The position numbers were made by a program, and so were the translations under genes. A stretch of 64,000 bases of DNA from Tolypothrix carrinoi HA7290-LM1 (GTDB lineage Bacteria; Cyanobacteriota; Cyanobacteriia; Cyanobacteriales; Nostocaceae), in NCBI GenBank assembly GCA_019358935.1, contig JAHHIK010000029.1, forward strand, positions 8,734 through 72,733, given 5' to 3'. Positions 1 to 64,000 of this stretch are shown here, one piece after another. The notes beneath the pieces are model-generated. The model did no database searches. It saw only the letters and a program-made list of their open reading frames with translations, and had not been told where the DNA came from. Numbering within the stretch: the stretch's first letter is position 1; each line of letters begins with the position of its first letter.

Positions 1-2558
1 TATCCTCTTGCCAATCCATCACCACCAATATAAAGTTCACTGACAACTCCTACAGGTGTTGGTTGTAAATTGCGATTCAAAACATAAATCTGAGTATTAT
101 CGATAGGACGACCGATGGGGATACTGCTTGCTTGCTCTGGCAATAAACTCGTGTCGTAGTAAGTGGCGTTGGCGGAAACTTCCGATGAGCCGTAAAGGTT
201 GATTAGTTTTGCAAATGGTATCAATTCTCGGAAAGTTTGAACTAACTTAACAGAAAGTGCTTCTCCGCTAGTTATCCAGAGTTTTAGCTGTGATAATTTC
301 TTGGTCAGATGACTGTAATTATCAAGAAGTAAGCGCAGTAATGAGGGTACAAGTATGATACGAGTAACTTTGTGATGCGCTAGAGTTTCTATAAATAATT
401 GCGGGTCTAGTATAGTTGCATTGCTGATAATTACTGTAGGAATTCCTTGAAGTAAAGGAGCAAAAATTTCCCAGACAGAATCTACAAAGCTAATAGCTGT
501 TTTCTGACAACAAACTTCTCCTTGGGTAAAAGGATAGGTTTTCCATAACCAGTGTAAGCCGTTGACTGTACCGCGATGAGTGCCAAGAACACCTTTAGGA
601 GTTCCGGTTGAGCCAGAAGTGTAGATAATATAGGCGAGATTATCAGATGAAGAGGTGCTAATGGGGTTTTCTGGACTTTCTTGAGCGATTTCGTCTTTGT
701 GGATATCCAAGCAAACAGTTTTAGCAGAGGATAATGACAGTTTTTCTAATATCTCTTGTTGGGTAATTAACACTGATGCTTGGGAATCAGAGAGCATAAA
801 ATTCAGACGCTCCACTGGATAACTTGGGTCAAGGGGAATGTAGGCTCCGCCAGCTTTGAGGACACCTAAAATTCCCACCACCATATCTATGGAGCGTTCC
901 AAACATATAGCAACCAGGGTTTCTTTTGTTATACCCTGTTTTTGTAAATAATGTGCAAGCTGATTAACTCTATGGTTAAGTTGACGATAAGTCAGTTCCT
1001 CAGACTGGCTAATTAATGCTAAAGAGTCAGGGGTTCGCTCGACTTGCTGCTCAAATAATTGATGCAGAGATACATCTTGAGGATAATCTGCACGAGTTTG
1101 ATTAAACTTAAATAATAGTTGCTCTCGCTCAGAAGTAGTTAGTAACGACAACTCACTAAGGCGCTGCTCTGGATTAGTAACGATATTTTCCAACAAAGTC
1201 TGGAAATTGTTTATAAATTGGGTAATCGTTGTTGAATCAAAAATATCCGTGTTGTACTCCAAATATCCTGTTAATCCCTCTTGAGATTCAGACATTGATA
1301 GGAAAATATCTAGTTGAGCGGTACCGCTATCAAATTCCAAAGTACGCAAAGTTAATCCAGACACTTCTTGCACAGATGTTGGAGTATTTTGCAGCACAAA
1401 CATGACTTCATAAAGTGGATTTCGACTTAAGTCACGTTCGGGGTGCAATTCTTCTACAAGCATCTCGAAAGGCAAATCTTGATGTGCATAAGCATCGAGA
1501 GTCACCTCACGTACTCGATGTAGAAGTTCGCGGAAACTGGGATTACCATTGAGGTTATTACGTAACACCAAAGTATTAACAAATAAACCCAGCATTCCTT
1601 CTAATTCTGCGCGGTTGCGGTTGGCAATCGGAGAACCAATCACAACATCTTCTTGGTCTGTGTAGTGGTATAATAGTATGTTAAATGCTGCCAGCAAACT
1701 CATAAATAGAGTGGCATCTTCTTGCTGGCTTAATTGTCCGAGTGCATCAGTCAGATTTTTTGAGAATGTAAAGTATTGCTTGGCACCAGCAAAACTTGTG
1801 ACGGTAGGTCGCGGACGGTCTGTGGGTAATTGTAGTACAGGTAACTCACCCTGAAGTTGTTGCTGCCAATAATTTAATTGGGTTGCGAGAAATTTACCTT
1901 GGATGCGATCGCGTTGCCAAATGGTAAAATCTGCATACTGAATGGGGAGTTCAGGCAAGGGAGAGGGCTGATTTGTAGAGAAAGCAGCGTACAGCGTTGA
2001 CAATTCCCGCAGGAACACATTACAAGACCATCCATCCGTGATAATATGGTGCATGGTCACAAGCAAAACGTGTTCTCCTTTACTCAAGCGCAGTAAAGTT
2101 GCTCTGACTAAAAGACATGAAGCTAAATTAAAAGGTTTTTTTGCTTCCCGTGCTGAAAGTTCTTTGACTTCTGCTTCCCAATCTTTACCAGACAAATGCT
2201 CAAGATTAATCATGGGTAAATCCCAAGTTAATCCTGATGCAATATTTTGCACTGGCTCTCCATTGACAAGCGTAAAAGTTGTGCGCCAAACTTCGTGACG
2301 CTTGAGGATTTCATTCAGACTTTGCTGAATAGCTGTGATATTAAGTTGACCTTTGATATGAAAAGCGATGGGAATATTGTAGAATGAGCTTCCGTGGTAA
2401 AGCTGGTCAATAAACCACAGCCTTTGTTGAGAAAAAGATAAGGGAATATTCTGAGAAGATTGACGTTTGGGAATAATATCAGTTTGAAATTTACCTCCCT
2501 TCCATTTTTCTAAAAGGGCTTTTTTTGCAGGTGATAAATTAGAGTTTTTTCTATCCAT
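1..2558 (-). CDS. NRPS (C-A..., partial, runs off window); A domain predicted beta-alanine-activating
   Basis: Absent from ORF track; read by hand from ATG at 2558: MDRKNSNLSPAKKALLEKW...PLSFSQQRLWF, HHIITDG, YTSGSTGTPKG, SFVDSVWEIF, LWITSGE, NLYGSSEVSAN; specificity code about VDWIISLAN(K). Confidence 0.93.
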   Translation of the reverse strand, partial: MDRKNSNLSPAKKALLEKWKGGKFQTDIIPKRQSSQNIPLSFSQQRLWFIDQLYHGSSFYNIPIAFHIKGQLNITAIQQSLNEILKRHEVWRTTFTLVNGEPVQNIASGLTWDLPMINLEHLSGKDWEAEVKELSAREAKKPFNLASCLLVRATLLRLSKGEHVLLVTMHHIITDGWSCNVFLRELSTLYAAFSTNQPSPLPELPIQYADFTIWQRDRIQGKFLATQLNYWQQQLQGELPVLQLPTDRPRPTVTSFAGAKQYFTFSKNLTDALGQLSQQEDATLFMSLLAAFNILLYHYTDQEDVVIGSPIANRNRAELEGMLGLFVNTLVLRNNLNGNPSFRELLHRVREVTLDAYAHQDLPFEMLVEELHPERDLSRNPLYEVMFVLQNTPTSVQEVSGLTLRTLEFDSGTAQLDIFLSMSESQEGLTGYLEYNTDIFDSTTITQFINNFQTLLENIVTNPEQRLSELSLLTTSEREQLLFKFNQTRADYPQDVSLHQLFEQQVERTPDSLALISQSEELTYRQLNHRVNQLAHYLQKQGITKETLVAICLERSIDMVVGILGVLKAGGAYIPLDPSYPVERLNFMLSDSQASVLITQQEILEKLSLSSAKTVCLDIHKDEIAQESPENPISTSSSDNLAYIIYTSGSTGTPKGVLGTHRGTVNGLHWLWKTYPFTQGEVCCQKTAISFVDSVWEIFAPLLQGIPTVIISNATILDPQLFIETLAHHKVTRIILVPSLLRLLLDNYSHLTKKLSQLKLWITSGEALSVKLVQTFRELIPFAKLINLYGSSEVSANATYYDTSLLPEQASSIPIGRPIDNTQIYVLNRNLQPTPVGVVSELYIGGDGLARG
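1905..1912. repeat. HIP1 octamer GCGATCGC (representative of many copies)
   Basis: Recurrent through the window (e.g. 1905, 4752, 5016) despite low GC; cyanobacterial signature. Confidence 0.9.
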
Positions 2559-2714
2559 TGCTGATAAATTTAATTTACAAGCCAAATCATCAAATGAAAT
2601 CGATTTTATTCAATCTAAGACAGATTGAAAGTTTATTTCTGGAAAAGGGTTCTGTGAATCCATCTGTTGCATTTATTTTTCACATGGTATAACTCTGCAA
2701 TTATATTAATTATA

Positions 2715-3485
2715 TTATTGGGTGAGGGATGGTTTTCGACAAACAAAGCAAGCCATACCTGCACTATCGTCAGCTCCAAAATCTTTAAGATTATAGTGAC
2801 TAATGTCTGTAAAACCCACTTTCTCTAGAGCAGACTGCACTTCTGTTAAAAAGAAATCTTTTCTTAGCCAAGTAGTGTCTGCACGCTTCCAAATACTTTC
2901 TATCAATTCAAATCCGGTGACTTTTATTTCCCACATCCTTTCTTCCGGTTTATAGTGGAATATTTCAATCAAGGCACATTCGTCATTAACATTAACATGA
3001 TCGAAAAGTGGGGGAGCAATTTCATGTAACCAATCTGTTATGGGTATTGTGAACACGAATATTCCATTATCTCGCATTGCTGCGTAAACGTTTTGGAAAA
3101 CGGCTGTCAACTCTTCAATATTTAGGATAAAAAGTAAAACATCTTTTGAAAAAACACCATCAAAGCTTGGTGGTAACTTAAACTCACGTACATCACCAAG
3201 GATAAATTCACTCTCAGGTGCGTTTTTTCGGGCATACTCTAACAGTTCTTTAGAAGCATCAAGTCCAGTCGCTTGATATCCTCTGATATGAAGTTGTTGT
3301 ACGAACTGGGCGCTACCACAACCGAGATCGAGAATATCCGCTCCCTTAGGAAGATACTGTAACATTAATTGTTCTAAAGCAGGAATGACGAATTCAACTA
3401 TTTCTTGATGCGAAGTCTTAAGTTCGTTTTGCATTCGAGCAAACGGCTCATAATTTGGAAAAGGAGAATAAATTGCTAAAGACAT
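2715..3485 (-). CDS. Class I SAM-dependent methyltransferase (tailoring)
   Basis: ILDLGCGS motif I, GLDAS motif II, FDGV; 256 aa, inside the cluster. Confidence 0.9.
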   Translation of the reverse strand: MSLAIYSPFPNYEPFARMQNELKTSHQEIVEFVIPALEQLMLQYLPKGADILDLGCGSAQFVQQLHIRGYQATGLDASKELLEYARKNAPESEFILGDVREFKLPPSFDGVFSKDVLLFILNIEELTAVFQNVYAAMRDNGIFVFTIPITDWLHEIAPPLFDHVNVNDECALIEIFHYKPEERMWEIKVTGFELIESIWKRADTTWLRKDFFLTEVQSALEKVGFTDISHYNLKDFGADDSAGMACFVCRKPSLTQ

Positions 3486-3530
3486 CAGCTTGTTTTCCTG
3501 TTCTTAACTAAAGGTTTCAAATCAAAAATA

Positions 3531-6500
3531 TTATTCATTATTGTTCAAAAAAACTTCTACTTCTTCTTCAGATAATTCTTCAATCTTTTCTAACAGAAGT
3601 TTTTCAATCATTTCTGCTTGTAATCGTGGAATCATTCCTTGCGATAAAAGGTCACGTAGTGGTAAGTCTACGGGAAATCTTCCTCGCAATCGAGAAACTA
3701 ATTTAGTTGCAATGAGGGAGTCTCCTCCTAACTCATAGAAATTATCGTAAATACCAACTTCCGCAATTCCAAGTACTTCTTGCCATATTTCTGTAATTTG
3801 CTTTTCTAACTCATTTTTCGGAGCAATATAGGTATTACTAAGGTTAGGTCTGCAATAACGCGGTGATGAATCTAATTGATTTAAATATTTTGAATTTGCT
3901 AAAGAGTCGAGATTAAATGTATGGTTTTTTCTAGCATTAATATCTACTGTAGAAATAATAATCTGAGTTCTTTCCCTTAAATAAAATATTCGCTTAAATA
4001 CTTCTACAGCTTCTGTTGGGGTAATAGCTAATTCTGACCCAGATACTTGCTCAAGTATTGTTTCTTCTTGGTTTGCATTCAGTTGTAATTTATCCCAATT
4101 TATAGTATACCACGACAAAGAATTATTTTGATTATGTCGGTTAGTAAAAATATCAATCAATTGATTACCTGCTGAATATAAGCCTAATCCAAATCCTCCT
4201 AAAATGGAAGATAAAGAAGAAAAAATTATACAAAAATCTAAGTTGATATTCTGTAAAACTTCTTCTAATACTGTAATTTTACAAACTTGTGAATCCAATA
4301 ATTTTTGTAATTCTATTTTACAAATTTCTGGAATGGAACCAAATATATTTTCGCGCTTTATTCCGGCTGAATAAATGACCCCGTTAATTTGTCCAATATT
4401 TTCGTATGCAAGGCTTTGAGACATTTGCTCATAATTAGTTGTATCTGCACGCATTAGCAAAATTTTTGCACCTAATTTCTCTAATGCAAGCAATTGTTGA
4501 ATTTTGTAACTCACTTCATCATCTGGAGTATGAGTTTCAAGCCATTGTGAGAAATCATCTTTTTCTGGGAAAGCTAAATCCTCAATAAATATGAGTTGTG
4601 CTTGGAAAGTTTTTGTTAAATATTCTGCAAGCACAACTTCAATACTTTCTAAACCACCAGGAAACAGGTAAACACCCTGTTTTCTCAATGGTGTTTTTTC
4701 GTTAACAACTGACTGCAAGCAAACTGGCTCAAATGTTTGTATCCAACGGTAGCGATCGCGATAAGCAACTACCATGTCTGAGGATACAGAGGTTAACTCA
4801 TCCAAAAGTTTGTCAATAATATTACTCTCACAATCTTCTTGTCCTCTCTCTGCGTCTCTGTGGTTAGTTAAAGCAATATCAATACATCGACATGTAATAT
4901 TAGGATACTCTTGAGGAATGACTTTACATAAACCTAATATTGCTGCTTTTTCTGGGTCTAGTTTTTCATTCCCATTGACCTCTTGGATGTTGTTCGATAC
5001 AACCCAAAGTTGTAAGCGATCGCTAATTTTCAGCTTACTAAGGCTCTGCGTTAAAAATAGTAAACTGTTGAATTCTAAATAATTTTCTGCTTGACGATTT
5101 TCAACTTTAGAACTTACGCTCCATAAATAAGCAATGTGTTCGGGGTTTTGGCCTAATGATATTAATTTTTTAAGTAAGGTATCATAGTCTTCATTTTTGC
5201 ATGGATTAATTGTATAAATACCCACACTGAGTTTGCTAAACTGCTCTCCTTTTTGAACAGTAATGACATTTTTACCTTGATTTTTAAACGCATCAATTAG
5301 TTTTTTTCCTACTCCCAAATCATCCACAAAAAACAGCCATTTTTCTTCTGTAGATTTTATTTGGTCGGAGGATGAATGAGGCAGCAAAGAGCGCTTCCAT
5401 GAAAGAACATAAAACCAGTCAGCAATATCTTGTTTCTTATCTAATGTTGTTGGTCTTCTATTTACAGAAGGAGATGGAGATTTCGCATCAATCCAGTACC
5501 TTTGTCGTTCAAAGGGGTAAGTCGGCAAAGGTAGACGATGACGCTGCTCGTGGGTATAAAATCCCGACCAATCTATTTCTACACCATCAAGCCACAGCCG
5601 ACCTAATATTTGTAATAAAAAGCTAACATCCGATTGTTGCTCTTTAACATGGCGTAACGAAGTCAATACCTGTTGTTTGGTATTTTTATCTAAATGCTGT
5701 GTTGTTAATGTGCTTAAAGTTCGCCCTGGTCCTACCTCGAAAAAAATGCCTTTAAACTGCTGTATCAATTGGGATATACCATCTGAAAATCTCACAGTTT
5801 GTCGTAAATGTTGACTCCAGTAGTTAGGATTTGTAGCTTGTTCATCCGTAATCCAACTACCAGTTACATTAGAAATAAAGCGTATGCGTGGTGGATTCAG
5901 TTTGACTGTTTTCACCAATTGCACAAATTCCTCTAATATTGGTGACATCATGTGAGAATGGAAGGCATGAGACGTATGCAACAGCCGACATTCAATTTCT
6001 TGAGACGATAATTGTTTTTGTAATGTAGCGATCGCTTCGTTTGTTCCGGAAACTACACAAGAAGATGGGCTGTTAACAACTGCAATTTGTAGAGAATTTT
6101 TATACAACGTCTGTGCAGACAGTAGCAACTGCACATCTTTTTCTGGCAGCCTAATTGCCAGCATACCTCCTGTGGCTACTTGTTGCATCAGTTGTCCCCT
6201 TTTTGCCACAATGAATACGGCATCTTCGAGAGAAAATACACCTGCGATCGTCGCTGCGACATATTCCCCAATACTATGACCAATCATTGCTTCTGGACGT
6301 ATCCCCCATGACATCAATAACTGAGCCAAGGCGTACTCTGTAACAAATAATGCGCTTTGGGTGAAGGCTGTTTGTTGTAGTTGCTTTGAAGCAGTTTCGG
6401 TATCTTGTTCGCTGGGGTAAAGTAAGGAGCGGATATCAAGACCAAGGTGGGGTTGCAAAATCTGGGCGCAAGTATCTACGTGTTTTTTAAACGTCGGTTC

Positions 6501-8159
6501 TACTTCATATAGTTCCCGACCCATGTTTGCATACTGTGACCCTTGTCCGGAAAACATGAAAATGACTGGCTGTTCTCTATGCTCCTGGCATACAGTAAAA
6601 ATCCGTTCCTGCTCCTGTGTTTCCAAAACGCTTACAGCATCTTTAACACTTTGACACACCAACATTCGGCGATGGTTAAAAGCTCTACGACCCACTTTTA
6701 GAGTATGAGCGACATTGGCTAAATTTATATCTGGATGCTGTTTTAAATACGTAACCAAATTTGCAGTCGCAGTTTCAAGTGCTGAGCTGGTTTTAGCTGA
6801 TACTAATATCAATTGCCAAGGTCTAGAGTCATCACAATATTTAATCTCAGGGGCTTCTTCCAGAATCACATGGGCATTAGTTCCACCAAAACCTAAGGAA
6901 CTAACTCCTGCTAGACGGGGAGTATTATTAGCTTTCCACTCAGTAAGTTTAGTATTGACGTAGAAGGGACTATTTACAAAATCAATTTCAGGATTGGGAG
7001 CTTCAAAATTTAAGCTAGGAGGTATTTGTTTATATTTCAATGCTAAAACGGTTTTGATAAGACTCGCTACACCAGATGCTATATCTAGATGTCCGATGTT
7101 TGGTTTTACTGAACCTATAGCGCAGAAGCCATTTCTCTGTGTAAAAGCACGAAAAGCTTTAGTGAGCGCAGCAATTTCCACTGGATCTCCAGTAGCAGTT
7201 CCAGTTCCATGAGTTTCTATATAAGAAATATCATCAGCATTAATTCCAGCATTTGCCAGAGCCTCTACAACAACTTCAGCCTGACCATTTACACTAGGTG
7301 CTGTATAGCTAACTTTTAAGGAACCGTCATTATTGATTGCTGAACCTTTAATAACTGCATGAATATAATCTCTATCTGCAATAGCATCTTTTAATCTTTT
7401 TAAGACGACTATTCCAAGTCCACTGCCGAAAATAGTACCCTGTGCTTTAGCATCAAAGGCTCGACAATGACCATCAGGAGACAAAATTCCGTCTTCTTGA
7501 TAGAAGTAACCTGACTTTTGTGGAACTACAATCGTAACCCCACCTGCTAAAGCAATATCACACTCTTCATCTAGTAGACTTTTGCAGGCTAAATGTACAG
7601 CAACTAATGAAGTAGAACAGTAAGTTTGAATACCTACACTTGGCCCTTTTAAATTTAATTTATACGAAATATTTGTGGTCAAAAAATCTTTATTCAGAGT
7701 ATAGTTAGTATAAATATTTATTAAATTAACGTTTTCATATATATTGTGAAAAAAGTAACTATTTGTACTTATACCAGCGTAAACCCCAATCAAACCTTTA
7801 TAAGTTTCTGGATCATATCCAGCGTTTTCAAGAGATGACCAGGCACATTCCATGAAGAGGCGATTTTGGGGGTCCATTACTTCAGCTTCTCTAGGGCTGC
7901 AACCAAAGAACCTAGCATCAAAATACTCAATATCTTCTAGTACAGGTGCTGCTTTAACATAATTGGGATCCTTTAAAACTTCCTCTTCCAGATTTAAATC
8001 TACTAAGTCATGATTGGAGAAAAATGAAATAGACTCAACACCATTTTGAAGATTATGCCAAAAATCATCAAGATTTTTGGCACCAGGTAAATGACCGGAC
8101 ATTCCTACTATTGCTATATCTATATTTCCTGTTTGTTCTTGTTTTATTTGGGTAGTCAT
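3531..8159 (-). CDS. Type I PKS module KS-AT(malonyl)-KR(degenerate)-ACP
   Basis: KS TYCSTS/HGTGT/GHLD; AT GHSIG and HAFH; KR Rossmann motif altered to FPGGLESIE; ACP GGDSL. Confidence 0.95.
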   Translation of the reverse strand: MTTQIKQEQTGNIDIAIVGMSGHLPGAKNLDDFWHNLQNGVESISFFSNHDLVDLNLEEEVLKDPNYVKAAPVLEDIEYFDARFFGCSPREAEVMDPQNRLFMECAWSSLENAGYDPETYKGLIGVYAGISTNSYFFHNIYENVNLINIYTNYTLNKDFLTTNISYKLNLKGPSVGIQTYCSTSLVAVHLACKSLLDEECDIALAGGVTIVVPQKSGYFYQEDGILSPDGHCRAFDAKAQGTIFGSGLGIVVLKRLKDAIADRDYIHAVIKGSAINNDGSLKVSYTAPSVNGQAEVVVEALANAGINADDISYIETHGTGTATGDPVEIAALTKAFRAFTQRNGFCAIGSVKPNIGHLDIASGVASLIKTVLALKYKQIPPSLNFEAPNPEIDFVNSPFYVNTKLTEWKANNTPRLAGVSSLGFGGTNAHVILEEAPEIKYCDDSRPWQLILVSAKTSSALETATANLVTYLKQHPDINLANVAHTLKVGRRAFNHRRMLVCQSVKDAVSVLETQEQERIFTVCQEHREQPVIFMFSGQGSQYANMGRELYEVEPTFKKHVDTCAQILQPHLGLDIRSLLYPSEQDTETASKQLQQTAFTQSALFVTEYALAQLLMSWGIRPEAMIGHSIGEYVAATIAGVFSLEDAVFIVAKRGQLMQQVATGGMLAIRLPEKDVQLLLSAQTLYKNSLQIAVVNSPSSCVVSGTNEAIATLQKQLSSQEIECRLLHTSHAFHSHMMSPILEEFVQLVKTVKLNPPRIRFISNVTGSWITDEQATNPNYWSQHLRQTVRFSDGISQLIQQFKGIFFEVGPGRTLSTLTTQHLDKNTKQQVLTSLRHVKEQQSDVSFLLQILGRLWLDGVEIDWSGFYTHEQRHRLPLPTYPFERQRYWIDAKSPSPSVNRRPTTLDKKQDIADWFYVLSWKRSLLPHSSSDQIKSTEEKWLFFVDDLGVGKKLIDAFKNQGKNVITVQKGEQFSKLSVGIYTINPCKNEDYDTLLKKLISLGQNPEHIAYLWSVSSKVENRQAENYLEFNSLLFLTQSLSKLKISDRLQLWVVSNNIQEVNGNEKLDPEKAAILGLCKVIPQEYPNITCRCIDIALTNHRDAERGQEDCESNIIDKLLDELTSVSSDMVVAYRDRYRWIQTFEPVCLQSVVNEKTPLRKQGVYLFPGGLESIEVVLAEYLTKTFQAQLIFIEDLAFPEKDDFSQWLETHTPDDEVSYKIQQLLALEKLGAKILLMRADTTNYEQMSQSLAYENIGQINGVIYSAGIKRENIFGSIPEICKIELQKLLDSQVCKITVLEEVLQNINLDFCIIFSSLSSILGGFGLGLYSAGNQLIDIFTNRHNQNNSLSWYTINWDKLQLNANQEETILEQVSGSELAITPTEAVEVFKRIFYLRERTQIIISTVDINARKNHTFNLDSLANSKYLNQLDSSPRYCRPNLSNTYIAPKNELEKQITEIWQEVLGIAEVGIYDNFYELGGDSLIATKLVSRLRGRFPVDLPLRDLLSQGMIPRLQAEMIEKLLLEKIEELSEEEVEVFLNNNE
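5491..6569. repeat. Duplicated AT-domain coding block, copy 1 (pairs with 10192-11270)
   Basis: Near-identical nucleotide sequence at constant offset 4701 (e.g. atccagtacctttgtcgttcaaaggg and ccttgtcc.gaaaacatgaa) with a short divergent patch near 5915-5960. Confidence 0.9.
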
Positions 8160-8204
8160 AATTTCCCGAATCAGATAAATTAAATTAACTTAGGTTAAGA
8201 TGTT

Positions 8205-11200
8205 TTAGTTACTTTGCATTTTTATTTGCCTTCTTCTCTGCCCTCGGCTTAGTCTTTGTTCAAAAGCATTTTCCTGAGATTCTTCAGGAGTAAAAATCTT
8301 TGCCATAGAGCTGATATTCGGACATTCATAAAGTTTAGCAACAGAAATCTTTGAATTAAATCCCTTATTTAAGATTGCAATAACTTGAATCCCTATAAGA
8401 GAATCACCACCAACTTCAAAAAAATTATCATAGATTCCTATCAGTTCAATTCCAAGAACATCTTGCCAGATATTGGCAATCTTTTGCTCAATTTCATTTC
8501 GAGGAGCAACATAATCATTACTTAGTTCAGGTCGGGGATATTTGGAGTAGGATGGATTGACAGTCTCTAAAAATTCTAGGACTTGTGTCTCTTTGTAAGA
8601 ATTGTCCTTTTTGAGTGTATTTAAGAAGTCAGAGGTAGATACTACAACTTGAGGTATTGTATTTCCTAAAATGCGTAGAAAAGCATCTACACCTTCATTC
8701 GGCAATATACCTTGTTGAAGATTTTCTATTCGCAATTGTTGGAGTCGTTGGGGCAATTCTGTGTTCGCCGCCATTCCAATTTCTTGCCAAGTATCCCAGT
8801 TAATACTTGTAGTAAATCTGCCCTGTTTTGAAGCATTACAATGAGCAAAGGCATCAAGAAAAGCATTTGCTCCACAATAGTCTACCTGTCCAAATTCCCC
8901 TAAAATTGAGCTTTTTGATGATGCTAGAATCAAGAAATCTAACTGAATATCTTTGACAATTGCATTAATAACTATTGTCCCCTTGACTTTCGCAGCCAGA
9001 ATACTTTCTGCTTCTGCTTGAGTTTTTCCCTGAATTATACCGCCTCCAGAAACTCCAGCAGCATGGATGACACCATTAAGTTGACCAAATTGTTGTTGAG
9101 CTTGAGCAACAGCACTTTGCATTTGTTCTATGTTGCTCACATCAGCACTCATCATCAAAACTTCTGCACCTAAGTTTTCGAGTTCTTGAACTTTGCGAAT
9201 TTTGCAGCTAGTGCTATCAGTCTCATCATGAGTAGTGAGCCATTGTTCCCACTCATTTTTTTTTGGCAAAGCAGAACGTCCTATCAACACTAGTTTTGCT
9301 TGTACAGTTCGAGCTAAGTATTCTGCCAAAACAAGTCCGATACCTCCGAGTCCACCTGTAATTAAATAGACTCCTTTTTCTTTTAGTCGAGGCTTTTCTA
9401 TTTTAGCTTTATCGAAGCGCACAGGCTCAAAACTCTGTACCCAACGATTCAAACCTCGATAAGCAATTAGCTTTTCAGAATCAGAAACTGTCAGTTCTGC
9501 CAGTATTTTTTCTACAAGTGTTTCTTCTTGCCAACTGCCGTGTTCTGGAAGTATAACATCAATACTACGACAGTTTATATTTGAATATTCTTGAGATATA
9601 ACTTTAATTGGTCCAAGTAAAGTGGCTTTCTCCGGACAAAGCATTTCAGTTCCACTTACTGACTGTAGGTCATTAGAAATAACTGTGATTTCTACTTCAT
9701 CAGTAGTTTCTTGTCTTCCCAAAGCTTGGGCAATAAATAGGAGACTGTAAAATCCTGTTGTTTGAGCTTTGTCAACTTGTTCAATTTCTAATTCTTGGTC
9801 ACTACTAGGTGTGACACTCCATAAATGAACAATCGTTTTTGGCAACTTTTTTTGTTTTAAAAGCTCCTGCATAAGAAGATCATAATCATGATTTTTTTCT
9901 GGATTGATAGTATATTGAGACTCATTTAGTAGGGTAAAGTTTTCACCAACTTTTACAGTAATTATATCCTGGTTTTGTGTTTCTAATTGTTTAACCAACT
10001 TGCTACCCAAGCCACACTCATCGATAAACACCAAAGTGCAAGATTTTTGAGATGCTAATTCTTGATGTTCGAGTTGTACAGGAGGTAAAGAAGGTTTCCA
10101 AAAAGGGATATAAAACCAGTCGGCTATATCAGGTTTTTTACCCAGTGATATTGAAGTGTGACGATCGCCTTGTCCTTGCTTGTTAGGTTCAATCCAGTAC
10201 CTTTGTCGTTCAAAGGGATAAGTCGGCAAAGGTAGACGATGACGCTGCTCGTGGGTATAAAATCCCGACCAATCTATTTCTACACCATTAAGCCACAGCC
10301 GACCTAATATTTGTAATAAAAAGCTAACATCCGATTGTTGCTCTTTAACATGGCGTAACGAAGTCAATACCTGTTGTTTGGTATTTTTATCTAAATGCTG
10401 TGTCGTTAATGTGCTTAAAGTTCGCCCTGGTCCTACCTCCAAAAAAATGCCTTCAAACTGCCTTAACAGTTGCGATATTCCATTTGAAAATCTTACAGTT
10501 TCTCGTAAATGTTGACTCCAGTAATTAGGATTTGTGGCTTGTTCATCCGTAATCCAACTACCAGTTACATTAGAAATAAAGCGTATGCGTGGTGGATTCA
10601 GTTTGACTGTTTTGATAGCCTCAATAAATGCTGACAATATTGGTTCCATCATTTGGGAATGGAAGGCATGAGATGTATGCAACAGTTGACATTCAACTTG
10701 TTGAGAGGATAATTGATTTTTTAGTATAGCGATCGCTTCGTCTGTTCCAGAAACAACACAGGACGATGGGCTGTTAATAACTGCGATTTGTAGATATTTT
10801 TTATACAACGTTTGTGCAGACAGCAGCAACTGCACATCTTTTTCTGGAAGCCTAATTGCCAGCATACTTCCTGTGGGTACTTGTTGCATCAGTTGTCCCC
10901 TTTTTGCCACAATGAATACGGCATCTTCGAGAGAAAATACACCTGCGATCGTCGCTGCGACATATTCCCCAATACTATGACCAATCATTGCTTCTGGACG
11001 TATCCCCCATGACATCAATAACTGAGCCAAGGCGTACTCTGTAACAAATAATGCGCTTTGGGTGAGGGCTGTTTGTTGTAGTTGCTTTGAAACAGTTTCA
11101 GTATCTTGTTCGTTGGGATAAAGTAGGGAGCGGATATCAAGACCGAGGTGGGGTTGCAAAATCAGAGCGCAAGTATCTACGTGTTTTTTAAACGTCGGTT

Positions 11201-12884
11201 CTACTTCATATAGTTCCCGACCCATGTTTGCATATTGTGACCCTTGTCCTGAAAACATGAAGATGACTGGACAATGACTTGGCTCATAGTGGTGACTAAA
11301 AATGCGTTGTGGGTCTTTGCCGTTAAGCGATTTCACCGTATCATCTAGGTCGTGGCAAATCATGATGCGGCGATAGTCAAAAGCTCGACGACCTACTTGT
11401 AGGGTGTAAGAGACATCTGGTAGGGGAATATCGGGGTTTTGCTCTAAATAATCACACAGTTGTGCTGTCGCAGTGTCTAAAGCCGTGCTGGTTTTGGCTG
11501 AGAGCAGTAACAATTGCCAAGGACGGGAGGGACTGGAAGCTTCAATCACTGGAGCTTCTTCCAAAATAACATGAGCATTAGTCCCGCCAATCGCTAAAGA
11601 ACTTACACCTGCTCTGCGTGGTGTTCCGTTGGTTTCCCACTCTGATAATTTGGTATTGACGTAAAAGGGGCTATTGGCAAAGTCTATCTGTGGATTTGGC
11701 TCCTGAAAGTGCAAACTAGGAGGTATTTGTTTATGTTTTAGTGCAAGGACTGTTTTTATGAATCCTGTCACACCTGCTGCTATATTCAGATGCCCGACAT
11801 TGGTCTTTACTGAACCAATAGCACAAAAGCCTTTTTTATTTGTGCTACCACCAAAAGCTTGTGTGAGAGCCTTGATTTCAATCGGGTCTCCCAAGATGGT
11901 TCCTGTACCGTGTGCTTCTACATAAGTAACAGTCTCAGGTTCGACTTCAGCTAAGGCTAAAGCTTCTAAAATTACATCCCTTTGACCCTCAATACTAGGG
12001 GCTGTATATCCAATCTTTAAAGAACCATCGTTATTAACAGCTGAACCCTTGATTACTGCATGGATAAAGTCACCATCAGCAATGGCATCCTCTAATCTTT
12101 TCAAGACAACTATACCTAAACCATTACCGCCATTAGTTCCTTTAGCTTTTGCATCAAAAGCTCGACAATGACCGTCAGGAGAATGAATTCCTCCTTGTTG
12201 ATAGTGATAACCTATTTTTTGCACCGTTGTAGTGGAAACACCGCCTGCTAAAGCAATATCACTTTCACCATTTAGTAAACTTTGGCAGGCTAGGTGGATA
12301 GCAACTAATGATGTGGAACAAGCAGTTTGAATATTGATACTTGGTCCTCTCAAGTTCAATTTGTAAGAAATTTGCGTGGGCAAGAAATCCTTTTCGTTTC
12401 TATGCAAAATTTGGTAGCTGTCTACTGATTCCATCAAATCTCGATTGGAATATAAGTTTAAAAGTAGGTACATATTTGGAGATGCACCAGCGAAAAGACT
12501 TATTTGACCGCTATAAGTTTCAGAGTTGTAGCCAGCATTTTCTAAAGCTTCCCAAACACATTCCATGAAAAGGCGGTGTTGTGGATCTGTAATTTCAGCT
12601 TCTCTAGGTGAAAAGCCAAAAAATGAAGCGTCGAATAACTCTATATCTTCTAATACACCGCTTGCCTTCACGTAATTGGGATCGTTGAGCAATGATGGAT
12701 CTACCCCACTAGATATTAGTTCCTCATCCGTGAAAAAAGAAATTGACTCTACACCATCCCGCAAGTTTTGCCAAAAACTATCAATGTTTTTTGAACCAGG
12801 AAAACGCCCTGCCATACCAATAATAGCTATTTCATCTTCGCCAATTAAGTTCTCAGATTGATTTAATGTATTCATTTCTCTCAT
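8205..12884 (-). CDS. Type I PKS module KS-AT(malonyl)-KR-ACP
   Basis: KS TACSTS; AT GHSIG/HAFH; KR ITGGLGGIG and DYCGAN; ACP GGDSL. Confidence 0.96.
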   Translation of the reverse strand: MREMNTLNQSENLIGEDEIAIIGMAGRFPGSKNIDSFWQNLRDGVESISFFTDEELISSGVDPSLLNDPNYVKASGVLEDIELFDASFFGFSPREAEITDPQHRLFMECVWEALENAGYNSETYSGQISLFAGASPNMYLLLNLYSNRDLMESVDSYQILHRNEKDFLPTQISYKLNLRGPSINIQTACSTSLVAIHLACQSLLNGESDIALAGGVSTTTVQKIGYHYQQGGIHSPDGHCRAFDAKAKGTNGGNGLGIVVLKRLEDAIADGDFIHAVIKGSAVNNDGSLKIGYTAPSIEGQRDVILEALALAEVEPETVTYVEAHGTGTILGDPIEIKALTQAFGGSTNKKGFCAIGSVKTNVGHLNIAAGVTGFIKTVLALKHKQIPPSLHFQEPNPQIDFANSPFYVNTKLSEWETNGTPRRAGVSSLAIGGTNAHVILEEAPVIEASSPSRPWQLLLLSAKTSTALDTATAQLCDYLEQNPDIPLPDVSYTLQVGRRAFDYRRIMICHDLDDTVKSLNGKDPQRIFSHHYEPSHCPVIFMFSGQGSQYANMGRELYEVEPTFKKHVDTCALILQPHLGLDIRSLLYPNEQDTETVSKQLQQTALTQSALFVTEYALAQLLMSWGIRPEAMIGHSIGEYVAATIAGVFSLEDAVFIVAKRGQLMQQVPTGSMLAIRLPEKDVQLLLSAQTLYKKYLQIAVINSPSSCVVSGTDEAIAILKNQLSSQQVECQLLHTSHAFHSQMMEPILSAFIEAIKTVKLNPPRIRFISNVTGSWITDEQATNPNYWSQHLRETVRFSNGISQLLRQFEGIFLEVGPGRTLSTLTTQHLDKNTKQQVLTSLRHVKEQQSDVSFLLQILGRLWLNGVEIDWSGFYTHEQRHRLPLPTYPFERQRYWIEPNKQGQGDRHTSISLGKKPDIADWFYIPFWKPSLPPVQLEHQELASQKSCTLVFIDECGLGSKLVKQLETQNQDIITVKVGENFTLLNESQYTINPEKNHDYDLLMQELLKQKKLPKTIVHLWSVTPSSDQELEIEQVDKAQTTGFYSLLFIAQALGRQETTDEVEITVISNDLQSVSGTEMLCPEKATLLGPIKVISQEYSNINCRSIDVILPEHGSWQEETLVEKILAELTVSDSEKLIAYRGLNRWVQSFEPVRFDKAKIEKPRLKEKGVYLITGGLGGIGLVLAEYLARTVQAKLVLIGRSALPKKNEWEQWLTTHDETDSTSCKIRKVQELENLGAEVLMMSADVSNIEQMQSAVAQAQQQFGQLNGVIHAAGVSGGGIIQGKTQAEAESILAAKVKGTIVINAIVKDIQLDFLILASSKSSILGEFGQVDYCGANAFLDAFAHCNASKQGRFTTSINWDTWQEIGMAANTELPQRLQQLRIENLQQGILPNEGVDAFLRILGNTIPQVVVSTSDFLNTLKKDNSYKETQVLEFLETVNPSYSKYPRPELSNDYVAPRNEIEQKIANIWQDVLGIELIGIYDNFFEVGGDSLIGIQVIAILNKGFNSKISVAKLYECPNISSMAKIFTPEESQENAFEQRLSRGQRRRQIKMQSN
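10192..11270. repeat. Duplicated AT-domain coding block, copy 2
   Basis: Matches 5491-6569 at offset 4701. Confidence 0.9.
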
Positions 12885-12928
12885 CTTACTTTATTAAACA
12901 GCAACGTCATAAAATATTTTATTTTAAA

Positions 12929-14671
12929 TTATATCAAAGATGAAATTAATATTTTGGCAGCTATCTGGATTTGCTCATTTAAAACTGTTTTAATATCTTC
13001 TTCTGTTGTTAACGGATTGGCAATGACTGCACGCATAGCAACTATAGGACTTTCGCTGCCAAACTTGATATCTTTTTTTGTCGTTCGCGAAATAAAAGTA
13101 TGACCAATTTGACGCTGATTTTTTTGTAAACATTCATTAAATATATTGATGATTTGATTATCTATCTCTGTCAATTTATTTTGAGCAAACTCCCCTCTAA
13201 ATTGTTTTGGAATATAGCGATAAGTTAACAGATTAGTATCAGGTTCTGCCAGCAATTCAAATTCAGGCATAGCCGAAATACAAGCAGCCATGTATTGAGT
13301 TTTTCGGATTCCTTCATTAATCAAAAACTCATATCCCTTAACTCCAATCAGCTTTAAACCGGCGTGTAAAAATAAAGCCATGCCTGGTCGAGAACCTTCT
13401 AAAGCACGTTTACCTAAATCAAACGACCCCTTACGCATGGTATAGCTAGCCTGTTTTTCGATCGCCCCAGCCAGATGTGGATCGCGGAAAAAAACCATAC
13501 CAATACCCATTGGTAGATATAGTTGTTTATGTCCATCAATAGTGACTGAATCAGCTCTTTCTATACCAGCAAGCTTATGCCGATATTGCTCAGAAAAAAT
13601 CAGTGGACCACCCCAAGCAGCATCTACATGAAAATGAGCATTAGCTTCCTGTGCAATTTCTGCGATATCTGTAAGGGAATCAACTCCACCTGAGTCTGTT
13701 GTACCAGCAACTCCCACAATTGCAATAATCAGCAAGTTTTTGGCACGACAATTTATAACAGTTTGGCGCAGTGCTTGTATATCAACTCGATTATTACAGT
13801 CAGTAGGGATTTTGATCAAACTATGGGTACCAATGCCCATTAAATCCGCAGCTTTATCAAAAGAGAAATGCATCAAGTCAGAACCAATAATTACTGCTCC
13901 TTTATAGCCATAGAAATTTAGAGCAGCTGTTAAACCTTCTTTTTCTACACCAAGAAATCCATCTTTCGGTTTTAGTAAAGCATTTCGCGCGCACCAAACT
14001 GCTGTGATATTTGCCACTGTTCCACCAGAAACCAAGATTCCAAGTGTACTCAAATTGTTTTGAATATGTTGAGTGTAAAAACCATCAGAGAAATTATAAA
14101 TTTGTCGATGCAACATAGCCAAAGCTTCACGTTCACAAAAGCTTAGGGCTTTAGCTGTCTCTATTTTGACGGCGTTTTGGTTCATTGCCGTCATTAGTTT
14201 AGCCAAAGGGCGTACAAAACTAGGAAGTGCCGAGGTCATGTGACCTATAAATCGTGGCGAAGATGTATGTATTGAATGAGCAACAACATTGTTGCCTATG
14301 TATTTGAGATAGTTCTCAAAATTAGTCGGCTGAACAGGAATTTTACTATCAGAAAATTTTTCTAATAGTGACTCTAAATCAATGTTGGTATTAGAATCGA
14401 TTGTGGTTAAAAAATCTTGCGATAAGCTATCAGTTATTTCATCAATTCGTTTCTCAATGGAGGTTGCTTGATTGCATGAAGTAAACAATTGCATTACTTG
14501 TTCTTCTATCTCATTATCTAATGTTTGCTCAGATTCCAAAAAAGAATTTTTGTTTAGCATTTCTTGTTTGCTTGATGTCATATTGTGTTGGTGACCATAT
14601 TTTTTTACTTCATTTTTGCAGGAAGAATGTTTTGCCTGCTTTTTTCTAAAATCTTCGATTCTATAGGTCAT
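12929..14671 (-). CDS. panP: PLP-dependent group II decarboxylase, PanP-like aspartate 1-decarboxylase (beta-alanine supply)
   Basis: HTSSPRFIGHMTSALP, SGGTVAN, HVDAAWGG, DGHKQLY (PLP lysine), LEGSRPG motifs; true start may be 14581. Confidence 0.8.
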   Translation of the reverse strand: MTYRIEDFRKKQAKHSSCKNEVKKYGHQHNMTSSKQEMLNKNSFLESEQTLDNEIEEQVMQLFTSCNQATSIEKRIDEITDSLSQDFLTTIDSNTNIDLESLLEKFSDSKIPVQPTNFENYLKYIGNNVVAHSIHTSSPRFIGHMTSALPSFVRPLAKLMTAMNQNAVKIETAKALSFCEREALAMLHRQIYNFSDGFYTQHIQNNLSTLGILVSGGTVANITAVWCARNALLKPKDGFLGVEKEGLTAALNFYGYKGAVIIGSDLMHFSFDKAADLMGIGTHSLIKIPTDCNNRVDIQALRQTVINCRAKNLLIIAIVGVAGTTDSGGVDSLTDIAEIAQEANAHFHVDAAWGGPLIFSEQYRHKLAGIERADSVTIDGHKQLYLPMGIGMVFFRDPHLAGAIEKQASYTMRKGSFDLGKRALEGSRPGMALFLHAGLKLIGVKGYEFLINEGIRKTQYMAACISAMPEFELLAEPDTNLLTYRYIPKQFRGEFAQNKLTEIDNQIINIFNECLQKNQRQIGHTFISRTTKKDIKFGSESPIVAMRAVIANPLTTEEDIKTVLNEQIQIAAKILISSLI

Positions 14672-14716
14672 TAATGTTCCAGCGATCGCCCTTCTTCTTC
14701 AATCGCCTTGTTTAGA

Positions 14717-17700
14717 CTAAAAATCTTGTTGCTTTGTTGCTGTTCGGCGCTCTTTCCTAACTTGTTTTCGCCTCTGTACTGAAGCTGTTCTGCTCTCCGA
14801 GTGATGAGCCGGTCGTAAAACAGATGTTTCTTCACTAGATTCCTGACTAAAATATTTAACCAAGTGACTTATAGTCGGATATTGAAACATCTCAACCAAG
14901 GTGAAATCTCGCTGAAATACTTTTTGCAACTTGCTAGGAACTTGAATTAAGAGCAATGAATTACCACCAAGTTCAAAGAAATTGTCATGGATTCCCACTC
15001 TTTCTACCTGAAGTAATTCTTGCCAAATAGATGCAATCACTTTTTCAACTTCGGTCTTCGGCGCCACATAGGATACCTCTAATTCTGGTCTTGAAGCCTC
15101 TGGTGCAGGTAATGCGTTGCGGTCTATTTTGCCGTTGGGTGTTAGAGGTAGGGCGTTCAGCATTACAAAGGTTGAGGGTACCATGTATTCAGGTAATCTT
15201 TCTTTGATAAACGCTCGTAAGTCGCCGATCGAAAGGGTGGGTTTGTTTGCTATTATTTCGTCAGCCAGTAGGCGCGTTTTTTCTGCGGGTGTGACTTGGG
15301 AATGCAGTGTTCCTTCTTTTTGTTGTGTCGGAACAACATAGGCTACTAGGCGTTTGTCTCCTGGTTGTTCCTCTCGTGCGACAACGACAGCCTCCACTAT
15401 TCCCGGATGTTGACTCAAGATAGTTTCTATCTCACTTAACTCGATCCGATATCCCTGGAATTTCACTTGATGATCTACACGACCCAGAAACTCAATGTTA
15501 CCGTTGGGTAGATAGTGTGCTAAGTCTCCAGTTTTATACAATTTGTTGTTTGGGTTTGTCCCAAAGGGATTGGAGATGAAACGCTCTATGGTTAACTCTG
15601 GTTGGTTTAAGTAGCCACGCACCACGCCTTCGCCGCCAATGTAGAGTTCACCAGGAATACCAACAGGTACTGGTTGTAGATGGCGATCAAGAATGTAAAT
15701 TTCTGTGTTGGCAATGGGGCGTCCGATTGGTATTGTATTGCCGACTTCTTGCAGGGGATAGCTTGTAGACCAAATAGTCGTCTCGGTGGGACCATACATA
15801 TTATAAATTTCTGCTGACAGTTGAGTCCGCAACTGTTCTGCTAGAGAAATGGGTAATGCCTCACCACCAAGCATCAATTTGCGGAGTGAACCCATCGCAC
15901 TCAGCGCCTTATTATCCTGAATTAATATTCTTGCTAGAGACGGAGTGCATTGCAGATGTGTCACATTGTGCCTTGCAATTTGAGCAGGTAGGGAATAGTC
16001 AGTGTCATCTTTGTCTGTTTTTTTGTTGCTCAATTCTCTGACTGTATTCAGGTGATGCAAACTAGACAACACCGATTCCACATCCACACCAAAATCGATC
16101 AGACATGCAACCTCATCCACCCCGATCGCCTTGAGTCGGTTAATCATCCGCAAGCAAGTGCTGGGTGTGCCTAACAAACTGCTCGTTTCAAAGTAGCGAT
16201 TAAAGGCGTAATTCAGCAGTTGCTCTTCTTCTTGTGCGGTAAAGTTCTCTGCATTAATATCGTGACCTAAGCTTTTTCCTAAGTTATTCAACAGACTCAG
16301 AGAACTCTTCAAGTACTGGTAGAAAGGTTGCCGCACCTTTTCTCGCACAACATCAATGTTCTCACCCACAAAGGTGTGAATCATCAGCGTGACGTGACCT
16401 GCTCCCAGTCCATGTCCGTGTTCATGCCAGGATTGGCGATAAATCGCAATTTTTTCCTCTAGTTCCTCTAGATTTTGATCGAGTAAATGGGTAAGCAAGT
16501 TGGCACCAATTTCACCCGCCCGACGAAAAGTTTCCGGACTACCAGCTGCTGTAACCCAAATCGGCACTTCCGGCTGAATCGGTTGGGGATGAATCTTCAC
16601 TTCTACTTCATTGCCGCTACCTGCTGGCAGGGTTATCGATTCTCCGCGCCAAAGTTGGCGGACAGTTTCGATGTCACGAAACATGATTTGGAAGCGATCG
16701 CTATACTTCTCTGGTGCTAAGACAAAATCATTGGCGTGCCAACCGGAAGCAAAGGAGATACCAACCCTGCCTCGGGAAAGGTTATCAACTACAGACCATT
16801 CTTCAACAACTCGGATCGGGTTTTGTAAGGGTAAAACAATACTACCAGCACGAATTTGAATTCGCTCTGTAATTGTGGCGATCGCTGCACTGACAACGGA
16901 GGGATTTGGGTATAGACCGCCAAATGCATGGAAGTGTCGCTCTGGAGTCCAGATTGCCGCAAAGGCGTGTTTGTCGGCAAACTTAGCACCCTCAAGTAGT
17001 AACTGATACTTATCTGTGCCTGCCTCTACCTCGTCACTAGCAAAATAGAAAAGGCTAAATGCCATTTCTTTATCTGTGATTTTTTGGTCTACTTCAGTAG
17101 CAAAAGTAGTAGGTCTTGAATCACCATTAATCACAACTTGAAAACCGCGTGTCAGCGTCCACAGCAACTCTAACACTGAGATATCAAAGGAAATGCTGGT
17201 AACTGCTAGCCAAGTCCCTGGATGATCGTTGCCAATACTACCGTCCATTCCTGTAAAGAAATTGACAACGTTGCGATGACTGACCATCACTCCCTTTGGC
17301 TTACCTGTGGAGCCAGAAGTGTAGATTGTATATGCTAAGTTATCCGGCGAGAAGGCTGTTGGGGGATTCTGGTCACTTGCGCTTTGAATTATCTGCCAAT
17401 CTCTATTTAGGCAAACCAGCGAGGCGCTGGAATTTGGAAGTTTTTCCAGCAATTGTTGTTGAGTCAGCAGTATTGGCACTTGAGCATCTGCCAACATAAA
17501 AGTTAGGCGTTCCTGCGGGTATGCTGGGTCTAGCGGTACATAAGCACCACCAGCTTTGAGGATGGCTAATAGTCCGATGATCATATCGAGCGATCGCTCT
17601 ACACAAATCCCGACTAATACTTCTGATTTTACTCCCAATGAACGCAAGTAATGCGCCAATTGGTTAGCTTTCGTGTTTAGTTCGCAGTAAGTTAACTGCT

Positions 17701-19168
17701 CATCTTTAAACACCACTGCTACTGCATTAGGTGTGCGTTCTACTTGCGCTTCAAATAATTGATGAATGCACTGTTCTTGAGGATACTCAACTTCTGTATC
17801 ATTCCATTCCAGCAGCAATTGATATTTTTCTTGTGCAGTCAGTAACGACAAATCTCGAAGTTGTTGTTCGGGATTAGCAACTATACTTTCTAGCAAAGTC
17901 TTTAAATGCCTTAATATCCGATTAATCGTCGCACTATCAAAACGACGGGTATCATACGCAATCGACAGTAATAAATCTGAACTAGGATATACCTGTAGGG
18001 TAAGAGGATAATTCGTCTTTTCAAATATCCGAGCTTCACCTATTACCATGCTTTGAGCTAGCTTTTCTTTAGTATCATCTACTAAATAGTTATTAAAAAC
18101 TAGAAGACTCTCAAATAGTGGCAAGCCACGAGGAATTTGACTCCATTGTTGAATCTGTATGAGTGGACTATACTCGTACTGACGCATTTCCACTTCTTGA
18201 ATTTGAAGCTTTTTCAACCAAGGTATAAGCAAATCATCAGAAGGGACTTGTACCCGTAGCGGCAATGTGTTGGCGAAAAGTCCCATCATGGACTCTGCTT
18301 CTGCTAATTCAGTCGGTCGGCCTGAAGATGTAGCTCCAAAAACTATATCTAACTCACCACTATAGTGACTTAAAAGTATAGCCCAGGCTCCCTTGAGTAG
18401 AATATTTAGGGTAAGGTGATACTTTCGCGTCAGGGAATTTAAGGCATCTGTCGTTGTTACCGAGAGTAAGGTTTGTTGACAATCATGGTCTTCGTCTTCG
18501 CTAGAGAAACTACCAGCAGCTTTGTCGATCATTAGTGGTGTCGGTACTGTAAATCCTCTAAGCATCTCACGCCAGTAAATTTCAGCCTTTGATATATCTT
18601 GCTGCTGTAGCCAAGAAATATATTCTTTAAAGGGACGAGGGTATTCCAGATGTAAATCCTGACCTTTACAAAAGGCATTATAGAATTCATAAAATTCTTT
18701 CCATAGCCATGTTAAAGACCACCCTTCCATCAATATATGGTGATAGCTGAAGACAAATTGATAAGTGCTATCAGCCACCTGAATTAATGCCAGACGGATG
18801 AGTGGAACCTGGGAAAGTGTAAAGCCTTGTTTGCGATCTGCTGCTAAAAAGACTTCTAACTGCTTTTCTGTTTCCTCCAAAGACATCTGACGCCAGTCTT
18901 GAAAATCCCAAGGCAAATCTACTTGTCGATACACCACTTGATATGGCTTATCAAGATTTTCCCAGTAGAAGGAAGTACGCAAAATCGGATGCCGATCTAA
19001 AACTCGCTGCCATGCTTTCTGGAAAGCTGGAACATCAACTTGAGTTTGCAAGGCGTAGCAAAACTGCTCAAAGTACATCCCCGAATTAGGTGTAACCAGC
19101 GTGTGAAAAAGCATACCCTGCTGTAAGGGTGAAAGTTCGTATATATCTTCAATATTATTTTGGTTCAT
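14717..19168 (-). CDS. NRPS module C(DCL-like)-A(Gly) with embedded luciferase-like monooxygenase-PCP
   Basis: IEDIYELSPLQQGMLFH start; code about DILQMGMIWK; insert FSLFYFA...WTPERHFHAFGGLYPNPSV...EEWSVVDNLSRGR at about 16030-17065; PCP GGNSL. Confidence 0.95.
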   Translation of the reverse strand: MNQNNIEDIYELSPLQQGMLFHTLVTPNSGMYFEQFCYALQTQVDVPAFQKAWQRVLDRHPILRTSFYWENLDKPYQVVYRQVDLPWDFQDWRQMSLEETEKQLEVFLAADRKQGFTLSQVPLIRLALIQVADSTYQFVFSYHHILMEGWSLTWLWKEFYEFYNAFCKGQDLHLEYPRPFKEYISWLQQQDISKAEIYWREMLRGFTVPTPLMIDKAAGSFSSEDEDHDCQQTLLSVTTTDALNSLTRKYHLTLNILLKGAWAILLSHYSGELDIVFGATSSGRPTELAEAESMMGLFANTLPLRVQVPSDDLLIPWLKKLQIQEVEMRQYEYSPLIQIQQWSQIPRGLPLFESLLVFNNYLVDDTKEKLAQSMVIGEARIFEKTNYPLTLQVYPSSDLLLSIAYDTRRFDSATINRILRHLKTLLESIVANPEQQLRDLSLLTAQEKYQLLLEWNDTEVEYPQEQCIHQLFEAQVERTPNAVAVVFKDEQLTYCELNTKANQLAHYLRSLGVKSEVLVGICVERSLDMIIGLLAILKAGGAYVPLDPAYPQERLTFMLADAQVPILLTQQQLLEKLPNSSASLVCLNRDWQIIQSASDQNPPTAFSPDNLAYTIYTSGSTGKPKGVMVSHRNVVNFFTGMDGSIGNDHPGTWLAVTSISFDISVLELLWTLTRGFQVVINGDSRPTTFATEVDQKITDKEMAFSLFYFASDEVEAGTDKYQLLLEGAKFADKHAFAAIWTPERHFHAFGGLYPNPSVVSAAIATITERIQIRAGSIVLPLQNPIRVVEEWSVVDNLSRGRVGISFASGWHANDFVLAPEKYSDRFQIMFRDIETVRQLWRGESITLPAGSGNEVEVKIHPQPIQPEVPIWVTAAGSPETFRRAGEIGANLLTHLLDQNLEELEEKIAIYRQSWHEHGHGLGAGHVTLMIHTFVGENIDVVREKVRQPFYQYLKSSLSLLNNLGKSLGHDINAENFTAQEEEQLLNYAFNRYFETSSLLGTPSTCLRMINRLKAIGVDEVACLIDFGVDVESVLSSLHHLNTVRELSNKKTDKDDTDYSLPAQIARHNVTHLQCTPSLARILIQDNKALSAMGSLRKLMLGGEALPISLAEQLRTQLSAEIYNMYGPTETTIWSTSYPLQEVGNTIPIGRPIANTEIYILDRHLQPVPVGIPGELYIGGEGVVRGYLNQPELTIERFISNPFGTNPNNKLYKTGDLAHYLPNGNIEFLGRVDHQVKFQGYRIELSEIETILSQHPGIVEAVVVAREEQPGDKRLVAYVVPTQQKEGTLHSQVTPAEKTRLLADEIIANKPTLSIGDLRAFIKERLPEYMVPSTFVMLNALPLTPNGKIDRNALPAPEASRPELEVSYVAPKTEVEKVIASIWQELLQVERVGIHDNFFELGGNSLLLIQVPSKLQKVFQRDFTLVEMFQYPTISHLVKYFSQESSEETSVLRPAHHSESRTASVQRRKQVRKERRTATKQQDF

Positions 19169-19185
19169 AGAAAATTTCTCCTATA

Positions 19186-22100
19186 TCACTGACCAATCTG
19201 AGCCAGCAAGTTACTCAAATTTTCTTGATTTATGTTTGCTGCCGAAAAGTCTGAAGGGGTATACTCTGCTACTTCTAGAGAGCGACAGTGGGTGATAAGA
19301 GACTGGAGTGCTTCGACAAAACTATGAGATAGTTTCTCTATAGTTTCGCGTCGATGCACATTTGTGCTATAGCCAAATTCCAGTCTTAACTGACCTTCTT
19401 CATTAACCCATGCAGTCACGCCTAGCAAATGAGGACTAGTTCCTTTTGTACTGTACATTGCTCCAGTAGATTCTTCAGTTGGTCTGAGCATAGATTGATC
19501 AAATCTTCTACCAAACTGACCAAGGTAGAGAAAAAATACCTCTGCTTGAGGAAATGACCGAATTTTCTCTGTAAGTGTTGTATCCTCGCTCAGGTAGCGT
19601 AGTACTCCATGATCAATGGTTCTACTAGAAATGTCACGAAACTGCTCTTTAACGGCTTTCAATGCATCCCCTGGATTCTCAGCCCCCTCTAAATCCAACA
19701 GCACAGGATAAAGAGTAGTCAGCCAACCTACTGTCCGTGATACATTCACATTATCTATAGTGGTATTTGCGTCTCGTGCATCTTCTTCGGTATTAAACAG
19801 TAGCCATTTTATGCCTGTCCATTGTTTAAAAGCTTGTACAAGAGCAGTCAGCAGAACTTCTTGTGTATTAGTTCGATAAACTGCTAGAACCTCCTGAAGT
19901 AATGCCTGAGTTTCTGTTTCGGTTAACGCTACTGAGACACTTTGATCTGATGTTACGGTGTTAATGCCTCCAGAATAATCGATTGGTAAGTGATAAACCT
20001 GTTTGTAACGTTCGTTTAGGCAGGAATTTAGCCTTTTCTGCATCTTTTCAGAGTGAGCGTATTCCTTTAGTCGTTCAGACCACTGCTTGAAAGAGGTTGT
20101 TTTCTCCGGCAGTTGAATGGCTTTACCTTGGTTAAGCTGTTGATAAGCAGTCTCAAGATCCTCTAGTAAGATTCGCCAAGAGCCGAAATCTACTGCCAAG
20201 TGGTGGATGATAATGAGCAAGCGGCTTGACTTGTTGACACCCAGATTAAAAAGCACACCCCGTACAATTGGCCCCTCTGACAGGTTCAAGCTAGCTTGTA
20301 GTTCCGTGGCGGTTGCTTCCATAGAACATTTTTGAACTTCAGGTGAAAACGCTGATAAATCTGTATATATCAAATTCACCTGATTTTCCAAGCCAGTATT
20401 TACCTGCTGCCAGCCAGATTCAGAGGGGATAAACCGAAGGCGAAGTGCATCGTGATGTATGAATAAATGCAGCCATGCCTGTTCAAACAAAGCTGGATCG
20501 AGAACTTGCATTACCTCTACAAAGAATGCCATGTTCCAGTGGTGTGGTTCTGATAAATTCTGTTCAAAGAACCAGTGCTGGATAGGTGTAAGAGCAAGCG
20601 AACCAGTTACTAAACCTTGCTCAGCCTGGACAACTTGCTTTGTACTTGTCACCTCTGCCAGTTCGGCAATTGTCTGATGTTCAAACAATTGCTGAGGGGC
20701 AAGTCGATAACCTGCTTTAGCAGCTCTGGCACTAACTTGAATGCCAAGGACGGAATCTCCCCCTAACTCAAAAAAGTTATCGTGAATCCCTACTTGCTCA
20801 ATACCAAGGAGCTCTTGCCAAATATTGGCAATGGTTTGCTCTACCTCACTTGTAGGAGCAATATAGGCATTATCTAAATTAGGTCTTAAATAAAGTGAAG
20901 CGGAACTGGCTTTTTGTGCAAGTTGAGAACCTTGACTAAATTCAAGTTTAATCCATCTTTTGATACTAGTTTGTAAATCTACCGTTGATGTTACTACTTG
21001 GGTAAATTTATTTAGAGATAAAGCACGTTTAAAAACCTCCAGTCCTTCTTGCCTTGTCATCATCGAATCCGCACCTTTGGGTAAGGTTACTGATTCGGAG
21101 GATTTTTGAGTAATCCAATCACCATAATTGATACTCTGCCAGGGAACAAGGCTTGTTTGGTTATGTTTATGTACAAAAGCATCAGTGAATAGGTGCGCTG
21201 CTGGATAAGCAGCCATCCCCATTACCCCCAAAATAGATGCTAATGAGGATATTACTACACAAAAATCAAGCTCTTTTCCTTGTAGGATATTTTCTAAGAC
21301 AAATAATCCATAGCCTGTTGAGCTTAATTGACTTTCACACTCAGTTTTACTTATCTGTTGAACAGTGCTAAACAACTTTATCCCTGCTGCATGGATTACA
21401 CCATGAACGTGACCAAAGCGGTTTGATGCTTGAGTCATTACTGCTTGCATTTGTTCGAGATTAGCAACATCGGCGCGGCAAATTAGAACTTCAGCACCCA
21501 AGGCTTCTAATGCTTGCACTTTCTGGATTTTGCGACTGATATCATCGTTCTCATCATGAGTTGCCAACCATTGAGACCAATCTTGTTTTAAGGGAAAACT
21601 GGAACGCCGTGTAAGAATTAGCTTGGCACGCGCTGTTTGGGCTAGATATTCTGCCAGTACCAAGCCAACATCTCCTAGACCACCAGCAATTAAGTATACT
21701 CCCCCTTCCTTGATGGGAATTGCTTCCTCATCTGGCTCCTGAAGTTGTATTGGTTCAAAAGTTTGCACCCATCGGTGCTTTCCACGGTAGGCAACCATGT
21801 TCTCTGATGCCTTGTGGGTGAGTTCTGCTAAGAGTTGATCTATCAGTTGATTTTCTTGGGGTGTCCCTGATTCAGGAATGACTACATCAATATTACGACA
21901 GGTGATATTGGGATACTCTTGGGGAATCACCTTACAGATTCCCATGACAGTCGCCTTTTCCGGGCATAACTTTTCGTCGCCGTTTACTTCTTGTACATTG
22001 TTGGTAACAACTAGAATTTGAATAGTATCGGTAACTTCTTGTCTTCCCAACGCTTGTGCTAGGAAAAGTAGACTATAAAAACCATTATTTTGACATTCCT

Positions 22101-25100
22101 CAAAGAACTGATGAGGTAATTCTCCCTCTACGTTGGGGATGAGACTCCAAAAATGGCTGATGGCATTAGGGTTTAAATCCAATGAATCAAGTTCTTTCAG
22201 CAAAGCATCATAGTCACTACTTGTTTGTGGATTTATTGCGTAAGAGCGATCGCCCAGTTGGCTAAACTGCTTTCCAACAGTCACAGTAATGACATCATGC
22301 CCCTGTAATTCCAACTGTTTGCCAATTTCTGAACCAATTTTAAGAGTATCAATAAACACTAAATAACATAACTTTTGTGCTGGTTTTGCTGCTATATGCC
22401 CAGAGCGTTTCCAGGAGGGGATATAAAACCAGTCAGCAATATCCGGTTTTTTCTGTAATGCTTGCGGCGATCGCGTTGCCAAATTAGCTTCAGGGTTGGC
22501 ATCAATCCAGTAACGCTGACGTTCAAAAGGATACGTCGGTAAGGGGATGCGACCGCGTTGTTCATTGGCATAAAAACCAGACCAATGTACTTCTACCCCT
22601 TCCAGCCAAAGGCGACCCAATGTAGTCATTAAAAATGCAACATCTGACTGTTGCTCGTAGGAATGCCTCAGGGAGGGGAGCATCACCGATTTAGCTCTAT
22701 CGTCACTTTCTAGACATTGTGATGCGAAACTAATTAATGCTTGACCTGGACCAACCTCTAATAAAATCGGATTGTCTTTTTGCCACAACTGTTGCACTCC
22801 CGAAGCAAAGCGTACTGCTTGACAGAGGTGCTTAACCCAATAACTGGGATCTGTTGCTTGCTCTACTGTAATCCAGGTTCCGGTGACGTTAGAAACATAG
22901 GGAATTTTCGGGGGTTTAAGGCTAAATGTTTTGACTAAATCGCCAAAGGCTGGTGCGATCGCCTCCATCATCACAGAATGAAAAGCATGAGAAGTCTGCA
23001 AACGCTTACCGACTAAATTTTGCTCGCTTAATTGTTGTTCCCATTCTTCCACAGCATCTGTGGCACCTGCAATCACACACAACGATGAACCGTTGATTGC
23101 AGACATGGAGATTTTCTCATTCAAGAGGGGCTGTATCTCTTCCTCTGAAAGCGGAACTGCCAGCATTGCCCCTTCAGGCAACTCTTGAATCATTTGCGCT
23201 CTTTTAGCTACCAGGGTTAAAGCATCTTCCAGAGACAAAACCTCGGCTAGAGTTGCTGCTACATATTCACCGATGCTGTAGCCAATCATCGCCGCAGGAC
23301 GAATTCCCCACGATATCCACAACTGAGCTAAAGCATATTCAATGACAAATATAGCAGGTTGCGAGAGAAAGGTTTGATTCAGTAGAGACGTTGCACGCAA
23401 AGTTTCTACATCCGCTTGTTCCTCCCCACGACCTAACATTTTTCGCAAATCTAGCCCAGGTGAGAGAGTATTTTGTTTTTGCTTGCTGCCATTCTCACTG
23501 TTTCTATTCGGATACAAAACATCTCGCAAATCCAGACCAAGTTCGGGTTTGAGGAGTTCGCAGCATTGGTCAACTGAGGCGCGAAATGTTGGCTCAGTTT
23601 GGTAAAGCTCAAGAGCCATATCAATGTAGTGAGTTCCCAGTCCAGAGAACATGAAGGCAACAGGGCGTTGCTTAGTTTTCTGAGTACTGGTGATAACTCG
23701 CTTTGGTTCTTGAAGTGCCTTGACAGCATCTTGGATATCTCGGCAGACAACCGTGCGCCGATAGTCGAAAGCTCTTCGCCCAACCTGCAATGTGTAAGCC
23801 GCATCGGCAAGGTTTAAATCGGGATGTTCTCGGAAATAATTAGCTAAATTTGTTGTAGCCGTTTCCAGCGCTGAACTGGTTTTAGCGGATAGCATCAACA
23901 ACTGCCAAGGGCGAGAATGTAGAGACGCAGTTGCGGTCTCTACAACCGGGGCTTCTTCGAGAACTACATGGGCATTGGTTCCCCCTAATCCAAAGGAACT
24001 AACTCCCGCACGTCGGGGAGTGCCATTACTTTGCCACTCGGCAAGTTTGGTATTGACGTAGAAAGGACTGTTGGCAAAGTCAATTTCGGGATTAGGCGAA
24101 GAATAGTGTAAGCTCGGAGGTATTTGTTTGTGCTTGAGGGCTAAGACGGTTTTGATTAATCCCGCCACACCAGCTGCTGTGTCCAAATGTCCAATGTTGG
24201 TTTTGACGGAACCAATGGCGCAGAAGCCTTTCTTTTGGGTACTTGCCCCAAAAGCTTGTGTCAGGGCGGCAATTTCAATGGGATCTCCTAAAGCTGTTCC
24301 TGTTCCGTGAGTCTCAATGTAAGTAATACTCTCAGGCTCTACCTCAGCTACTAATTGGGCTGTTCTAATTGCCTTTGCTTGAGTGTCGATGCGGGGTGCG
24401 GTATAGCTGACCTTGAATGAACCATCATTATTGATAGCTGAACCTTTGATTACAGCATGAATGCGATCGCGATGCAAGAGAGCATCTTCTAATCGCTTTA
24501 ACACTACAATGCCTACACCCTCGCCCCCCACAGAACCCTGTGCATTAGCATCAAATGCACGGCAGTGTCCGTCAGGAGACACTATTCCTCCTTCTGTATA
24601 CAAATATCCAGATTTTCTTTCCGCACTTATGGCAACGCCACCAGCTAAAGCGATATCACATTCACCATTCAGCAAGCTTTGGCAAGCTAAGTGAACAGCA
24701 ACTAATGAAGTTGAGCAGGCAGTTTGCACAGCATAACTTGGACCTTCTAGGTTCAGTTTATAAGAGACACGGGTGGTTAAAAAGTCTTTATTAGCGGCTA
24801 TTGTCAGTTGCTGAGGATCAATAGAATTTACAACATTTTGATTTAGGTAAACATTTAGTAAGTAGCTGCTTAAACTAGATCCACCATAAACACCAATAGC
24901 ACCTTTATAATTGTGTGAATCATATCCAGTACTTTCCAGAGCTGACCAAGCACACTCTAGAAAAATCCGATGTTGCGGATCAGTGATTTCTGCTTCTCTG
25001 GGATTAAAGCCAAAGAATGAAGCATCAAATAATTCTGCGTCTTCTAATATACCATGTGCTTTTACATAGTTAGGGTCATTTAATATGGATAAACTTATAC

Positions 25101-25266
25101 CTGATGATAATAATTCTTCATCACTGAAAAAAGATATTGATTCTACTCCATTTTGAAGATTTTTCCAGAATTCATCAATATTTTTTGCTCCAGCAAATCG
25201 CCCTGTTAAGCCTATAATTGCTATTTCTGAACCATTTAGAGAATTTGATGCTGTGGTAATACTCAT
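19186..25266 (-). CDS. PKS module KS-AT(GYS-type)-KR-ACP fused to a C-terminal epimerization-like domain
   Basis: KS TACSTS; AT GYSIG; KR IAGGLGDVG; carrier GGDSV; then LTPIQHWF, HHLAVD, SRTVGWLTTLYPV, YLGQF, YTPSDF. Confidence 0.94.
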   Translation of the reverse strand: MSITTASNSLNGSEIAIIGLTGRFAGAKNIDEFWKNLQNGVESISFFSDEELLSSGISLSILNDPNYVKAHGILEDAELFDASFFGFNPREAEITDPQHRIFLECAWSALESTGYDSHNYKGAIGVYGGSSLSSYLLNVYLNQNVVNSIDPQQLTIAANKDFLTTRVSYKLNLEGPSYAVQTACSTSLVAVHLACQSLLNGECDIALAGGVAISAERKSGYLYTEGGIVSPDGHCRAFDANAQGSVGGEGVGIVVLKRLEDALLHRDRIHAVIKGSAINNDGSFKVSYTAPRIDTQAKAIRTAQLVAEVEPESITYIETHGTGTALGDPIEIAALTQAFGASTQKKGFCAIGSVKTNIGHLDTAAGVAGLIKTVLALKHKQIPPSLHYSSPNPEIDFANSPFYVNTKLAEWQSNGTPRRAGVSSFGLGGTNAHVVLEEAPVVETATASLHSRPWQLLMLSAKTSSALETATTNLANYFREHPDLNLADAAYTLQVGRRAFDYRRTVVCRDIQDAVKALQEPKRVITSTQKTKQRPVAFMFSGLGTHYIDMALELYQTEPTFRASVDQCCELLKPELGLDLRDVLYPNRNSENGSKQKQNTLSPGLDLRKMLGRGEEQADVETLRATSLLNQTFLSQPAIFVIEYALAQLWISWGIRPAAMIGYSIGEYVAATLAEVLSLEDALTLVAKRAQMIQELPEGAMLAVPLSEEEIQPLLNEKISMSAINGSSLCVIAGATDAVEEWEQQLSEQNLVGKRLQTSHAFHSVMMEAIAPAFGDLVKTFSLKPPKIPYVSNVTGTWITVEQATDPSYWVKHLCQAVRFASGVQQLWQKDNPILLEVGPGQALISFASQCLESDDRAKSVMLPSLRHSYEQQSDVAFLMTTLGRLWLEGVEVHWSGFYANEQRGRIPLPTYPFERQRYWIDANPEANLATRSPQALQKKPDIADWFYIPSWKRSGHIAAKPAQKLCYLVFIDTLKIGSEIGKQLELQGHDVITVTVGKQFSQLGDRSYAINPQTSSDYDALLKELDSLDLNPNAISHFWSLIPNVEGELPHQFFEECQNNGFYSLLFLAQALGRQEVTDTIQILVVTNNVQEVNGDEKLCPEKATVMGICKVIPQEYPNITCRNIDVVIPESGTPQENQLIDQLLAELTHKASENMVAYRGKHRWVQTFEPIQLQEPDEEAIPIKEGGVYLIAGGLGDVGLVLAEYLAQTARAKLILTRRSSFPLKQDWSQWLATHDENDDISRKIQKVQALEALGAEVLICRADVANLEQMQAVMTQASNRFGHVHGVIHAAGIKLFSTVQQISKTECESQLSSTGYGLFVLENILQGKELDFCVVISSLASILGVMGMAAYPAAHLFTDAFVHKHNQTSLVPWQSINYGDWITQKSSESVTLPKGADSMMTRQEGLEVFKRALSLNKFTQVVTSTVDLQTSIKRWIKLEFSQGSQLAQKASSASLYLRPNLDNAYIAPTSEVEQTIANIWQELLGIEQVGIHDNFFELGGDSVLGIQVSARAAKAGYRLAPQQLFEHQTIAELAEVTSTKQVVQAEQGLVTGSLALTPIQHWFFEQNLSEPHHWNMAFFVEVMQVLDPALFEQAWLHLFIHHDALRLRFIPSESGWQQVNTGLENQVNLIYTDLSAFSPEVQKCSMEATATELQASLNLSEGPIVRGVLFNLGVNKSSRLLIIIHHLAVDFGSWRILLEDLETAYQQLNQGKAIQLPEKTTSFKQWSERLKEYAHSEKMQKRLNSCLNERYKQVYHLPIDYSGGINTVTSDQSVSVALTETETQALLQEVLAVYRTNTQEVLLTALVQAFKQWTGIKWLLFNTEEDARDANTTIDNVNVSRTVGWLTTLYPVLLDLEGAENPGDALKAVKEQFRDISSRTIDHGVLRYLSEDTTLTEKIRSFPQAEVFFLYLGQFGRRFDQSMLRPTEESTGAMYSTKGTSPHLLGVTAWVNEEGQLRLEFGYSTNVHRRETIEKLSHSFVEALQSLITHCRSLEVAEYTPSDFSAANINQENLSNLLAQIGQ
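23382..23409. repeat. Short palindromic Nostoc-type dispersed repeat within the AT coding region
   Basis: gtagagacgttgcacgcaaagtttctac (GTAGAGAC...TCTAC arms); encodes VETLRATSL where the paralogous AT has VGTQK. Confidence 0.6.
23918..23944. repeat. Short palindromic Nostoc-type dispersed repeat in the KS-AT linker
   Basis: tgtagagacgcagttgcggtctctaca inverted repeat; encodes VETATASL, differing from paralogous linkers. Confidence 0.65.
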
Positions 25267-25385
25267 AACTTTGCTTCACCCTTAATTATTGTCAATAAAT
25301 CTAACTTACACAGACGCTTCATTTCGTGAGCTTTACGAGCTATAAGTTTACATAATTTAATTTTGTCATATTACTAATTATTCAA

Positions 25386-28300
25386 TTAATTATAAGTATT
25401 TTCAATAGATTTAATTTTTTGCAGACGTTTTCTTTGTTGAGCTTTTCCATCTGCAATTTTCTCCCTCACATTAACCATAATATCAGAAGATGGCTGTTTA
25501 TTTTTTAAGTGATTAAGATAATTTGCTAAGGAGTTTATAGTCGGATATCTAAATAGATCGAGGACAGATAAATCCTTCTTCAATATTTCACGTAATTTAC
25601 CATGAACTTGAACCAAGAATAATGAATGACCACCAAGTTCAAAAAAGTTATCATGAATTCCTACCTCTTCAACTTGAAGTAATTTCTGCCAAATATCAGC
25701 AATAGTTTTTTCTACCTCAGTTTGGGGTGGCTGATAAACTACTTCCAATTCTGGACGTACTGTATCAGGTGCAGGTAGTGCCTTACGGTCAACCTTACCA
25801 TTGGGTGTTAGTGGTAGTGCCTCTAATGTGACAAAAGCTGCTGGCATCATGTAGTTCGGCAACTTTGACTCTAAAAAACTACGTAGTTCAGAAATTGTTA
25901 GTGTTTGCTCTTTTTGAGGAACTACATAAGCAACTATTCGTTGAGAGTCTGCTGAACCTTCGCTGACTATAACTACAGTTTCTCGCACTACTGGGTATTG
26001 GCTGATTACTGCCTCTATTTCTCCCAGTTCAATCCGGAAACCACGTATCTTGACTTGGTGGTCAATCCGACCTAAATATTCAATGTCTCCATTCGGCAGA
26101 TAGCGGGCTAAATCACCAGATTTATAAAGGCGTGCGCTTGGTTTGTCACTAAAGGGATTAGAAATAAATCTTTGGGCTGTTAGTTCTGGTCGGTTTAAAT
26201 AACCCCGTACCACACCAGCACCACCAATATACATTTCACCTGGTACTGCAATAGGTACTGGCTGCCCATAGCTATCTAGTAAGTAAACTTGCAAGTCAGG
26301 AATTGGACGACCAATAACACTTGCTGGTGCTACTTCTAAGTCTGCTATTTTTAGCGGACGATATGTGACATGCACGGTCGTTTCCGTAATACCGTACATA
26401 TTGACTAACTGTGGTGACTCGTCGCCATGACGCTCAAACCAAGGTCTTAAACTCTCAAGTTGCAACGCTTCTCCACCAAAAATTACTTTTCGCAGGCTTA
26501 AGTTGTTACTATTTCCCAGCGATTTCTCTACCTGCATCAGTTGACGGAAAGCGGAAGGTGTCTGGTTAAGTATCGTTACTTGCTGTGTTAATAGTAATTT
26601 ATAAAAGTCTTCAGGTGAACGACTCAGCCAGTACGGTACTACTATCAATCGTCCACCATAAAGTAAGGCACCCCAGATTTCCCAAACGGAAAAATCAAAG
26701 GCTATAGAATGGAATAGTGTCCATACATCCTGTTGGTTAAAGTTATACCAGAATTCAGTTGTTGCCAACAGACGAACTACATTGCTGTGATTGACTAAGA
26801 CACCCTTGGGTTGACCTGTTGAGCCAGAGGTGTAGATAATATAAGCTAGGTTATCAGTTGTACATTCACTAATTGGATTTTGTAAGCTTTGTTGAGCTAT
26901 ACTTTCCCAATTCGTGTCTAGACAAACAACGCTAATCTGATTTTTCGGTAAATTCTCTATCAGGTGCTGCTGTGTTAGTAATACTGACACCTGAGCATCT
27001 TGCAATATGAAAGCTAAACGTTCTGGTGGATACGCCGGGTCTAAGGGTACATATGCACCACCTGCTTTGAGGATGGCTAATAGTCCGATGACCATTAAGA
27101 GCGATCGCTCTACACAAATCCCTACCAATACCTCTGGTTTTACACCCAGCGAGCGCAAATAATGCGCCAATTGGTTAGCTTTTGCGTTCAGTTCCCCATA
27201 GGTTAGCTGTTTATCTTCAAATACTACTGCTACTGCATCAGGCGTTTTTTCTACCTGCGCTTCAAACAACTGATGGATACATAGCTGTTGAGAATATTCA
27301 ACTTCTGTATTATTCCACTCCCGCAGCAATTGATGCTGCTCAGATTTCGTCAACAGTGGTAACTCCGACAAACGCTGCTGTGGATTAGCAACAATTCCTT
27401 CAAGCAACGTTTGCAAATGACCCGCCATTCTTTGTATAGAACTTTCCTCAAATAAATCAGTATTGTATTCTAAACTTCCAACTAGCCCCTCCTCTATTTC
27501 TGTCATAGATAGGGTTAAATCAAACTGGGCAGTACCACTATCGCTTTCCAAGGGAGTTAAAGTCAAACCAGGCAACTCTAAAACAGATATTGGTGCATTC
27601 TGAAGCACAAACATCACTTGAAATAGTGGTGTATGACTTAAGTCCCGCTGTGGTTGCAGTTGCTCAACTAACAACTCAAAGGGCAAATCTTGATATGCAT
27701 AAGCCCCTAGTGCTACTTCACGCACTCGTTTTAGTAGCTCTTCAAAGCTGGGATTTCCTGCCAAGTTAGTTCTCAATACCAGGGTATTGACAAAAAGTCC
27801 AATTAATCCTTCTATTTCCGCCCGGTTGCGGTTAGCGATCGGCGAACCGACCACAATATCTTCGCTACCCGTATAACGCCCTAGCAGTGTTTGGAAACCT
27901 GCTAACAGGGTCATAAATAAAGTACTTCCCTGCTGCTGGCTTAATTTATTTAGGGCTGCGGATAATTCCGGAGATAACTTAAATGAGTAGGTCGCACCTC
28001 GGAAAGTCTGAATCGTCGGTCTTGGGTGGTCTGTGGGTAACTCTAATACTTTTGGTGCGTTCTCTAAATGCTTAAGCCAATAAGATTTCTGAGTTTTGAG
28101 TACTTCTCCTTGTAACCATTGTCGTTGCCAAGCAGCGAAGTCTACATATTGTATTGGCAGTGCAGGCAACGATGAAGGTTGCTCATTACAGAAGGCTTGA
28201 TAAAGTTTTGCCAACTCTTGCACTAGTACCCCGATTGACCAACCGTCAGAGACGATATGGTGCATTGTCAGTAGTATTATGTGTTCTTGTTCACCAAGAC

Positions 28301-31300
28301 GTAATAGTTTTACTCTCAGTAGATGGTCGCTGCTGATGTCAAAGGGTTGTTGTGCATCTTGTGCAGCCTGTTGTTTAATTTCGGCTTCTTGTTGATTTGT
28401 AGGTAGTTCGCTAATATCGAATATTGACAACGTTAGGGGCTTTTCTTTCGAGATGACAGCTACTGCTTGCCCTTCTCTTGTTTGAAAATTGGTTCTCAAC
28501 GCTTCATGGCGGCTGATAATTTCGTTAAAACTTTGTTGTAATGCTTCTACATTCAATTGTCCTTGTAGGCGAACAGCAGCAGGAATATTGTAGAATGGGC
28601 TGTCTGGTTCTAATTGAGCTAGGAACCATAATCGTTGTTGAGCAAATGATAGGGGTAATTCTGGCGATCGCGCAATCCGCTCAATATTCGTCGCTTCAAC
28701 TCCTGAATCTACCTTAATCGCTTTTTCAATTTCTTTTGCTAGCCCTGCTATTGTTGGTTTTTCAAATAAATAACGTAAAGGAAGCTCTACTTGAAATACT
28801 TGCCGTATTTGGGACATTACGCGAGTGGCGATTAAGGAATGTCCTCCCAATTCAAAGAAATTATTATCAATACCTACTTTATCTATACCGAGTACTTCTG
28901 CCCAAACACCCGCTAATAAATTCTCAATTGGTGTGGAAGGAGGGGTAATATTTGATGATGATACTTGTGTTAATTCGGGTGCAGGCAGCGCTTTGCGATC
29001 AAGCTTACCATTAGGCGTGAGCGGTAGTGCCTCCAATGTGACAAAAGCTGCTGGCACCATGTAGTTTGGCAACTTTGATTCTAAAAAGCTACGTAGTTCA
29101 GTGATTACCAGTGTTTGCTCTTTTTGAGCAACTACATAAGCGATTATTCGTTGAGAATTTGCTGAATCTTCGCTGATTATAACTACAGTTTCTCGCACTG
29201 CTGGGTATTGGCTGATGAGTGTTTCGATTTCTCCCAGTTCAATCCGGAAACCACGGAGTTTCACTTGGTTATCAATCCGACCAATGTATTCTATCTCTCC
29301 ATTCGGCAAATAACCGGCTAAATCTCCTGTTTTGTACAGACGTGCTGATTTATTACTAAAGGGATTGGGTATAAATTTTTCTGCTGTCAAATCAGGACGA
29401 TGGAAATAGCCTCTTGCAAGTCCTTCCCCGCCGATACACAATTCGCCTGCTACACCCACAGGAACTAACTGGTTATATTGGTCGAGGATATAAAGCTGCG
29501 TGTTTGCAATTGGGGAACTAATTGGTACGGTGTTGTTAACAGTTTGTACCAGCCTAGCGGCTGACCAAATGGTGGTTTCGGTGGGACCGTACATATTCCA
29601 TAAAGAATCGCATCGGTCGAGTAACTGATTTGCTAGGTGTCTGGGTAAAGCTTCGCCACCACAGAGAATTTTTAATTGATGATCTCCATCCCAACCTGCT
29701 GCCAAAAGTAGCTGCCATGTCGCTGGTGTGGCTTGCATGACCGTAGCTTTGGAGTCAGTTAGTTTTGCTGACAACTGTGTTCCGTCTGAGACAATTTCCC
29801 GGCTGGCGACTACCAAGCGAGCACCTACTATGATTGGCAGGAACAGTTCTAATGCCGCAATATCAAAGGAATAAGTAGTGACTGCTAGCAAGGTGTCTTC
29901 CTCAGTTAACCTTGGGGCTTGTCTCATGGAGTACAAAAAGTTGCTCAGAGCAATGTGGGGAATTTGCACGCCTTTTGGTTTGCCTGTGGAACCAGAGGTA
30001 TAGATGACATAAGCTAGGTTGTCAGCGGTTAGCTCAGAGAATAAATTTTCCTGGCTTTGTTGAGCTATCAGATGCCAATCAGTATTTAAACAAACTACTT
30101 TAGCTTTGTGTTGCGGCATTGCCTCCAAAAGCGACGCTTGAGTTAGCAACACTGGCGCTTGTGAATCTTCTAGTATATAAGCTATGCGTTCTTGAGGATA
30201 GCTAGGGTCTAACGGTACATATGCACCACCTGCTTTGAGGATGGCTAATAACCCGATGACCATTAAGAGCGATCGCTCTACACAAATCCCTACCAATACC
30301 TCTGATTTTACACCCAGCGAGCGCAAGTAGTGTGCCAATTGGTTGGCTCTGGCATTTAGTTCCCAATAGGTTAGCTGTTCATCTTCAAATACTACGGCTA
30401 CTGCATCAGGCGTTCTTTCTACCTGCGTTTCAAATAATTCATGGATACATTTATCTTGCGGATACTCAACCTGAGTCTGATTCCACTCCACAAGTAACTG
30501 ATGTCGCTCATGTTCTGTCAAGAGCGACAACTCACCAAGACGTTGCTGCTGATTGGTAGCCATGCCCTCTAGCAAAGTCTGCAAATGTCCTAGCATCCGT
30601 TTGATAGTGTCAGTATCGAAGCGATCGCTATCATCGCAACTAATCTTGAGCAACAACTCGTCACCTGGAATCACGATTAGGGTTATAGGATAGTTAGTCT
30701 TTTCAAAGCCATGAAAATCCTCTATCTCCAAATTTATATCCCTCTGCCGTACAGAAGCATCTATAGTATAGTTCTCAAAAACTACTATACTCTCAAACAG
30801 AGATAAATCTTTAGGAACTTCGCTCCATCCTTGGACTTTCACTAACGGACAATACTCGTATTGACGTGCCTCAACTAGTTGATCTTTGATTTTCTCAAGC
30901 CAAGGCAAAAGAAATTCTTCGGGTGATACTTGTACTCTAATCGGCAGTGTGTTGATAAACAGCCCTACCATAGACTCGGCTTTAGCTAAAGTAGAAGGAC
31001 GACCAGAAGTTACTGCCCCAAAAACTACGTCCTCCTGACCACTGTAGCAACTTAATAGCAAAGCCCAAGCTCCCTGTACTAGGGTATTTAGCGTTAACTG
31101 GTGTTGCTTTGCTACAGATTGCAATGCTGCTGTTGTTACTACAGAAAGCTTTACTTCTCCCTCGTCATAGTCATCCGTTTGAGTCAGTAATTTTCTAGCT
31201 CCTTGATTCACCGATAGCTGTGTCGGAGTGGTAAAACCTTTAAGCATCTGTCGCCAGAAAGTCTCAGCTTCAGATAGGTTTTGTTGCTGTAGCCAGACAA

Positions 31301-31856
31301 TGTAATCTCGATACGGGCGAATTGATTCTAAGTATAAGTCTTGACCATTGCTGAAAGCTTTGTAACAAGCAAGGACTTCCTTAAAAACTAAGGCAACAGA
31401 CCACCCATCTAGCAACAGATGATGATGACTCCAGGTAAAGTTATAGGAAATGTCAGAAAGTTGAACCAGTGTTAAGCGCATCAATGGTGCTTGCTTAAGT
31501 TCAAAGCCACTAGAGCGATCGCTTTGCAAAAAAAGTTCTAACTTTTGTTGTTGTTCTTCTGGGGAGAGATGCTGCCAATTATACTCCTGCCACGGTAAGG
31601 TTACCTGTCGATGCACAATTTGTACTGGTTCTTTTAAGCCTTCCCAAACAAAGCAGGTTCGTAGAATTGAATGTCGTTCTACAATATGCTGCCATGCGCG
31701 ATGAAACGCTGTAACGTTGAGCTTTCCTTGAAGAGTCCAACTAAATTGTTCAAAATAGACACCAGATTTAGGAGCTGCAAGACTGTGGAACAGAATGCCC
31801 TGCTGCATGGGCGAGAGGGGATAAAAATCTTCTATGTTTTTGTTTTTCACACCCAT
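25386..31856 (-). CDS. Bimodular NRPS C(DCL)-A(Gly)-PCP-C(LCL)-A(Thr)-PCP
   Basis: Codes DILQLGMIWK (Gly) and DFWNIGMVHK (Thr); two GGHSL PCPs; HHLLLDG and HHIVSDG. Confidence 0.96.
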   Translation of the reverse strand: MGVKNKNIEDFYPLSPMQQGILFHSLAAPKSGVYFEQFSWTLQGKLNVTAFHRAWQHIVERHSILRTCFVWEGLKEPVQIVHRQVTLPWQEYNWQHLSPEEQQQKLELFLQSDRSSGFELKQAPLMRLTLVQLSDISYNFTWSHHHLLLDGWSVALVFKEVLACYKAFSNGQDLYLESIRPYRDYIVWLQQQNLSEAETFWRQMLKGFTTPTQLSVNQGARKLLTQTDDYDEGEVKLSVVTTAALQSVAKQHQLTLNTLVQGAWALLLSCYSGQEDVVFGAVTSGRPSTLAKAESMVGLFINTLPIRVQVSPEEFLLPWLEKIKDQLVEARQYEYCPLVKVQGWSEVPKDLSLFESIVVFENYTIDASVRQRDINLEIEDFHGFEKTNYPITLIVIPGDELLLKISCDDSDRFDTDTIKRMLGHLQTLLEGMATNQQQRLGELSLLTEHERHQLLVEWNQTQVEYPQDKCIHELFETQVERTPDAVAVVFEDEQLTYWELNARANQLAHYLRSLGVKSEVLVGICVERSLLMVIGLLAILKAGGAYVPLDPSYPQERIAYILEDSQAPVLLTQASLLEAMPQHKAKVVCLNTDWHLIAQQSQENLFSELTADNLAYVIYTSGSTGKPKGVQIPHIALSNFLYSMRQAPRLTEEDTLLAVTTYSFDIAALELFLPIIVGARLVVASREIVSDGTQLSAKLTDSKATVMQATPATWQLLLAAGWDGDHQLKILCGGEALPRHLANQLLDRCDSLWNMYGPTETTIWSAARLVQTVNNTVPISSPIANTQLYILDQYNQLVPVGVAGELCIGGEGLARGYFHRPDLTAEKFIPNPFSNKSARLYKTGDLAGYLPNGEIEYIGRIDNQVKLRGFRIELGEIETLISQYPAVRETVVIISEDSANSQRIIAYVVAQKEQTLVITELRSFLESKLPNYMVPAAFVTLEALPLTPNGKLDRKALPAPELTQVSSSNITPPSTPIENLLAGVWAEVLGIDKVGIDNNFFELGGHSLIATRVMSQIRQVFQVELPLRYLFEKPTIAGLAKEIEKAIKVDSGVEATNIERIARSPELPLSFAQQRLWFLAQLEPDSPFYNIPAAVRLQGQLNVEALQQSFNEIISRHEALRTNFQTREGQAVAVISKEKPLTLSIFDISELPTNQQEAEIKQQAAQDAQQPFDISSDHLLRVKLLRLGEQEHIILLTMHHIVSDGWSIGVLVQELAKLYQAFCNEQPSSLPALPIQYVDFAAWQRQWLQGEVLKTQKSYWLKHLENAPKVLELPTDHPRPTIQTFRGATYSFKLSPELSAALNKLSQQQGSTLFMTLLAGFQTLLGRYTGSEDIVVGSPIANRNRAEIEGLIGLFVNTLVLRTNLAGNPSFEELLKRVREVALGAYAYQDLPFELLVEQLQPQRDLSHTPLFQVMFVLQNAPISVLELPGLTLTPLESDSGTAQFDLTLSMTEIEEGLVGSLEYNTDLFEESSIQRMAGHLQTLLEGIVANPQQRLSELPLLTKSEQHQLLREWNNTEVEYSQQLCIHQLFEAQVEKTPDAVAVVFEDKQLTYGELNAKANQLAHYLRSLGVKPEVLVGICVERSLLMVIGLLAILKAGGAYVPLDPAYPPERLAFILQDAQVSVLLTQQHLIENLPKNQISVVCLDTNWESIAQQSLQNPISECTTDNLAYIIYTSGSTGQPKGVLVNHSNVVRLLATTEFWYNFNQQDVWTLFHSIAFDFSVWEIWGALLYGGRLIVVPYWLSRSPEDFYKLLLTQQVTILNQTPSAFRQLMQVEKSLGNSNNLSLRKVIFGGEALQLESLRPWFERHGDESPQLVNMYGITETTVHVTYRPLKIADLEVAPASVIGRPIPDLQVYLLDSYGQPVPIAVPGEMYIGGAGVVRGYLNRPELTAQRFISNPFSDKPSARLYKSGDLARYLPNGDIEYLGRIDHQVKIRGFRIELGEIEAVISQYPVVRETVVIVSEGSADSQRIVAYVVPQKEQTLTISELRSFLESKLPNYMMPAAFVTLEALPLTPNGKVDRKALPAPDTVRPELEVVYQPPQTEVEKTIADIWQKLLQVEEVGIHDNFFELGGHSLFLVQVHGKLREILKKDLSVLDLFRYPTINSLANYLNHLKNKQPSSDIMVNVREKIADGKAQQRKRLQKIKSIENTYN
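25798..27266. repeat. Duplicated Thr A-domain coding block, copy 1 (pairs with 33602-35070)
   Basis: Almost base-identical at offset 7804; identical shadow ORFs 26932-27117 and 34736-34921. Confidence 0.95.
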
Positions 31857-31857
31857 G

Positions 31858-34800
31858 TCAGATATCTCCTATAGCTGCTGTAATGGCATCGAGATCGGTT
31901 TGATCCCATTGGCTTTGCTGAAAATTTGCAAAGTCGGAAGGGGTAAAGCCTCCCGCATCGGGAGATTGGCAATGAGCAATAAGCGATCGCAGTGTCTCAA
32001 TAAACTTTTGAGCAAGTACTTCAATCGTGGTGTGCCGATGCAACTTATTGCTGTAAGTCCAGCTCATTTCCAGATGTCCCTGATAAATACCACCGTTAAT
32101 TTCCAGTAAGTGAGTTCGTTTACTTCGCAAACTACGAGTGGAACCACTCGACCCTTGCACTAAGCTAAACAAAGATGATTCTGGTAAAACTTGATCGAAC
32201 TGTCCTAAATAGTTGAAAGCAACTTCAGCCTTTGACGAGGAAAATTGTTCGGCTATTTGCTTGTCCTGACTAAGATAGCGCAGTAATCCATAGCCAATAC
32301 CTCGATTTGGAATTGCTCGTAGCTGCTCTTTAATCGACTTCAAGGCTTTTCCTGGATCGTTGGCATTTTCAAGATTTAGGTGTACTGGGAAAATAGTTGT
32401 GAACCAACCCACAGTCCTCGATAAGTCCACATCCTCGAAGATTTCTTCTCGCCCATGCCCTTCCAAGTCAATTAGTAGAGAATTTTCTCCCGTCCACTGG
32501 TTAAACGTTAATATAAGTGCTGTTAACAATACATCATTAATTTGTGTCCGGTAAGCTGCTGGTACTTGTTGCAGCAAACTTTGGGTTTCTTCTGCGGACA
32601 GCGATATTGATACAATAGAAGCGGTTTCTTCTATATTATTTCTACCAGGAAAATCTCTTGGTATAGGCGAAACCGATTGATATTGTGTTGTATGCCAGAA
32701 GTCTAGCTCTGAAAGTAGTGCTGAAGATTGTGCATATTTTTGTAGACGGCTAGACCATTGTTTGTAAGAAGTTGTTTTGGGTGGCAACTTTATTGCTTTG
32801 CTCTGAATAATTTGCTGGTAAGCTGTTTGAAAATCTTCAATTAAAATTCGCCAAGAGACACCATCAACAGCTAAGTGGTGAATAATCCAAAGCAAGCGGT
32901 TGGCTTGATTGTCGCCCAAGTTGAAAAGCGCAACCCGCAATAACGGTCCTTGTGATAGATTTAAGCTGGCTTGCAGTTTAGTTGCTGCTGCTTCTATTGC
33001 TGCCGATTGTCGATCTTTTGGCAGTACTGAAAAATCGAAGCATGTCAGTGGTATTACATCATCAGGACTAACGATAAGTGCTTGAGTACTAAATTCCTCC
33101 TGTATAAATCGTAAACGTAGGACATCATGATGTTTTTGTAGAGACTCTATGATTTTCTCTAAGACTACAGGGTCAATGTTCTGCTTGCTTTCTAAGAATA
33201 CAGCCTGATTCCAGTGGTGTGCTTCTGGTTGCTTTTGTTCAAAAAACCATTGCTGAATGGGTATTAGCTCTAGCGCTCCAGTTAACACTCCTTGTTCAGC
33301 TTGAACTTTCTGAGTTGTACCAATTACTGTCGCTAATTGGGCAATAGTTTGGTACTGAAACATTTGCTTAGGAGTTAGGTGCAGCCCTGCTTGGTTGACT
33401 TTGGATATTACTTGAAGGCTAAGAATAGAATCTCCACCTAATCTAAAAAAGTTATCGTTTATACCTATATTTTCCAGACCTAATACTTCTGCCCATATAA
33501 CAGCCAACTGCTTTTCAACGGTCGTCTGTGGTGCAATAAAGGTTTCTTCCAATTCAGGTCTTACTGTATCAGATGCAGGCAGCGCTTTGCGATCAAGCTT
33601 ACCATTGGATGTTAGTGGTAGTGCCTCCAATGTGACAAAAGCTGCTGGCATCATGTAGTTCGGCAACTTTGACTCTAAAAAACTACGTAGTTCAGAAATT
33701 GTTAGTGTTTGCTCTTTTTGAGGAACTACATAAGCAACTATTCGTTGAGAGTCTGCTGAACCTTCGCTGACTATAACTACAGTTTCTCGCACTACTGGGT
33801 ATTGGCTGATTACTGCCTCTATTTCTCCCAGTTCAATCCGGAAACCACGTATCTTGACTTGGTGGTCAATCCGACCTAAATATTCAATGTCTCCATTCGG
33901 CAGATAGCGGGCTAAATCACCAGATTTATAAAGGCGTGCGCTTGGTTTGTCACTAAAGGGATTAGAAATAAATCTTTGGGCTGTTAGTTCTGGTCGGTTT
34001 AAATAACCCCGTACCACACCAGCACCACCAATATACATTTCACCTGGTACTGCAATAGGTACTGGCTGCCCATAGCTATCTAGTAAGTAAACTTGCAAGT
34101 CAGGAATTGGACGACCAATAACACTTGCTGGTGCTACTTCTAAGTCTGCTATTTTTAGCGGACGATATGTGACATGCACGGTCGTTTCCGTAATACCGTA
34201 CATATTGACTAACTGTGGTGACTCGTCGCCATGACGCTCAAACCAAGGTCTTAAACTCTCAAGTTGCAACGCTTCTCCACCAAAAATTACTTTTCGCAGG
34301 CTTAAGTTGTTACTATTTCCCAGCGATTTCTCTACCTGCATCAGTTGACGGAAAGCGGAAGGTGTCTGGTTAAGTATCGTTACTTGCTGTGTTAATAGTA
34401 ATTTATAAAAGTCTTCAGGTGAACGACTCAGCCAGTACGGTACTACTATCAATCGTCCACCATAAAGTAAGGCACCCCAGATTTCCCAAACGGAAAAATC
34501 AAAGGCTATAGAATGGAATAGTGTCCATACATCCTGTTGGTTAAAGTTATACCAGAATTCAGTTGTTGCCAACAGACGAACTACATTGCTGTGATTGACT
34601 AAGACACCCTTGGGTTGACCTGTTGAGCCAGAGGTGTAGATAATATAAGCTAGGTTATCAGTTGTACATTCACTAATTGGATTTTGTAAGCTTTGTTGAG
34701 CTATACTTTCCCAATTCGTGTCTAGACAAACAACGCTAATCTGATTTTTCGGTAAATTCTCTATCAGGTGCTGCTGTGTTAGTAATACTGACACCTGAGC

Positions 34801-36606
34801 ATCTTGCAATATGAAAGCTAAACGTTCTGGTGGATACGCCGGGTCTAAGGGTACATATGCACCACCTGCTTTGAGGATGGCTAATAGTCCGATGACCATT
34901 AAGAGCGATCGCTCTACACAAATCCCCACCAATACCTCTGGTTTTACTCCCAGCGAGCGCAAATAATGCGCCAATTGGTTAGCTTTTGCGTTCAGTTCCC
35001 CATAGGTCAACTGTTGGTCTTCAAATACTACAGCTACTGCATCAGGCGTTTTTTCTACTTGCGCTTCAAATAATTCATGGATACATTTATCCTGGGGGTA
35101 ATCAGTAGTTGTATCATTCCAGTTAACTAAAAGAGTCTGACGCTCAGGTTCTGTTAATAGCGGCAAATCTGATAAACGCTTCCCTGGTTGGTTAACAATA
35201 CCCTCTAACAAATTGGTAAAATGCCCCACCATTCTCTCAATAGTCGCAGCATCAAACAAATCTGTGTTGTACTCCCACCACCCCCACAGTTCTGGTTTTG
35301 AATCCACCACATGAAGCGCTAAATCGAATTTAGCTGTTTCACTATGGTTTTGAAGCCATTTTAGAGTTAGTCCTGGTAGCACCAAATCTTTTTTAGTATC
35401 TTCCTGCAAAGCAAAGGTTACTTGAAACAGTGGGGTATGACTGAGATTTCGCTCAGGGTGTAGTTCTCCCACTAATCGATCAAAAGGTAGGTCTGCATGG
35501 GCATAAGCTCCTACGCATACTTGGCGCACTCGATTGAGCAATTCTAAAAAACTTGGGTTTCCAGAAAGGTCTGTACGAAACACAAGGGTATTGACAAAAA
35601 AACCGATTAGTCGTTCAATATCAGCATGGTTGCGATTAGCAATTGGAGAGCCAATGCAAATGTCTTCTTGACTTGTGTAGCGGTACAATTGTGCTTGAAA
35701 TGCCGCTAACAAGGTCATAAACAGGGTAACTCCCTGCTTCTTGCTCAAAGACCTCAGCATACCAGTCAAGTGTGATGATAGCTTAAAAAAGCTAGCTGCT
35801 CCTTTGAAACTTTGTGCTGGAGGTCGCTGACGGTCTATTGGCAGAGACAAAGTGGTTGGAGCATCTGCCAGTTGCTGCTTCCAATATGAAAGTTGGGTTT
35901 TTTCTCGCTCACCTTGCAACCACTGATGTTGCCAGATAGAATAGTCTGCGTATTGAATGGGTAGTTCTGAAAGCGGGGAAGATTTATCAGCAGAGAAAGC
36001 TTCGTATAATACAGCTAATTCTTGGTTAAGCACTTGTATTGACCAGCCATCACAGACAATGTGGTGGATGACTAACAAGAGTAAATGTTCCTGTTCACCA
36101 GTCTGTAATAACATCACTCGCAGCAACGGACTGGATGCTAAGTCGAAAGGCTTTTGAGCAACTTCAGCAGTTAGCCGCTCAACTTCAGCATCTTGCAATG
36201 CTTGGGGTAAGTCGCTCAAGTTGATCATTGGCAACTCTACAGTCAAAGTGGGATGAATTACTTGAACTGGTTGCTCATCTAAAGTTTCAAAAGAGGTTCG
36301 CAGAGATTCATGACGTTTTACAATTTCATTAAGACTCTTCTCTAATGCTGCAAAATTCAGAATACCTTTTAACTGTATACACGCAAATTCGTTGTAAACA
36401 GAACTTTGGGGTTCTAACTGTTGGAGAAACCATAGTCGCTGCTGGGGTGCGGACAGAGGAACTGGACTTTGCTGGGTGCGGCAAGGAATAACTATTTGAT
36501 GAGTATCAGGCTCATGCTCACCTCCTAAGCGCTTTTCTAAAATTGCTTGTTTAGCAGGTGAAAGCTTAGAACGTCGTTTAATAATTTCATCTACTTTGCT
36601 ATCCAT
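31858..36606 (-). CDS. NRPS module C-A(Thr)-PCP-E
   Basis: Code DFWNIGMVHK; PCP GGDSI; E domain HHLAVDGVSW, EGHGRE, RTVGWFT, FNYLGQ; ATG at 36606 preferred over TTG at 36648. Confidence 0.96.
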   Translation of the reverse strand: MDSKVDEIIKRRSKLSPAKQAILEKRLGGEHEPDTHQIVIPCRTQQSPVPLSAPQQRLWFLQQLEPQSSVYNEFACIQLKGILNFAALEKSLNEIVKRHESLRTSFETLDEQPVQVIHPTLTVELPMINLSDLPQALQDAEVERLTAEVAQKPFDLASSPLLRVMLLQTGEQEHLLLLVIHHIVCDGWSIQVLNQELAVLYEAFSADKSSPLSELPIQYADYSIWQHQWLQGEREKTQLSYWKQQLADAPTTLSLPIDRQRPPAQSFKGAASFFKLSSHLTGMLRSLSKKQGVTLFMTLLAAFQAQLYRYTSQEDICIGSPIANRNHADIERLIGFFVNTLVFRTDLSGNPSFLELLNRVRQVCVGAYAHADLPFDRLVGELHPERNLSHTPLFQVTFALQEDTKKDLVLPGLTLKWLQNHSETAKFDLALHVVDSKPELWGWWEYNTDLFDAATIERMVGHFTNLLEGIVNQPGKRLSDLPLLTEPERQTLLVNWNDTTTDYPQDKCIHELFEAQVEKTPDAVAVVFEDQQLTYGELNAKANQLAHYLRSLGVKPEVLVGICVERSLLMVIGLLAILKAGGAYVPLDPAYPPERLAFILQDAQVSVLLTQQHLIENLPKNQISVVCLDTNWESIAQQSLQNPISECTTDNLAYIIYTSGSTGQPKGVLVNHSNVVRLLATTEFWYNFNQQDVWTLFHSIAFDFSVWEIWGALLYGGRLIVVPYWLSRSPEDFYKLLLTQQVTILNQTPSAFRQLMQVEKSLGNSNNLSLRKVIFGGEALQLESLRPWFERHGDESPQLVNMYGITETTVHVTYRPLKIADLEVAPASVIGRPIPDLQVYLLDSYGQPVPIAVPGEMYIGGAGVVRGYLNRPELTAQRFISNPFSDKPSARLYKSGDLARYLPNGDIEYLGRIDHQVKIRGFRIELGEIEAVISQYPVVRETVVIVSEGSADSQRIVAYVVPQKEQTLTISELRSFLESKLPNYMMPAAFVTLEALPLTSNGKLDRKALPASDTVRPELEETFIAPQTTVEKQLAVIWAEVLGLENIGINDNFFRLGGDSILSLQVISKVNQAGLHLTPKQMFQYQTIAQLATVIGTTQKVQAEQGVLTGALELIPIQQWFFEQKQPEAHHWNQAVFLESKQNIDPVVLEKIIESLQKHHDVLRLRFIQEEFSTQALIVSPDDVIPLTCFDFSVLPKDRQSAAIEAAATKLQASLNLSQGPLLRVALFNLGDNQANRLLWIIHHLAVDGVSWRILIEDFQTAYQQIIQSKAIKLPPKTTSYKQWSSRLQKYAQSSALLSELDFWHTTQYQSVSPIPRDFPGRNNIEETASIVSISLSAEETQSLLQQVPAAYRTQINDVLLTALILTFNQWTGENSLLIDLEGHGREEIFEDVDLSRTVGWFTTIFPVHLNLENANDPGKALKSIKEQLRAIPNRGIGYGLLRYLSQDKQIAEQFSSSKAEVAFNYLGQFDQVLPESSLFSLVQGSSGSTRSLRSKRTHLLEINGGIYQGHLEMSWTYSNKLHRHTTIEVLAQKFIETLRSLIAHCQSPDAGGFTPSDFANFQQSQWDQTDLDAITAAIGDI
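33602..35070. repeat. Duplicated Thr A-domain coding block, copy 2
   Basis: Matches 25798-27266 at offset 7804. Confidence 0.95.
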
Positions 36607-36648
36607 AATATTAGTCTTATAATTTATCAATATTTTATTAATAAACAA

Positions 36649-37719
36649 TTAATCAATTACTTGAAAATTTACATACGAAGGTATAGGTTGAATTCGAGTT
36701 AAATCATTTTCAAAAACAACTGAATTTCCATTATTTTCAATTTCTTTAAAGCCAGCAAATTTATAAGATATATACATCATTCTATTGCGATTGTTTGGTA
36801 CAAACTCTGCCAAAAGGCGAACATTATTGCTTTGAGACAAATTCATAACATGATTCATCATAATTGTCCCGACTCCCCTCGACATAACGCGACAAGACAT
36901 TAGTAAAAGCTTGATTGTCCATGATTTAGACTGGCATTCAATCAGAACTAAACCTATTTTTCCATAGCTTCCATACTTATCTTCCAGATTTGCAATCAGC
37001 AGTTTATGATTTTCTGATTGACGAAAATGATTGAGTTCGTCATAGGAGTACGTATAACCAGTTGTGTTCAATTGGTTGGTTCGTAACGTTAATTCTTCTG
37101 CACGCTGCAAATCTTCTTCTTTTGCAGAGGATATTGTGAAATTCATGTTGAGAGTAGCTAAGAATTCATCTGTTGTGCCTACAAATTCTTTCTCTACATT
37201 TTGACGCTCTATATCATTAATATACATCAATCTTCTAATTCGTGAATCTTCCGTAACAAAACGGGGATTCATGACTGCCATATCTAAAATATCTCCTATA
37301 TCATCTGCGTTGATACAGAGAATTTCTGGCAGGGTAAATTTTACTTCTTCTAGTTCAAATAATTGATCATCAACAAAAGCGATCGCATCCAGACCAATAT
37401 TCAGTAACTTAGCAATTTCTTTCAGAGAAGTAGCTTTAGAGTTCCAATTTATTTGTGGATATAAAAAATATTCTGTTAAACCAAATTCATCTAGTTTGGC
37501 TATTGCTGTAGCACGTTCGTTCTTACTAGCTATAGATTGTAGGATACCACGATTATCTAAAGTATGAATAAGATTTACTATATTTTCTCGCCGATAAACT
37601 TTCTCATCTTCCAGCAAAACTCCGTGCCATAGGGTATTATCTAGATCCCAAACGACACATTTAATAACTTTTTTGTCTTTTTGTTTGCTATTTATGTCTT
37701 GCTCTTTAGTACTAATCAT
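36649..37719 (-). CDS. fkbH: FkbH-like glyceryl-ACP transferase/phosphatase (HAD-IIIC; ZmaN-like)
   Basis: KCVVWDLDNTLW, SIASKN, FVDD, RTNQLN, LLMSCRV. Confidence 0.95.
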   Translation of the reverse strand: MISTKEQDINSKQKDKKVIKCVVWDLDNTLWHGVLLEDEKVYRRENIVNLIHTLDNRGILQSIASKNERATAIAKLDEFGLTEYFLYPQINWNSKATSLKEIAKLLNIGLDAIAFVDDQLFELEEVKFTLPEILCINADDIGDILDMAVMNPRFVTEDSRIRRLMYINDIERQNVEKEFVGTTDEFLATLNMNFTISSAKEEDLQRAEELTLRTNQLNTTGYTYSYDELNHFRQSENHKLLIANLEDKYGSYGKIGLVLIECQSKSWTIKLLLMSCRVMSRGVGTIMMNHVMNLSQSNNVRLLAEFVPNNRNRMMYISYKFAGFKEIENNGNSVVFENDLTRIQPIPSYVNFQVID

Positions 37720-37722
37720 ATC

Positions 37723-38907
37723 TTAAATTCTCTCTGCTAATTTATTTTCCAGAATAGTAGGAACAGTTGAAAAAAGATAATCTTGATAACCTGAGTCTGC
37801 GATAGTAATTTCTTGAATTTGAGTACTCCCTTCAATGATTTCCATGATTTTAGAGTCTCGTAAATACCTTTCTACAGGGTATTCACTACTACAACCATTG
37901 CCACCATGAATTTGCACGGCATCATTTGCTATTTTGGTAGCTACTATGGATGCAAAATACTTCGCAATGGAAGTCTCCATAATCGAGTTGGGGTCGTTAA
38001 TGTCTTTGAGATAACCAGCTTGATAACATAATAGCCTTGCTGCTTTCACGTTAGCGATCATCTGACTAATCATTTGGCGGATTAATTGATGTTCTTTAAG
38101 ATAAACGCCAAACTGTTTTCGCTCATTTGTATACTTGATACAAGCTTCCAAACAAGCTTGAGCAATACCTACACAACCCGATGCCACACTATATCTACCA
38201 TAATCAAGTGCAGTAGCAGCAATGTAGGAAAATCCAAAACCCAGTTTACCTACTAAATTTTCTAAAGAAACGTGACAGTTATTAAATTGCAATTCTGCTG
38301 ACATTGAAGCCCTAACACCTAAAATACCAGACATCGGTTTGACTGAAAGTCCTGGACTATTTTTTTCAACTAAAAAAGCAGTGGGTTTACCCTCACATTT
38401 AGCAAAGACCAAAAATACATCTGCTATTTGTCCATAGGTAATCCATTTCTTTTGCCCATTTAAAATATAAGCATCATCAGCAAGTGTTGCTGTTGTTTCT
38501 ACACTTTTGGCATCGCTACCTACATTAGGTTCGCTTAATGCAAAAGCAGCTATCATTTCTCCAGATGCAAATTTGGGAAGCCAATACTGTTTTTGAAATT
38601 TATTACCCCATTTACACAAAGCATGAGCAACCATGTTGTGAACTGTCAGCAAACTCCGCACAGAAGAACATCCCCGTCCAATTTCCTCATTGAGAATGGC
38701 ATAGGTAATCATGTCCATACCTTGACCGCCATATTCGTGAGGTAATATGGCACCGAGAAAACCACGTTCAGCTATTTTTATAATTAGTTTTGGCGGAGTA
38801 AATTCTTTCCTATCCCATTCCCCAGCATCAGGACATATTTCCTGATTGACAAAAGCTCTAAATTCAGCTTTAGCATTTTTTTGTTGAGCAGATAGTTCTA
38901 GTTTCAT
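37723..38907 (-). CDS. Acyl-CoA/ACP dehydrogenase (FkbI/ZmaE-like)
   Basis: AFALSEPNVGSD, GQKKWIT, AVQIHGGNG, EIIEGSTQI; position in the FkbH cassette. Confidence 0.92.
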   Translation of the reverse strand: MKLELSAQQKNAKAEFRAFVNQEICPDAGEWDRKEFTPPKLIIKIAERGFLGAILPHEYGGQGMDMITYAILNEEIGRGCSSVRSLLTVHNMVAHALCKWGNKFQKQYWLPKFASGEMIAAFALSEPNVGSDAKSVETTATLADDAYILNGQKKWITYGQIADVFLVFAKCEGKPTAFLVEKNSPGLSVKPMSGILGVRASMSAELQFNNCHVSLENLVGKLGFGFSYIAATALDYGRYSVASGCVGIAQACLEACIKYTNERKQFGVYLKEHQLIRQMISQMIANVKAARLLCYQAGYLKDINDPNSIMETSIAKYFASIVATKIANDAVQIHGGNGCSSEYPVERYLRDSKIMEIIEGSTQIQEITIADSGYQDYLFSTVPTILENKLAERI

Positions 38908-38944
38908 AATACCATTTATGCCACGTAAAATGGCAATTTATATT

Positions 38945-39196
38945 TTATTGCTGCACGAGAATAGCAGTTTTACTTTCAATTAAATTAGCGATAGAGTTTA
39001 TTGTGCGGAAATTTTCAAATTCTAAGTCTTCGTTTTCAATGACAATCTGAAACTCTTGCTCTACAAACAAAACAAGTTGCATGGCAAACATAGAATTGAC
39101 AAACCCTAGAGCAAAAATGTCTTCATCTGGTTGCAAATCATGATTGCCGAAAAATTTTGAAAGGAAAGTTTTTATTCTAACTTGAATTTGGTTCAT
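38945..39196 (-). CDS. Standalone acyl carrier protein (FkbJ/ZmaD-like)
   Basis: 83 aa, DIFALGFVNSMFAMQLVLFVE; NS-type phosphopantetheine motif typical of glycolate-extender ACPs. Confidence 0.92.
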   Translation of the reverse strand: MNQIQVRIKTFLSKFFGNHDLQPDEDIFALGFVNSMFAMQLVLFVEQEFQIVIENEDLEFENFRTINSIANLIESKTAILVQQ

Positions 39197-39211
39197 TAGT
39201 CTTGATTATTC

Positions 39212-40066
39212 CTATTGATATACGTAAAATCCTTTTCCACTTTTTCTTCCATGCAACCCTGCATCTACCATTTTTTTTAGTAAAGGGCATGGTCTGTACT
39301 TACTATCGTTAAAGTTTTCGTACAAGACTTGGATAGAAAATAAAATGGTGTCTAGCCCAATCAAATCAGCTGTTTCTAAAGGTCCCATTTTGTGCTCAAA
39401 ACAGCTTTTAAAAATTTTGTCTACATCTTCCACTGAGGCAACTTGGTCTTGTAGTAAGAAAATGGCTTCATTAATCGTCAACATTAAAACTCGGTTGGAA
39501 ACAAAACCCGGTGAATCATTAACAATTATGCATTCTTTACCCATCTGAGCTAGCATTTTTTTTGCTGTCTCAATTGTTGTGTCAGAGGTATGATATCCAC
39601 GAATCATTTCCACCATCGGCTTCATGGGTACAGGATTCATAAAGTGAATACCAACAATTTTATCGGCACGCTTGGTGACTGAAGCAATGCGGGTAATGGG
39701 AATAGCTGATGTGTTAGCGGCGAATACGCAATCTGCCGGACAAATAGAATCTAGTAGTGGATATATCTTTCTTTTAATATCCCATTTTTCGGTGACATTT
39801 TCAACTACAAAATCTACATTTTCCAGATTTTTATAGTTTGTCGAAAACTCTATTTTTTCGATGATACCATCTGGAGTTTCTTTGCGCTCGCTTTTTTTGA
39901 ATAAACCCTGAAAGCGGATATTATTCCTGATTTCCTGTTTAGCTTTATCCAGGATATTTTCCGAAATATCTACTAGAATGACTTGATGACCTGTTTGGGC
40001 GAGGTTTTGTGCAACCCCTATTCCCATTACCCCTGCACCAACAACACCTACTGTTTGAATATTCAT
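39212..40066 (-). CDS. 3-hydroxyacyl-CoA/ACP dehydrogenase (FkbK/ZmaG-like)
   Basis: GVVGAGVMG, ANTSAI, GIHFMNP, PGFVSNR, MGPLETADLIGLD. Confidence 0.92.
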   Translation of the reverse strand: MNIQTVGVVGAGVMGIGVAQNLAQTGHQVILVDISENILDKAKQEIRNNIRFQGLFKKSERKETPDGIIEKIEFSTNYKNLENVDFVVENVTEKWDIKRKIYPLLDSICPADCVFAANTSAIPITRIASVTKRADKIVGIHFMNPVPMKPMVEMIRGYHTSDTTIETAKKMLAQMGKECIIVNDSPGFVSNRVLMLTINEAIFLLQDQVASVEDVDKIFKSCFEHKMGPLETADLIGLDTILFSIQVLYENFNDSKYRPCPLLKKMVDAGLHGRKSGKGFYVYQ

Positions 40067-40136
40067 AATTAATCCGGTAAGCGAATATTTTTCCTGATTT
40101 TCAGTTAAGCTTTTCCAAATTAAAATTAGCTTAAAC

Positions 40137-43100
40137 TTAAGATAATTTTTCTAACTCCTCTATGATAATTTCTTCAATAACCAGAGCCAATTCAGATACG
40201 GAGGGTGCCTCAAAGAGGGAACGAATAGATAGTTCTACCTGGAACTTTTTACGAAGCTGAGAAATTAGTACGGTTCCTATTAAAGAGTCTCCTCCTAACT
40301 CAAAAAAGTTGTCATGAATACCTACCTGCTCAATCCCTAGTAATTCTTGATAGATATCAGCAATCCTAGACTCACTCTCACTGGTAGGAGCAACATAAGC
40401 AGTTCTCAGTTGAGGTCTTTGGTATACCGATTTAGATATGTTGGACTTCTCTAGGACTTTCAAGGAAAATTTCTGCTCAACCTCAGTCAGTAAATCCTGC
40501 GTTGATACAACTATCTGAGGCACCGTGCTACTGAACAGAATCCGTCTAAATGCCTCAATGCCTTCTTCTGGGGTCATCCCTGGCGCAATCTCTTTCTCTG
40601 TTATAGCCTTATACCGTGTTTCAACAGCTACCGCCGTTCCTAAATTGCTCCATCTATCCCAGTCAATGGCTCTGGTAAACTTGCCATATTTAGAAACACT
40701 GTAGTGAGCGAATGCGTCAAGAAAGGCATTTTCAGCAATGTAGTCTACCATACCCGCTACAGGTTGAAATGTACTACTTGATGAACAGAGTACAAAGAAA
40801 TCCAGTTTGGCATTCTTAAAGAGAATATCGAGGATTTGTGTTCCCCTGACTTTCGGTGCAAGAGCACTTGCTGCTGCCGCTTTTGTTTTTAGTTGAATAA
40901 GACCTCCTCCTGGAACTACTGCGGCATGAATCACCCCATGAATCTGACCAAATTGATGATTGGCCTGAGCGATCGCTGCTGACATTTGTTCAAGGTTGGC
41001 AACATCAGCGCTGACTACCAATACCTCTGCACCCAACGCCTCGATCGCTTGTAATTTTCGGATTTTACAGCTGATACTGTCGGATTCATCATGAGTGGAT
41101 AGCCATTGTAACCACTCGTTGCGATCGGGAAAAGCTGAATGCCCAGTCAGTATCAGTTTTGCTTTTACGGTCTGTGCCAGATACTCAGCCAGCACTAGAC
41201 CAACGCCTCCTAATCCACCCGTAATCAGATAGACTCCCCCTTCCCTTAAGCGTGGTTTTCCTTCAACAGTTTCATACAGTTGGATTGGCTCAAAGGTCTG
41301 CACCCACCGATGATTGCCACGGTAGGCAATAATCTGATCGGATGGTTGAGTAGTCAGTTCTGTCAGTAGCTGGTTTACGAGTTTATCCCCTTGCCAACTT
41401 TCTAGTTCAGGAATAACAACATCAATACTACGACAGTTTATGTTTGGGTACTCTATCGGAATAATTTTACAGGGTCCAAGAACTAGTGCTTTCTCTGGAG
41501 ACAGCACCTCTTCACCTGTTAATTCCTGCATATTATTTGACACGATTCCAATTTCAAGGGAATCTGTAAGATTTTGTTCTCCAATTGCCTGCGTTAGAAA
41601 CAGCAAACTGTAAAAGTCTAAATCTTGAGAGTCTACCGATTCAAGTCCTAATTCTATATGATCAGGTGGTGTAACACTCCACAAATAAACAATTGTTTTT
41701 GGGGTCAAGTCCAGGGTGCAAAGTTCTTTGAGCAGGGTGTCGTAGTCATCCCGTTGCTGAGGATTGATCGTATATACGTGTTGATCAAGTCCATCTGTAG
41801 AAGATTTGCTCTCGCTACGAAATTGCTCTCCCATCTTGACAGTAATAACATTCTGGTTCTCAAGTTTGAGTCGCTTCACTATTTGGACACCCAAGCCGCA
41901 CTCATCGATAAATATTAACCAGCATCTTGACTGAGTCAATTTCAAAGGCTGGGGTGGCATTGAGCGTTTCCAGGATGGGATATAGAACCAGTCAGCAATG
42001 TCCGGCTTTTTATCTGACAAGACTTGAGGCATCTTGTCAACATCTTTTTGATCGACTAAAGCTGTAAATGCTGCTGGTGCTGATAATGCTGTTGACGAAG
42101 AAGCCTGAGCAACAAAAACATGTTCCCCAAAGGCTTCAAATTCAGAGAAAGCTGCCACCTCAATAAAACCACAGGAGTTTAGTGCTTCTTGCCACTGCTC
42201 TTTTGATAAAAATGGATTAGCCATGTTGCGGCTGCCTTTTTCATCTTCTATGGGATTCATGATTAGAGCATCAATCATGTCCGACTCTGGTCTAGGTTGA
42301 GTGATTTCCCACAGCAGTAAGAAGCCTCCAGGAGCTAATAAAGAGCGAACATGCTCTAGGGTTTGTTCGATGTTGCGGGCTATGTGCAATACATTGACGG
42401 CTACTACTACATCATAGCTGTGGCTATTGTACCCCTGGTCTTGAGGCGATCGCTCGATGTCTAGTAAGCCATATTGGACAAAAGGATACGCACTAAACTT
42501 ATTTTTGGCATCTTTGACAAAAAAACCGCCCACATCGGTAAAAGTATAGTTTGTTTGCTGGGATGCTAACACAGGTAGTAATTCCACCGTGGCGATCCCA
42601 GTTCCACCGCCGATTTCTAAAATTCTGAGGTTCACGTCTGGTGGTAAAGTCATTGCCAGCTTTTCCACCATTGCCCGCATAATGCCTCTTAAGTAAACCT
42701 CAGAGGGCAAGTATTGTCGAGAAATTTCTCCTTGGTTGACTAATGTAGCAACATGCAACTCTAATGGTTCTTTTTGACCAGTAAGCACAGCTACCAGATT
42801 TTCACCAAATATCTGGATCAGGTTTATATTTTGAGGTGTATCTGCCCATCTGACTCTGACTTCTTCTAGAAGAGTGTCGATATGGTCTTTTGACGATAGT
42901 AAAAAGTTTGTAAATAAACCCTCCTCTTGCTGTAACTGACCTTGCTCTACCAGTACTTCCAGCCACCTACACAACAGTTCACGGTATTTAGGAATTATAG
43001 AACATTGCTCAAATAATTCCTCAATAGAATATTTTTTGACTGGATCGCTAAATGTACCTAAATGTTTCAGGGCAAGGCTCATGTAAGCAGTACATAAATG

Positions 43101-45995
43101 ATCTAACCATTGTTCGTTTGCTCGATAAGTTTGGTCGTCAAATTCCAAGCTCCCTTGAATCGCTTGCATCTGAGCAACTTCTACCAGAGATTTCCAAAGC
43201 TCTGATGCTGTTGGTCTTGGGTGAAACTGTCTGGGTGAAAGTGATGGTTGTGGTTCAATCCAGTAACGTTGGCGCTCAAAGGGATAAGTCGGTAAGGGAA
43301 CGCGATGACGGCGCTCATTGGCATAAAAGCCCGACCAATCAATCTGGACTCCTGAGAGCCACAATTGACCTAATGTCTTAAGCAAGAAAGCCAAATCTGG
43401 CTGTCGCTCGTAGGAATGCCGGAGCGAGGGCAGTACAATTTGATCTGTAAAGGAGCCGTTATCCAAACACTGTAAAGCTAAACTGCTCAGTGTCTGTCCC
43501 GATCCCACCTCCAACAGAATCGGATTTTGTTTTTTCCACAATTGTTGAACTCCATCTGCAAAACGCACGGTTTCGCATAGATGCTTTGCCCAGTATGTGG
43601 GATCTGTAGCTTCGGCTGCTGTAATCCAAGTTCCCGTGACATTAGATAAATAGGGAATTTTGGGTGGCTGGAGGCTGACAGTTTTTACCAAGTCGGTGAA
43701 TGGTTGTGCGATCGCATCCATCATTGTTGAATGAAAGGCATGGGAAGTTTGCAAACGCCGACAGGCTAATCCCCTTTCAGTCAACTTGCTTTCTAATTCA
43801 TCGACAGCATCTATGACTCCAGCAATCACACACTGTTGCGAACCGTTGATTGCTGACAAAGAAAGATTCTCACTCAACAGAGGATGCACCTGTTCTTCTG
43901 AAAGGGGGACAGCCAACATTGCGCCACTTGGTAATTCCTGAATCATTTGCGCTCTTTTGGCGACGAGAGTCAAAGCATCTTCAATAGACAACACCCCTGC
44001 TAGCGTAGCCGCGACATATTCACCGATGCTGTAGCCAATCATTGCCGCCGGACGAATTCCCCATGACATCCACAACTGGGCCAAGGCGTACTCAATGACA
44101 AAAATAGCTGGCTGAGTGAGATAAGTTTGATTGAGTTTTTGAGTGCCTACATCTGCTTGTTCTGTCCCACGACCTAACATTTTTCGCAAATCTAGCCCAG
44201 CAGCAAGAGTGTTTTGTTTTTGCTGAGTGTCATTCTCACTGTTTTTAGTGGGATACAGGACATCTCGCAAATCTTGACCAAGAAGCGGTTTGAGAAATTC
44301 ACAACAGTAGTCAATTTGTTGCCGAAATGTTGGTTCATCTTGGTAAAGTTCACCAGCCATGTTGACATATTGAGTACCCAGCCCTGGAAACATGAAGGCT
44401 AGAGGACGTTCTTCAGTTTCTTGAATACTGGCAAGTAAGCGCTTTGGATCTTCAAGTGCAGCGATCACATCTGCAATATCCCGACAAACAAAAGTCTGCC
44501 TATGTTCAAAAGCTTGTCGTCCACACTGCAATGTGTAAGCAACATCCGCGAGGTTTAAATCGGGATGCTGTTTGAAGTAATCTGCCAAATTGACAGTAGC
44601 GCTTTTTAATGCTGAGTCTGTTTTAGCTGAAAGTAATAATAACTGCCAAGGACGAGAAGGGCTAGATTTTGGAAGGGTTGGGGCTTCTTCCAAAATTACG
44701 TGAGCATTAGTCCCACCTATACCCAGAGAACTCACACCTGCACGGCGAGGAATATGAGTAGTTTTCCATTCCGTCAGCTTGGTGTTGACGTAAAAAGGAC
44801 TGTTGGCAAAATCAATCTCCGGATTGGGTTGTTCAAAGTTTAAGCTGGGGGGTATTTGCTGATGTTTGAGAGCCAGAGTCGCCTTAATTAAGCTTGTAAC
44901 CCCTGCGGCTGCGTCTAAATGACCAATATTTGTTTTGACTGAACCGATCGCACAGAAGCCTTTTTTATCGGTACTTTCACGAAACACGTTTGTTAAAGCA
45001 GAAATTTCAATGGGATCGCCTAAGACAGTTCCTGAACCGTGAGCTTCTATATAGCTAATGGTTTCAGGTTCCACTCCAGCCAAAGCCAGTGCTTCCGCGA
45101 CTACATCTGCTTGTCCGTTAACGCTGGGTGCTGTGTAACCGATTTTACCAGAACCATCGTTATTGATGGCGCTACCTTTAATTACAGCATAGATATGATC
45201 ACCATCAGCGATCGCCTCAGCTAACCGTTTTAAAACTACAATGCCTACCCCATTACCAATAATCGTTCCCCTGGCTTGAGCATCAAAGGCGCGACAGTGC
45301 CCGTCAGGTGATAAAACACCGCCTTCTTGATACAAATACCCGGTTTTTTGGAGAATATTAATCGATACTCCCCCCGCTAAAGCCATATCGCATTGGTAAT
45401 TTAATAGACTTTGGCAAGCGAGAGAGGTGGCAACTAAGGAAGTAGAACAAGCAGTTTGTACTGTCAGACTTGGGCCAGTAAGATTTAATTTATAGGAAAC
45501 GCGAGTCGCTAGGAAATCTTTATCGTTACCAATTGCCTTTTGAAAAATGCTAGCTAATCCATTGCGATCGCTCTTTAAATCCAATGATAAATAATTATTT
45601 GAACTAGCACCAGCATAAACTCCAACCCGACTTTCACAACGTTGGGAGTCATAGCCAGCATTTTCTAATGCTTCCCATGCATATTCTAAAAATAAACGAT
45701 GCTGCGGGTCTGTAATTTCTGCTTCTTTAGGGTTAAAGCCGAAGAATGAAGCATCAAATAAATCTATATTTTCTAATACAGCAAGGCTTTTCACATATTT
45801 AGGATCACTAAGTAATTCTGGATCAATTTTATAGGCAATTAATTCTGCATCTGTGAAAGTAGATATTGATTCTACTCCAGAGCGTAAATTTTCCCAAAAA
45901 TCTTCAATACCATTAGCACCGGGAAAACGTCCTGACATGCCAATAATTGCAATAGCTTGTATTGAATCGTATGCTTCTGTACTATTGATTAACAT
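40137..45995 (-). CDS. PKS module KS-AT(GYS-type)-MT-KR-ACP
   Basis: KS TACSTS; AT GYSIG; MT LRILEIGGGTG, YTFTD, NVLH, LLAPGG; KR ITGGLGGVG; ACP GGDSL. Confidence 0.95.
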   Translation of the reverse strand: MLINSTEAYDSIQAIAIIGMSGRFPGANGIEDFWENLRSGVESISTFTDAELIAYKIDPELLSDPKYVKSLAVLENIDLFDASFFGFNPKEAEITDPQHRLFLEYAWEALENAGYDSQRCESRVGVYAGASSNNYLSLDLKSDRNGLASIFQKAIGNDKDFLATRVSYKLNLTGPSLTVQTACSTSLVATSLACQSLLNYQCDMALAGGVSINILQKTGYLYQEGGVLSPDGHCRAFDAQARGTIIGNGVGIVVLKRLAEAIADGDHIYAVIKGSAINNDGSGKIGYTAPSVNGQADVVAEALALAGVEPETISYIEAHGSGTVLGDPIEISALTNVFRESTDKKGFCAIGSVKTNIGHLDAAAGVTSLIKATLALKHQQIPPSLNFEQPNPEIDFANSPFYVNTKLTEWKTTHIPRRAGVSSLGIGGTNAHVILEEAPTLPKSSPSRPWQLLLLSAKTDSALKSATVNLADYFKQHPDLNLADVAYTLQCGRQAFEHRQTFVCRDIADVIAALEDPKRLLASIQETEERPLAFMFPGLGTQYVNMAGELYQDEPTFRQQIDYCCEFLKPLLGQDLRDVLYPTKNSENDTQQKQNTLAAGLDLRKMLGRGTEQADVGTQKLNQTYLTQPAIFVIEYALAQLWMSWGIRPAAMIGYSIGEYVAATLAGVLSIEDALTLVAKRAQMIQELPSGAMLAVPLSEEQVHPLLSENLSLSAINGSQQCVIAGVIDAVDELESKLTERGLACRRLQTSHAFHSTMMDAIAQPFTDLVKTVSLQPPKIPYLSNVTGTWITAAEATDPTYWAKHLCETVRFADGVQQLWKKQNPILLEVGSGQTLSSLALQCLDNGSFTDQIVLPSLRHSYERQPDLAFLLKTLGQLWLSGVQIDWSGFYANERRHRVPLPTYPFERQRYWIEPQPSLSPRQFHPRPTASELWKSLVEVAQMQAIQGSLEFDDQTYRANEQWLDHLCTAYMSLALKHLGTFSDPVKKYSIEELFEQCSIIPKYRELLCRWLEVLVEQGQLQQEEGLFTNFLLSSKDHIDTLLEEVRVRWADTPQNINLIQIFGENLVAVLTGQKEPLELHVATLVNQGEISRQYLPSEVYLRGIMRAMVEKLAMTLPPDVNLRILEIGGGTGIATVELLPVLASQQTNYTFTDVGGFFVKDAKNKFSAYPFVQYGLLDIERSPQDQGYNSHSYDVVVAVNVLHIARNIEQTLEHVRSLLAPGGFLLLWEITQPRPESDMIDALIMNPIEDEKGSRNMANPFLSKEQWQEALNSCGFIEVAAFSEFEAFGEHVFVAQASSSTALSAPAAFTALVDQKDVDKMPQVLSDKKPDIADWFYIPSWKRSMPPQPLKLTQSRCWLIFIDECGLGVQIVKRLKLENQNVITVKMGEQFRSESKSSTDGLDQHVYTINPQQRDDYDTLLKELCTLDLTPKTIVYLWSVTPPDHIELGLESVDSQDLDFYSLLFLTQAIGEQNLTDSLEIGIVSNNMQELTGEEVLSPEKALVLGPCKIIPIEYPNINCRSIDVVIPELESWQGDKLVNQLLTELTTQPSDQIIAYRGNHRWVQTFEPIQLYETVEGKPRLREGGVYLITGGLGGVGLVLAEYLAQTVKAKLILTGHSAFPDRNEWLQWLSTHDESDSISCKIRKLQAIEALGAEVLVVSADVANLEQMSAAIAQANHQFGQIHGVIHAAVVPGGGLIQLKTKAAAASALAPKVRGTQILDILFKNAKLDFFVLCSSSSTFQPVAGMVDYIAENAFLDAFAHYSVSKYGKFTRAIDWDRWSNLGTAVAVETRYKAITEKEIAPGMTPEEGIEAFRRILFSSTVPQIVVSTQDLLTEVEQKFSLKVLEKSNISKSVYQRPQLRTAYVAPTSESESRIADIYQELLGIEQVGIHDNFFELGGDSLIGTVLISQLRKKFQVELSIRSLFEAPSVSELALVIEEIIIEELEKLS

Positions 45996-46059
45996 TATCT
46001 TACCTCACTAATTACACATAAACCTATGATTAATAGATTGTCCAAACGACTAATATCAT

Positions 46060-46908
46060 TTAATAACCAACAAACGCTTTCCCAAAAATCCACAATAAAA
46101 ACTTTTCAAGTTTTGTCAATTCTGAGTGGTAAAAATCAAATACCAAAACTACTCGTTCTTTATTACTTTTATTCCATACTTCATGCTCAAAACTATGATC
46201 GAAAAATAAAGTTTTCCCTTCAGTCCAATTCCGCGTTTCACTTCCGACCCTAATGGCACAATTTTCTGGAATTCTTAATCCCAATTGACACATTATATCA
46301 ATATTTGAAGGATCGTAGTGTGGAGGTAAGGCAACTCCTGATTTTAAAACAAGAAATACAACCTGTCCAAAAGGAATCATAAAAGATTTTAACTTAGACA
46401 CAATCTTTACTGTTTTTGGAAATAGAGAGTGGGCTGCTTTAGTAAATTTACCTGCGTCCCATAACATAAATTCTCCCCAGTCATCTTCCTTGAGATGCGG
46501 ATAGTAGTTACTTCCTACAAATCTTGAAACTAAATTATGTTTATTTGATCGATTTCTTAACCACTCATTTTTTATATCTTTCGCACCTTTTTCGAGCGTA
46601 TCAGATATAAATTTTAACCCGTCGTAATCACAAGGTTCATACCAAGGTTTAGAAGTGAGATCAAGATATAAAAACATTCTTGGTTTTTGTTGCGGGTTAC
46701 AATCATCATTATCTATGTCTATCAATCCCAAATAGAATTTGGCAGACTTTTCAAATCTCTGAACATTACCTTTAGGAAATAAATACTTTAACAATGGCAA
46801 TAGCGAAAAAAGTATTTTGACTTTTATCTTATCCGACTTAGACAAAATCTGCTGACGTGGCAGCGATTCCTTGTATTCCTGCAATATGGAATTTTCAAGT
46901 GTAGTCAT
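46060..46908 (-). CDS. Aspartyl/asparaginyl beta-hydroxylase family Fe(II)/2OG dioxygenase
   Basis: PHYD, LGLRIP, W.EGK...FDHSFEHEVWN, RVVLVFD.YH motifs. Confidence 0.9.
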   Translation of the reverse strand: MTTLENSILQEYKESLPRQQILSKSDKIKVKILFSLLPLLKYLFPKGNVQRFEKSAKFYLGLIDIDNDDCNPQQKPRMFLYLDLTSKPWYEPCDYDGLKFISDTLEKGAKDIKNEWLRNRSNKHNLVSRFVGSNYYPHLKEDDWGEFMLWDAGKFTKAAHSLFPKTVKIVSKLKSFMIPFGQVVFLVLKSGVALPPHYDPSNIDIMCQLGLRIPENCAIRVGSETRNWTEGKTLFFDHSFEHEVWNKSNKERVVLVFDFYHSELTKLEKFLLWIFGKAFVGY

Positions 46909-46999
46909 TCTTATTTGCCTCTATTAAGAAATTGCTTTTTTCGAGTGATAGCAGCATTTTGTTTCTCTGCAAAGTTAAGGGTTATCCTCAACTCATGTT

Positions 47000-48349
47000 T
47001 CACGACTGCGAACGCTTAACTTGGGATAAATGCGGGATAAACTCCATATTAAATTCAGGTAATAAGTTAGATGGCAGATGTTTATGAAAAGCTTCAATTG
47101 CTCGTTGCACACCATCTTCTACTTGAATTTTCTTGCTAATTTCAACTACGCGAGCCTGCATCGCCTTATCATTGATAGCAGTTTTAATTGCTGCTGCTAA
47201 CTTTTGAGCAGACAATTGTTCTTTTTGCGGTACTGTAAAATTAATACCTAAACCAGACTGTTCTAAATGGGCTGCCCAAAACTCATGATCATTCAAAAAA
47301 ATATTACCGTCATCTACAATAACAATCATACGAACACCAACTCGTAGAGAAGTCATAATTGTTCCCAAGCCAGCTTGGTGTACAACTACGGACATTTTTG
47401 GGAATAACCAGTTATGATATACCGACCCTTTTATAGATAGTATTTTATCTGTAAATTCAGTATCGTCTAGGTCGTCGTTATTGGAACTCTGCACAATTAT
47501 TCTTTGTCCAGTTAGTGCTGAAAGTTCTAGTAGAACTTCTTTTGTAAAATGCTCAGGATGCCAAAGTCTACTAATATAGATCGGCGGAGATCCTTCAGAT
47601 AAAAAATTTATTAGGTTTGTTGGTGGTTGCCAATTATCTGGATTATCTAGGAAGCAATAACCAGTTACATGCACATGTTCTTGCCATTCAGATGGTTTAG
47701 GCAGAAAAGAAGGACTATAACCATATAGTGCTGGGATTTTTCGCTGCTGTATATAGCGCAATACACTCACAAAAAAAAGAAGAGGAGGCAAATTCAAGAT
47801 TTCCTGTCGCCACTGATTAATTGTTGGTCGAATGTATAACCAAAGAATTTGGTCAAAAAGCGGATAACTAAACCAATTGTAAATACTTCCTAAATGTTTG
47901 AAATAAGGCATATGTGAGTAATAAAAAGCTCTCGTTTGGTGGTGGGGTTGTACAGGAACTAAATAGCAAGGTATACCTAGTTTCTCTGCAATATAAATAC
48001 ATGGGAACACAGTTGTGTTAAACATTATGGCATCTGTTCCTTGGCATACTTGCCATAACTGAGTTAGCATCCCATTTTTATTTTTTAGTTCTTCAGAAAT
48101 CCAAGCTATTTCATTTAGAGTACGGATGTTAAAAATTCTTTTTTTTAAGAAATACTCTCCAATATCTACAAGTTCCCAATCCATAGGAACAAATTCAATA
48201 CCAAAACTTCTAACGAATTCTTCTGCCGCATCGTCATATGCGAATGCAGCAATCCGCACTTTATGCCCAAATTTTTCTAATCCCAGTGCTAAGGGCACAT
48301 AAGGTCTAATGTCACCAGCAGTTCCTAATGTAGCAATTGTTATGTGCAT
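47000..48349 (-). CDS. GT1-family (sterol glucosyltransferase-like) glycosyltransferase
   Basis: GTAGDIRPYVPLA N-terminus, YSPSFLPKPSEW, VHVTGY, HNWLFP, VHQAGLGT, D.EFWA, EDGV..A. Confidence 0.9.
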   Translation of the reverse strand: MHITIATLGTAGDIRPYVPLALGLEKFGHKVRIAAFAYDDAAEEFVRSFGIEFVPMDWELVDIGEYFLKKRIFNIRTLNEIAWISEELKNKNGMLTQLWQVCQGTDAIMFNTTVFPCIYIAEKLGIPCYLVPVQPHHQTRAFYYSHMPYFKHLGSIYNWFSYPLFDQILWLYIRPTINQWRQEILNLPPLLFFVSVLRYIQQRKIPALYGYSPSFLPKPSEWQEHVHVTGYCFLDNPDNWQPPTNLINFLSEGSPPIYISRLWHPEHFTKEVLLELSALTGQRIIVQSSNNDDLDDTEFTDKILSIKGSVYHNWLFPKMSVVVHQAGLGTIMTSLRVGVRMIVIVDDGNIFLNDHEFWAAHLEQSGLGINFTVPQKEQLSAQKLAAAIKTAINDKAMQARVVEISKKIQVEDGVQRAIEAFHKHLPSNLLPEFNMEFIPHLSQVKRSQS

Positions 48350-48362
48350 AAGTTTTTACCTA

Positions 48363-51300
48363 TTACGAAGTACGAAGCCGCTTTTTTCTGTTAACAGCTG
48401 CTTTTTGTTTTTCTGCTCTACCACGAATTTCTTTAAAAGAATCTTTTTGGCTTTGATCCTGAATTAAATAGTTAGCTAAAGAACTGATATTTGGGTATTT
48501 GAACAAATCAGTAATTAATACATTTTTAGGAAACAGTTGTTGCAGTTTGCTTTGAACTTGAAGCGCAAGTAGTGAATGACCACCTAAATCAAAGAAATTG
48601 TCATTTATTCCTACTGTTTCTAGATGAAGAACTTCCTGCCAAATCGTTGCAATTGTTTTCTCAACCTCATTGCAAGGTGCAACATGAGCAAAGGCTAAAT
48701 TTGAACTTAAATCCTTGGGTGTTGGCAAAGCCCGACGGTCTAATTTACCATTTGGACTTAACGGTAAAGCGTTAAGCATTATGAAGCTAGAAGGAACCAT
48801 ATATTCGGGTAAGTGTTCCTTTAAATAGTCTCTTAGGCGTTGGGCTAAGTTTCCTGGGTTAATACGTTTATTGCTCCCAAACTGAGAAAAAAGTCGCTCA
48901 TAAAAAGGTGTTTGCTTGAATACTCTTTGATGGTGATAAGATTTGTATTCAAATTCAATTTTTTCTCCATTTATCTTAATTAAGCGTCCTTTAATCTCGT
49001 AGTCAGGGTTTAGATTGTTATCAGACAGTGTTCCTTTACAAAAAGCTTGAATTGTATCTCCTACGGATACTTGAATACCAGGATAAAATACCGGAAAGTA
49101 AACTGGTAACCAACTATATTCATGATCGAGGATATCTATTACTTCTCCTGGAACAGTCTCCAAACTTAACCATAGTAAAAAACCATCTAATCTGGAATCT
49201 TTATTAATAGTGAAACTTACTTCATGACAGTATTCTGGTGCAACAAATCTTGTAAAATCTAAATTTTCAAAATTTTCCACATTGGATATGATATTTGATT
49301 TAGGAAATTTATTAATACATAATCTCAAATCAAATGGATACCCAACTTCTTCAAAAACTTGCTCAGTATAGTATGCTGTTAGCTCAGTAAACCTTGGATT
49401 ATCTAATAATTCATCAGGAAGACAAGCAGGAGCAATTTTAGTTATAGCTTTAAAGGGTATCATGACACCATCTTGTTTTAAAAATCTTCTAGCGTCATTA
49501 AGAATTACTGTCACACCTTCAGAACCAGCTATTGTCCCCATTATTTCTGAGACACATATATCAGCGAGTTCTGGTAAATTCACTTGGGTTGCATCCCCAT
49601 GAATTAAAGTTATTTTGTCTGACAAGCCTAAGTTATTGATATTAGCTTCTGCTTGACGATACGCTTCCTCGCCAATCTCAATTGCATAGACTTTCTTTGC
49701 ACCTGCTTCTACACAAAATCTCGACAATATCGCATCTTTACCTGTACCAATTTCAACAACTACTTTATCTTTTACTAGCTGATTTATAGCAACTTTATAG
49801 CTATGATTCCTCAAATAATCATTGGTCATAGCGTAGTATAAGAATTCGTCGTAGACTGGGTATTCTCCTACAGATGGCCATAGTTCGATTTGGTCTTTTT
49901 GTTGGTTGTCCTGTTCACTTAATAAGTTGCCCTGTCTCTTTTCAGGAACAATATAAGCTACTAAGCGCTTATTTCCAGACACATCTTCCCTGTCCATAAC
50001 CACACTCTCTTGAACATCTGAGTGTTGATTCAACAATGCCTCAATTTCCCCTAGTTCGATGCGGAAGCCACGAATTTTTACTTGATAGTCAATACGCCCT
50101 AAAAACTCAATGTTTCCATCTAATCGGTAGCGAACTAAGTCGCCTGTCTGATAAAGACGCGCTCCTGCTTCTGTAGTATAGGGATTGGGTATAAACTTTT
50201 CTGCTGTTAATTCCGGTCGGTTGCGGTAGCCTCTTGCTACACCCATACCTCCAATATAAAGTTCTCCTGGAACACCTATCGGAACCAATTCCAGAGATGA
50301 ATCTAGTATATAGGTCTGAATGTTATTAATTGGTTTTCCAATTGGCAACTCACATCCCACAGTTTTAAGAGATGTTACTGTTGATAAATCGCACATTGTT
50401 GCAGAAATTGTCGTTTCTGTAGGGCCGTAGCAATTAACGAGTCGTACTTGTTCCCCTACCTGCTGCTGCCATATTTTTAAACGCGAAGGATCAGCTTTTT
50501 CGCCACCAATGAGAACTAATCGCACTGTTACAGGTAGTACTAAATTTCCCGTAGACAATTCATCTGTTAGCTGATGCCAAAAGCTAGTAGGTAAGTCAAG
50601 TATTGTAAGTTCCAAATTATTACACTGATACAGGAACTCCGATATGGAACTCAACATTTGATCAGTTCGTAGTATTAAGGTTGCACCTTGCAATAAACAC
50701 GAAAATATTTCTTCGGCAGCTACATCAAAACTAATTGAAGTAAATTGTAGAATGCGATCGCTCGACTTCAGCGCAAACTCTATACATGTAGTATTAATAT
50801 AAGTACTCAAGGAGCGATGCTGAATCATTACCCCTTTGGGTGTTCCCGTTGAACCAGATGTATAAATTAGATAGGCTAGGTTTTCAGGTTGTGTCTGATT
50901 AATCGGATTGTCCTGGCTGTTCTCAGCAATGGTCTGCCAGTCTGTATCTAAGCAAATGACTTGAGATTGATGTTCGGGGAGTGCATCGCATTGTACTGAC
51001 GTAGTTAGTAAAACTGACACTTGGGCATCCTTTAACATCAAAGCCAGACGTTCTTTTGGGTAAGCAGTATCTAAAGGTAGATATGCACCTCCGGCTTTGA
51101 GGATTGCCAGCAGTCCAACCACCATCTCTAAAGAGCGCTGTATGCAGATTCCCACTAAAACTTCTGGTCTAACTCCCAAAGTTTTGAGATAGTGCGCTAG
51201 TTGATTCGCTCGCTGATTTAATTCTTTATAAGTTAAATGTTGGTTGTCAAAAACCACCGCAACTGCATTTGGTGTTCGTTCTACCTGTACTTCAAACAGT

Positions 51301-54300
51301 TGATGAATGCATTGTTCAATCTTAGATTGAAAATTTGGTATTTGGAATTTATTTGTACTAAATTCTAGTAACTCTTTACAATCTGCCTCGCTCAAAAGTG
51401 GTAAATTGGATAGCCGAGCTTGAGGATTAGTAGCAATACCTGAGAGCAAATTCTGAAAGTGTCTCAGCATTTTAGCGATGGTGGCAGCATCAAACAAGTC
51501 AGTATTGTATTCAAATGAAGCCATCACAGCTTTCTGTGTAATGTTAATAGAGACACTCAAATCAAACTGCGCTGTTTCGGTTTCTATTTTTACCGAACTC
51601 AACGTCAGACTAGGTATCTCTGGTAACTGTGAGTAATCCTGGATACTGAACATAACTTGAAACAGCGGTGTGCGACTTGTGTCCCGTTCTGGTTGCACTG
51701 CTTCTACCAGTTGGTCAAACGGCAAATCCTGGTGTGTATAGGCTCCTAAAGCCACCTTTCTTACCCGCGTCAGCAACTCATCAAAAGTCGGGTTGCCGCT
51801 CATATCTGTACGTAGTACCAAGGTATTGACAAAAAAGCCAATTAATCCTTTTACTTCATCACGATTGCGATTAGCGACAGGTGTTCCTACAGCAATATCA
51901 TCTTGTCCTGTGTAACGGTAGAGAAAAGTCCCAAATGCTGCCAATAGCAACATAAATAAAGTTACACCTTCTTGACGAGCGATCGCCTTCAATTGCTTAA
52001 TTACTACTTCAGACAACTCAATAGATTGTTGAGCACCGTGTGAGGTTTGTACCGCAGGTCGTGGTCGGTCAGTGGGTAGTTGTAATGCTGCTGGTATACC
52101 CTCAAGTTGTTGCTTCCAGTAAGAGAGTTGAGTTTGCAAAATTTCTCCTTGCAACCATTGTCTCTGCCAGTGTGCAAAGTCTTTGTACTGGATAGAGATT
52201 TTTGGTAGAGGTGAAGAAGTTCCGGCTAAGAATGCTTTGTACAGTGATGCCATCTCCTGTAAAAATACCTCAGTAGACCAGCCATCAGAGATTATGTGGT
52301 GCATCTCCAGTAAAAGAATATGCTCTTGCGGTGCTAAACGCAAAAGTTTAGCACGTAACAACAGTCCCTGAGTAAGGTCGAAAGGTTGTTGACTTTGTTC
52401 AGTCAAGAATTGCTCGACTGCGGCATCTCCCTGTGATTCTATACTTTTTTGATAATCTATTACTGATAAAGATAATTTTAGGGAAGCAGCAATAATTTGC
52501 ATCGGCTGCCCGTTGACTGTAGTAAAAGTGGTTCTGAGAGTTTCATGTCGCCGGATAATTTCATTAAGACTTTGTTCTAGTAAAGTAACCTCAAGCTCAC
52601 CTTTGAGATTAACAGCTAAGGAAATGTTGTAAGCTGGGTTACCTGGTTCCAAACGGTCGAGGAACCATAGTCGTTGCTGGGCAAAAGACAAAGGATAAAC
52701 TTCGGCTTTCTGGACTTGGCTAAGAGATTCTCTTGGTATGAAAGCCTCTGCTGTTATTTGAGCGAGTATCTTAGTGACGAGCGATCGCGTACTCATCCCT
52801 TCAAAGAAGTCTGCTACAGATACTTCTACTTCTAAATCAACCTCAATCCGGTTTTTCAACTCAAATACTTTTAAAGAATCAAGTCCCAGAGTGCTTAATG
52901 GTTCTTCAGGACTGATATCATCTGGTGCGATCGCCAAAACTCTCGCTTCCTGTTCCATCAGATATGATTCTAAAAGTGCTTGACATTCCCTTGGGGAGAG
53001 TGCCAAAAGTTGAGAACGCTGTAATCGAGTTTCCTCTCTGACAATATTGCTACTTTTCAGAATATTGCTGACAACTACATTCAGTTCGCCATTCTGATAT
53101 TGAGCGTGAGTTGCACGTCGTTGAATCTTACCACTGGAAGTTTTGGGGATACTACCTGGTTTAATTAAAACAACTGCATAAACTTGTACCTCATGCTCTT
53201 CAGTAACCGCTTGGCGAATTGCACTTGCTACTTTTTCTAAATTAGGTTTAGCGCGAAACTCCAATTCTTGTACAACTACGAGCTTTTCTTCATTGCTAAC
53301 TTCAACTGTAAATGCTGCATTAGCACCGGGACGCAAGGATGGATGGCTGCTTTCTGCGGTTAATTCTATATCCTGCGGGTAAAGATTGCGACCTCGAATA
53401 ATAATTAAATCTTTGGCTCTACCTGTGATGAAAAGCTCCCCATTCTGCAAAAAACCTAAATCCCCCGTCCGCAGAAATGGTCCTTCTCCTGTATCTGATA
53501 GATAAGCGTGGAATGTCTCCTCTGTCTCCTCTTCACGATTCCAATAACCTTGACCAACACTCAATCCAGATACCCAGATTTCCCCGATTTCACCTGGTTG
53601 ACAACTCTTGAGTGTTTCCGGATTGGCAATTACTACCTTCTGTTCTGGTATGACTCGACCGCAGCTGACAAAATGGTAAACGTTATCATCTTCAACAGAT
53701 GATTCAACAACTCGATTCGATTCTAATGCAGATTTCTGGATTGCTTTAACAATCGGTGATGTAGCCTTTTGCACACCGGAAACCATCAGAGTTGTTTCAG
53801 CCATTCCGTAACAGGGGTAGAATGCCTCTTTACGGAAGCCACACTCTGCAAAAGCCACTGCAAACCGCTCTAAAGTATCGTGGCGAATCGGTTCAGCTCC
53901 ATTAAATGCTACACTCCAACTACTCAAGTCAAGAGTTGCTTTTTGTTCCGGAGTAATTTTTTGCACACATAGATCGTAGGCAAAATTCGGACCTCCGCTT
54001 GTTGTCCCTTGATACTTGGAGATAGCCTGCAACCAACGATAAGGACGTTGGAGAAAGGAAGCTGGAGGCATGATAATGCAAGGAAAACCTCCATACAAAG
54101 GTTGCAATATGCCACCAATCAGACCCATATCATGGTACATCGGCAGCCACGTCACGAACTTACTTTCTGCTGAATGCTCCATGAATTGGTAAGTGGTGTC
54201 AGCATTGTGCAATAGGTTCCCATGACTAATCATTACACCCTTGGGTGTCCCCGTAGAACCAGAGGTATATTGCAGAAAAGCTAAAGTATCTTTATTAATA

Positions 54301-54845
54301 GAGGGTTCTTGCCAACTATCTTCTATTCCCTGTGCAAGATTGTCGGTAGTTAGCCATTGTAACGATCCTAGGTCAGTCTTTTCTGTCATTAAAGACTCTA
54401 CTGTAGGCAATATTTCCGTTGTCGTCAGAGCGATCGCTGCTTGTGCCGAAGTAGAAATCGCCTTTATTCTCGGTGTATTGCGCTGATTTCTGGGAGGATA
54501 TGCAGTTACAGCCACAACTCCCGCATATAAGCAACCGAAAAAAGCAACTAAAAAATCTAGTCCTGCTGGATAAAGCAGTAAAGCGCGTTCCCCAGTCAAA
54601 CCCAATGCTTGTAATTGAGCAGCTACTCTGCGCGATCGCCTGTCTAATTCCTGATAGGTTAGCGTTACTTCTTCTGTTTCCCCATCTAACAAGAAGATAA
54701 AAGCATCTCGATTCGGCTGGGTAGAGCTTGCTTTACGCAAGAGTTCAACAACTGTAGAACAGTTGCGTAAAGCAAGCGCGTCGTTGGCGTAGCCTCTCGT
54801 AGAGAAGACATCGCTTTCTTGAAAGCTATGAGAATATTGATTCAT
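48363..54845 (-). CDS. Starter NRPS: FAAL-ACP-C-A(basic amino acid, interrupted by a methyltransferase)-PCP
   Basis: FAAL LQYTSGSTG/WLPMYHDMGLIG/PCYGMAE; ACP GLDSL; C HHIISDG; code about DVEDLGCISK; MT insert at about 48870-49890; PCP GGHSL; ATG at 54845 preferred over GTG at 54866. Confidence 0.95.
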   Translation of the reverse strand: MNQYSHSFQESDVFSTRGYANDALALRNCSTVVELLRKASSTQPNRDAFIFLLDGETEEVTLTYQELDRRSRRVAAQLQALGLTGERALLLYPAGLDFLVAFFGCLYAGVVAVTAYPPRNQRNTPRIKAISTSAQAAIALTTTEILPTVESLMTEKTDLGSLQWLTTDNLAQGIEDSWQEPSINKDTLAFLQYTSGSTGTPKGVMISHGNLLHNADTTYQFMEHSAESKFVTWLPMYHDMGLIGGILQPLYGGFPCIIMPPASFLQRPYRWLQAISKYQGTTSGGPNFAYDLCVQKITPEQKATLDLSSWSVAFNGAEPIRHDTLERFAVAFAECGFRKEAFYPCYGMAETTLMVSGVQKATSPIVKAIQKSALESNRVVESSVEDDNVYHFVSCGRVIPEQKVVIANPETLKSCQPGEIGEIWVSGLSVGQGYWNREEETEETFHAYLSDTGEGPFLRTGDLGFLQNGELFITGRAKDLIIIRGRNLYPQDIELTAESSHPSLRPGANAAFTVEVSNEEKLVVVQELEFRAKPNLEKVASAIRQAVTEEHEVQVYAVVLIKPGSIPKTSSGKIQRRATHAQYQNGELNVVVSNILKSSNIVREETRLQRSQLLALSPRECQALLESYLMEQEARVLAIAPDDISPEEPLSTLGLDSLKVFELKNRIEVDLEVEVSVADFFEGMSTRSLVTKILAQITAEAFIPRESLSQVQKAEVYPLSFAQQRLWFLDRLEPGNPAYNISLAVNLKGELEVTLLEQSLNEIIRRHETLRTTFTTVNGQPMQIIAASLKLSLSVIDYQKSIESQGDAAVEQFLTEQSQQPFDLTQGLLLRAKLLRLAPQEHILLLEMHHIISDGWSTEVFLQEMASLYKAFLAGTSSPLPKISIQYKDFAHWQRQWLQGEILQTQLSYWKQQLEGIPAALQLPTDRPRPAVQTSHGAQQSIELSEVVIKQLKAIARQEGVTLFMLLLAAFGTFLYRYTGQDDIAVGTPVANRNRDEVKGLIGFFVNTLVLRTDMSGNPTFDELLTRVRKVALGAYTHQDLPFDQLVEAVQPERDTSRTPLFQVMFSIQDYSQLPEIPSLTLSSVKIETETAQFDLSVSINITQKAVMASFEYNTDLFDAATIAKMLRHFQNLLSGIATNPQARLSNLPLLSEADCKELLEFSTNKFQIPNFQSKIEQCIHQLFEVQVERTPNAVAVVFDNQHLTYKELNQRANQLAHYLKTLGVRPEVLVGICIQRSLEMVVGLLAILKAGGAYLPLDTAYPKERLALMLKDAQVSVLLTTSVQCDALPEHQSQVICLDTDWQTIAENSQDNPINQTQPENLAYLIYTSGSTGTPKGVMIQHRSLSTYINTTCIEFALKSSDRILQFTSISFDVAAEEIFSCLLQGATLILRTDQMLSSISEFLYQCNNLELTILDLPTSFWHQLTDELSTGNLVLPVTVRLVLIGGEKADPSRLKIWQQQVGEQVRLVNCYGPTETTISATMCDLSTVTSLKTVGCELPIGKPINNIQTYILDSSLELVPIGVPGELYIGGMGVARGYRNRPELTAEKFIPNPYTTEAGARLYQTGDLVRYRLDGNIEFLGRIDYQVKIRGFRIELGEIEALLNQHSDVQESVVMDREDVSGNKRLVAYIVPEKRQGNLLSEQDNQQKDQIELWPSVGEYPVYDEFLYYAMTNDYLRNHSYKVAINQLVKDKVVVEIGTGKDAILSRFCVEAGAKKVYAIEIGEEAYRQAEANINNLGLSDKITLIHGDATQVNLPELADICVSEIMGTIAGSEGVTVILNDARRFLKQDGVMIPFKAITKIAPACLPDELLDNPRFTELTAYYTEQVFEEVGYPFDLRLCINKFPKSNIISNVENFENLDFTRFVAPEYCHEVSFTINKDSRLDGFLLWLSLETVPGEVIDILDHEYSWLPVYFPVFYPGIQVSVGDTIQAFCKGTLSDNNLNPDYEIKGRLIKINGEKIEFEYKSYHHQRVFKQTPFYERLFSQFGSNKRINPGNLAQRLRDYLKEHLPEYMVPSSFIMLNALPLSPNGKLDRRALPTPKDLSSNLAFAHVAPCNEVEKTIATIWQEVLHLETVGINDNFFDLGGHSLLALQVQSKLQQLFPKNVLITDLFKYPNISSLANYLIQDQSQKDSFKEIRGRAEKQKAAVNRKKRLRTS
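54768..54809. repeat. 42-bp (2 x 21, apparently nested) small dispersed repeat inserted in a HIP1 site
   Basis: GCG(54765-67)+42 bp+ATCGC(54810-14); removal restores GCGATCGC and the frame (QESD|RNCS). Confidence 0.75.
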
Positions 54846-55380
54846 TTTTTCGACAGCTAGATGCACCCTAACACACTACTCATCTGACTCTCACTCTCAC
54901 AAGAGAAAAATAAGCAGCAAATCCTTAATAATAACACAAAGTCTCAGCTTTGTTTGTCTACGCACGATTATAAATTACTAGGTTCTGTATTTTTGCCAGA
55001 TGCCTAAAATCCGAGAATTTCGGAGATAACACTAAATATTGATGCGATCAACAAACTTAATGTTAGTTTAACTATTGTTCAATCTGACTGTAGAGGCAGT
55101 TAATACTGTCCCTGTAATCGTGAAAATATGCCTAAAAGCATATGTTTTTATGAGATTTATCACGTTATGGAGTATTTTCATCACATACCTCCTCTGATTA
55201 CTACTTCTCATCTACGAGACTTATTAATCTCAAAATCTCAAGTTTAGTAGTCAACTAAACTAAGGTTGCTTAGTCGAGTTGGAAAAGATATTTACTTCCT
55301 TAATTGTAGGTCTCGACCATTGATTATTAGTTCAGCCAACCACCAATAGCACCTAAATGCTAATACTAGCGACTTGTTTA

Positions 55381-55397
55381 TTGCAAATATTTCTCAA
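55381..55397. promoter_or_regulatory. Putative Fur-box-like site
   Basis: ttgcaaatatttctcaa, imperfect AT-rich inverted repeat in the divergent intergenic region. Confidence 0.45.
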
Positions 55398-55471
55398 CTT
55401 TGTTGAAATTATTTTTTATTTAACCTTAATTACTTTAACGAGAATTAGTAGCTTTAGCAATAGGACATACA

Positions 55472-55488
55472 TTGCGATTCATTATCAA
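55472..55488. promoter_or_regulatory. Putative Fur box
   Basis: Reverse strand TTGATAATGAATCGCAA, close to the 7-1-7 consensus TGATAATnATTATCA. Confidence 0.6.
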
Positions 55489-55836
55489 AACACTCCTATT
55501 CATCAAGTTGACTTATTTCTAGTTTTTTTCTATCTTTCGGTAGATGACAAGCCATCCTTTTTTTATACTTTGCCTCAAGTCAGAATCTAAATTCTGCATG
55601 GGGCTACATTAATTTCGTCTTATTCGGCACAAATCCGTAATTAAAGAAGCTATTTTGGCTTGATTCCATACTTGTTGAGGAGGTAGTTTTAACTACATAT
55701 CACCATCTCCAGTAATGTGTCAAGCAAGTACCTGGCTTAAGAATAACTGCTGCTTGGCATCCATTAATTAAGATAATTTATTAACTATCTTGTGTCTTGG
55801 GTTACTTCATAATATTATTAAACTAATTTCAACTTA

Positions 55837-55855
55837 AATGATAATTGCTTTCACT
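55837..55855. promoter_or_regulatory. Putative Fur box upstream of the TonB receptor
   Basis: aatgataattgctttcact, about 60 bp upstream of the start codon. Confidence 0.6.
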
Positions 55856-55915
55856 AATTGTCTTGTATTTTCGGGTACGACTGAATAGTGCTATTGAGTG
55901 TGTGTGAGGGGATAG

Positions 55916-58684
55916 ATGAAGTTAGATAAATTGTTTCAAAGCCTGCTGCTGACAGGTGCGGTTGTTCTTTTGGTCGGCACTCCTGCGACATGTGAGGAAG
56001 TACGAGAAGATAAAATAGGCAAATCTTCTACCCAGACGGTAGGGAAATCTATAGATGATAAAGTTGCAGTTACAGATACAAAATCTCCAGTATCCGCTCA
56101 AAGGAACAGAAAGCCCCGACATTTCCAGTCTCAAATAGCAAGTTCTCTGGGTCGGGTAAAGTCGGATGAATCCAGTAAAAACATTCCCCAACTGAGTGAA
56201 ATCGAGCTTCCCGCGACTAGCGCTAAAATGCTGGTACAGACCCCAACACCAAGCCCAGCACCTGCAACTCAAGTTGTACCAATAACGTCCGTGAAAGCAA
56301 ATCCCACTCCCCAAGGTGTGGAGGTGATTTTAGAGACAACCCAAGGGAATCAACTGCAAGTAGCAAATCGCAGTGCAGGTAACAATTTTATTGTTGATAT
56401 AACTGGCGGGCAGTTGCGGTTAGCTTCGGGCGATGCTTTCACATTTCGTTCCGAGAAACCGCTTGCGGGAATTACTGAGATAACAGTTGCGAATGTTGAC
56501 GCAAATACTGTGCGGGTGACGGTGGTAGGTGAGAAGGCTTTGCCCACAGTTGAGCTATTTGATGATAATGCAGGGCTGGTTTTTGCTGTAGCATCTACAG
56601 AAACCGCAACACAACCACCCCAAACACCGCCAGCAGAAGAAAAGCCAGTAACTGAGACACCGCAGGAGAAACCACTTGACTCGCAGCAGGATGAGCCGAT
56701 TGAGTTGGTAGTGACGGGTGAACAGGATGGCTATCGCGTTCCCAATGCCTCAACTGCTACAAGAACCGACACACCGTTGCGTGATATTCCCCAGTCGATT
56801 CAGGTCATACCGCAACAGGTCATTAAAGACCAGCAATCAACTCGCCTAACAGAAGTGTTAAAAAATGCGCCCGGTGTCGTGGTAGGAAATCGAAGCCCTC
56901 GCGATCCTCTCAATATCATCAAAATTCGGGGCTTTGATGCTACTTATGATACTCTACTCAATGGGGTACAAGACCGTTCAATCGGGAATGTCGGGTTTGG
57001 CTCAAATATTGATCGGGTTGAAGTCCTCAAAGGACCCGCTTCGGTTTTGTTCGGTCAAGGTGGACTTGGCGGCAGGGTCAATTTGGTAACAAAGCAGCCA
57101 TTGCGCGATCCGTTCTACTCCGTGGAAGCCTCTGCTGGCAGCTACAATTTCTATAATGGTGCAATTGATTTATCCGGTCCGTTGAATGATAGTAAAACGG
57201 TGTTGTATCGCCTGAATGCTTCTGCTGGAACAAACGAAAGCTTTATTGATTTCTATGAGCAACAGCAATATCTAATTGCACCTACTTTAAGCTGGCAAAT
57301 TAGTGATAGAACAAAGCTGACCCTAGAAGCAAGCTATTCCCTTATAGAGGGATCCTATGATTTTGGGATACCCGCACGGGGAAGCATACTGCCTAACCCC
57401 AATGGCAAAATTCCTCGTAATCGTTCAGTGAGTGAGCCTAATTTGAATGACACCTCTAACGGTGTATTCCGGGTTGGCTATAATTTGGAACATCGCTTTA
57501 GCGATAACTGGCAAGCGCGGAGCGTTTTTCAGACTTCTTTGTTTAGGCTCAGACGAGATACTGTGTTTTCTTTCGGATTACAAGATGATTTGCGTACCTT
57601 AGAAAGAGGCGTTGAGAATTTTGACTACGATGAAAATTTTTATAATCTAGACAATTTTGTGGTCGGCAAGTTTGCAACAGGTAGTATCAAGCATGAGCTA
57701 GTCGCTGGATTTAACCTGAATAGAAATGACACTAATTCCAAAAGTCTTTTCAATGACACTACTCCTCTCGATGTTTTCAATCCTGTTTATGGAACTGCTA
57801 CAGCAGCTAGTACTCCAGATTTTGATATCGAAAATACGTTGCAACAATTAGGTTTTTATCTTCAAGATCAAATTACCCTAGCAGAAAACTTCAAAGTACT
57901 TTTGGGTGGACGCTTTGATATTGCCAATCAAGAGGCTAAGGATTTAATTGCCCAAACAAACGACTTTAAGCAAACAGAAGCTTTTAGCCCTCGTGTTGGC
58001 ATTGTTTACCAGCCGATTAAACCGATCTCACTCTACGCCAGCTATAGTCGTTCATTCAATCAGGCGGTATCTACATTCGGTCCAGCTCTACCGGAACCGG
58101 AGCGAGGAACGCAGTATGAAATCGGGGTTAAAGCAGATTTGACTGACCGATTAGCTACAACCTTGGCATTTTATGATTTGACTCGCACCAATCTCTCAAC
58201 CACAGATCCAAACAATCCACAACGAACTATTCAAGTTGGGGAACAGCGCAGTCGTGGGATTGAGTTTGATATTTCTGGCGAAATCTTGCCAGGGTGGAAT
58301 ATCATTGCTGGCTATGCCTACACTGATGCAGTAATTACAGAAGACAATGATTTACCAGTAGGTAATCTGCTGAATAATGTGCCAAGACATGCGCTCAACC
58401 TATGGACAACTTACGAAATTCAATCCGGTAGTTTAAAAGGATTAGGCTTCGGTTTAGGAGCTTTTTACTACGGAGATCGGCAAGCCGACTTAGCCAACAC
58501 GGCTGAGTTACCTAGTTATATACGCACAGATGCAGCTATTTATTATAAGGGGGACAATTACCGAGCTGCGATCAATATCAAGAATTTGTTCGACACTGAT
58601 TATTTTGTCTCTGCACAAAACGTGAATCGGATTATACCTGGCGATCCCCTGACAATACAGGGTACAATTTCCTGGCAGTTTTGA
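55916..58684 (+). CDS. TonB-dependent siderophore receptor with N-terminal AMIN domain
   Basis: Signal peptide, AMIN-like region, IELVVTG TonB box, plug RDIPQSIQV/IRGF/VEVLKGPASVLFG, C-terminal NLFD...ISWQF. Confidence 0.96.
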   Translation: MKLDKLFQSLLLTGAVVLLVGTPATCEEVREDKIGKSSTQTVGKSIDDKVAVTDTKSPVSAQRNRKPRHFQSQIASSLGRVKSDESSKNIPQLSEIELPATSAKMLVQTPTPSPAPATQVVPITSVKANPTPQGVEVILETTQGNQLQVANRSAGNNFIVDITGGQLRLASGDAFTFRSEKPLAGITEITVANVDANTVRVTVVGEKALPTVELFDDNAGLVFAVASTETATQPPQTPPAEEKPVTETPQEKPLDSQQDEPIELVVTGEQDGYRVPNASTATRTDTPLRDIPQSIQVIPQQVIKDQQSTRLTEVLKNAPGVVVGNRSPRDPLNIIKIRGFDATYDTLLNGVQDRSIGNVGFGSNIDRVEVLKGPASVLFGQGGLGGRVNLVTKQPLRDPFYSVEASAGSYNFYNGAIDLSGPLNDSKTVLYRLNASAGTNESFIDFYEQQQYLIAPTLSWQISDRTKLTLEASYSLIEGSYDFGIPARGSILPNPNGKIPRNRSVSEPNLNDTSNGVFRVGYNLEHRFSDNWQARSVFQTSLFRLRRDTVFSFGLQDDLRTLERGVENFDYDENFYNLDNFVVGKFATGSIKHELVAGFNLNRNDTNSKSLFNDTTPLDVFNPVYGTATAASTPDFDIENTLQQLGFYLQDQITLAENFKVLLGGRFDIANQEAKDLIAQTNDFKQTEAFSPRVGIVYQPIKPISLYASYSRSFNQAVSTFGPALPEPERGTQYEIGVKADLTDRLATTLAFYDLTRTNLSTTDPNNPQRTIQVGEQRSRGIEFDISGEILPGWNIIAGYAYTDAVITEDNDLPVGNLLNNVPRHALNLWTTYEIQSGSLKGLGFGLGAFYYGDRQADLANTAELPSYIRTDAAIYYKGDNYRAAINIKNLFDTDYFVSAQNVNRIIPGDPLTIQGTISWQF

Positions 58685-58698
58685 TTAATCAGATACCC

Positions 58699-59691
58699 AT
58701 GAGAATTTCTGTACGTTACCTTACTTATCTATTGTTCTTGGTAGCATTGACGTTTACTTTTGTTTCGGCTTGTAGCATAAGTATCGATCAACGTGTTACA
58801 ACTACCAAACAGCCAGTGGAAGATTGCCGAGTCGTGCAACATGCAATGGGTAAAACGTGCATTCCTCGCAACCCTCAACGAGTAGTAACTCTGTGGACAG
58901 CTACTTTGGCTAATAGCCTAGCATTGGGTATCAAACCTGTTGCATCTGTATACAACATAGGTGAACCTCTCCAAAAATATCTTCGAGGTAAAGTAGATGG
59001 AGTTGAACCTGTTGGAAGCCTAACAGAACCAAACTTAGAGAAGATTTTGTTACTTAAACCTGATTTAATTATATCGAACACTCGGTTGCAAAATATCTAT
59101 AAGCAGCTATCTTACATTGCGCCCACTCTTGTGTTGAGCCTTCGTTCCCCGCCATCTCCTTGGAAGCAAAACTTGGAAGACCTTGCTAAAGTGCTAGATA
59201 AGGAAGAGGCTAATCAGCAATTGATTGACCAATATTGGAGGCGGATTGAAAAACTAAAACTTGCCTTGGGCGTTGGCGCAGCCTCTCCAAAGGAGAATCG
59301 CCGTCTCCAGATGCAAGTATCCGTTGCCACTGTGGATCAAACCTATGGAATATATATCTATGGAACAAAACATCCAACTGGTGTAGTTCTGAAAGATATT
59401 GGACTACAACGCCCATCGGCACAAAGTGGAGATTTCTTCACAAGAAGCAATATTTCTCAGGAGCATTTGTCTGATATTGATGGTGATGTTTTGTTCCTTT
59501 CCTATAGGGGAGAAGAAGCAGGTAAAGAGGCTTTAGAAAAGTTACAACAATCTCCTTTGTGGCAAAAGCTGAAAGTGGTTCAACAAAATCGGGTTTATCT
59601 GGTAGATTCTGACCACTGGTACGCTTTTGATATTTTGGCAATGAATGCAGTCATTGATGACTTATTTAAATACCTAGTCAACACACCGTAA
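58699..59691 (+). CDS. Iron-siderophore ABC transporter substrate-binding lipoprotein (FecB/FhuD-like)
   Basis: Lipobox VSAC, PQRVVTL, LGIKPV, PNLEKILLLKPDLI, LSYIAPT, PLWQKLKVVQ; alternative TTG start at 58681. Confidence 0.93.
   Translation: MRISVRYLTYLLFLVALTFTFVSACSISIDQRVTTTKQPVEDCRVVQHAMGKTCIPRNPQRVVTLWTATLANSLALGIKPVASVYNIGEPLQKYLRGKVDGVEPVGSLTEPNLEKILLLKPDLIISNTRLQNIYKQLSYIAPTLVLSLRSPPSPWKQNLEDLAKVLDKEEANQQLIDQYWRRIEKLKLALGVGAASPKENRRLQMQVSVATVDQTYGIYIYGTKHPTGVVLKDIGLQRPSAQSGDFFTRSNISQEHLSDIDGDVLFLSYRGEEAGKEALEKLQQSPLWQKLKVVQQNRVYLVDSDHWYAFDILAMNAVIDDLFKYLVNTP
59273..59296. repeat. 24-bp small dispersed repeat inserted in-frame in a HIP1 site
   Basis: GCG|ttggcgcagcctctccaaaggaga|ATCGC; removal gives ttgggcgatcgccgt (LGDRR). 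Confidence 0.8.
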
Positions 59692-59695
59692 ACTT

Positions 59696-60070
59696 ATGCC
59701 CAAGCACATTCTATTCGTCTGCAAATCCTGCCAATGCTCCTCCCAAGAAAAACCGGAAAACCAACCCGCCGATGGCACTATTTTACTTGACAAACTTAAC
59801 AGTTTATGGAGCGAATATTTTCCATCAGACGAACTTGAAATTAAACCCGTTGAATGCCTGTGGGCTTGCAGTCAAGGCTGTGTTGTATCTGTATCAAGCC
59901 ACGACAAACCCACCTATCTTTTCGTCAATCTTCCCCCAGAAGAAAGCCCAACAGCGTTACTAGAATTTATGCAATTGTATATCAATCATAAAGGTGCTGT
60001 AGCTTGGAAACGATTTCCTGAACTTTTACAGTCTGCTATTTTCGCGCAAATTCCGCCTGTAAGTAAGTAG
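59696..60070 (+). CDS. DUF1636-family Cys-rich predicted metal-binding protein
   Basis: FVCKSC, VECLWACSQGCVV, KPTYLF, AQIPP. Confidence 0.85.
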   Translation: MPKHILFVCKSCQCSSQEKPENQPADGTILLDKLNSLWSEYFPSDELEIKPVECLWACSQGCVVSVSSHDKPTYLFVNLPPEESPTALLEFMQLYINHKGAVAWKRFPELLQSAIFAQIPPVSK

Positions 60071-60275
60071 TCATCATCAACTACATACACCAGAGCAGAT
60101 GAAAATTAAAAGTAAACTTTGTATTTCTTATCCTACTTTTGGGATTGCTAAGTGAGATTATGAAACTTCAGACAGAGACGCAAAATTTACAGATAATTTG
60201 ATAATTTCCTTGTTCTTTGTGTCTTTGTGTGATACTCAACAAATAATAATTCATACTCAAATTCAACAACGCTTT

Positions 60276-62087
60276 TCATCTCACCCCCGACTGCACCCGC
60301 CACAAATTAGTATAAATCCCATTCTTACCCAACAATTCTTCATGGGTTCCCGACTCAACTAATTTCCCATATTCCATCACATAAATGCGATCGGCATTAC
60401 GGATAGTGGAAAGACGATGGGCGATCGCTATCGTTGTTCGATTCACAGTAATCCGTTCCAAAGAACGCTGAATCGCCGCTTCCGTTTCATTATCTACTGC
60501 TGATGTAGCTTCATCTAAAACTAGGATAGGCGGATTTTTCAAAACAGCCCTAGCTATAGCAATTCTTTGCCGTTGTCCACCAGATAATTTTTGACCTCTT
60601 TCCCCAACTATTGTCTCATAAGCTTGAGGAAGTCGCACAATAAAATCATGCGCTTCGGCAACTTTTGCAGCTTCTACTATTTGTCTATCACTAGCATCAA
60701 AAGAACCATAGGCAATATTTTCCGCAACCGTTCCATGAAATAAAAATACATCCTGACTTACCAAGCCAATACTGTGACGTAAATCATGTAAATTGAATTT
60801 TTGGATATCAATTCCATCAATAGTAATAGTTCCAGAAGAGATATCGTAAAATCGCAATAGTAATTTAACTAAAGTGCTTTTCCCAGAACCTGTAGAACCA
60901 ACAATTGCAATAGTTTCTCCTGCGGGAATATGTAAAGACAATTTTTTAAGAATTGGCTCTCTGTTTGGGTAGGAAAAACTAACGTGCGTCAATTCAACTT
61001 CCCCACGCACTTTATCAATAGGTAGAGCTATGTCTCCTGTAGTAATATGAATAGGAGTATCTAATAAATCCATGATACGATTGGTAGAAGCCATAGACCT
61101 TTGATACTTATCAAATATTTCTCCTAATTCTACTAAAGGCCACAACATTCTCTGGACTAAAACAATTAGGACACTATAATTTCCAATAGATATCTTCCCA
61201 TTATATGCTGCCATCCCTCCCCAAAATAACAAGGCAACGAATCCGACTAAAACGAGCATCCTAATTAAGGGAATAAATGCAGCCGACAGTTTAATTGCTT
61301 TAGTATTGCTTTTTCGATATGCTTCACTTTCCCCTGCTAACCTAGCACTTTCATAAGCCTCAGCAGTGAAACTTTTAATTGTATTAATTCCACTCAAATT
61401 ATTTTCTAGTCTGGAATTCAAAAAACTTACCCTTTCCCGAACATCCGCATAACGGGATTCTAGACGTTTTTGATAATTAAAAGACCCCCAAATAATAAAT
61501 GGCATCGGCAACATTGCAACCAAGGTAATAGAGAAAGGTAAAATTAATATTGCACCACCAACTAAAATGATAATTGAGGTGGTAATTTGGATGATGTCAT
61601 TGGCTCCATAATTCAAAAAATCTTCTAATTGGTTGATATCATCATTCAAAATTGACATCAAACCACCAGTACTACTTTCTTCAAAGTAAGCTGAATCTAA
61701 TTCTTGTAAATGATTGTAAGCATCCAAGCGCAAATTATGCTGAATATTTTGGGCTAAATTGCGCCAAAGCCTATCAAAACCATACTGAGAAAGTGATTCG
61801 AGTATCCAAATAATAACAGTTACTCCCGAAAGCAGTAAAAACTGCCAAAATATATCCTTTACACCCAACTTTGCAATGACAGACTCTTGCTGTTCCACAA
61901 GTATATCCACCGCAATCCCAACTAACCACGGTGGTGCTAAGTCCAAAATCGTATTGATTATAGACAATAATGTTGCTAGCCAAATTTGTTGACGGTACTG
62001 GCTTCCATAGTTTAACAAACGTTGTAACGGATAGCTTGACTTTCTAACCTTTTCAGATACTCTATGAGATTGTGATAATATTGTCAC
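60276..62087 (-). CDS. ABC transporter, fused permease/ATPase (exporter fold)
   Basis: Hydrophobic N-terminal half; GSTGSGKST, LSGGQRQR, LVLDEATS, IAHRLST. Confidence 0.95.
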   Translation of the reverse strand: MTILSQSHRVSEKVRKSSYPLQRLLNYGSQYRQQIWLATLLSIINTILDLAPPWLVGIAVDILVEQQESVIAKLGVKDIFWQFLLLSGVTVIIWILESLSQYGFDRLWRNLAQNIQHNLRLDAYNHLQELDSAYFEESSTGGLMSILNDDINQLEDFLNYGANDIIQITTSIIILVGGAILILPFSITLVAMLPMPFIIWGSFNYQKRLESRYADVRERVSFLNSRLENNLSGINTIKSFTAEAYESARLAGESEAYRKSNTKAIKLSAAFIPLIRMLVLVGFVALLFWGGMAAYNGKISIGNYSVLIVLVQRMLWPLVELGEIFDKYQRSMASTNRIMDLLDTPIHITTGDIALPIDKVRGEVELTHVSFSYPNREPILKKLSLHIPAGETIAIVGSTGSGKSTLVKLLLRFYDISSGTITIDGIDIQKFNLHDLRHSIGLVSQDVFLFHGTVAENIAYGSFDASDRQIVEAAKVAEAHDFIVRLPQAYETIVGERGQKLSGGQRQRIAIARAVLKNPPILVLDEATSAVDNETEAAIQRSLERITVNRTTIAIAHRLSTIRNADRIYVMEYGKLVESGTHEELLGKNGIYTNLWRVQSGVR

Positions 62088-62283
62088 GACTATTTATTGT
62101 TGGTATTTGTGTACTTGATGTGGAACAGCTTAATTTTGTAATTTGCACATTGTGATTTATTTAAGTTATTGTAGTGTGGGCATCGTACCCGCTTATTGTA
62201 TGCAAATTAAGTGCCTAAAAGCTTAACAAAATGATTATTTATTTGACATTAAACTTTTGAAACATCTGACTCAAGCTTCCCAT

Positions 62284-63280
62284 TCAACTTTCACACCCAG
62301 ACTTAGATAAAAACTCTGCTTGTCGCTGCGAAATCAAAGTTATTATACTCTCTAATTCCGGTTCAGTCTCGTATAGCTCATGCAAAATATTTAACGCTTC
62401 TATAGCTTTATCTAAGGGGTAATACCAGCCAAAATCATTCCGACAATATCTCCATCCCGGAATTGATTTCGCATGAAGTCTAAAAATATCACTTTTATTT
62501 AATTCTTCTGGCACATATAGCGCTACACGCTCTCCTTTAAATTCAATTCGCAACTTGATTTTTTCAGGAGTTTGTACATTCTTTCGTTGATGTGATGCAA
62601 CACAACGCGAACACAACCAATTATATGGTAAAGGTGCTTGCCATCCCATCTGTATTGCTTCTGGACAGATAGAATGAAGGATTAACTGACAGTCAACTAA
62701 CTTAAGTCCAGATTCTTGCACTTGTTTTAAACTTTGTTGGTTGAAGAAAGGCAGAGGGCAGGAGGCAGCTATGCTGAAGGAGCAATCGGATGGGGATTCA
62801 AACCCCAACCGATTGAATCCACCGTGTAGACGGTGGGGTTTTATACCCAGTTGGCTCCAGCCAGAAGGCTGAATCAAAGACATAATTTATACCTTCTGCC
62901 CTCTGCCCTCTGCCTTCTGCCTTCCGCCGAAGGCGGATAACTAAGTTATTTTCAAACTCTATTGTCTGATTGCACAAAACACAAACAATATGATAATGAA
63001 TGATAGAGTCAGTATTTAACTCATATTTTTTATGTCCTTCTGTGAATTCTAATTCGCGTAAAAGCCCCATTTGTGTCATCAGTTTCAGGTTACGGTAAAC
63101 TGTAGACAAACTTATTTTTTCACCACGCTGTAATAAAGAATCCCAGACATCTTCTGCACTGATATGATTAGCCTTGGGTAAATTCTGAAATATTAGGAAA
63201 ATCATCTCGCGTTGAGCAGTAAACCGCCAACCTTTGGCATTGAGTTTTTCCTTTAACGAGCCAGGAAGATCCATAGACAT
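62284..63280 (-). pseudogene. fur: Fur-family regulator with C-terminal extension, split by a 196-bp insertion
   Basis: RFTAQR, HISAED, SLSTVYRNL, HIVCVLC in 63280-62936; continuation QQSLKQVQESGLKLVDCQLILHSICP in another frame from 62739; deleting 62740-62935 gives one 266-aa ORF. Confidence 0.88.
62740..62935. mobile_element. MITE-like structured insertion with inverted heptamer-repeat arms
   Basis: Left aaggcagagggcaggaggcag versus right ccttctgccctctgccctctgccttctgcctt; internal hairpins ggggattcaaacccc, ccaccgtgtagacggtgg, ccgccgaaggcgg; GC-richer than flanks; edges uncertain by a few bases. Confidence 0.8.
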
Positions 63281-63499
63281 TACGTTACGTTACATTACTT
63301 AGTATTCAATAAATTTTGCTTATTAATAAGAAGTTGCTTTCTATTTAAAAACAGCACTGGACATTTTCAGTGGTATCTTTAATCACGTATGAATTATTAC
63401 CTTTTCTCAACCGATACGGGTGTCCCCTACTTTAAAAGTATTTTATAAGATTGTACCTGCTGGTTGTCCTACTTTACTGACGACTCGACTAACAATATT

Positions 63500-63876
63500 T
63501 TAATCAACAACTACAGAGGGAATTTGGGCAATTATAGCAGGCTGTAAAATTTCGGGAATTTTGTTCCACACAACAACCCCTTTACGACTCTTGATGTACA
63601 GTTTCACAAACTCTAGTAATGCTGTGTTCACACTTACAAGGGGAGATATCCGCAAAAAAATAGGTGGGTTTTTCAGCACTGCCGACTGCAACAACACAGC
63701 CACGACTACATGCCCATAAACATTCTACAGGTTCAATTTCTAGTAATTCTGATTTGATTTGTTTATCAGACAAAGCATTTAATTGTTCGAGTAAACGAGA
63801 ACCATCGGAAATTTGACCATCAGCGAGTTCCTCGGATGGACGATGACAGGATTTGCAGAGGAACAATTTATATTTA
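63500..63876 (-). pseudogene. Second DUF1636-family gene, frameshifted and 5'-interrupted by an IS
   Basis: ORFs 63582-63866 (FLCKSC...CLWACSRGC...KPTYFF) and 63500-63703 (TALLEF...AQIPS) are two halves homologous to 59696-60070; one extra base near 63635-63660; no ATG before the IS end. Confidence 0.85.
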
Positions 63877-64000
63877 GAGGATGTTTGAAAAGTCGAAGCA
63901 GGTCAAAAATCATGCGAGTCGTCGAATCATAATACGTATCATCGCAATATAAATAAAAGTTTCCGAAGTTTCTGGTAGACGTTCATAATCCTTACTTAAA
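63877..64000 (-). mobile_element. End of an IS5-family (IS1031-like) insertion sequence
   Basis: Terminal GAGGATGTTTGAAAAGT preceded by TTA, adjacent to a transposase C-terminus. Confidence 0.85.
63910..64000 (-). CDS. IS5-family transposase, C-terminal fragment (runs off window)
   Basis: Hand translation LSKDYERLPETSETFIYIAMIRIMIRRLA*, a typical IS5/IS1031-group C-terminus; not in ORF track. Confidence 0.88.
   Translation of the reverse strand, partial: LSKDYERLPETSETFIYIAMIRIMIRRLA

Follow-up and report, generated by a model that had tools for sequence, protein, structure and literature searches.

The NRPS/PKS cluster of this Tolypothrix genome most likely makes an undescribed iron-scavenging lipopeptide, and a metallophore role is very probable. 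We give even odds (about 0.5) to the reading that the product is a siderophore whose main ligand would be a P450 N-hydroxylated pyridone or lactam, complemented by a swappable second ligand (diol, β-OH-Asp or salicylate). Somewhat short of even odds stands the broader view of an unrecognised Nostocaceae siderophore class, encoded in about one third of the sampled genomes, with an invariable head (N-hydroxy-pyridone or cyclic hydroxamate), freely recombined fronts and matching receptors. In such a class, Dieckmann release by a fused Cys-thioesterase (TE) would precede P450 oxidation, and the recombined lipopeptide-polyketide fronts would bring the second ligand.

The window, i.e., the whole stretch of 64,000 nucleotides analysed, was scanned for ORFs and Pfam/NCBIfam domains. 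The scans confirmed the FAAL-started NRPS/PKS genes of the original prediction (minus strand, 1-54866), head-to-head with a TonB receptor, and its claimed FecB-like, DUF1636, ABC exporter and fur-like neighbours:

1..2585, minus strand: terminal NRPS C-A(β-Ala)-T-TE(GHCYGG), first 861 of 1374 aa in the window
2715..3485, minus strand: stand-alone methyltransferase, accessory, at 39/79 loci
3531..8159, minus strand: last PKS KS-AT(GHSIG)-KR0-ACP, invariant, NADPH loop broken (GGLESIE)
8205..12884, minus strand: PKS KS-AT(GHSIG)-KR-ACP, KR motif intact; homologues carry 0 to 2 copies
12929..14671, minus strand: PanP-type aspartate 1-decarboxylase for β-Ala supply, part of the conserved end (TIGR03799, 623.8 bits, cut-off 606.1)
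14717..19168, minus strand: NRPS C-A(Gly)-T with inserted luciferase-like monooxygenase (TIGR04020), the oxidase being accessory
19186..25266, minus strand: PKS KS-AT(GYSIG)-KR-ACP plus terminal epimerase-type domain (Pfam, motifs)
25386..31856, minus strand: NRPS C-A(Gly)-T-C-A(Thr)-T (motifs, A codes)
31858..36648, minus strand: NRPS C-A(Thr)-T-E, for D-Thr (motifs, A code)
36649..40066, minus strand: hydroxymalonyl-ACP cassette, the following four genes (Pfam/NCBIfam)
36649-37719, minus strand: FkbH
37723-38907, minus strand: acyl-CoA dehydrogenase
38945-39196, minus strand: ACP
39212-40066, minus strand: 3-hydroxyacyl-CoA dehydrogenase
40137..45995, minus strand: PKS KS-AT(GYSIG)-MT-KR-ACP, probable hydroxymalonyl acceptor (domain scan, motifs)
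46060..46908, minus strand: AspH/LpxO/OlsC-family 2OG hydroxylase, accessory, in 4/23 clusters (Pfam/NCBIfam)
47000..48349, minus strand: glycosyltransferase, GT28 N/C-type, accessory, in 2/23 clusters
48363..54866, minus strand: starter NRPS FAAL-ACP-C-A(basic, Arg-like)-MT-T (Pfam; A code DVEDLGCISK)
55837..55853, plus strand: putative Fur-box-like site AATGATAATTGCTTTCA, at a conserved position ~80 bp 5' of the receptor
55916..58684, plus strand: AMIN-plug-barrel TonB-dependent siderophore receptor (TIGR01783, 423.6 bits, cut-off 223.5)
58681..59691, plus strand: FecB-like periplasmic iron-siderophore binding protein (Pfam/NCBIfam)
59696..60070, plus strand: DUF1636 protein (second copy at 63582-63866, minus strand)
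60276..62087, minus strand: ABCB-type exporter, with homologues near several related clusters
62284..63280, minus strand: fur-like gene, split by a ~195 bp repeat (about 62740-62935)

The A codes bear out the predicted colinear order of basic (Arg-like), Thr, Gly, Thr, Gly with oxidase and β-Ala. HHxxxD/E motifs occur in every C domain and there is no Cys module, in line with the claimed absence of a cyclisation domain. Window Pfam scans likewise returned no Asp-type A domain and no salicylate, catechol or flavin N-hydroxylase gene; off the window, a P450 is a candidate N-hydroxylase. The earlier inventory also lacked the AspH/LpxO-family 2OG hydroxylase at 46060-46908, which the Pfam scan finds and which was dropped as a family marker because matches occur in just 2/401 genomes (E ≤ 1e-40). 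A search of the host genome gave no NIS (IucA/IucC) siderophore synthetase. From its NVLH/LLWE motifs we take the MT of the PKS at 40137..45995 to be a C-methyltransferase. The starter NRPS has a PRMT-like, side-chain-type MT (best PDB matches CARM1/PRMT6), a type already known from LynB3 (PMC10127204).

The assembly line finishes just left of the window. There the terminal NRPS runs on to G000:C29:7194 and completes its β-Ala module and Cys-TE, followed by the P450 (G000:C29:5799-7175), the candidate N-hydroxylase. The gene order after the TE is P450, SDR, Suc_Fer-like, MATE, SDR and a broken TEII. The fronts of related clusters differ, whereas one end is common to all and is far better conserved: its invariant parts are the final PKS, whose KR is dead or deleted, the β-Ala module, the Cys-TE and the P450. 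The terminal A code is β-Ala-type in 75/75 loci. The last KR lacks an intact GGxGxxG in all 68 of the 68 loci where a KR was seen (other modules intact in 54/60), and this is predicted to leave a β-ketone and hence to deliver a β-keto thioester to β-Ala. In a sister subfamily the KR is wholly missing from the last PKS in 5/6 clusters, with the Cys-TE, two P450s and the receptor retained. The TE nucleophile is Cys in 120/120 close relatives vs 22/150 distant representatives.

From these parts the product might be drawn as acyl-(methyl)Arg-[2,3-dihydroxy, methyl ketide]-D-Thr-Gly-Thr-[2,3-dihydroxy ketide]-(OH)Gly-[3-OH ketide]-[β-keto]-β-Ala. The TE would release this chain by Dieckmann condensation as a 3-acyl-piperidine-2,4-dione, as in kirromycin, and the invariant P450 would then act on the ring, its most useful oxidation being an N-hydroxylation that gives a cyclic hydroxamate or an N-hydroxy-2-pyridone. 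The other ring oxidation would fall to a second P450, present at 47/79 loci and missing from the host cluster. Fe(III) would be bound mainly by the resulting ring. The variable front would give the lipid tail and the second ligand, here a diol/α-hydroxy amide and in relatives β-OH-Asp or salicyl-thiazoline. Import of this lipopeptide-polyketide siderophore would proceed through the adjoining TonB receptor and FecB protein.

By analogy, the constant end is predicted to follow the kirromycin route to a 3-acyl-4-hydroxy-2-pyridone. That pathway comprises an Asp decarboxylase, β-Ala, a Dieckmann cyclase and the P450 KirOI (PMC5818483), and its cyclase family uses a Cys-Asp-His triad (PMC4979870). 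Like kirromycin and factumycin, the host cluster would combine Asp decarboxylation, a β-ketoacyl-β-alanyl carrier intermediate, a hydrolase with Cys nucleophile at release and P450 ring oxidation. Of these elfamycin-type features, the terminal β-Ala module with a supplying Asp decarboxylase is present, and so, on motif evidence, is the transfer of a β-keto thioester to β-Ala (KR broken in 68/68 loci, missing in 5/6 sister clusters); the P450 adjoins the terminal module and is conserved, ring oxidation being its predicted role. In contrast to the host cluster with its fused type I TE carrying Cys, kirromycin has the stand-alone cyclase KirHI and no TE. Kirromycin moreover is a Streptomyces EF-Tu antibiotic, whereas the host cluster adjoins a siderophore receptor. 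In its predicted ligand type and predicted P450 N-hydroxylation the host cluster resembles tenellin and leporin B: TenB is a P450 that N-hydroxylates a pyridone, N-hydroxy-2-pyridones chelate Fe(III), and chelation was shown for tenellin and 15-hydroxytenellin (PMC8669486). Those compounds, however, come from fungal iterative PKS-NRPSs, their ring arises from an aromatic amino acid through expansion of a tetramate, and there is no TonB uptake. N-O-methylated 15-hydroxytenellin does not chelate iron (PMC8669486), so a pyridone lacking N-OH may be no ligand.

Several observations count against the pyridone. The host cluster has a single P450, while an N-hydroxypyridone takes two oxidations. The dead KR retains its S-Y-N catalytic residues in 61/70 loci, known pyridone Dieckmann cyclases are stand-alone enzymes separate from TE domains (PMC4979870), and the Gly-module oxidase (TIGR04020) could split the chain. 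The closest sequence and fold match of the TE is the uncharacterised AB3403; a fold search with a weak structure model (pLDDT 57) returned generic thioesterases only, with no Dieckmann cyclase among the listed PDB matches. For the P450, sequence and family searches found no close relative that has been characterised. The TE resembles the cysteine thioesterases ObiF1 and SulM in its nucleophile and in the predicted ring-forming release, but these have Asp at position II and form β-lactone or β-lactam rings. In the host TE the conserved Asp is at position I, the ordinary site after strand β6 as in AB3403, and on this ground a β-lactam/lactone-forming TE was rejected.

The same Asp, in a type I domain like AB3403, would suit an open-chain siderophore: the TE would hydrolyse, and either the P450 would give an N-acyl-N-hydroxy-β-alanine hydroxamate or the β-keto amide and carboxylate would bind iron directly. 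A single P450 would suffice and the receptor linkage fits as well. We still consider an open chain unlikely, since it leaves unexplained the retention of the ketone through two separate routes (dead KR, deleted KR) together with the fixed Cys nucleophile.

The conserved end was found in 126/389 Nostocaceae genomes. Filamentous, nitrogen-fixing cyanobacteria often carry related clusters, heterocyst-forming genera and lichen symbionts included; among the named carriers are Scytonema hofmannii PCC 7110, Fischerella muscicola PCC 7414, Calothrix sp. PCC 7716, Scytonema sp. NIES-4073 and Desmonostoc muscorum LEGE 12446. It had been proposed to check whether homologous clusters keep the receptor, and they do: a TonB siderophore receptor lies ≤80 kb from 42/54 loci, vs 4.9-15.5 expected by chance, and all 23 fully read clusters carry one, counts that are non-independent because the members are kin. 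At 33 of the 42 receptor-linked loci the linked receptor is the genome's best match to the host receptor. The linkage survives rearrangement, the receptor lying upstream, inside or downstream of the cluster. At locus G775:C22 the contig carries no receptor, which counts against the siderophore reading, and receptor and front half co-vary weakly (partial rho 0.20, p 0.04, 20 clusters), a correlation confounded by linkage and kinship. The linked receptor and periplasmic binding protein that mark a siderophore cluster are present, and standard iron-ligand gene sets, with none in the host cluster, occur in some relatives; the N-hydroxy ring is the predicted ligand. Among relatives, some carry TauD hydroxylases, with an Asp-type module alongside where the code was read, some a salicylate synthase and some a siderophore-type acylase (PvdQ/CcsQ-type).

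As for the Fur-box-like sites originally noted, 8/9 aligned homologous promoters keep an AATGAnAAT site ~80 bp before the receptor. The best match to the E. coli Fur consensus is 13/19 and no better than shuffles (P=0.43), and a sigma-70 scan gave 1 site vs 4.8 expected. A search for RNA runs gave no entries. A fur-like gene does lie nearby, as claimed, but it is broken by the ~195 bp repeat, which has 42 matches of ≥120 bp in the host genome, and was not seen in regions homologous to the cluster. It is probably a pseudogene outside the conserved cluster parts.

This weak Fur box and broken fur would suit a product that is mainly an antibiotic, an allelochemical or a chelator of another metal (Cu, Zn, Mo), with the iron-uptake neighbours incidental or the receptor secondary. 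Kirromycin and zwittermicin chemistry is antibiotic chemistry, a MATE pump is common (60/79 loci), and fatuamide A prefers copper despite a TonB receptor (PMC11877528). Receptor linkage far above chance and robust to rearrangement, together with the TauD hydroxylases, salicylate genes and siderophore-type acylases of relatives, makes such a role quite unlikely.

The original prediction saw zwittermicin-like polyol chemistry in an iron-linked product. On such a reading hydroxymalonyl-derived diols, with the sugar and Thr hydroxyls, would be the main ligands and the end a mere cap. The cassette genes and the iron link are there: as in zwittermicin A, we find FkbH, an ACP, two dehydrogenases and GYS at the AT active-site motif. 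The host ATs differ in keeping HAFH and a basic RXR region (ZmaA has GAAH and is hydrophobic), and no aminomalonyl genes were seen in the host cluster. Unlike in zwittermicin A, the cassette is optional within the family. It occurs in 16/23 clusters, each time with GYS-type ATs (GYS and FkbH together in 16/16), and five of the 23 receptor-bearing clusters have neither. There is hence no support for polyol and sugar as what defines the family; the glycosyltransferase has 91 relatives across 388 other genomes, yet sits in 2/23 clusters only. At neutral pH, diols bind Fe(III) weakly, and the end cassette is conserved far beyond the front. Polyols as main ligands are therefore decidedly unlikely. 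Each cassette-less cluster has an alternative hydroxylase or route to a ligand. Units with hydroxyls may therefore matter, and the diol may still serve as second ligand.

That the product is already described, for example as the orphan siderophore of Anabaena PCC 7120 (7 NRPS/2 PKS, structure unknown, per a review; PMC6562677), is very improbable, as neither a named product nor PCC 7120 occurs among the 79 loci or the best 120 of 577 proteins, and none of the siderophores described in a 2026 preprint (schizokinen, synechobactins, anachelins, cyanochelins, leptochelins, lusichelins) has such an end there. Cyanochelins A-C share with the host cluster a FAAL start, an NRPS/PKS line, a divergent AMIN-type receptor cassette, a sucrase/ferredoxin-like gene and, in some members, an acylase. 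They chelate via β-OH-Asp (and DHABA) and carry an azole, whereas the host cluster contains neither an Asp nor a cyclisation module and closes with the β-Ala/Cys-TE/P450 cassette. Pfam and A codes of the host cluster revealed neither the cyanochelin-type Asp code and TauD β-hydroxylase nor the salicylate starter and Tyr-derived catechol of anachelin.

The claim of an iron-linked product with no matching known compound thus stands for the literature searched, mainly open-access papers: no paper on a cluster family with the KR0/β-Ala/Cys-TE/P450 end was found. Cyanobacterial siderophores with a structure are few, 24 in the count of the 2026 preprint, next to many predicted clusters. Many family members lack standard ligand genes, so rule-based mining could overlook their ligand. 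The prediction offers a concrete target, a β-Ala-derived ring that should stand out by UV and MS, in strains available from culture collections. If true, it would mean a new ligand type for siderophores of bacterial assembly lines and a TE able to close a six-membered ring by Dieckmann condensation. The family would then amount to a combinatorial library made by nature, in which the chelating end stays constant.

Open reading frame analysis and Pfam/NCBIfam scans of the window (G000:C29:8734-72733, on contig C29 of the host genome G000) recovered the genes of the original prediction, a FAAL-started NRPS/PKS line with iron-uptake genes beside it. A-domain codes were read via motif and alignment, and we take their substrates to be as follows:

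minus strand, line beginning at 54866: starter FAAL-ACP-C-A-MT-T, then glycosyltransferase, then AspH-family hydroxylase
minus strand: PKS with MT, then the four-gene hydroxymalonyl-ACP cassette
minus strand: C-A(Thr)-T-E, then C-A(Gly)-T-C-A(Thr)-T
minus strand: PKS with epimerase-type domain, then C-A(Gly, oxidase inserted)-T
minus strand: PanP-type Asp decarboxylase, two PKSs, MT, C-A(beta-Ala)
left of the window, beyond the final NRPS: P450, SDR, Suc_Fer-like protein, MATE, SDR, TEII

The final NRPS gene terminates in T-TE, left of the window. A PRMT (CARM1-like) methyltransferase is inserted in the Arg-type A domain (window 48867-49886), which suggests that the guanidino group is methylated; genome G808 has the same module, and this methyltransferase type is already known as a side-chain MT in LynB3. 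The epimerase-type domain (window 19186-25266), found in 11 of 23 clusters, sits between a PKS ACP and a C domain of D-accepting signature, and it may invert the ketide alpha-hydroxy carbon. The host-cluster TEII (L001:331-861) carries an internal stop. Contig C155 carries, side by side and near TonB/ExbBD-like genes, an intact TEII and an acylase of PvdQ/CcsQ type (73% to a cluster-linked acylase), and both may be helpers of the host pathway.

A search of GTDB genomes with the host P450 gave 97 relatives, and nearly all of the 79 loci listed belong, by name, to heterocyst-forming genera. Among these 79, the TE was found in 76, MATE in 60, Suc_Fer in 52 and a second P450, absent from the host cluster, in 47. 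TE matches (E<=1e-60) occur in 126/389 genomes and 24/68 genera of the host's family, a count that takes in a sister subfamily at ~56-65% identity, and some family copies are located on named plasmids.

The end of the line is its constant part. The final-module A code was beta-Ala-type in all 75 loci with the Cys-TE frame. In the preceding PKS of these loci, a KR was seen in 68, none with an intact GGxGxxG; in two no KR was seen and in five the PKS was out of view. Of 21 fully read clusters, 20 had a broken last KR, the exception (G517) having a fragmented PKS region, whereas 54/60 other KRs were intact. Catalytic residues of the dead KR were retained in 61/70 loci. The TE nucleophile was Cys in 120/120 close relatives (the best 120 of 577), versus 22/150 distant representatives. 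Both P450s have Ala at the usual I-helix Thr position, which by analogy with known cases suggests substrate-assisted catalysis.

Seven weaker TE matches were examined. Six combined a Cys-TE with two P450s and a receptor; in five of these a KS-AT-ACP without KR precedes the last module, and one has a salicylate synthase-type gene and an aryl ligase (Pfam). The seventh had a Ser-TE, with neither P450 nor receptor in view. The sister subfamily (stretches L188-L205; G401, G748, G730, G753, G661, G703) has a GWCYGG TE and two P450s, several members have a salicylate-type starter, and in two the last A code is SFWIxSFANK, suggesting a substituted beta-amino acid.

Homologous clusters keep the receptor. 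We sampled 50 of the 79 listed loci (49 genomes, picked mostly for longer contigs), placing the TE at 54 sites; 150 of 215 receptor matches were listed. Among these, a receptor homologue lay on the same contig within 80 kb at at least 42 of the 54 TE places (4.9-15.5 expected by chance), an enrichment that is not a clean statistic because the sampled genomes are kin. Of the 12 misses among the matches listed, eight were inspected: in four the assembly line runs past the contig, in three the first gene begins ~2.6 kb or less from the contig end, and from contig G775:C22 the receptor is absent. The other four comprise three short or truncated stretches and one diverged TE. In G571, G560 and G764 the receptor gene has been inserted into the assembly line, directly ahead of the PKS-E gene and in the same orientation.

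The host TonB receptor exceeds the TIGR01783 cut-off. For the proposed Fur boxes, the best match to the E. coli consensus (13/19, P=0.43) does not exceed chance, but an AATGAnAAT site ~80 bp upstream of the receptor is conserved in 8/9 aligned promoters. The predicted nearby fur is present as a fur-like gene (62284-63280), but it is split by a ~195 bp repeat (window 62740-62935) with 42 genome matches of at least 120 bp. Identities of 97-100% for many of these copies point to a miniature element with recent activity. The fur-like gene has an apparent extra C-terminal region past the Fur domain, with no family assigned; elsewhere in the genome, it is best matched by a Fur on contig C6 (52% identical).

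Pyridone-forming Dieckmann cyclases act on an N-(beta-ketoacyl)-beta-alanyl thioester. With all four ingredients fixed here and the ketone kept by two routes, we infer a Dieckmann-type release, and ring formation at this step is rather probable. The TE would release the chain as a 3-acyl-piperidine-2,4-dione, which the P450 would then oxidise. A Cys-Asp-His triad is described for these cyclases (PMC4979870); kirromycin biosynthesis is described with an Asp decarboxylase, KirB and KirHI, the P450 KirOI making the ring double bond (PMC5818483). The TE here differs from the known pyridone cyclases, which are stand-alone: it is a fused type I domain, its closest solved relative being the uncharacterised AB3403. 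Tenellin and 15-hydroxytenellin are reported to chelate Fe(III), which the N-O-methyl compound did not (PMC8669486). By this analogy N-OH seems important for iron binding, and, at a guess, the invariant P450 is therefore best read as an N-hydroxylase and the optional second P450 as a desaturase. Against the ring model, the TE is a fused domain, the dead KR keeps its catalytic residues, and the host cluster encodes a single P450. We rate the complete model, in which an N-hydroxylated ring is the principal ligand, at about even chances.

The fronts, i.e. the upstream modules, vary widely across the 23 clusters read completely or in large part, and co-variation of the receptor with the front is weak. 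The predicted polyol chemistry would apply to part of the family: the hydroxymalonyl cassette (3-hydroxyacyl-CoA dehydrogenase, ACP, acyl-CoA dehydrogenase, FkbH) was present in 16, absent from five and out of view in two. GYS-type ATs track it (16/16 clusters with the cassette, 0/5 without); this pattern favours a role as hydroxymalonyl acceptors, even though the other signatures reported for ZmaA are missing from them (PMC4207774). Accessory genes were GT (2 clusters), AspH (4), oxidase (5), TauD (6), acylase (9) and salicylate synthase (1; G784, the genome of L083). Oxidase domains like that of the Gly module cleave at chain ends, and by analogy this one may cleave the chain. Several fronts share a recurring sub-cassette in which a Dab aminotransferase and a JmjC/cupin hydroxylase accompany a stand-alone C domain and a Dab-type module (L035:12217-14441; likewise G766, G768, G789, G806, G810).

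The host cluster does not belong to the cyanochelin or anachelin systems, as it lacks the genes that define them. Its receptor cassette is similar to the one described for cyanochelin B (10.64898/2026.07.30.741596). A preprint on cyanochelin C counts 24 known structures and also maps clusters linked to an acylase (10.64898/2026.07.24.740629), and some family members may be among its predicted clusters. An orphan siderophore is reported from PCC 7120 (PMC6562677). The metal bound is putatively iron, although fatuamide A, which also has a TonB receptor, is reported to prefer copper (PMC11877528). In the open-access literature we found no description of the end cassette or its product.

The cluster family is real, widespread and of siderophore type, and its product is predicted to serve as a metallophore (probability roughly 0.85). 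Each of the five cassette-less clusters has another hydroxylated or phenolic ligand route (TauD in three, salicylate plus oxidase in one, oxidase in one); hence, the diols of the host cluster may fill a second-ligand slot.

Follow-up and report, generated by a model that had tools for sequence, protein, structure and literature searches.

The PKS protein analyzed here carries an E-type domain that belongs to a cyanobacterial clade of 66 PKS-fused E domains. This clade is probably a catalytic variant of the E domain, dedicated to PKS modules that extend an amino acid, because all of its members keep the catalytic histidine and acid, whereas most of the other fusions of this kind that were sampled are degenerate. 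The reading that we favor, tentatively and at less than an even chance, is that the domain would act as a C2 epimerase of an α-hydroxy-γ-aminoacyl thioester. A preliminary description of this DNA had likewise suggested an α-hydroxyacyl epimerase, but a different proposal, placing the chemistry at the γ centre, is already in print for another PKS-fused E (PMC13638107).

We refer to the whole stretch of DNA that was analyzed, 64,000 nucleotides from Tolypothrix carrinoi HA7290-LM1, as the window. An ORF on its minus strand (19186-25266) encodes a protein of 2026 aa, hereafter PKS-E, with KS, AT, KR, PP-binding, and C-family (residues 1555-2011) domains, in the order KS-AT-KR-carrier-E followed by a COM tail:

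23947..25227, minus strand: KS, with intact Cys-His-His motifs
22615..23655, minus strand: AT with GLG, GYSIG, and HAFH; probable hydroxymalonyl-ACP AT
21115..21702, minus strand: KR, with NADPH motif, Ser, and Tyr present, the catalytic Lys replaced by Thr and the Asn by His
20647..20838, minus strand: carrier (GGDS) of the PCP-before-E type
19189..20619, minus strand: E-type domain including its C-terminal COM-type tail (PKS residues 1550-2026)
20200..20202, minus strand: His1689, second His of HHxxxD, counterpart of the catalytic His H743 of TycA
19786..19788, minus strand: Glu1827, counterpart of TycA E882, the catalytic Glu of EGHGRE
about 19189-19266, minus strand: COM-type tail of the E-type domain

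Domain calls, motifs, PDB matches, and clade placement recover all of the architecture described earlier, namely KS-AT-KR-carrier, an E-like domain, a COM tail, and a DCL-like C domain next. No DH is annotated in PKS-E or its close relatives.

The E-type domain bears the motifs HHLAVDFGSW, NTEEDARD, SRTVGW, and FFLYLGQ, with DFG, EEDARD, and FLYLG in place of the canonical HHxxxDG, EGHGRE, and FNYLG. The catalytic His and Glu and the remodeled EEDARD, FLYLGQ, and DFGSW thus lie where the preliminary description had put them, and the catalytic appearance extends to 66 of 66 clade members. The best 10 PDB sequence matches are all NRPS E domains or E-containing constructs (4e-92 to 1e-70), with the eleventh dropping to 2e-10. 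The domain scores 116 bits against TIGR01720 (cut-off 74) and shares 47% identity with the ordinary E domain of the window, which lies two genes upstream. An AlphaFold2 model built from an 84-row alignment (pLDDT 89), used instead of a single-sequence model that was set aside at pLDDT 37, matches the E structures of PvdL, TycA, TycB, GrsA, and BacC with query TM values of 0.82-0.90, compared with ~0.7 for C domains.

In the COM-type tail, TPSDF precedes a helix, and this tail can be aligned with that of the ordinary E domain. The carrier is nearer to the window's PCP-before-E (53% identity) than to the window's PKS ACPs (44%), suggesting that carrier, E, and COM were probably acquired as one block. 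The domain has in common with TycA-E, GrsA-E, TycB3-E, PvdL-E2, and BacC-E the fold, the His of HHxxxD, the catalytic Glu, and the Arg, and it further shares with NRPS E domains the Trp of RTVGW, an E-type carrier, a COM tail, and a downstream DCL C domain. Unlike NRPS E domains, it sits behind KS-AT-KR-T rather than behind an A-T module, the thioester-bound unit would not be an α-amino acid, and three motifs have, across the clade, other residues in place of G, V, H, and N. By position and by these motifs, it should not be classed with the ordinary NRPS E domains; in its mode of action, it most likely works like one. E domains act at the carbon adjoining the thioester, and H743/E882 mutations in TycA lowered product by at least 99%, as stated in excerpts of PMC8905534.

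Relatives were gathered by searching 5.8 billion proteins with the region and by scanning species genomes; a profile search of 1.84 billion representatives, its top 150 dominated by multi-module NRPS, added nothing. A tree of 147 E domains unites 66 PKS-fused rows, PKS-E included, in one branch (FastTree support 0.992), and the same branch appears at 0.986 after the addition of 51 rows. A quick IQ-TREE tree gives support of 98 for 39 of 40 PKS rows. All of these trees are midpoint-rooted FastTree or quick IQ-TREE reconstructions, so the order of events they imply is tentative, and the clade rows are distinct sequences but kin, some of them near-copies.

All 66 clade rows keep the second His, and all 66 keep the acid (Glu in 61, Asp in 5), at a median identity of 57%. 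Both residues are also kept in 55 of 56 ordinary NRPS E domains. In contrast, both are kept in 6 of 21 rows of clade II, a second cyanobacterial PKS-E clade (61% identity) with a free C domain next, and in 5 of 51 DH-bearing PKS-E proteins of other bacteria, all of which fall outside the 66-row clade. Judged by these residues, the sampled PKS-fused E domains are mostly degenerate, and the 66-row clade is the exception. The dN/dS across the E-type domain is 0.19-0.27 in all six pairs tested (6 of 12 close relatives). Interface domains lack the second His, according to the sections of PMC13638107 that describe them. Like these domains and clade II, the present domain has a C-family fold and is placed next to an oxygenase or between proteins of the assembly line; unlike them, it keeps that His, in all 66 rows.

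The pocket is altered, and some motif positions around the active site have been lost throughout the clade: the Gly of HHxxxDG, the His of EGHGRE, and the Asn of FNYLG each survive in 0 of 66 rows, and the Val after the Gly in 1. The H-to-N and Gly changes are also present in degenerate clade II and by themselves do not indicate a new substrate; we read the Gly and His changes as likely marks of the PKS context. The DxG and FLYLG changes are found behind malonyl-type ATs too, and the EED(A/P/G)R spelling is confined to a 13-row branch around PKS-E.

These counts bear on whether the domain is a scaffold, a carrier-E-COM block captured whole that docks the PKS carrier to the next NRPS protein and does no chemistry. 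In favor of such a role, PKS-E proteins elsewhere persist without catalysis (His or acid lost in 15 of 21 clade II rows and 46 of 51 DH-bearing proteins), and it fits the PCP-before-E type of the carrier, the retention of the domain whatever the extender, upstream residue, or KR state, and the Pro that replaces the Gly of HHxxxDG in 10 of 66 clade rows. However, the His and acid positions vary freely in degenerate clades that have diverged to a similar or lesser extent, so the fold can do without these residues, and their retention in every clade row points to selection on catalysis. We therefore consider a purely structural role unlikely.

The genes surrounding PKS-E, listed next, bear on the substrate:

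14717..19168, minus strand: downstream NRPS, with a DCL-type C domain (HHILMEG), a Gly-code A domain with an inserted MupA/Atu3671-type monooxygenase, and a carrier
25386..31856, minus strand: upstream NRPS, C-A(Gly code)-T-C-A(Thr code)-T without E, supplying the residue that the PKS extends
36649..40066, minus strand: extender cassette, whole
36649-37719, minus strand: FkbH of the extender cassette
37723-38907, minus strand: acyl-ACP dehydrogenase of the extender cassette
38945-39196, minus strand: ACP of the extender cassette
39212-40066, minus strand: 3-hydroxyacyl dehydrogenase of the extender cassette
40137..45995, minus strand: second GYS-type PKS (KS-AT-MT-KR-ACP), without E and with an LCL-type C domain next, which serves as an internal control

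The cluster runs from FAAL-carrier-C-A-MT-T through a glycosyltransferase, an AspH-type hydroxylase, the second GYS-type PKS, the FkbH cassette, and a C-A-T-E protein to C-A-T-C-A-T, PKS-E, and C-A(monooxygenase)-T, followed by a PanP-type decarboxylase, two malonyl-type PKS, a methyltransferase, and a last NRPS that has a thioesterase-like end and extends beyond the window. The A-domain codes are what we take to be Thr for the module before PKS-E and Gly for the module after it.

The AT of PKS-E likely loads hydroxymalonyl, as the preliminary description had assigned; we infer this from its GYS/GLG motif and from the co-occurrence of FkbH, and from those alone. Excerpts of PMC4207774 give GYS as the motif of zwittermicin's two ACP-extender ATs and list HAFH and a basic KRL stretch among malonyl-CoA-like AT features. 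The AT here shares the GYSxG motif with ZmaA but keeps HAFH and KRL, whereas ZmaA has GAAH and MCM at these places (PMC4207774, in part); the GAAH lid and the hydrophobic MxW-type carrier-binding patch of the ZmaA type are absent from it. Across the fetched, scored loci, GLG/GQG and GYS/GHS co-vary fully (34 L/Y, 69 Q/H, 0 mixed). All 11 genomes that contain the 12 GYS loci have FkbH, which shares a contig with 10 of the 12; of the 27 genomes of GHS loci, just 4 have it, and in those four a separate GYS AT is found beside or near the cassette.

In the phylogeny and FkbH comparison proposed earlier, FkbH tracks the GYS loci, and the E clade spans both GHS and GYS ATs. The ATs that precede the 66 clade E domains are GHS malonyl-type in 39 rows, GYS in 25, and unscored in 2, and with 39 of 66 rows behind malonyl-type ATs, the suggestion that the E domain independently supports the AT assignment has to be withdrawn. 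The GHS rows branch outside the GYS rows; the lineages sister to the latter are themselves GHS rows, lack an adjacent TauD gene, and still keep the His and Glu.

The cassette itself comprises FkbH, an ACP, and two dehydrogenases, matching the zwittermicin A (ZmaA) type in having one ACP, one dehydrogenase, and one acyl-ACP dehydrogenase (PMC4207774, in the part describing the cassette), and three of its proteins are 46-52% identical to their zwittermicin counterparts. An aminomalonyl extender, which would restore an amino-acid substrate, was considered and rejected on finding just one ACP, one acyl-ACP dehydrogenase, and no stand-alone A-domain gene: neither the latter nor a seryl-ACP ligase is found among the window's ORFs, and a ZmaJ query returned three matches on other contigs at 41-44%. 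The hydroxymalonyl unit may be methylated to methoxymalonyl, in keeping with an MT domain and a separate MT gene in the cluster. That ZmaA-AT is the best PDB match of the AT is no evidence either way, as the window's malonyl-type ATs are nearer to ZmaA-AT (44-45% versus 38%). The window's two GYS ATs are 73% identical to each other.

An E domain is not required for hydroxymalonyl use: the zwittermicin PKS with the GYSFG AT has an LCL-like C domain at its end, and E is missing from the second GYS module of the window. PKS-E differs from ZmaA in this respect, ending in E. Other candidates for a published PKS-fused E were set aside: for ZmaA itself, the plasmid match is the LCL-like C domain, and for kasumigamide and paenilamicin, the portions of the reports consulted list no E in a PKS module.

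Given such an extender, the C2-epimerase reading would proceed as follows. The upstream module would pass peptidyl-Thr to the KS, which would extend it with hydroxymalonyl to a 2-hydroxy-3-oxo-4-acylamino thioester, or to the 2,3-dihydroxy form if the odd KR still reduces. Glu1827 and His1689 would then take off and return the C2 proton, equilibrating C2, and the downstream DCL-type C domain would select the D-like epimer and transfer it to Gly. For malonyl-type relatives, this C2-hydroxyl would be supplied by a TauD-type dioxygenase encoded next to the module. This reading fits the normal geometry of E domains and most gene neighborhoods, a source of the C2 oxygen usually being near: FkbH for GYS loci and TauD for many malonyl-type modules.

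The next C domain speaks for this reading. After a gap of 17 bases comes the downstream gene, whose C domain carries the variant motif HHILMEG and belongs to the DCL clade. Across loci, the C domain after a PKS-E protein is of the DCL clade in 42 of 42 cases (two rows from outside the 66-row clade and some loci counted more than once are among them), compared with the LCL clade in 13 of 13 cases after a PKS without E. Carrier, E, COM, and C may simply have been passed on together, which would account for this coupling.

Immediately upstream of 18 of 26 GHS loci, plus 2 more from a further look-up, there is a TauD-family gene for a protein of 288 aa; it is within 10 kb of none of the 12 GYS loci. 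We also scanned 389 genomes of the window's family for such modules, scoring two candidates per genome; for 30 of the 31 best matches to the 288-aa TauD, the KR of such a module lies 3.4-3.8 kb downstream, and the gene is present at 30 of 41 modules in the 50-56% identity band. In four genomes with close relatives of the window's module, a more distant TauD homologue (44-48%) lies 27-29 kb off. Searches of PDB, NCBIfam, and Atlas placed the function of this TauD at the general family level alone. A TauD-type dioxygenase could supply the same C2-hydroxyl in malonyl-type members, and the pattern suggests two routes, hydroxymalonyl or TauD, to one C2-hydroxylated unit. The FkbH and TauD co-occurrences rest on two or three branches rather than on independent events, TauD relatives also adjoin PKS modules without E, and the TauD copy at L037 has a stop ahead of its last His.

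Counting against C2 epimerization are the GHS/GNS loci without TauD. The adjacent gene is absent at 15 fetched GHS-type loci (one of them GNS), 11 of which were chosen because they lacked it. At most TauD-less GHS/GNS loci, the cluster includes another oxygenase (JmjC, PhyH, luciferase-type) or an FkbH cassette, although genes of these kinds are frequent in such clusters and carry little weight as evidence. At three loci, L019, L049, and L013, no source of the C2 oxygen was found: with the queries used, the genomes of L019 and L049 contain neither the 288-aa TauD nor FkbH, and no other candidate oxygenase lies within about 20 kb bar a fused SyrP-type domain, while L013 has nothing nearby beyond SyrP-type genes.

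Malonyl-type members without TauD would be covered by γ epimerization, which needs no C2 oxygen. Here, C4, the former α-carbon of the upstream amino acid, would be inverted after extension at the β-keto stage, where its proton is acidic, and the result would be a statine-type unit of D configuration. At none of 44 scored loci does the upstream NRPS module carry an E of its own, a count drawn from these loci and not from NRPS-to-PKS junctions at large. The KR lacks the Lys and Asn in most clade members and is absent in three (P0097, P0103, and P0105), such that a β-keto intermediate may persist; it is canonical in several others (L014, L061, P0073, and P0076). For the upstream A domain, all 13 scored GYS loci have what we take to be a Ser or Thr code, and at GHS loci the code is presumably Ser, Gly (4), Asn, Asp, Lys/Orn, or Ala. 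The Gly-code loci, 4 of 44 (L034, L063, L103, and L106), speak against γ epimerization, since Gly leaves no C4 centre and yet the His and Glu are still kept; moreover, C4 lies two carbons past the normal E site.

The γ role has been proposed for MxgC of the myxoglucamide pathway, a PKS protein with an E domain and a DCL C domain next, whose E would invert the γ centre (PMC13638107, in excerpts). PKS-E resembles MxgC in placing an E domain in an amino-acid-extending PKS-module protein with a DCL C domain next; compared by description, MxgC has a DH and uses malonyl, whereas PKS-E has no DH and a GYS AT. The DH-bearing PKS-E proteins of the MxgC layout, a set that does not include the MxgC sequence itself, keep the His in just 6 of 51. 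On balance, we find γ epimerization by the present domain rather unlikely.

A third type of chemistry would also begin with C2 deprotonation: an enediol (ketol) shift of the 2-hydroxy-3-oxo thioester to a 3-hydroxy-2-oxo unit or loss of water from the 2,3-diol, each leading to an α-keto amide, with vinylogous units where C2 bears no oxygen. A His/acid pair flanking C2 suits enediol chemistry; the KR is atypical or absent, and PKS-E and its close relatives show no annotated DH. As described in part in PMC13638107, the myxoglucamide pathway, a known PKS-E pathway, yields α-keto and α-hydroxy γ-amino acids, its product being an α-oxidized γ-amino acid, but the α-oxidation is credited to a separate flavin enzyme. 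Dehydration fails for KR-less members, the match to the dehydrating C domain AmbE CmodAA is no better than that to ordinary C domains (TM 0.71), and the clade is without any known product. An isomerase or dehydratase is accordingly quite improbable in our estimate, and only a very small share of the probability falls outside the four readings set out here.

Taken more broadly, there is nearly an even chance that the clade represents a new catalytic subtype of the C superfamily acting on 2-hydroxy-3-oxo or 2,3-dihydroxy γ-aminoacyl thioesters, as an epimerase or as an enediol isomerase leading to α-keto amides, fed by hydroxymalonyl-ACP or TauD, in a large cyanobacterial family of iron-linked lipopeptides. 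The PKS-E architecture is already published; for the 66-row cyanobacterial clade, we found no description. Our full-text literature search, which excluded most subscription papers, returned no account of the clade, its product, or such an α-hydroxyacyl epimerase.

On its other side, the cluster is flanked by genes for a TonB-dependent receptor, a periplasmic binding protein, and a Fur-family protein, neighbors that suggest an iron-linked (iron-scavenging) lipopeptide as the product. A promoter scan of 54800-56000 gave 1 site, compared with 4.4 expected by chance. The closest named relatives are records from Nostoc, Scytonema, and Tolypothrix (83-89%). Of 389 genomes of the window's family, 99 contain KR-carrier-E-like matches (all clades together), in many cases next to genes for TonB-dependent receptors. 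Producers that can be grown in culture should therefore be available, and named carriers include Chlorogloeopsis fritschii PCC 6912 (L048) for the TauD type and Scytonema sp. NIES-4073 (L011) for the GYS type.

The presence of one intact clade beside several degenerate ones cautions against taking an "E" call in a PKS protein as epimerization by default, MxgC included. The findings also bear on which hydroxymalonyl epimer is loaded and on where C2 is set, questions raised in parts of PMC4207774 and PMC5331325. If the domain is a catalyst, E-domain chemistry would reach beyond amino acids, and the carrier-E-COM unit would be a portable means of setting hydroxyl stereochemistry at PKS-to-NRPS junctions.

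The ketoreductase (KR) domain of the PKS module that carries the epimerization (E) domain departs from the canonical pattern at two catalytic positions. In the window copy (21115-21702, minus strand), the GGxGxxG motif, the Ser, and the Tyr are intact, the catalytic Lys is replaced by Thr (by Asn in many relatives), and the catalytic Asn is replaced by His (AYPAAH). This Lys- and Asn-replaced form is common to most members of the clade of 66 PKS-fused E domains, and the KR is missing from three. Judged from these residues, it may represent either a new KR subtype or a KR that does not reduce.

The NRPS that directly follows the PKS-E protein (14717-19168, minus strand) has a MupA/Atu3671 monooxygenase inserted in its Gly-code A domain. 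Among the 12 closest loci, 5 have the insert, every one with the code DILQMGMIW, and the other 7 lack it. Within the C domain of this NRPS, Glu replaces the Asp of HHxxxDG. PKS genes come next, with no thioesterase at that point, and belong to the terminal block of the cluster:

Window 1-14671 (minus strand) plus G000:C29:5802-11291: in order, PanP-type aspartate decarboxylase, two PKS, methyltransferase, C-A-T-thioesterase-like protein, P450-like gene, SDR-like genes

This block is found again behind different front halves (loci L145 and L148). The A-domain code of its C-A-T-thioesterase-like protein, VDWIISLA, resembles that for beta-alanine, in agreement with the PanP-type aspartate decarboxylase in the same block. 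The last PKS (3531-8159, minus strand) has degenerate KR motifs and no TACS match, and its AT shares 91% identity with the AT of the PKS before it; on sequence grounds, this last PKS is probably a non-elongating module.

Elsewhere in the window, an AspH-family hydroxylase (46060-46908, minus strand) adjoins a glycosyltransferase. Despite its presence, no Asp code occurs among the A domains of the cluster, and its target may be the fatty acyl moiety or the initial residue, whose code is DVEDLGCI. ORFs 31858-36648 and 25386-31856 each have a Thr-code A domain, and these two domains are near-identical in sequence, which suggests recent duplication or gene conversion.

Several relatives place a receptor gene inside the assembly line:

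L001, L002, L003, L005, L006, L008, L009, L113: PKS-E gene with a TonB-dependent receptor gene immediately upstream

A second cyanobacterial PKS-E family (L086, L102, L119-L138), with mostly degenerate E domains, has a free-standing DCL-type C domain after the PKS-E and usually keeps company with a JmjC gene, a class III aminotransferase, and a C-A-T protein of code DIWEMxAD. Other bacteria, with Blastocatellia, Chloroflexi, and Herpetosiphonaceae among the named sources, contribute 51 proteins of KS-AT-DH-KR-carrier-E layout (P0254-P0344); in 9 of these, the E domain is degenerate and is followed by a fused MupA-type monooxygenase. Three further PKS proteins (P0022, P0088, P0104) have degenerate E-like domains at the C-terminal end, two or three in tandem.

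At malonyl-type PKS-E loci, a 292-aa methyltransferase-like gene often comes next after the PKS. Tightly linked to these modules are a 288-aa TauD-family protein (L034:4548-5411) and its homologues, with 30 of its 31 best matches so linked; remoter TauD relatives adjoin PKS modules without an E domain (L077, L080). The 288-aa protein is a candidate carrier-bound alpha-hydroxylase.
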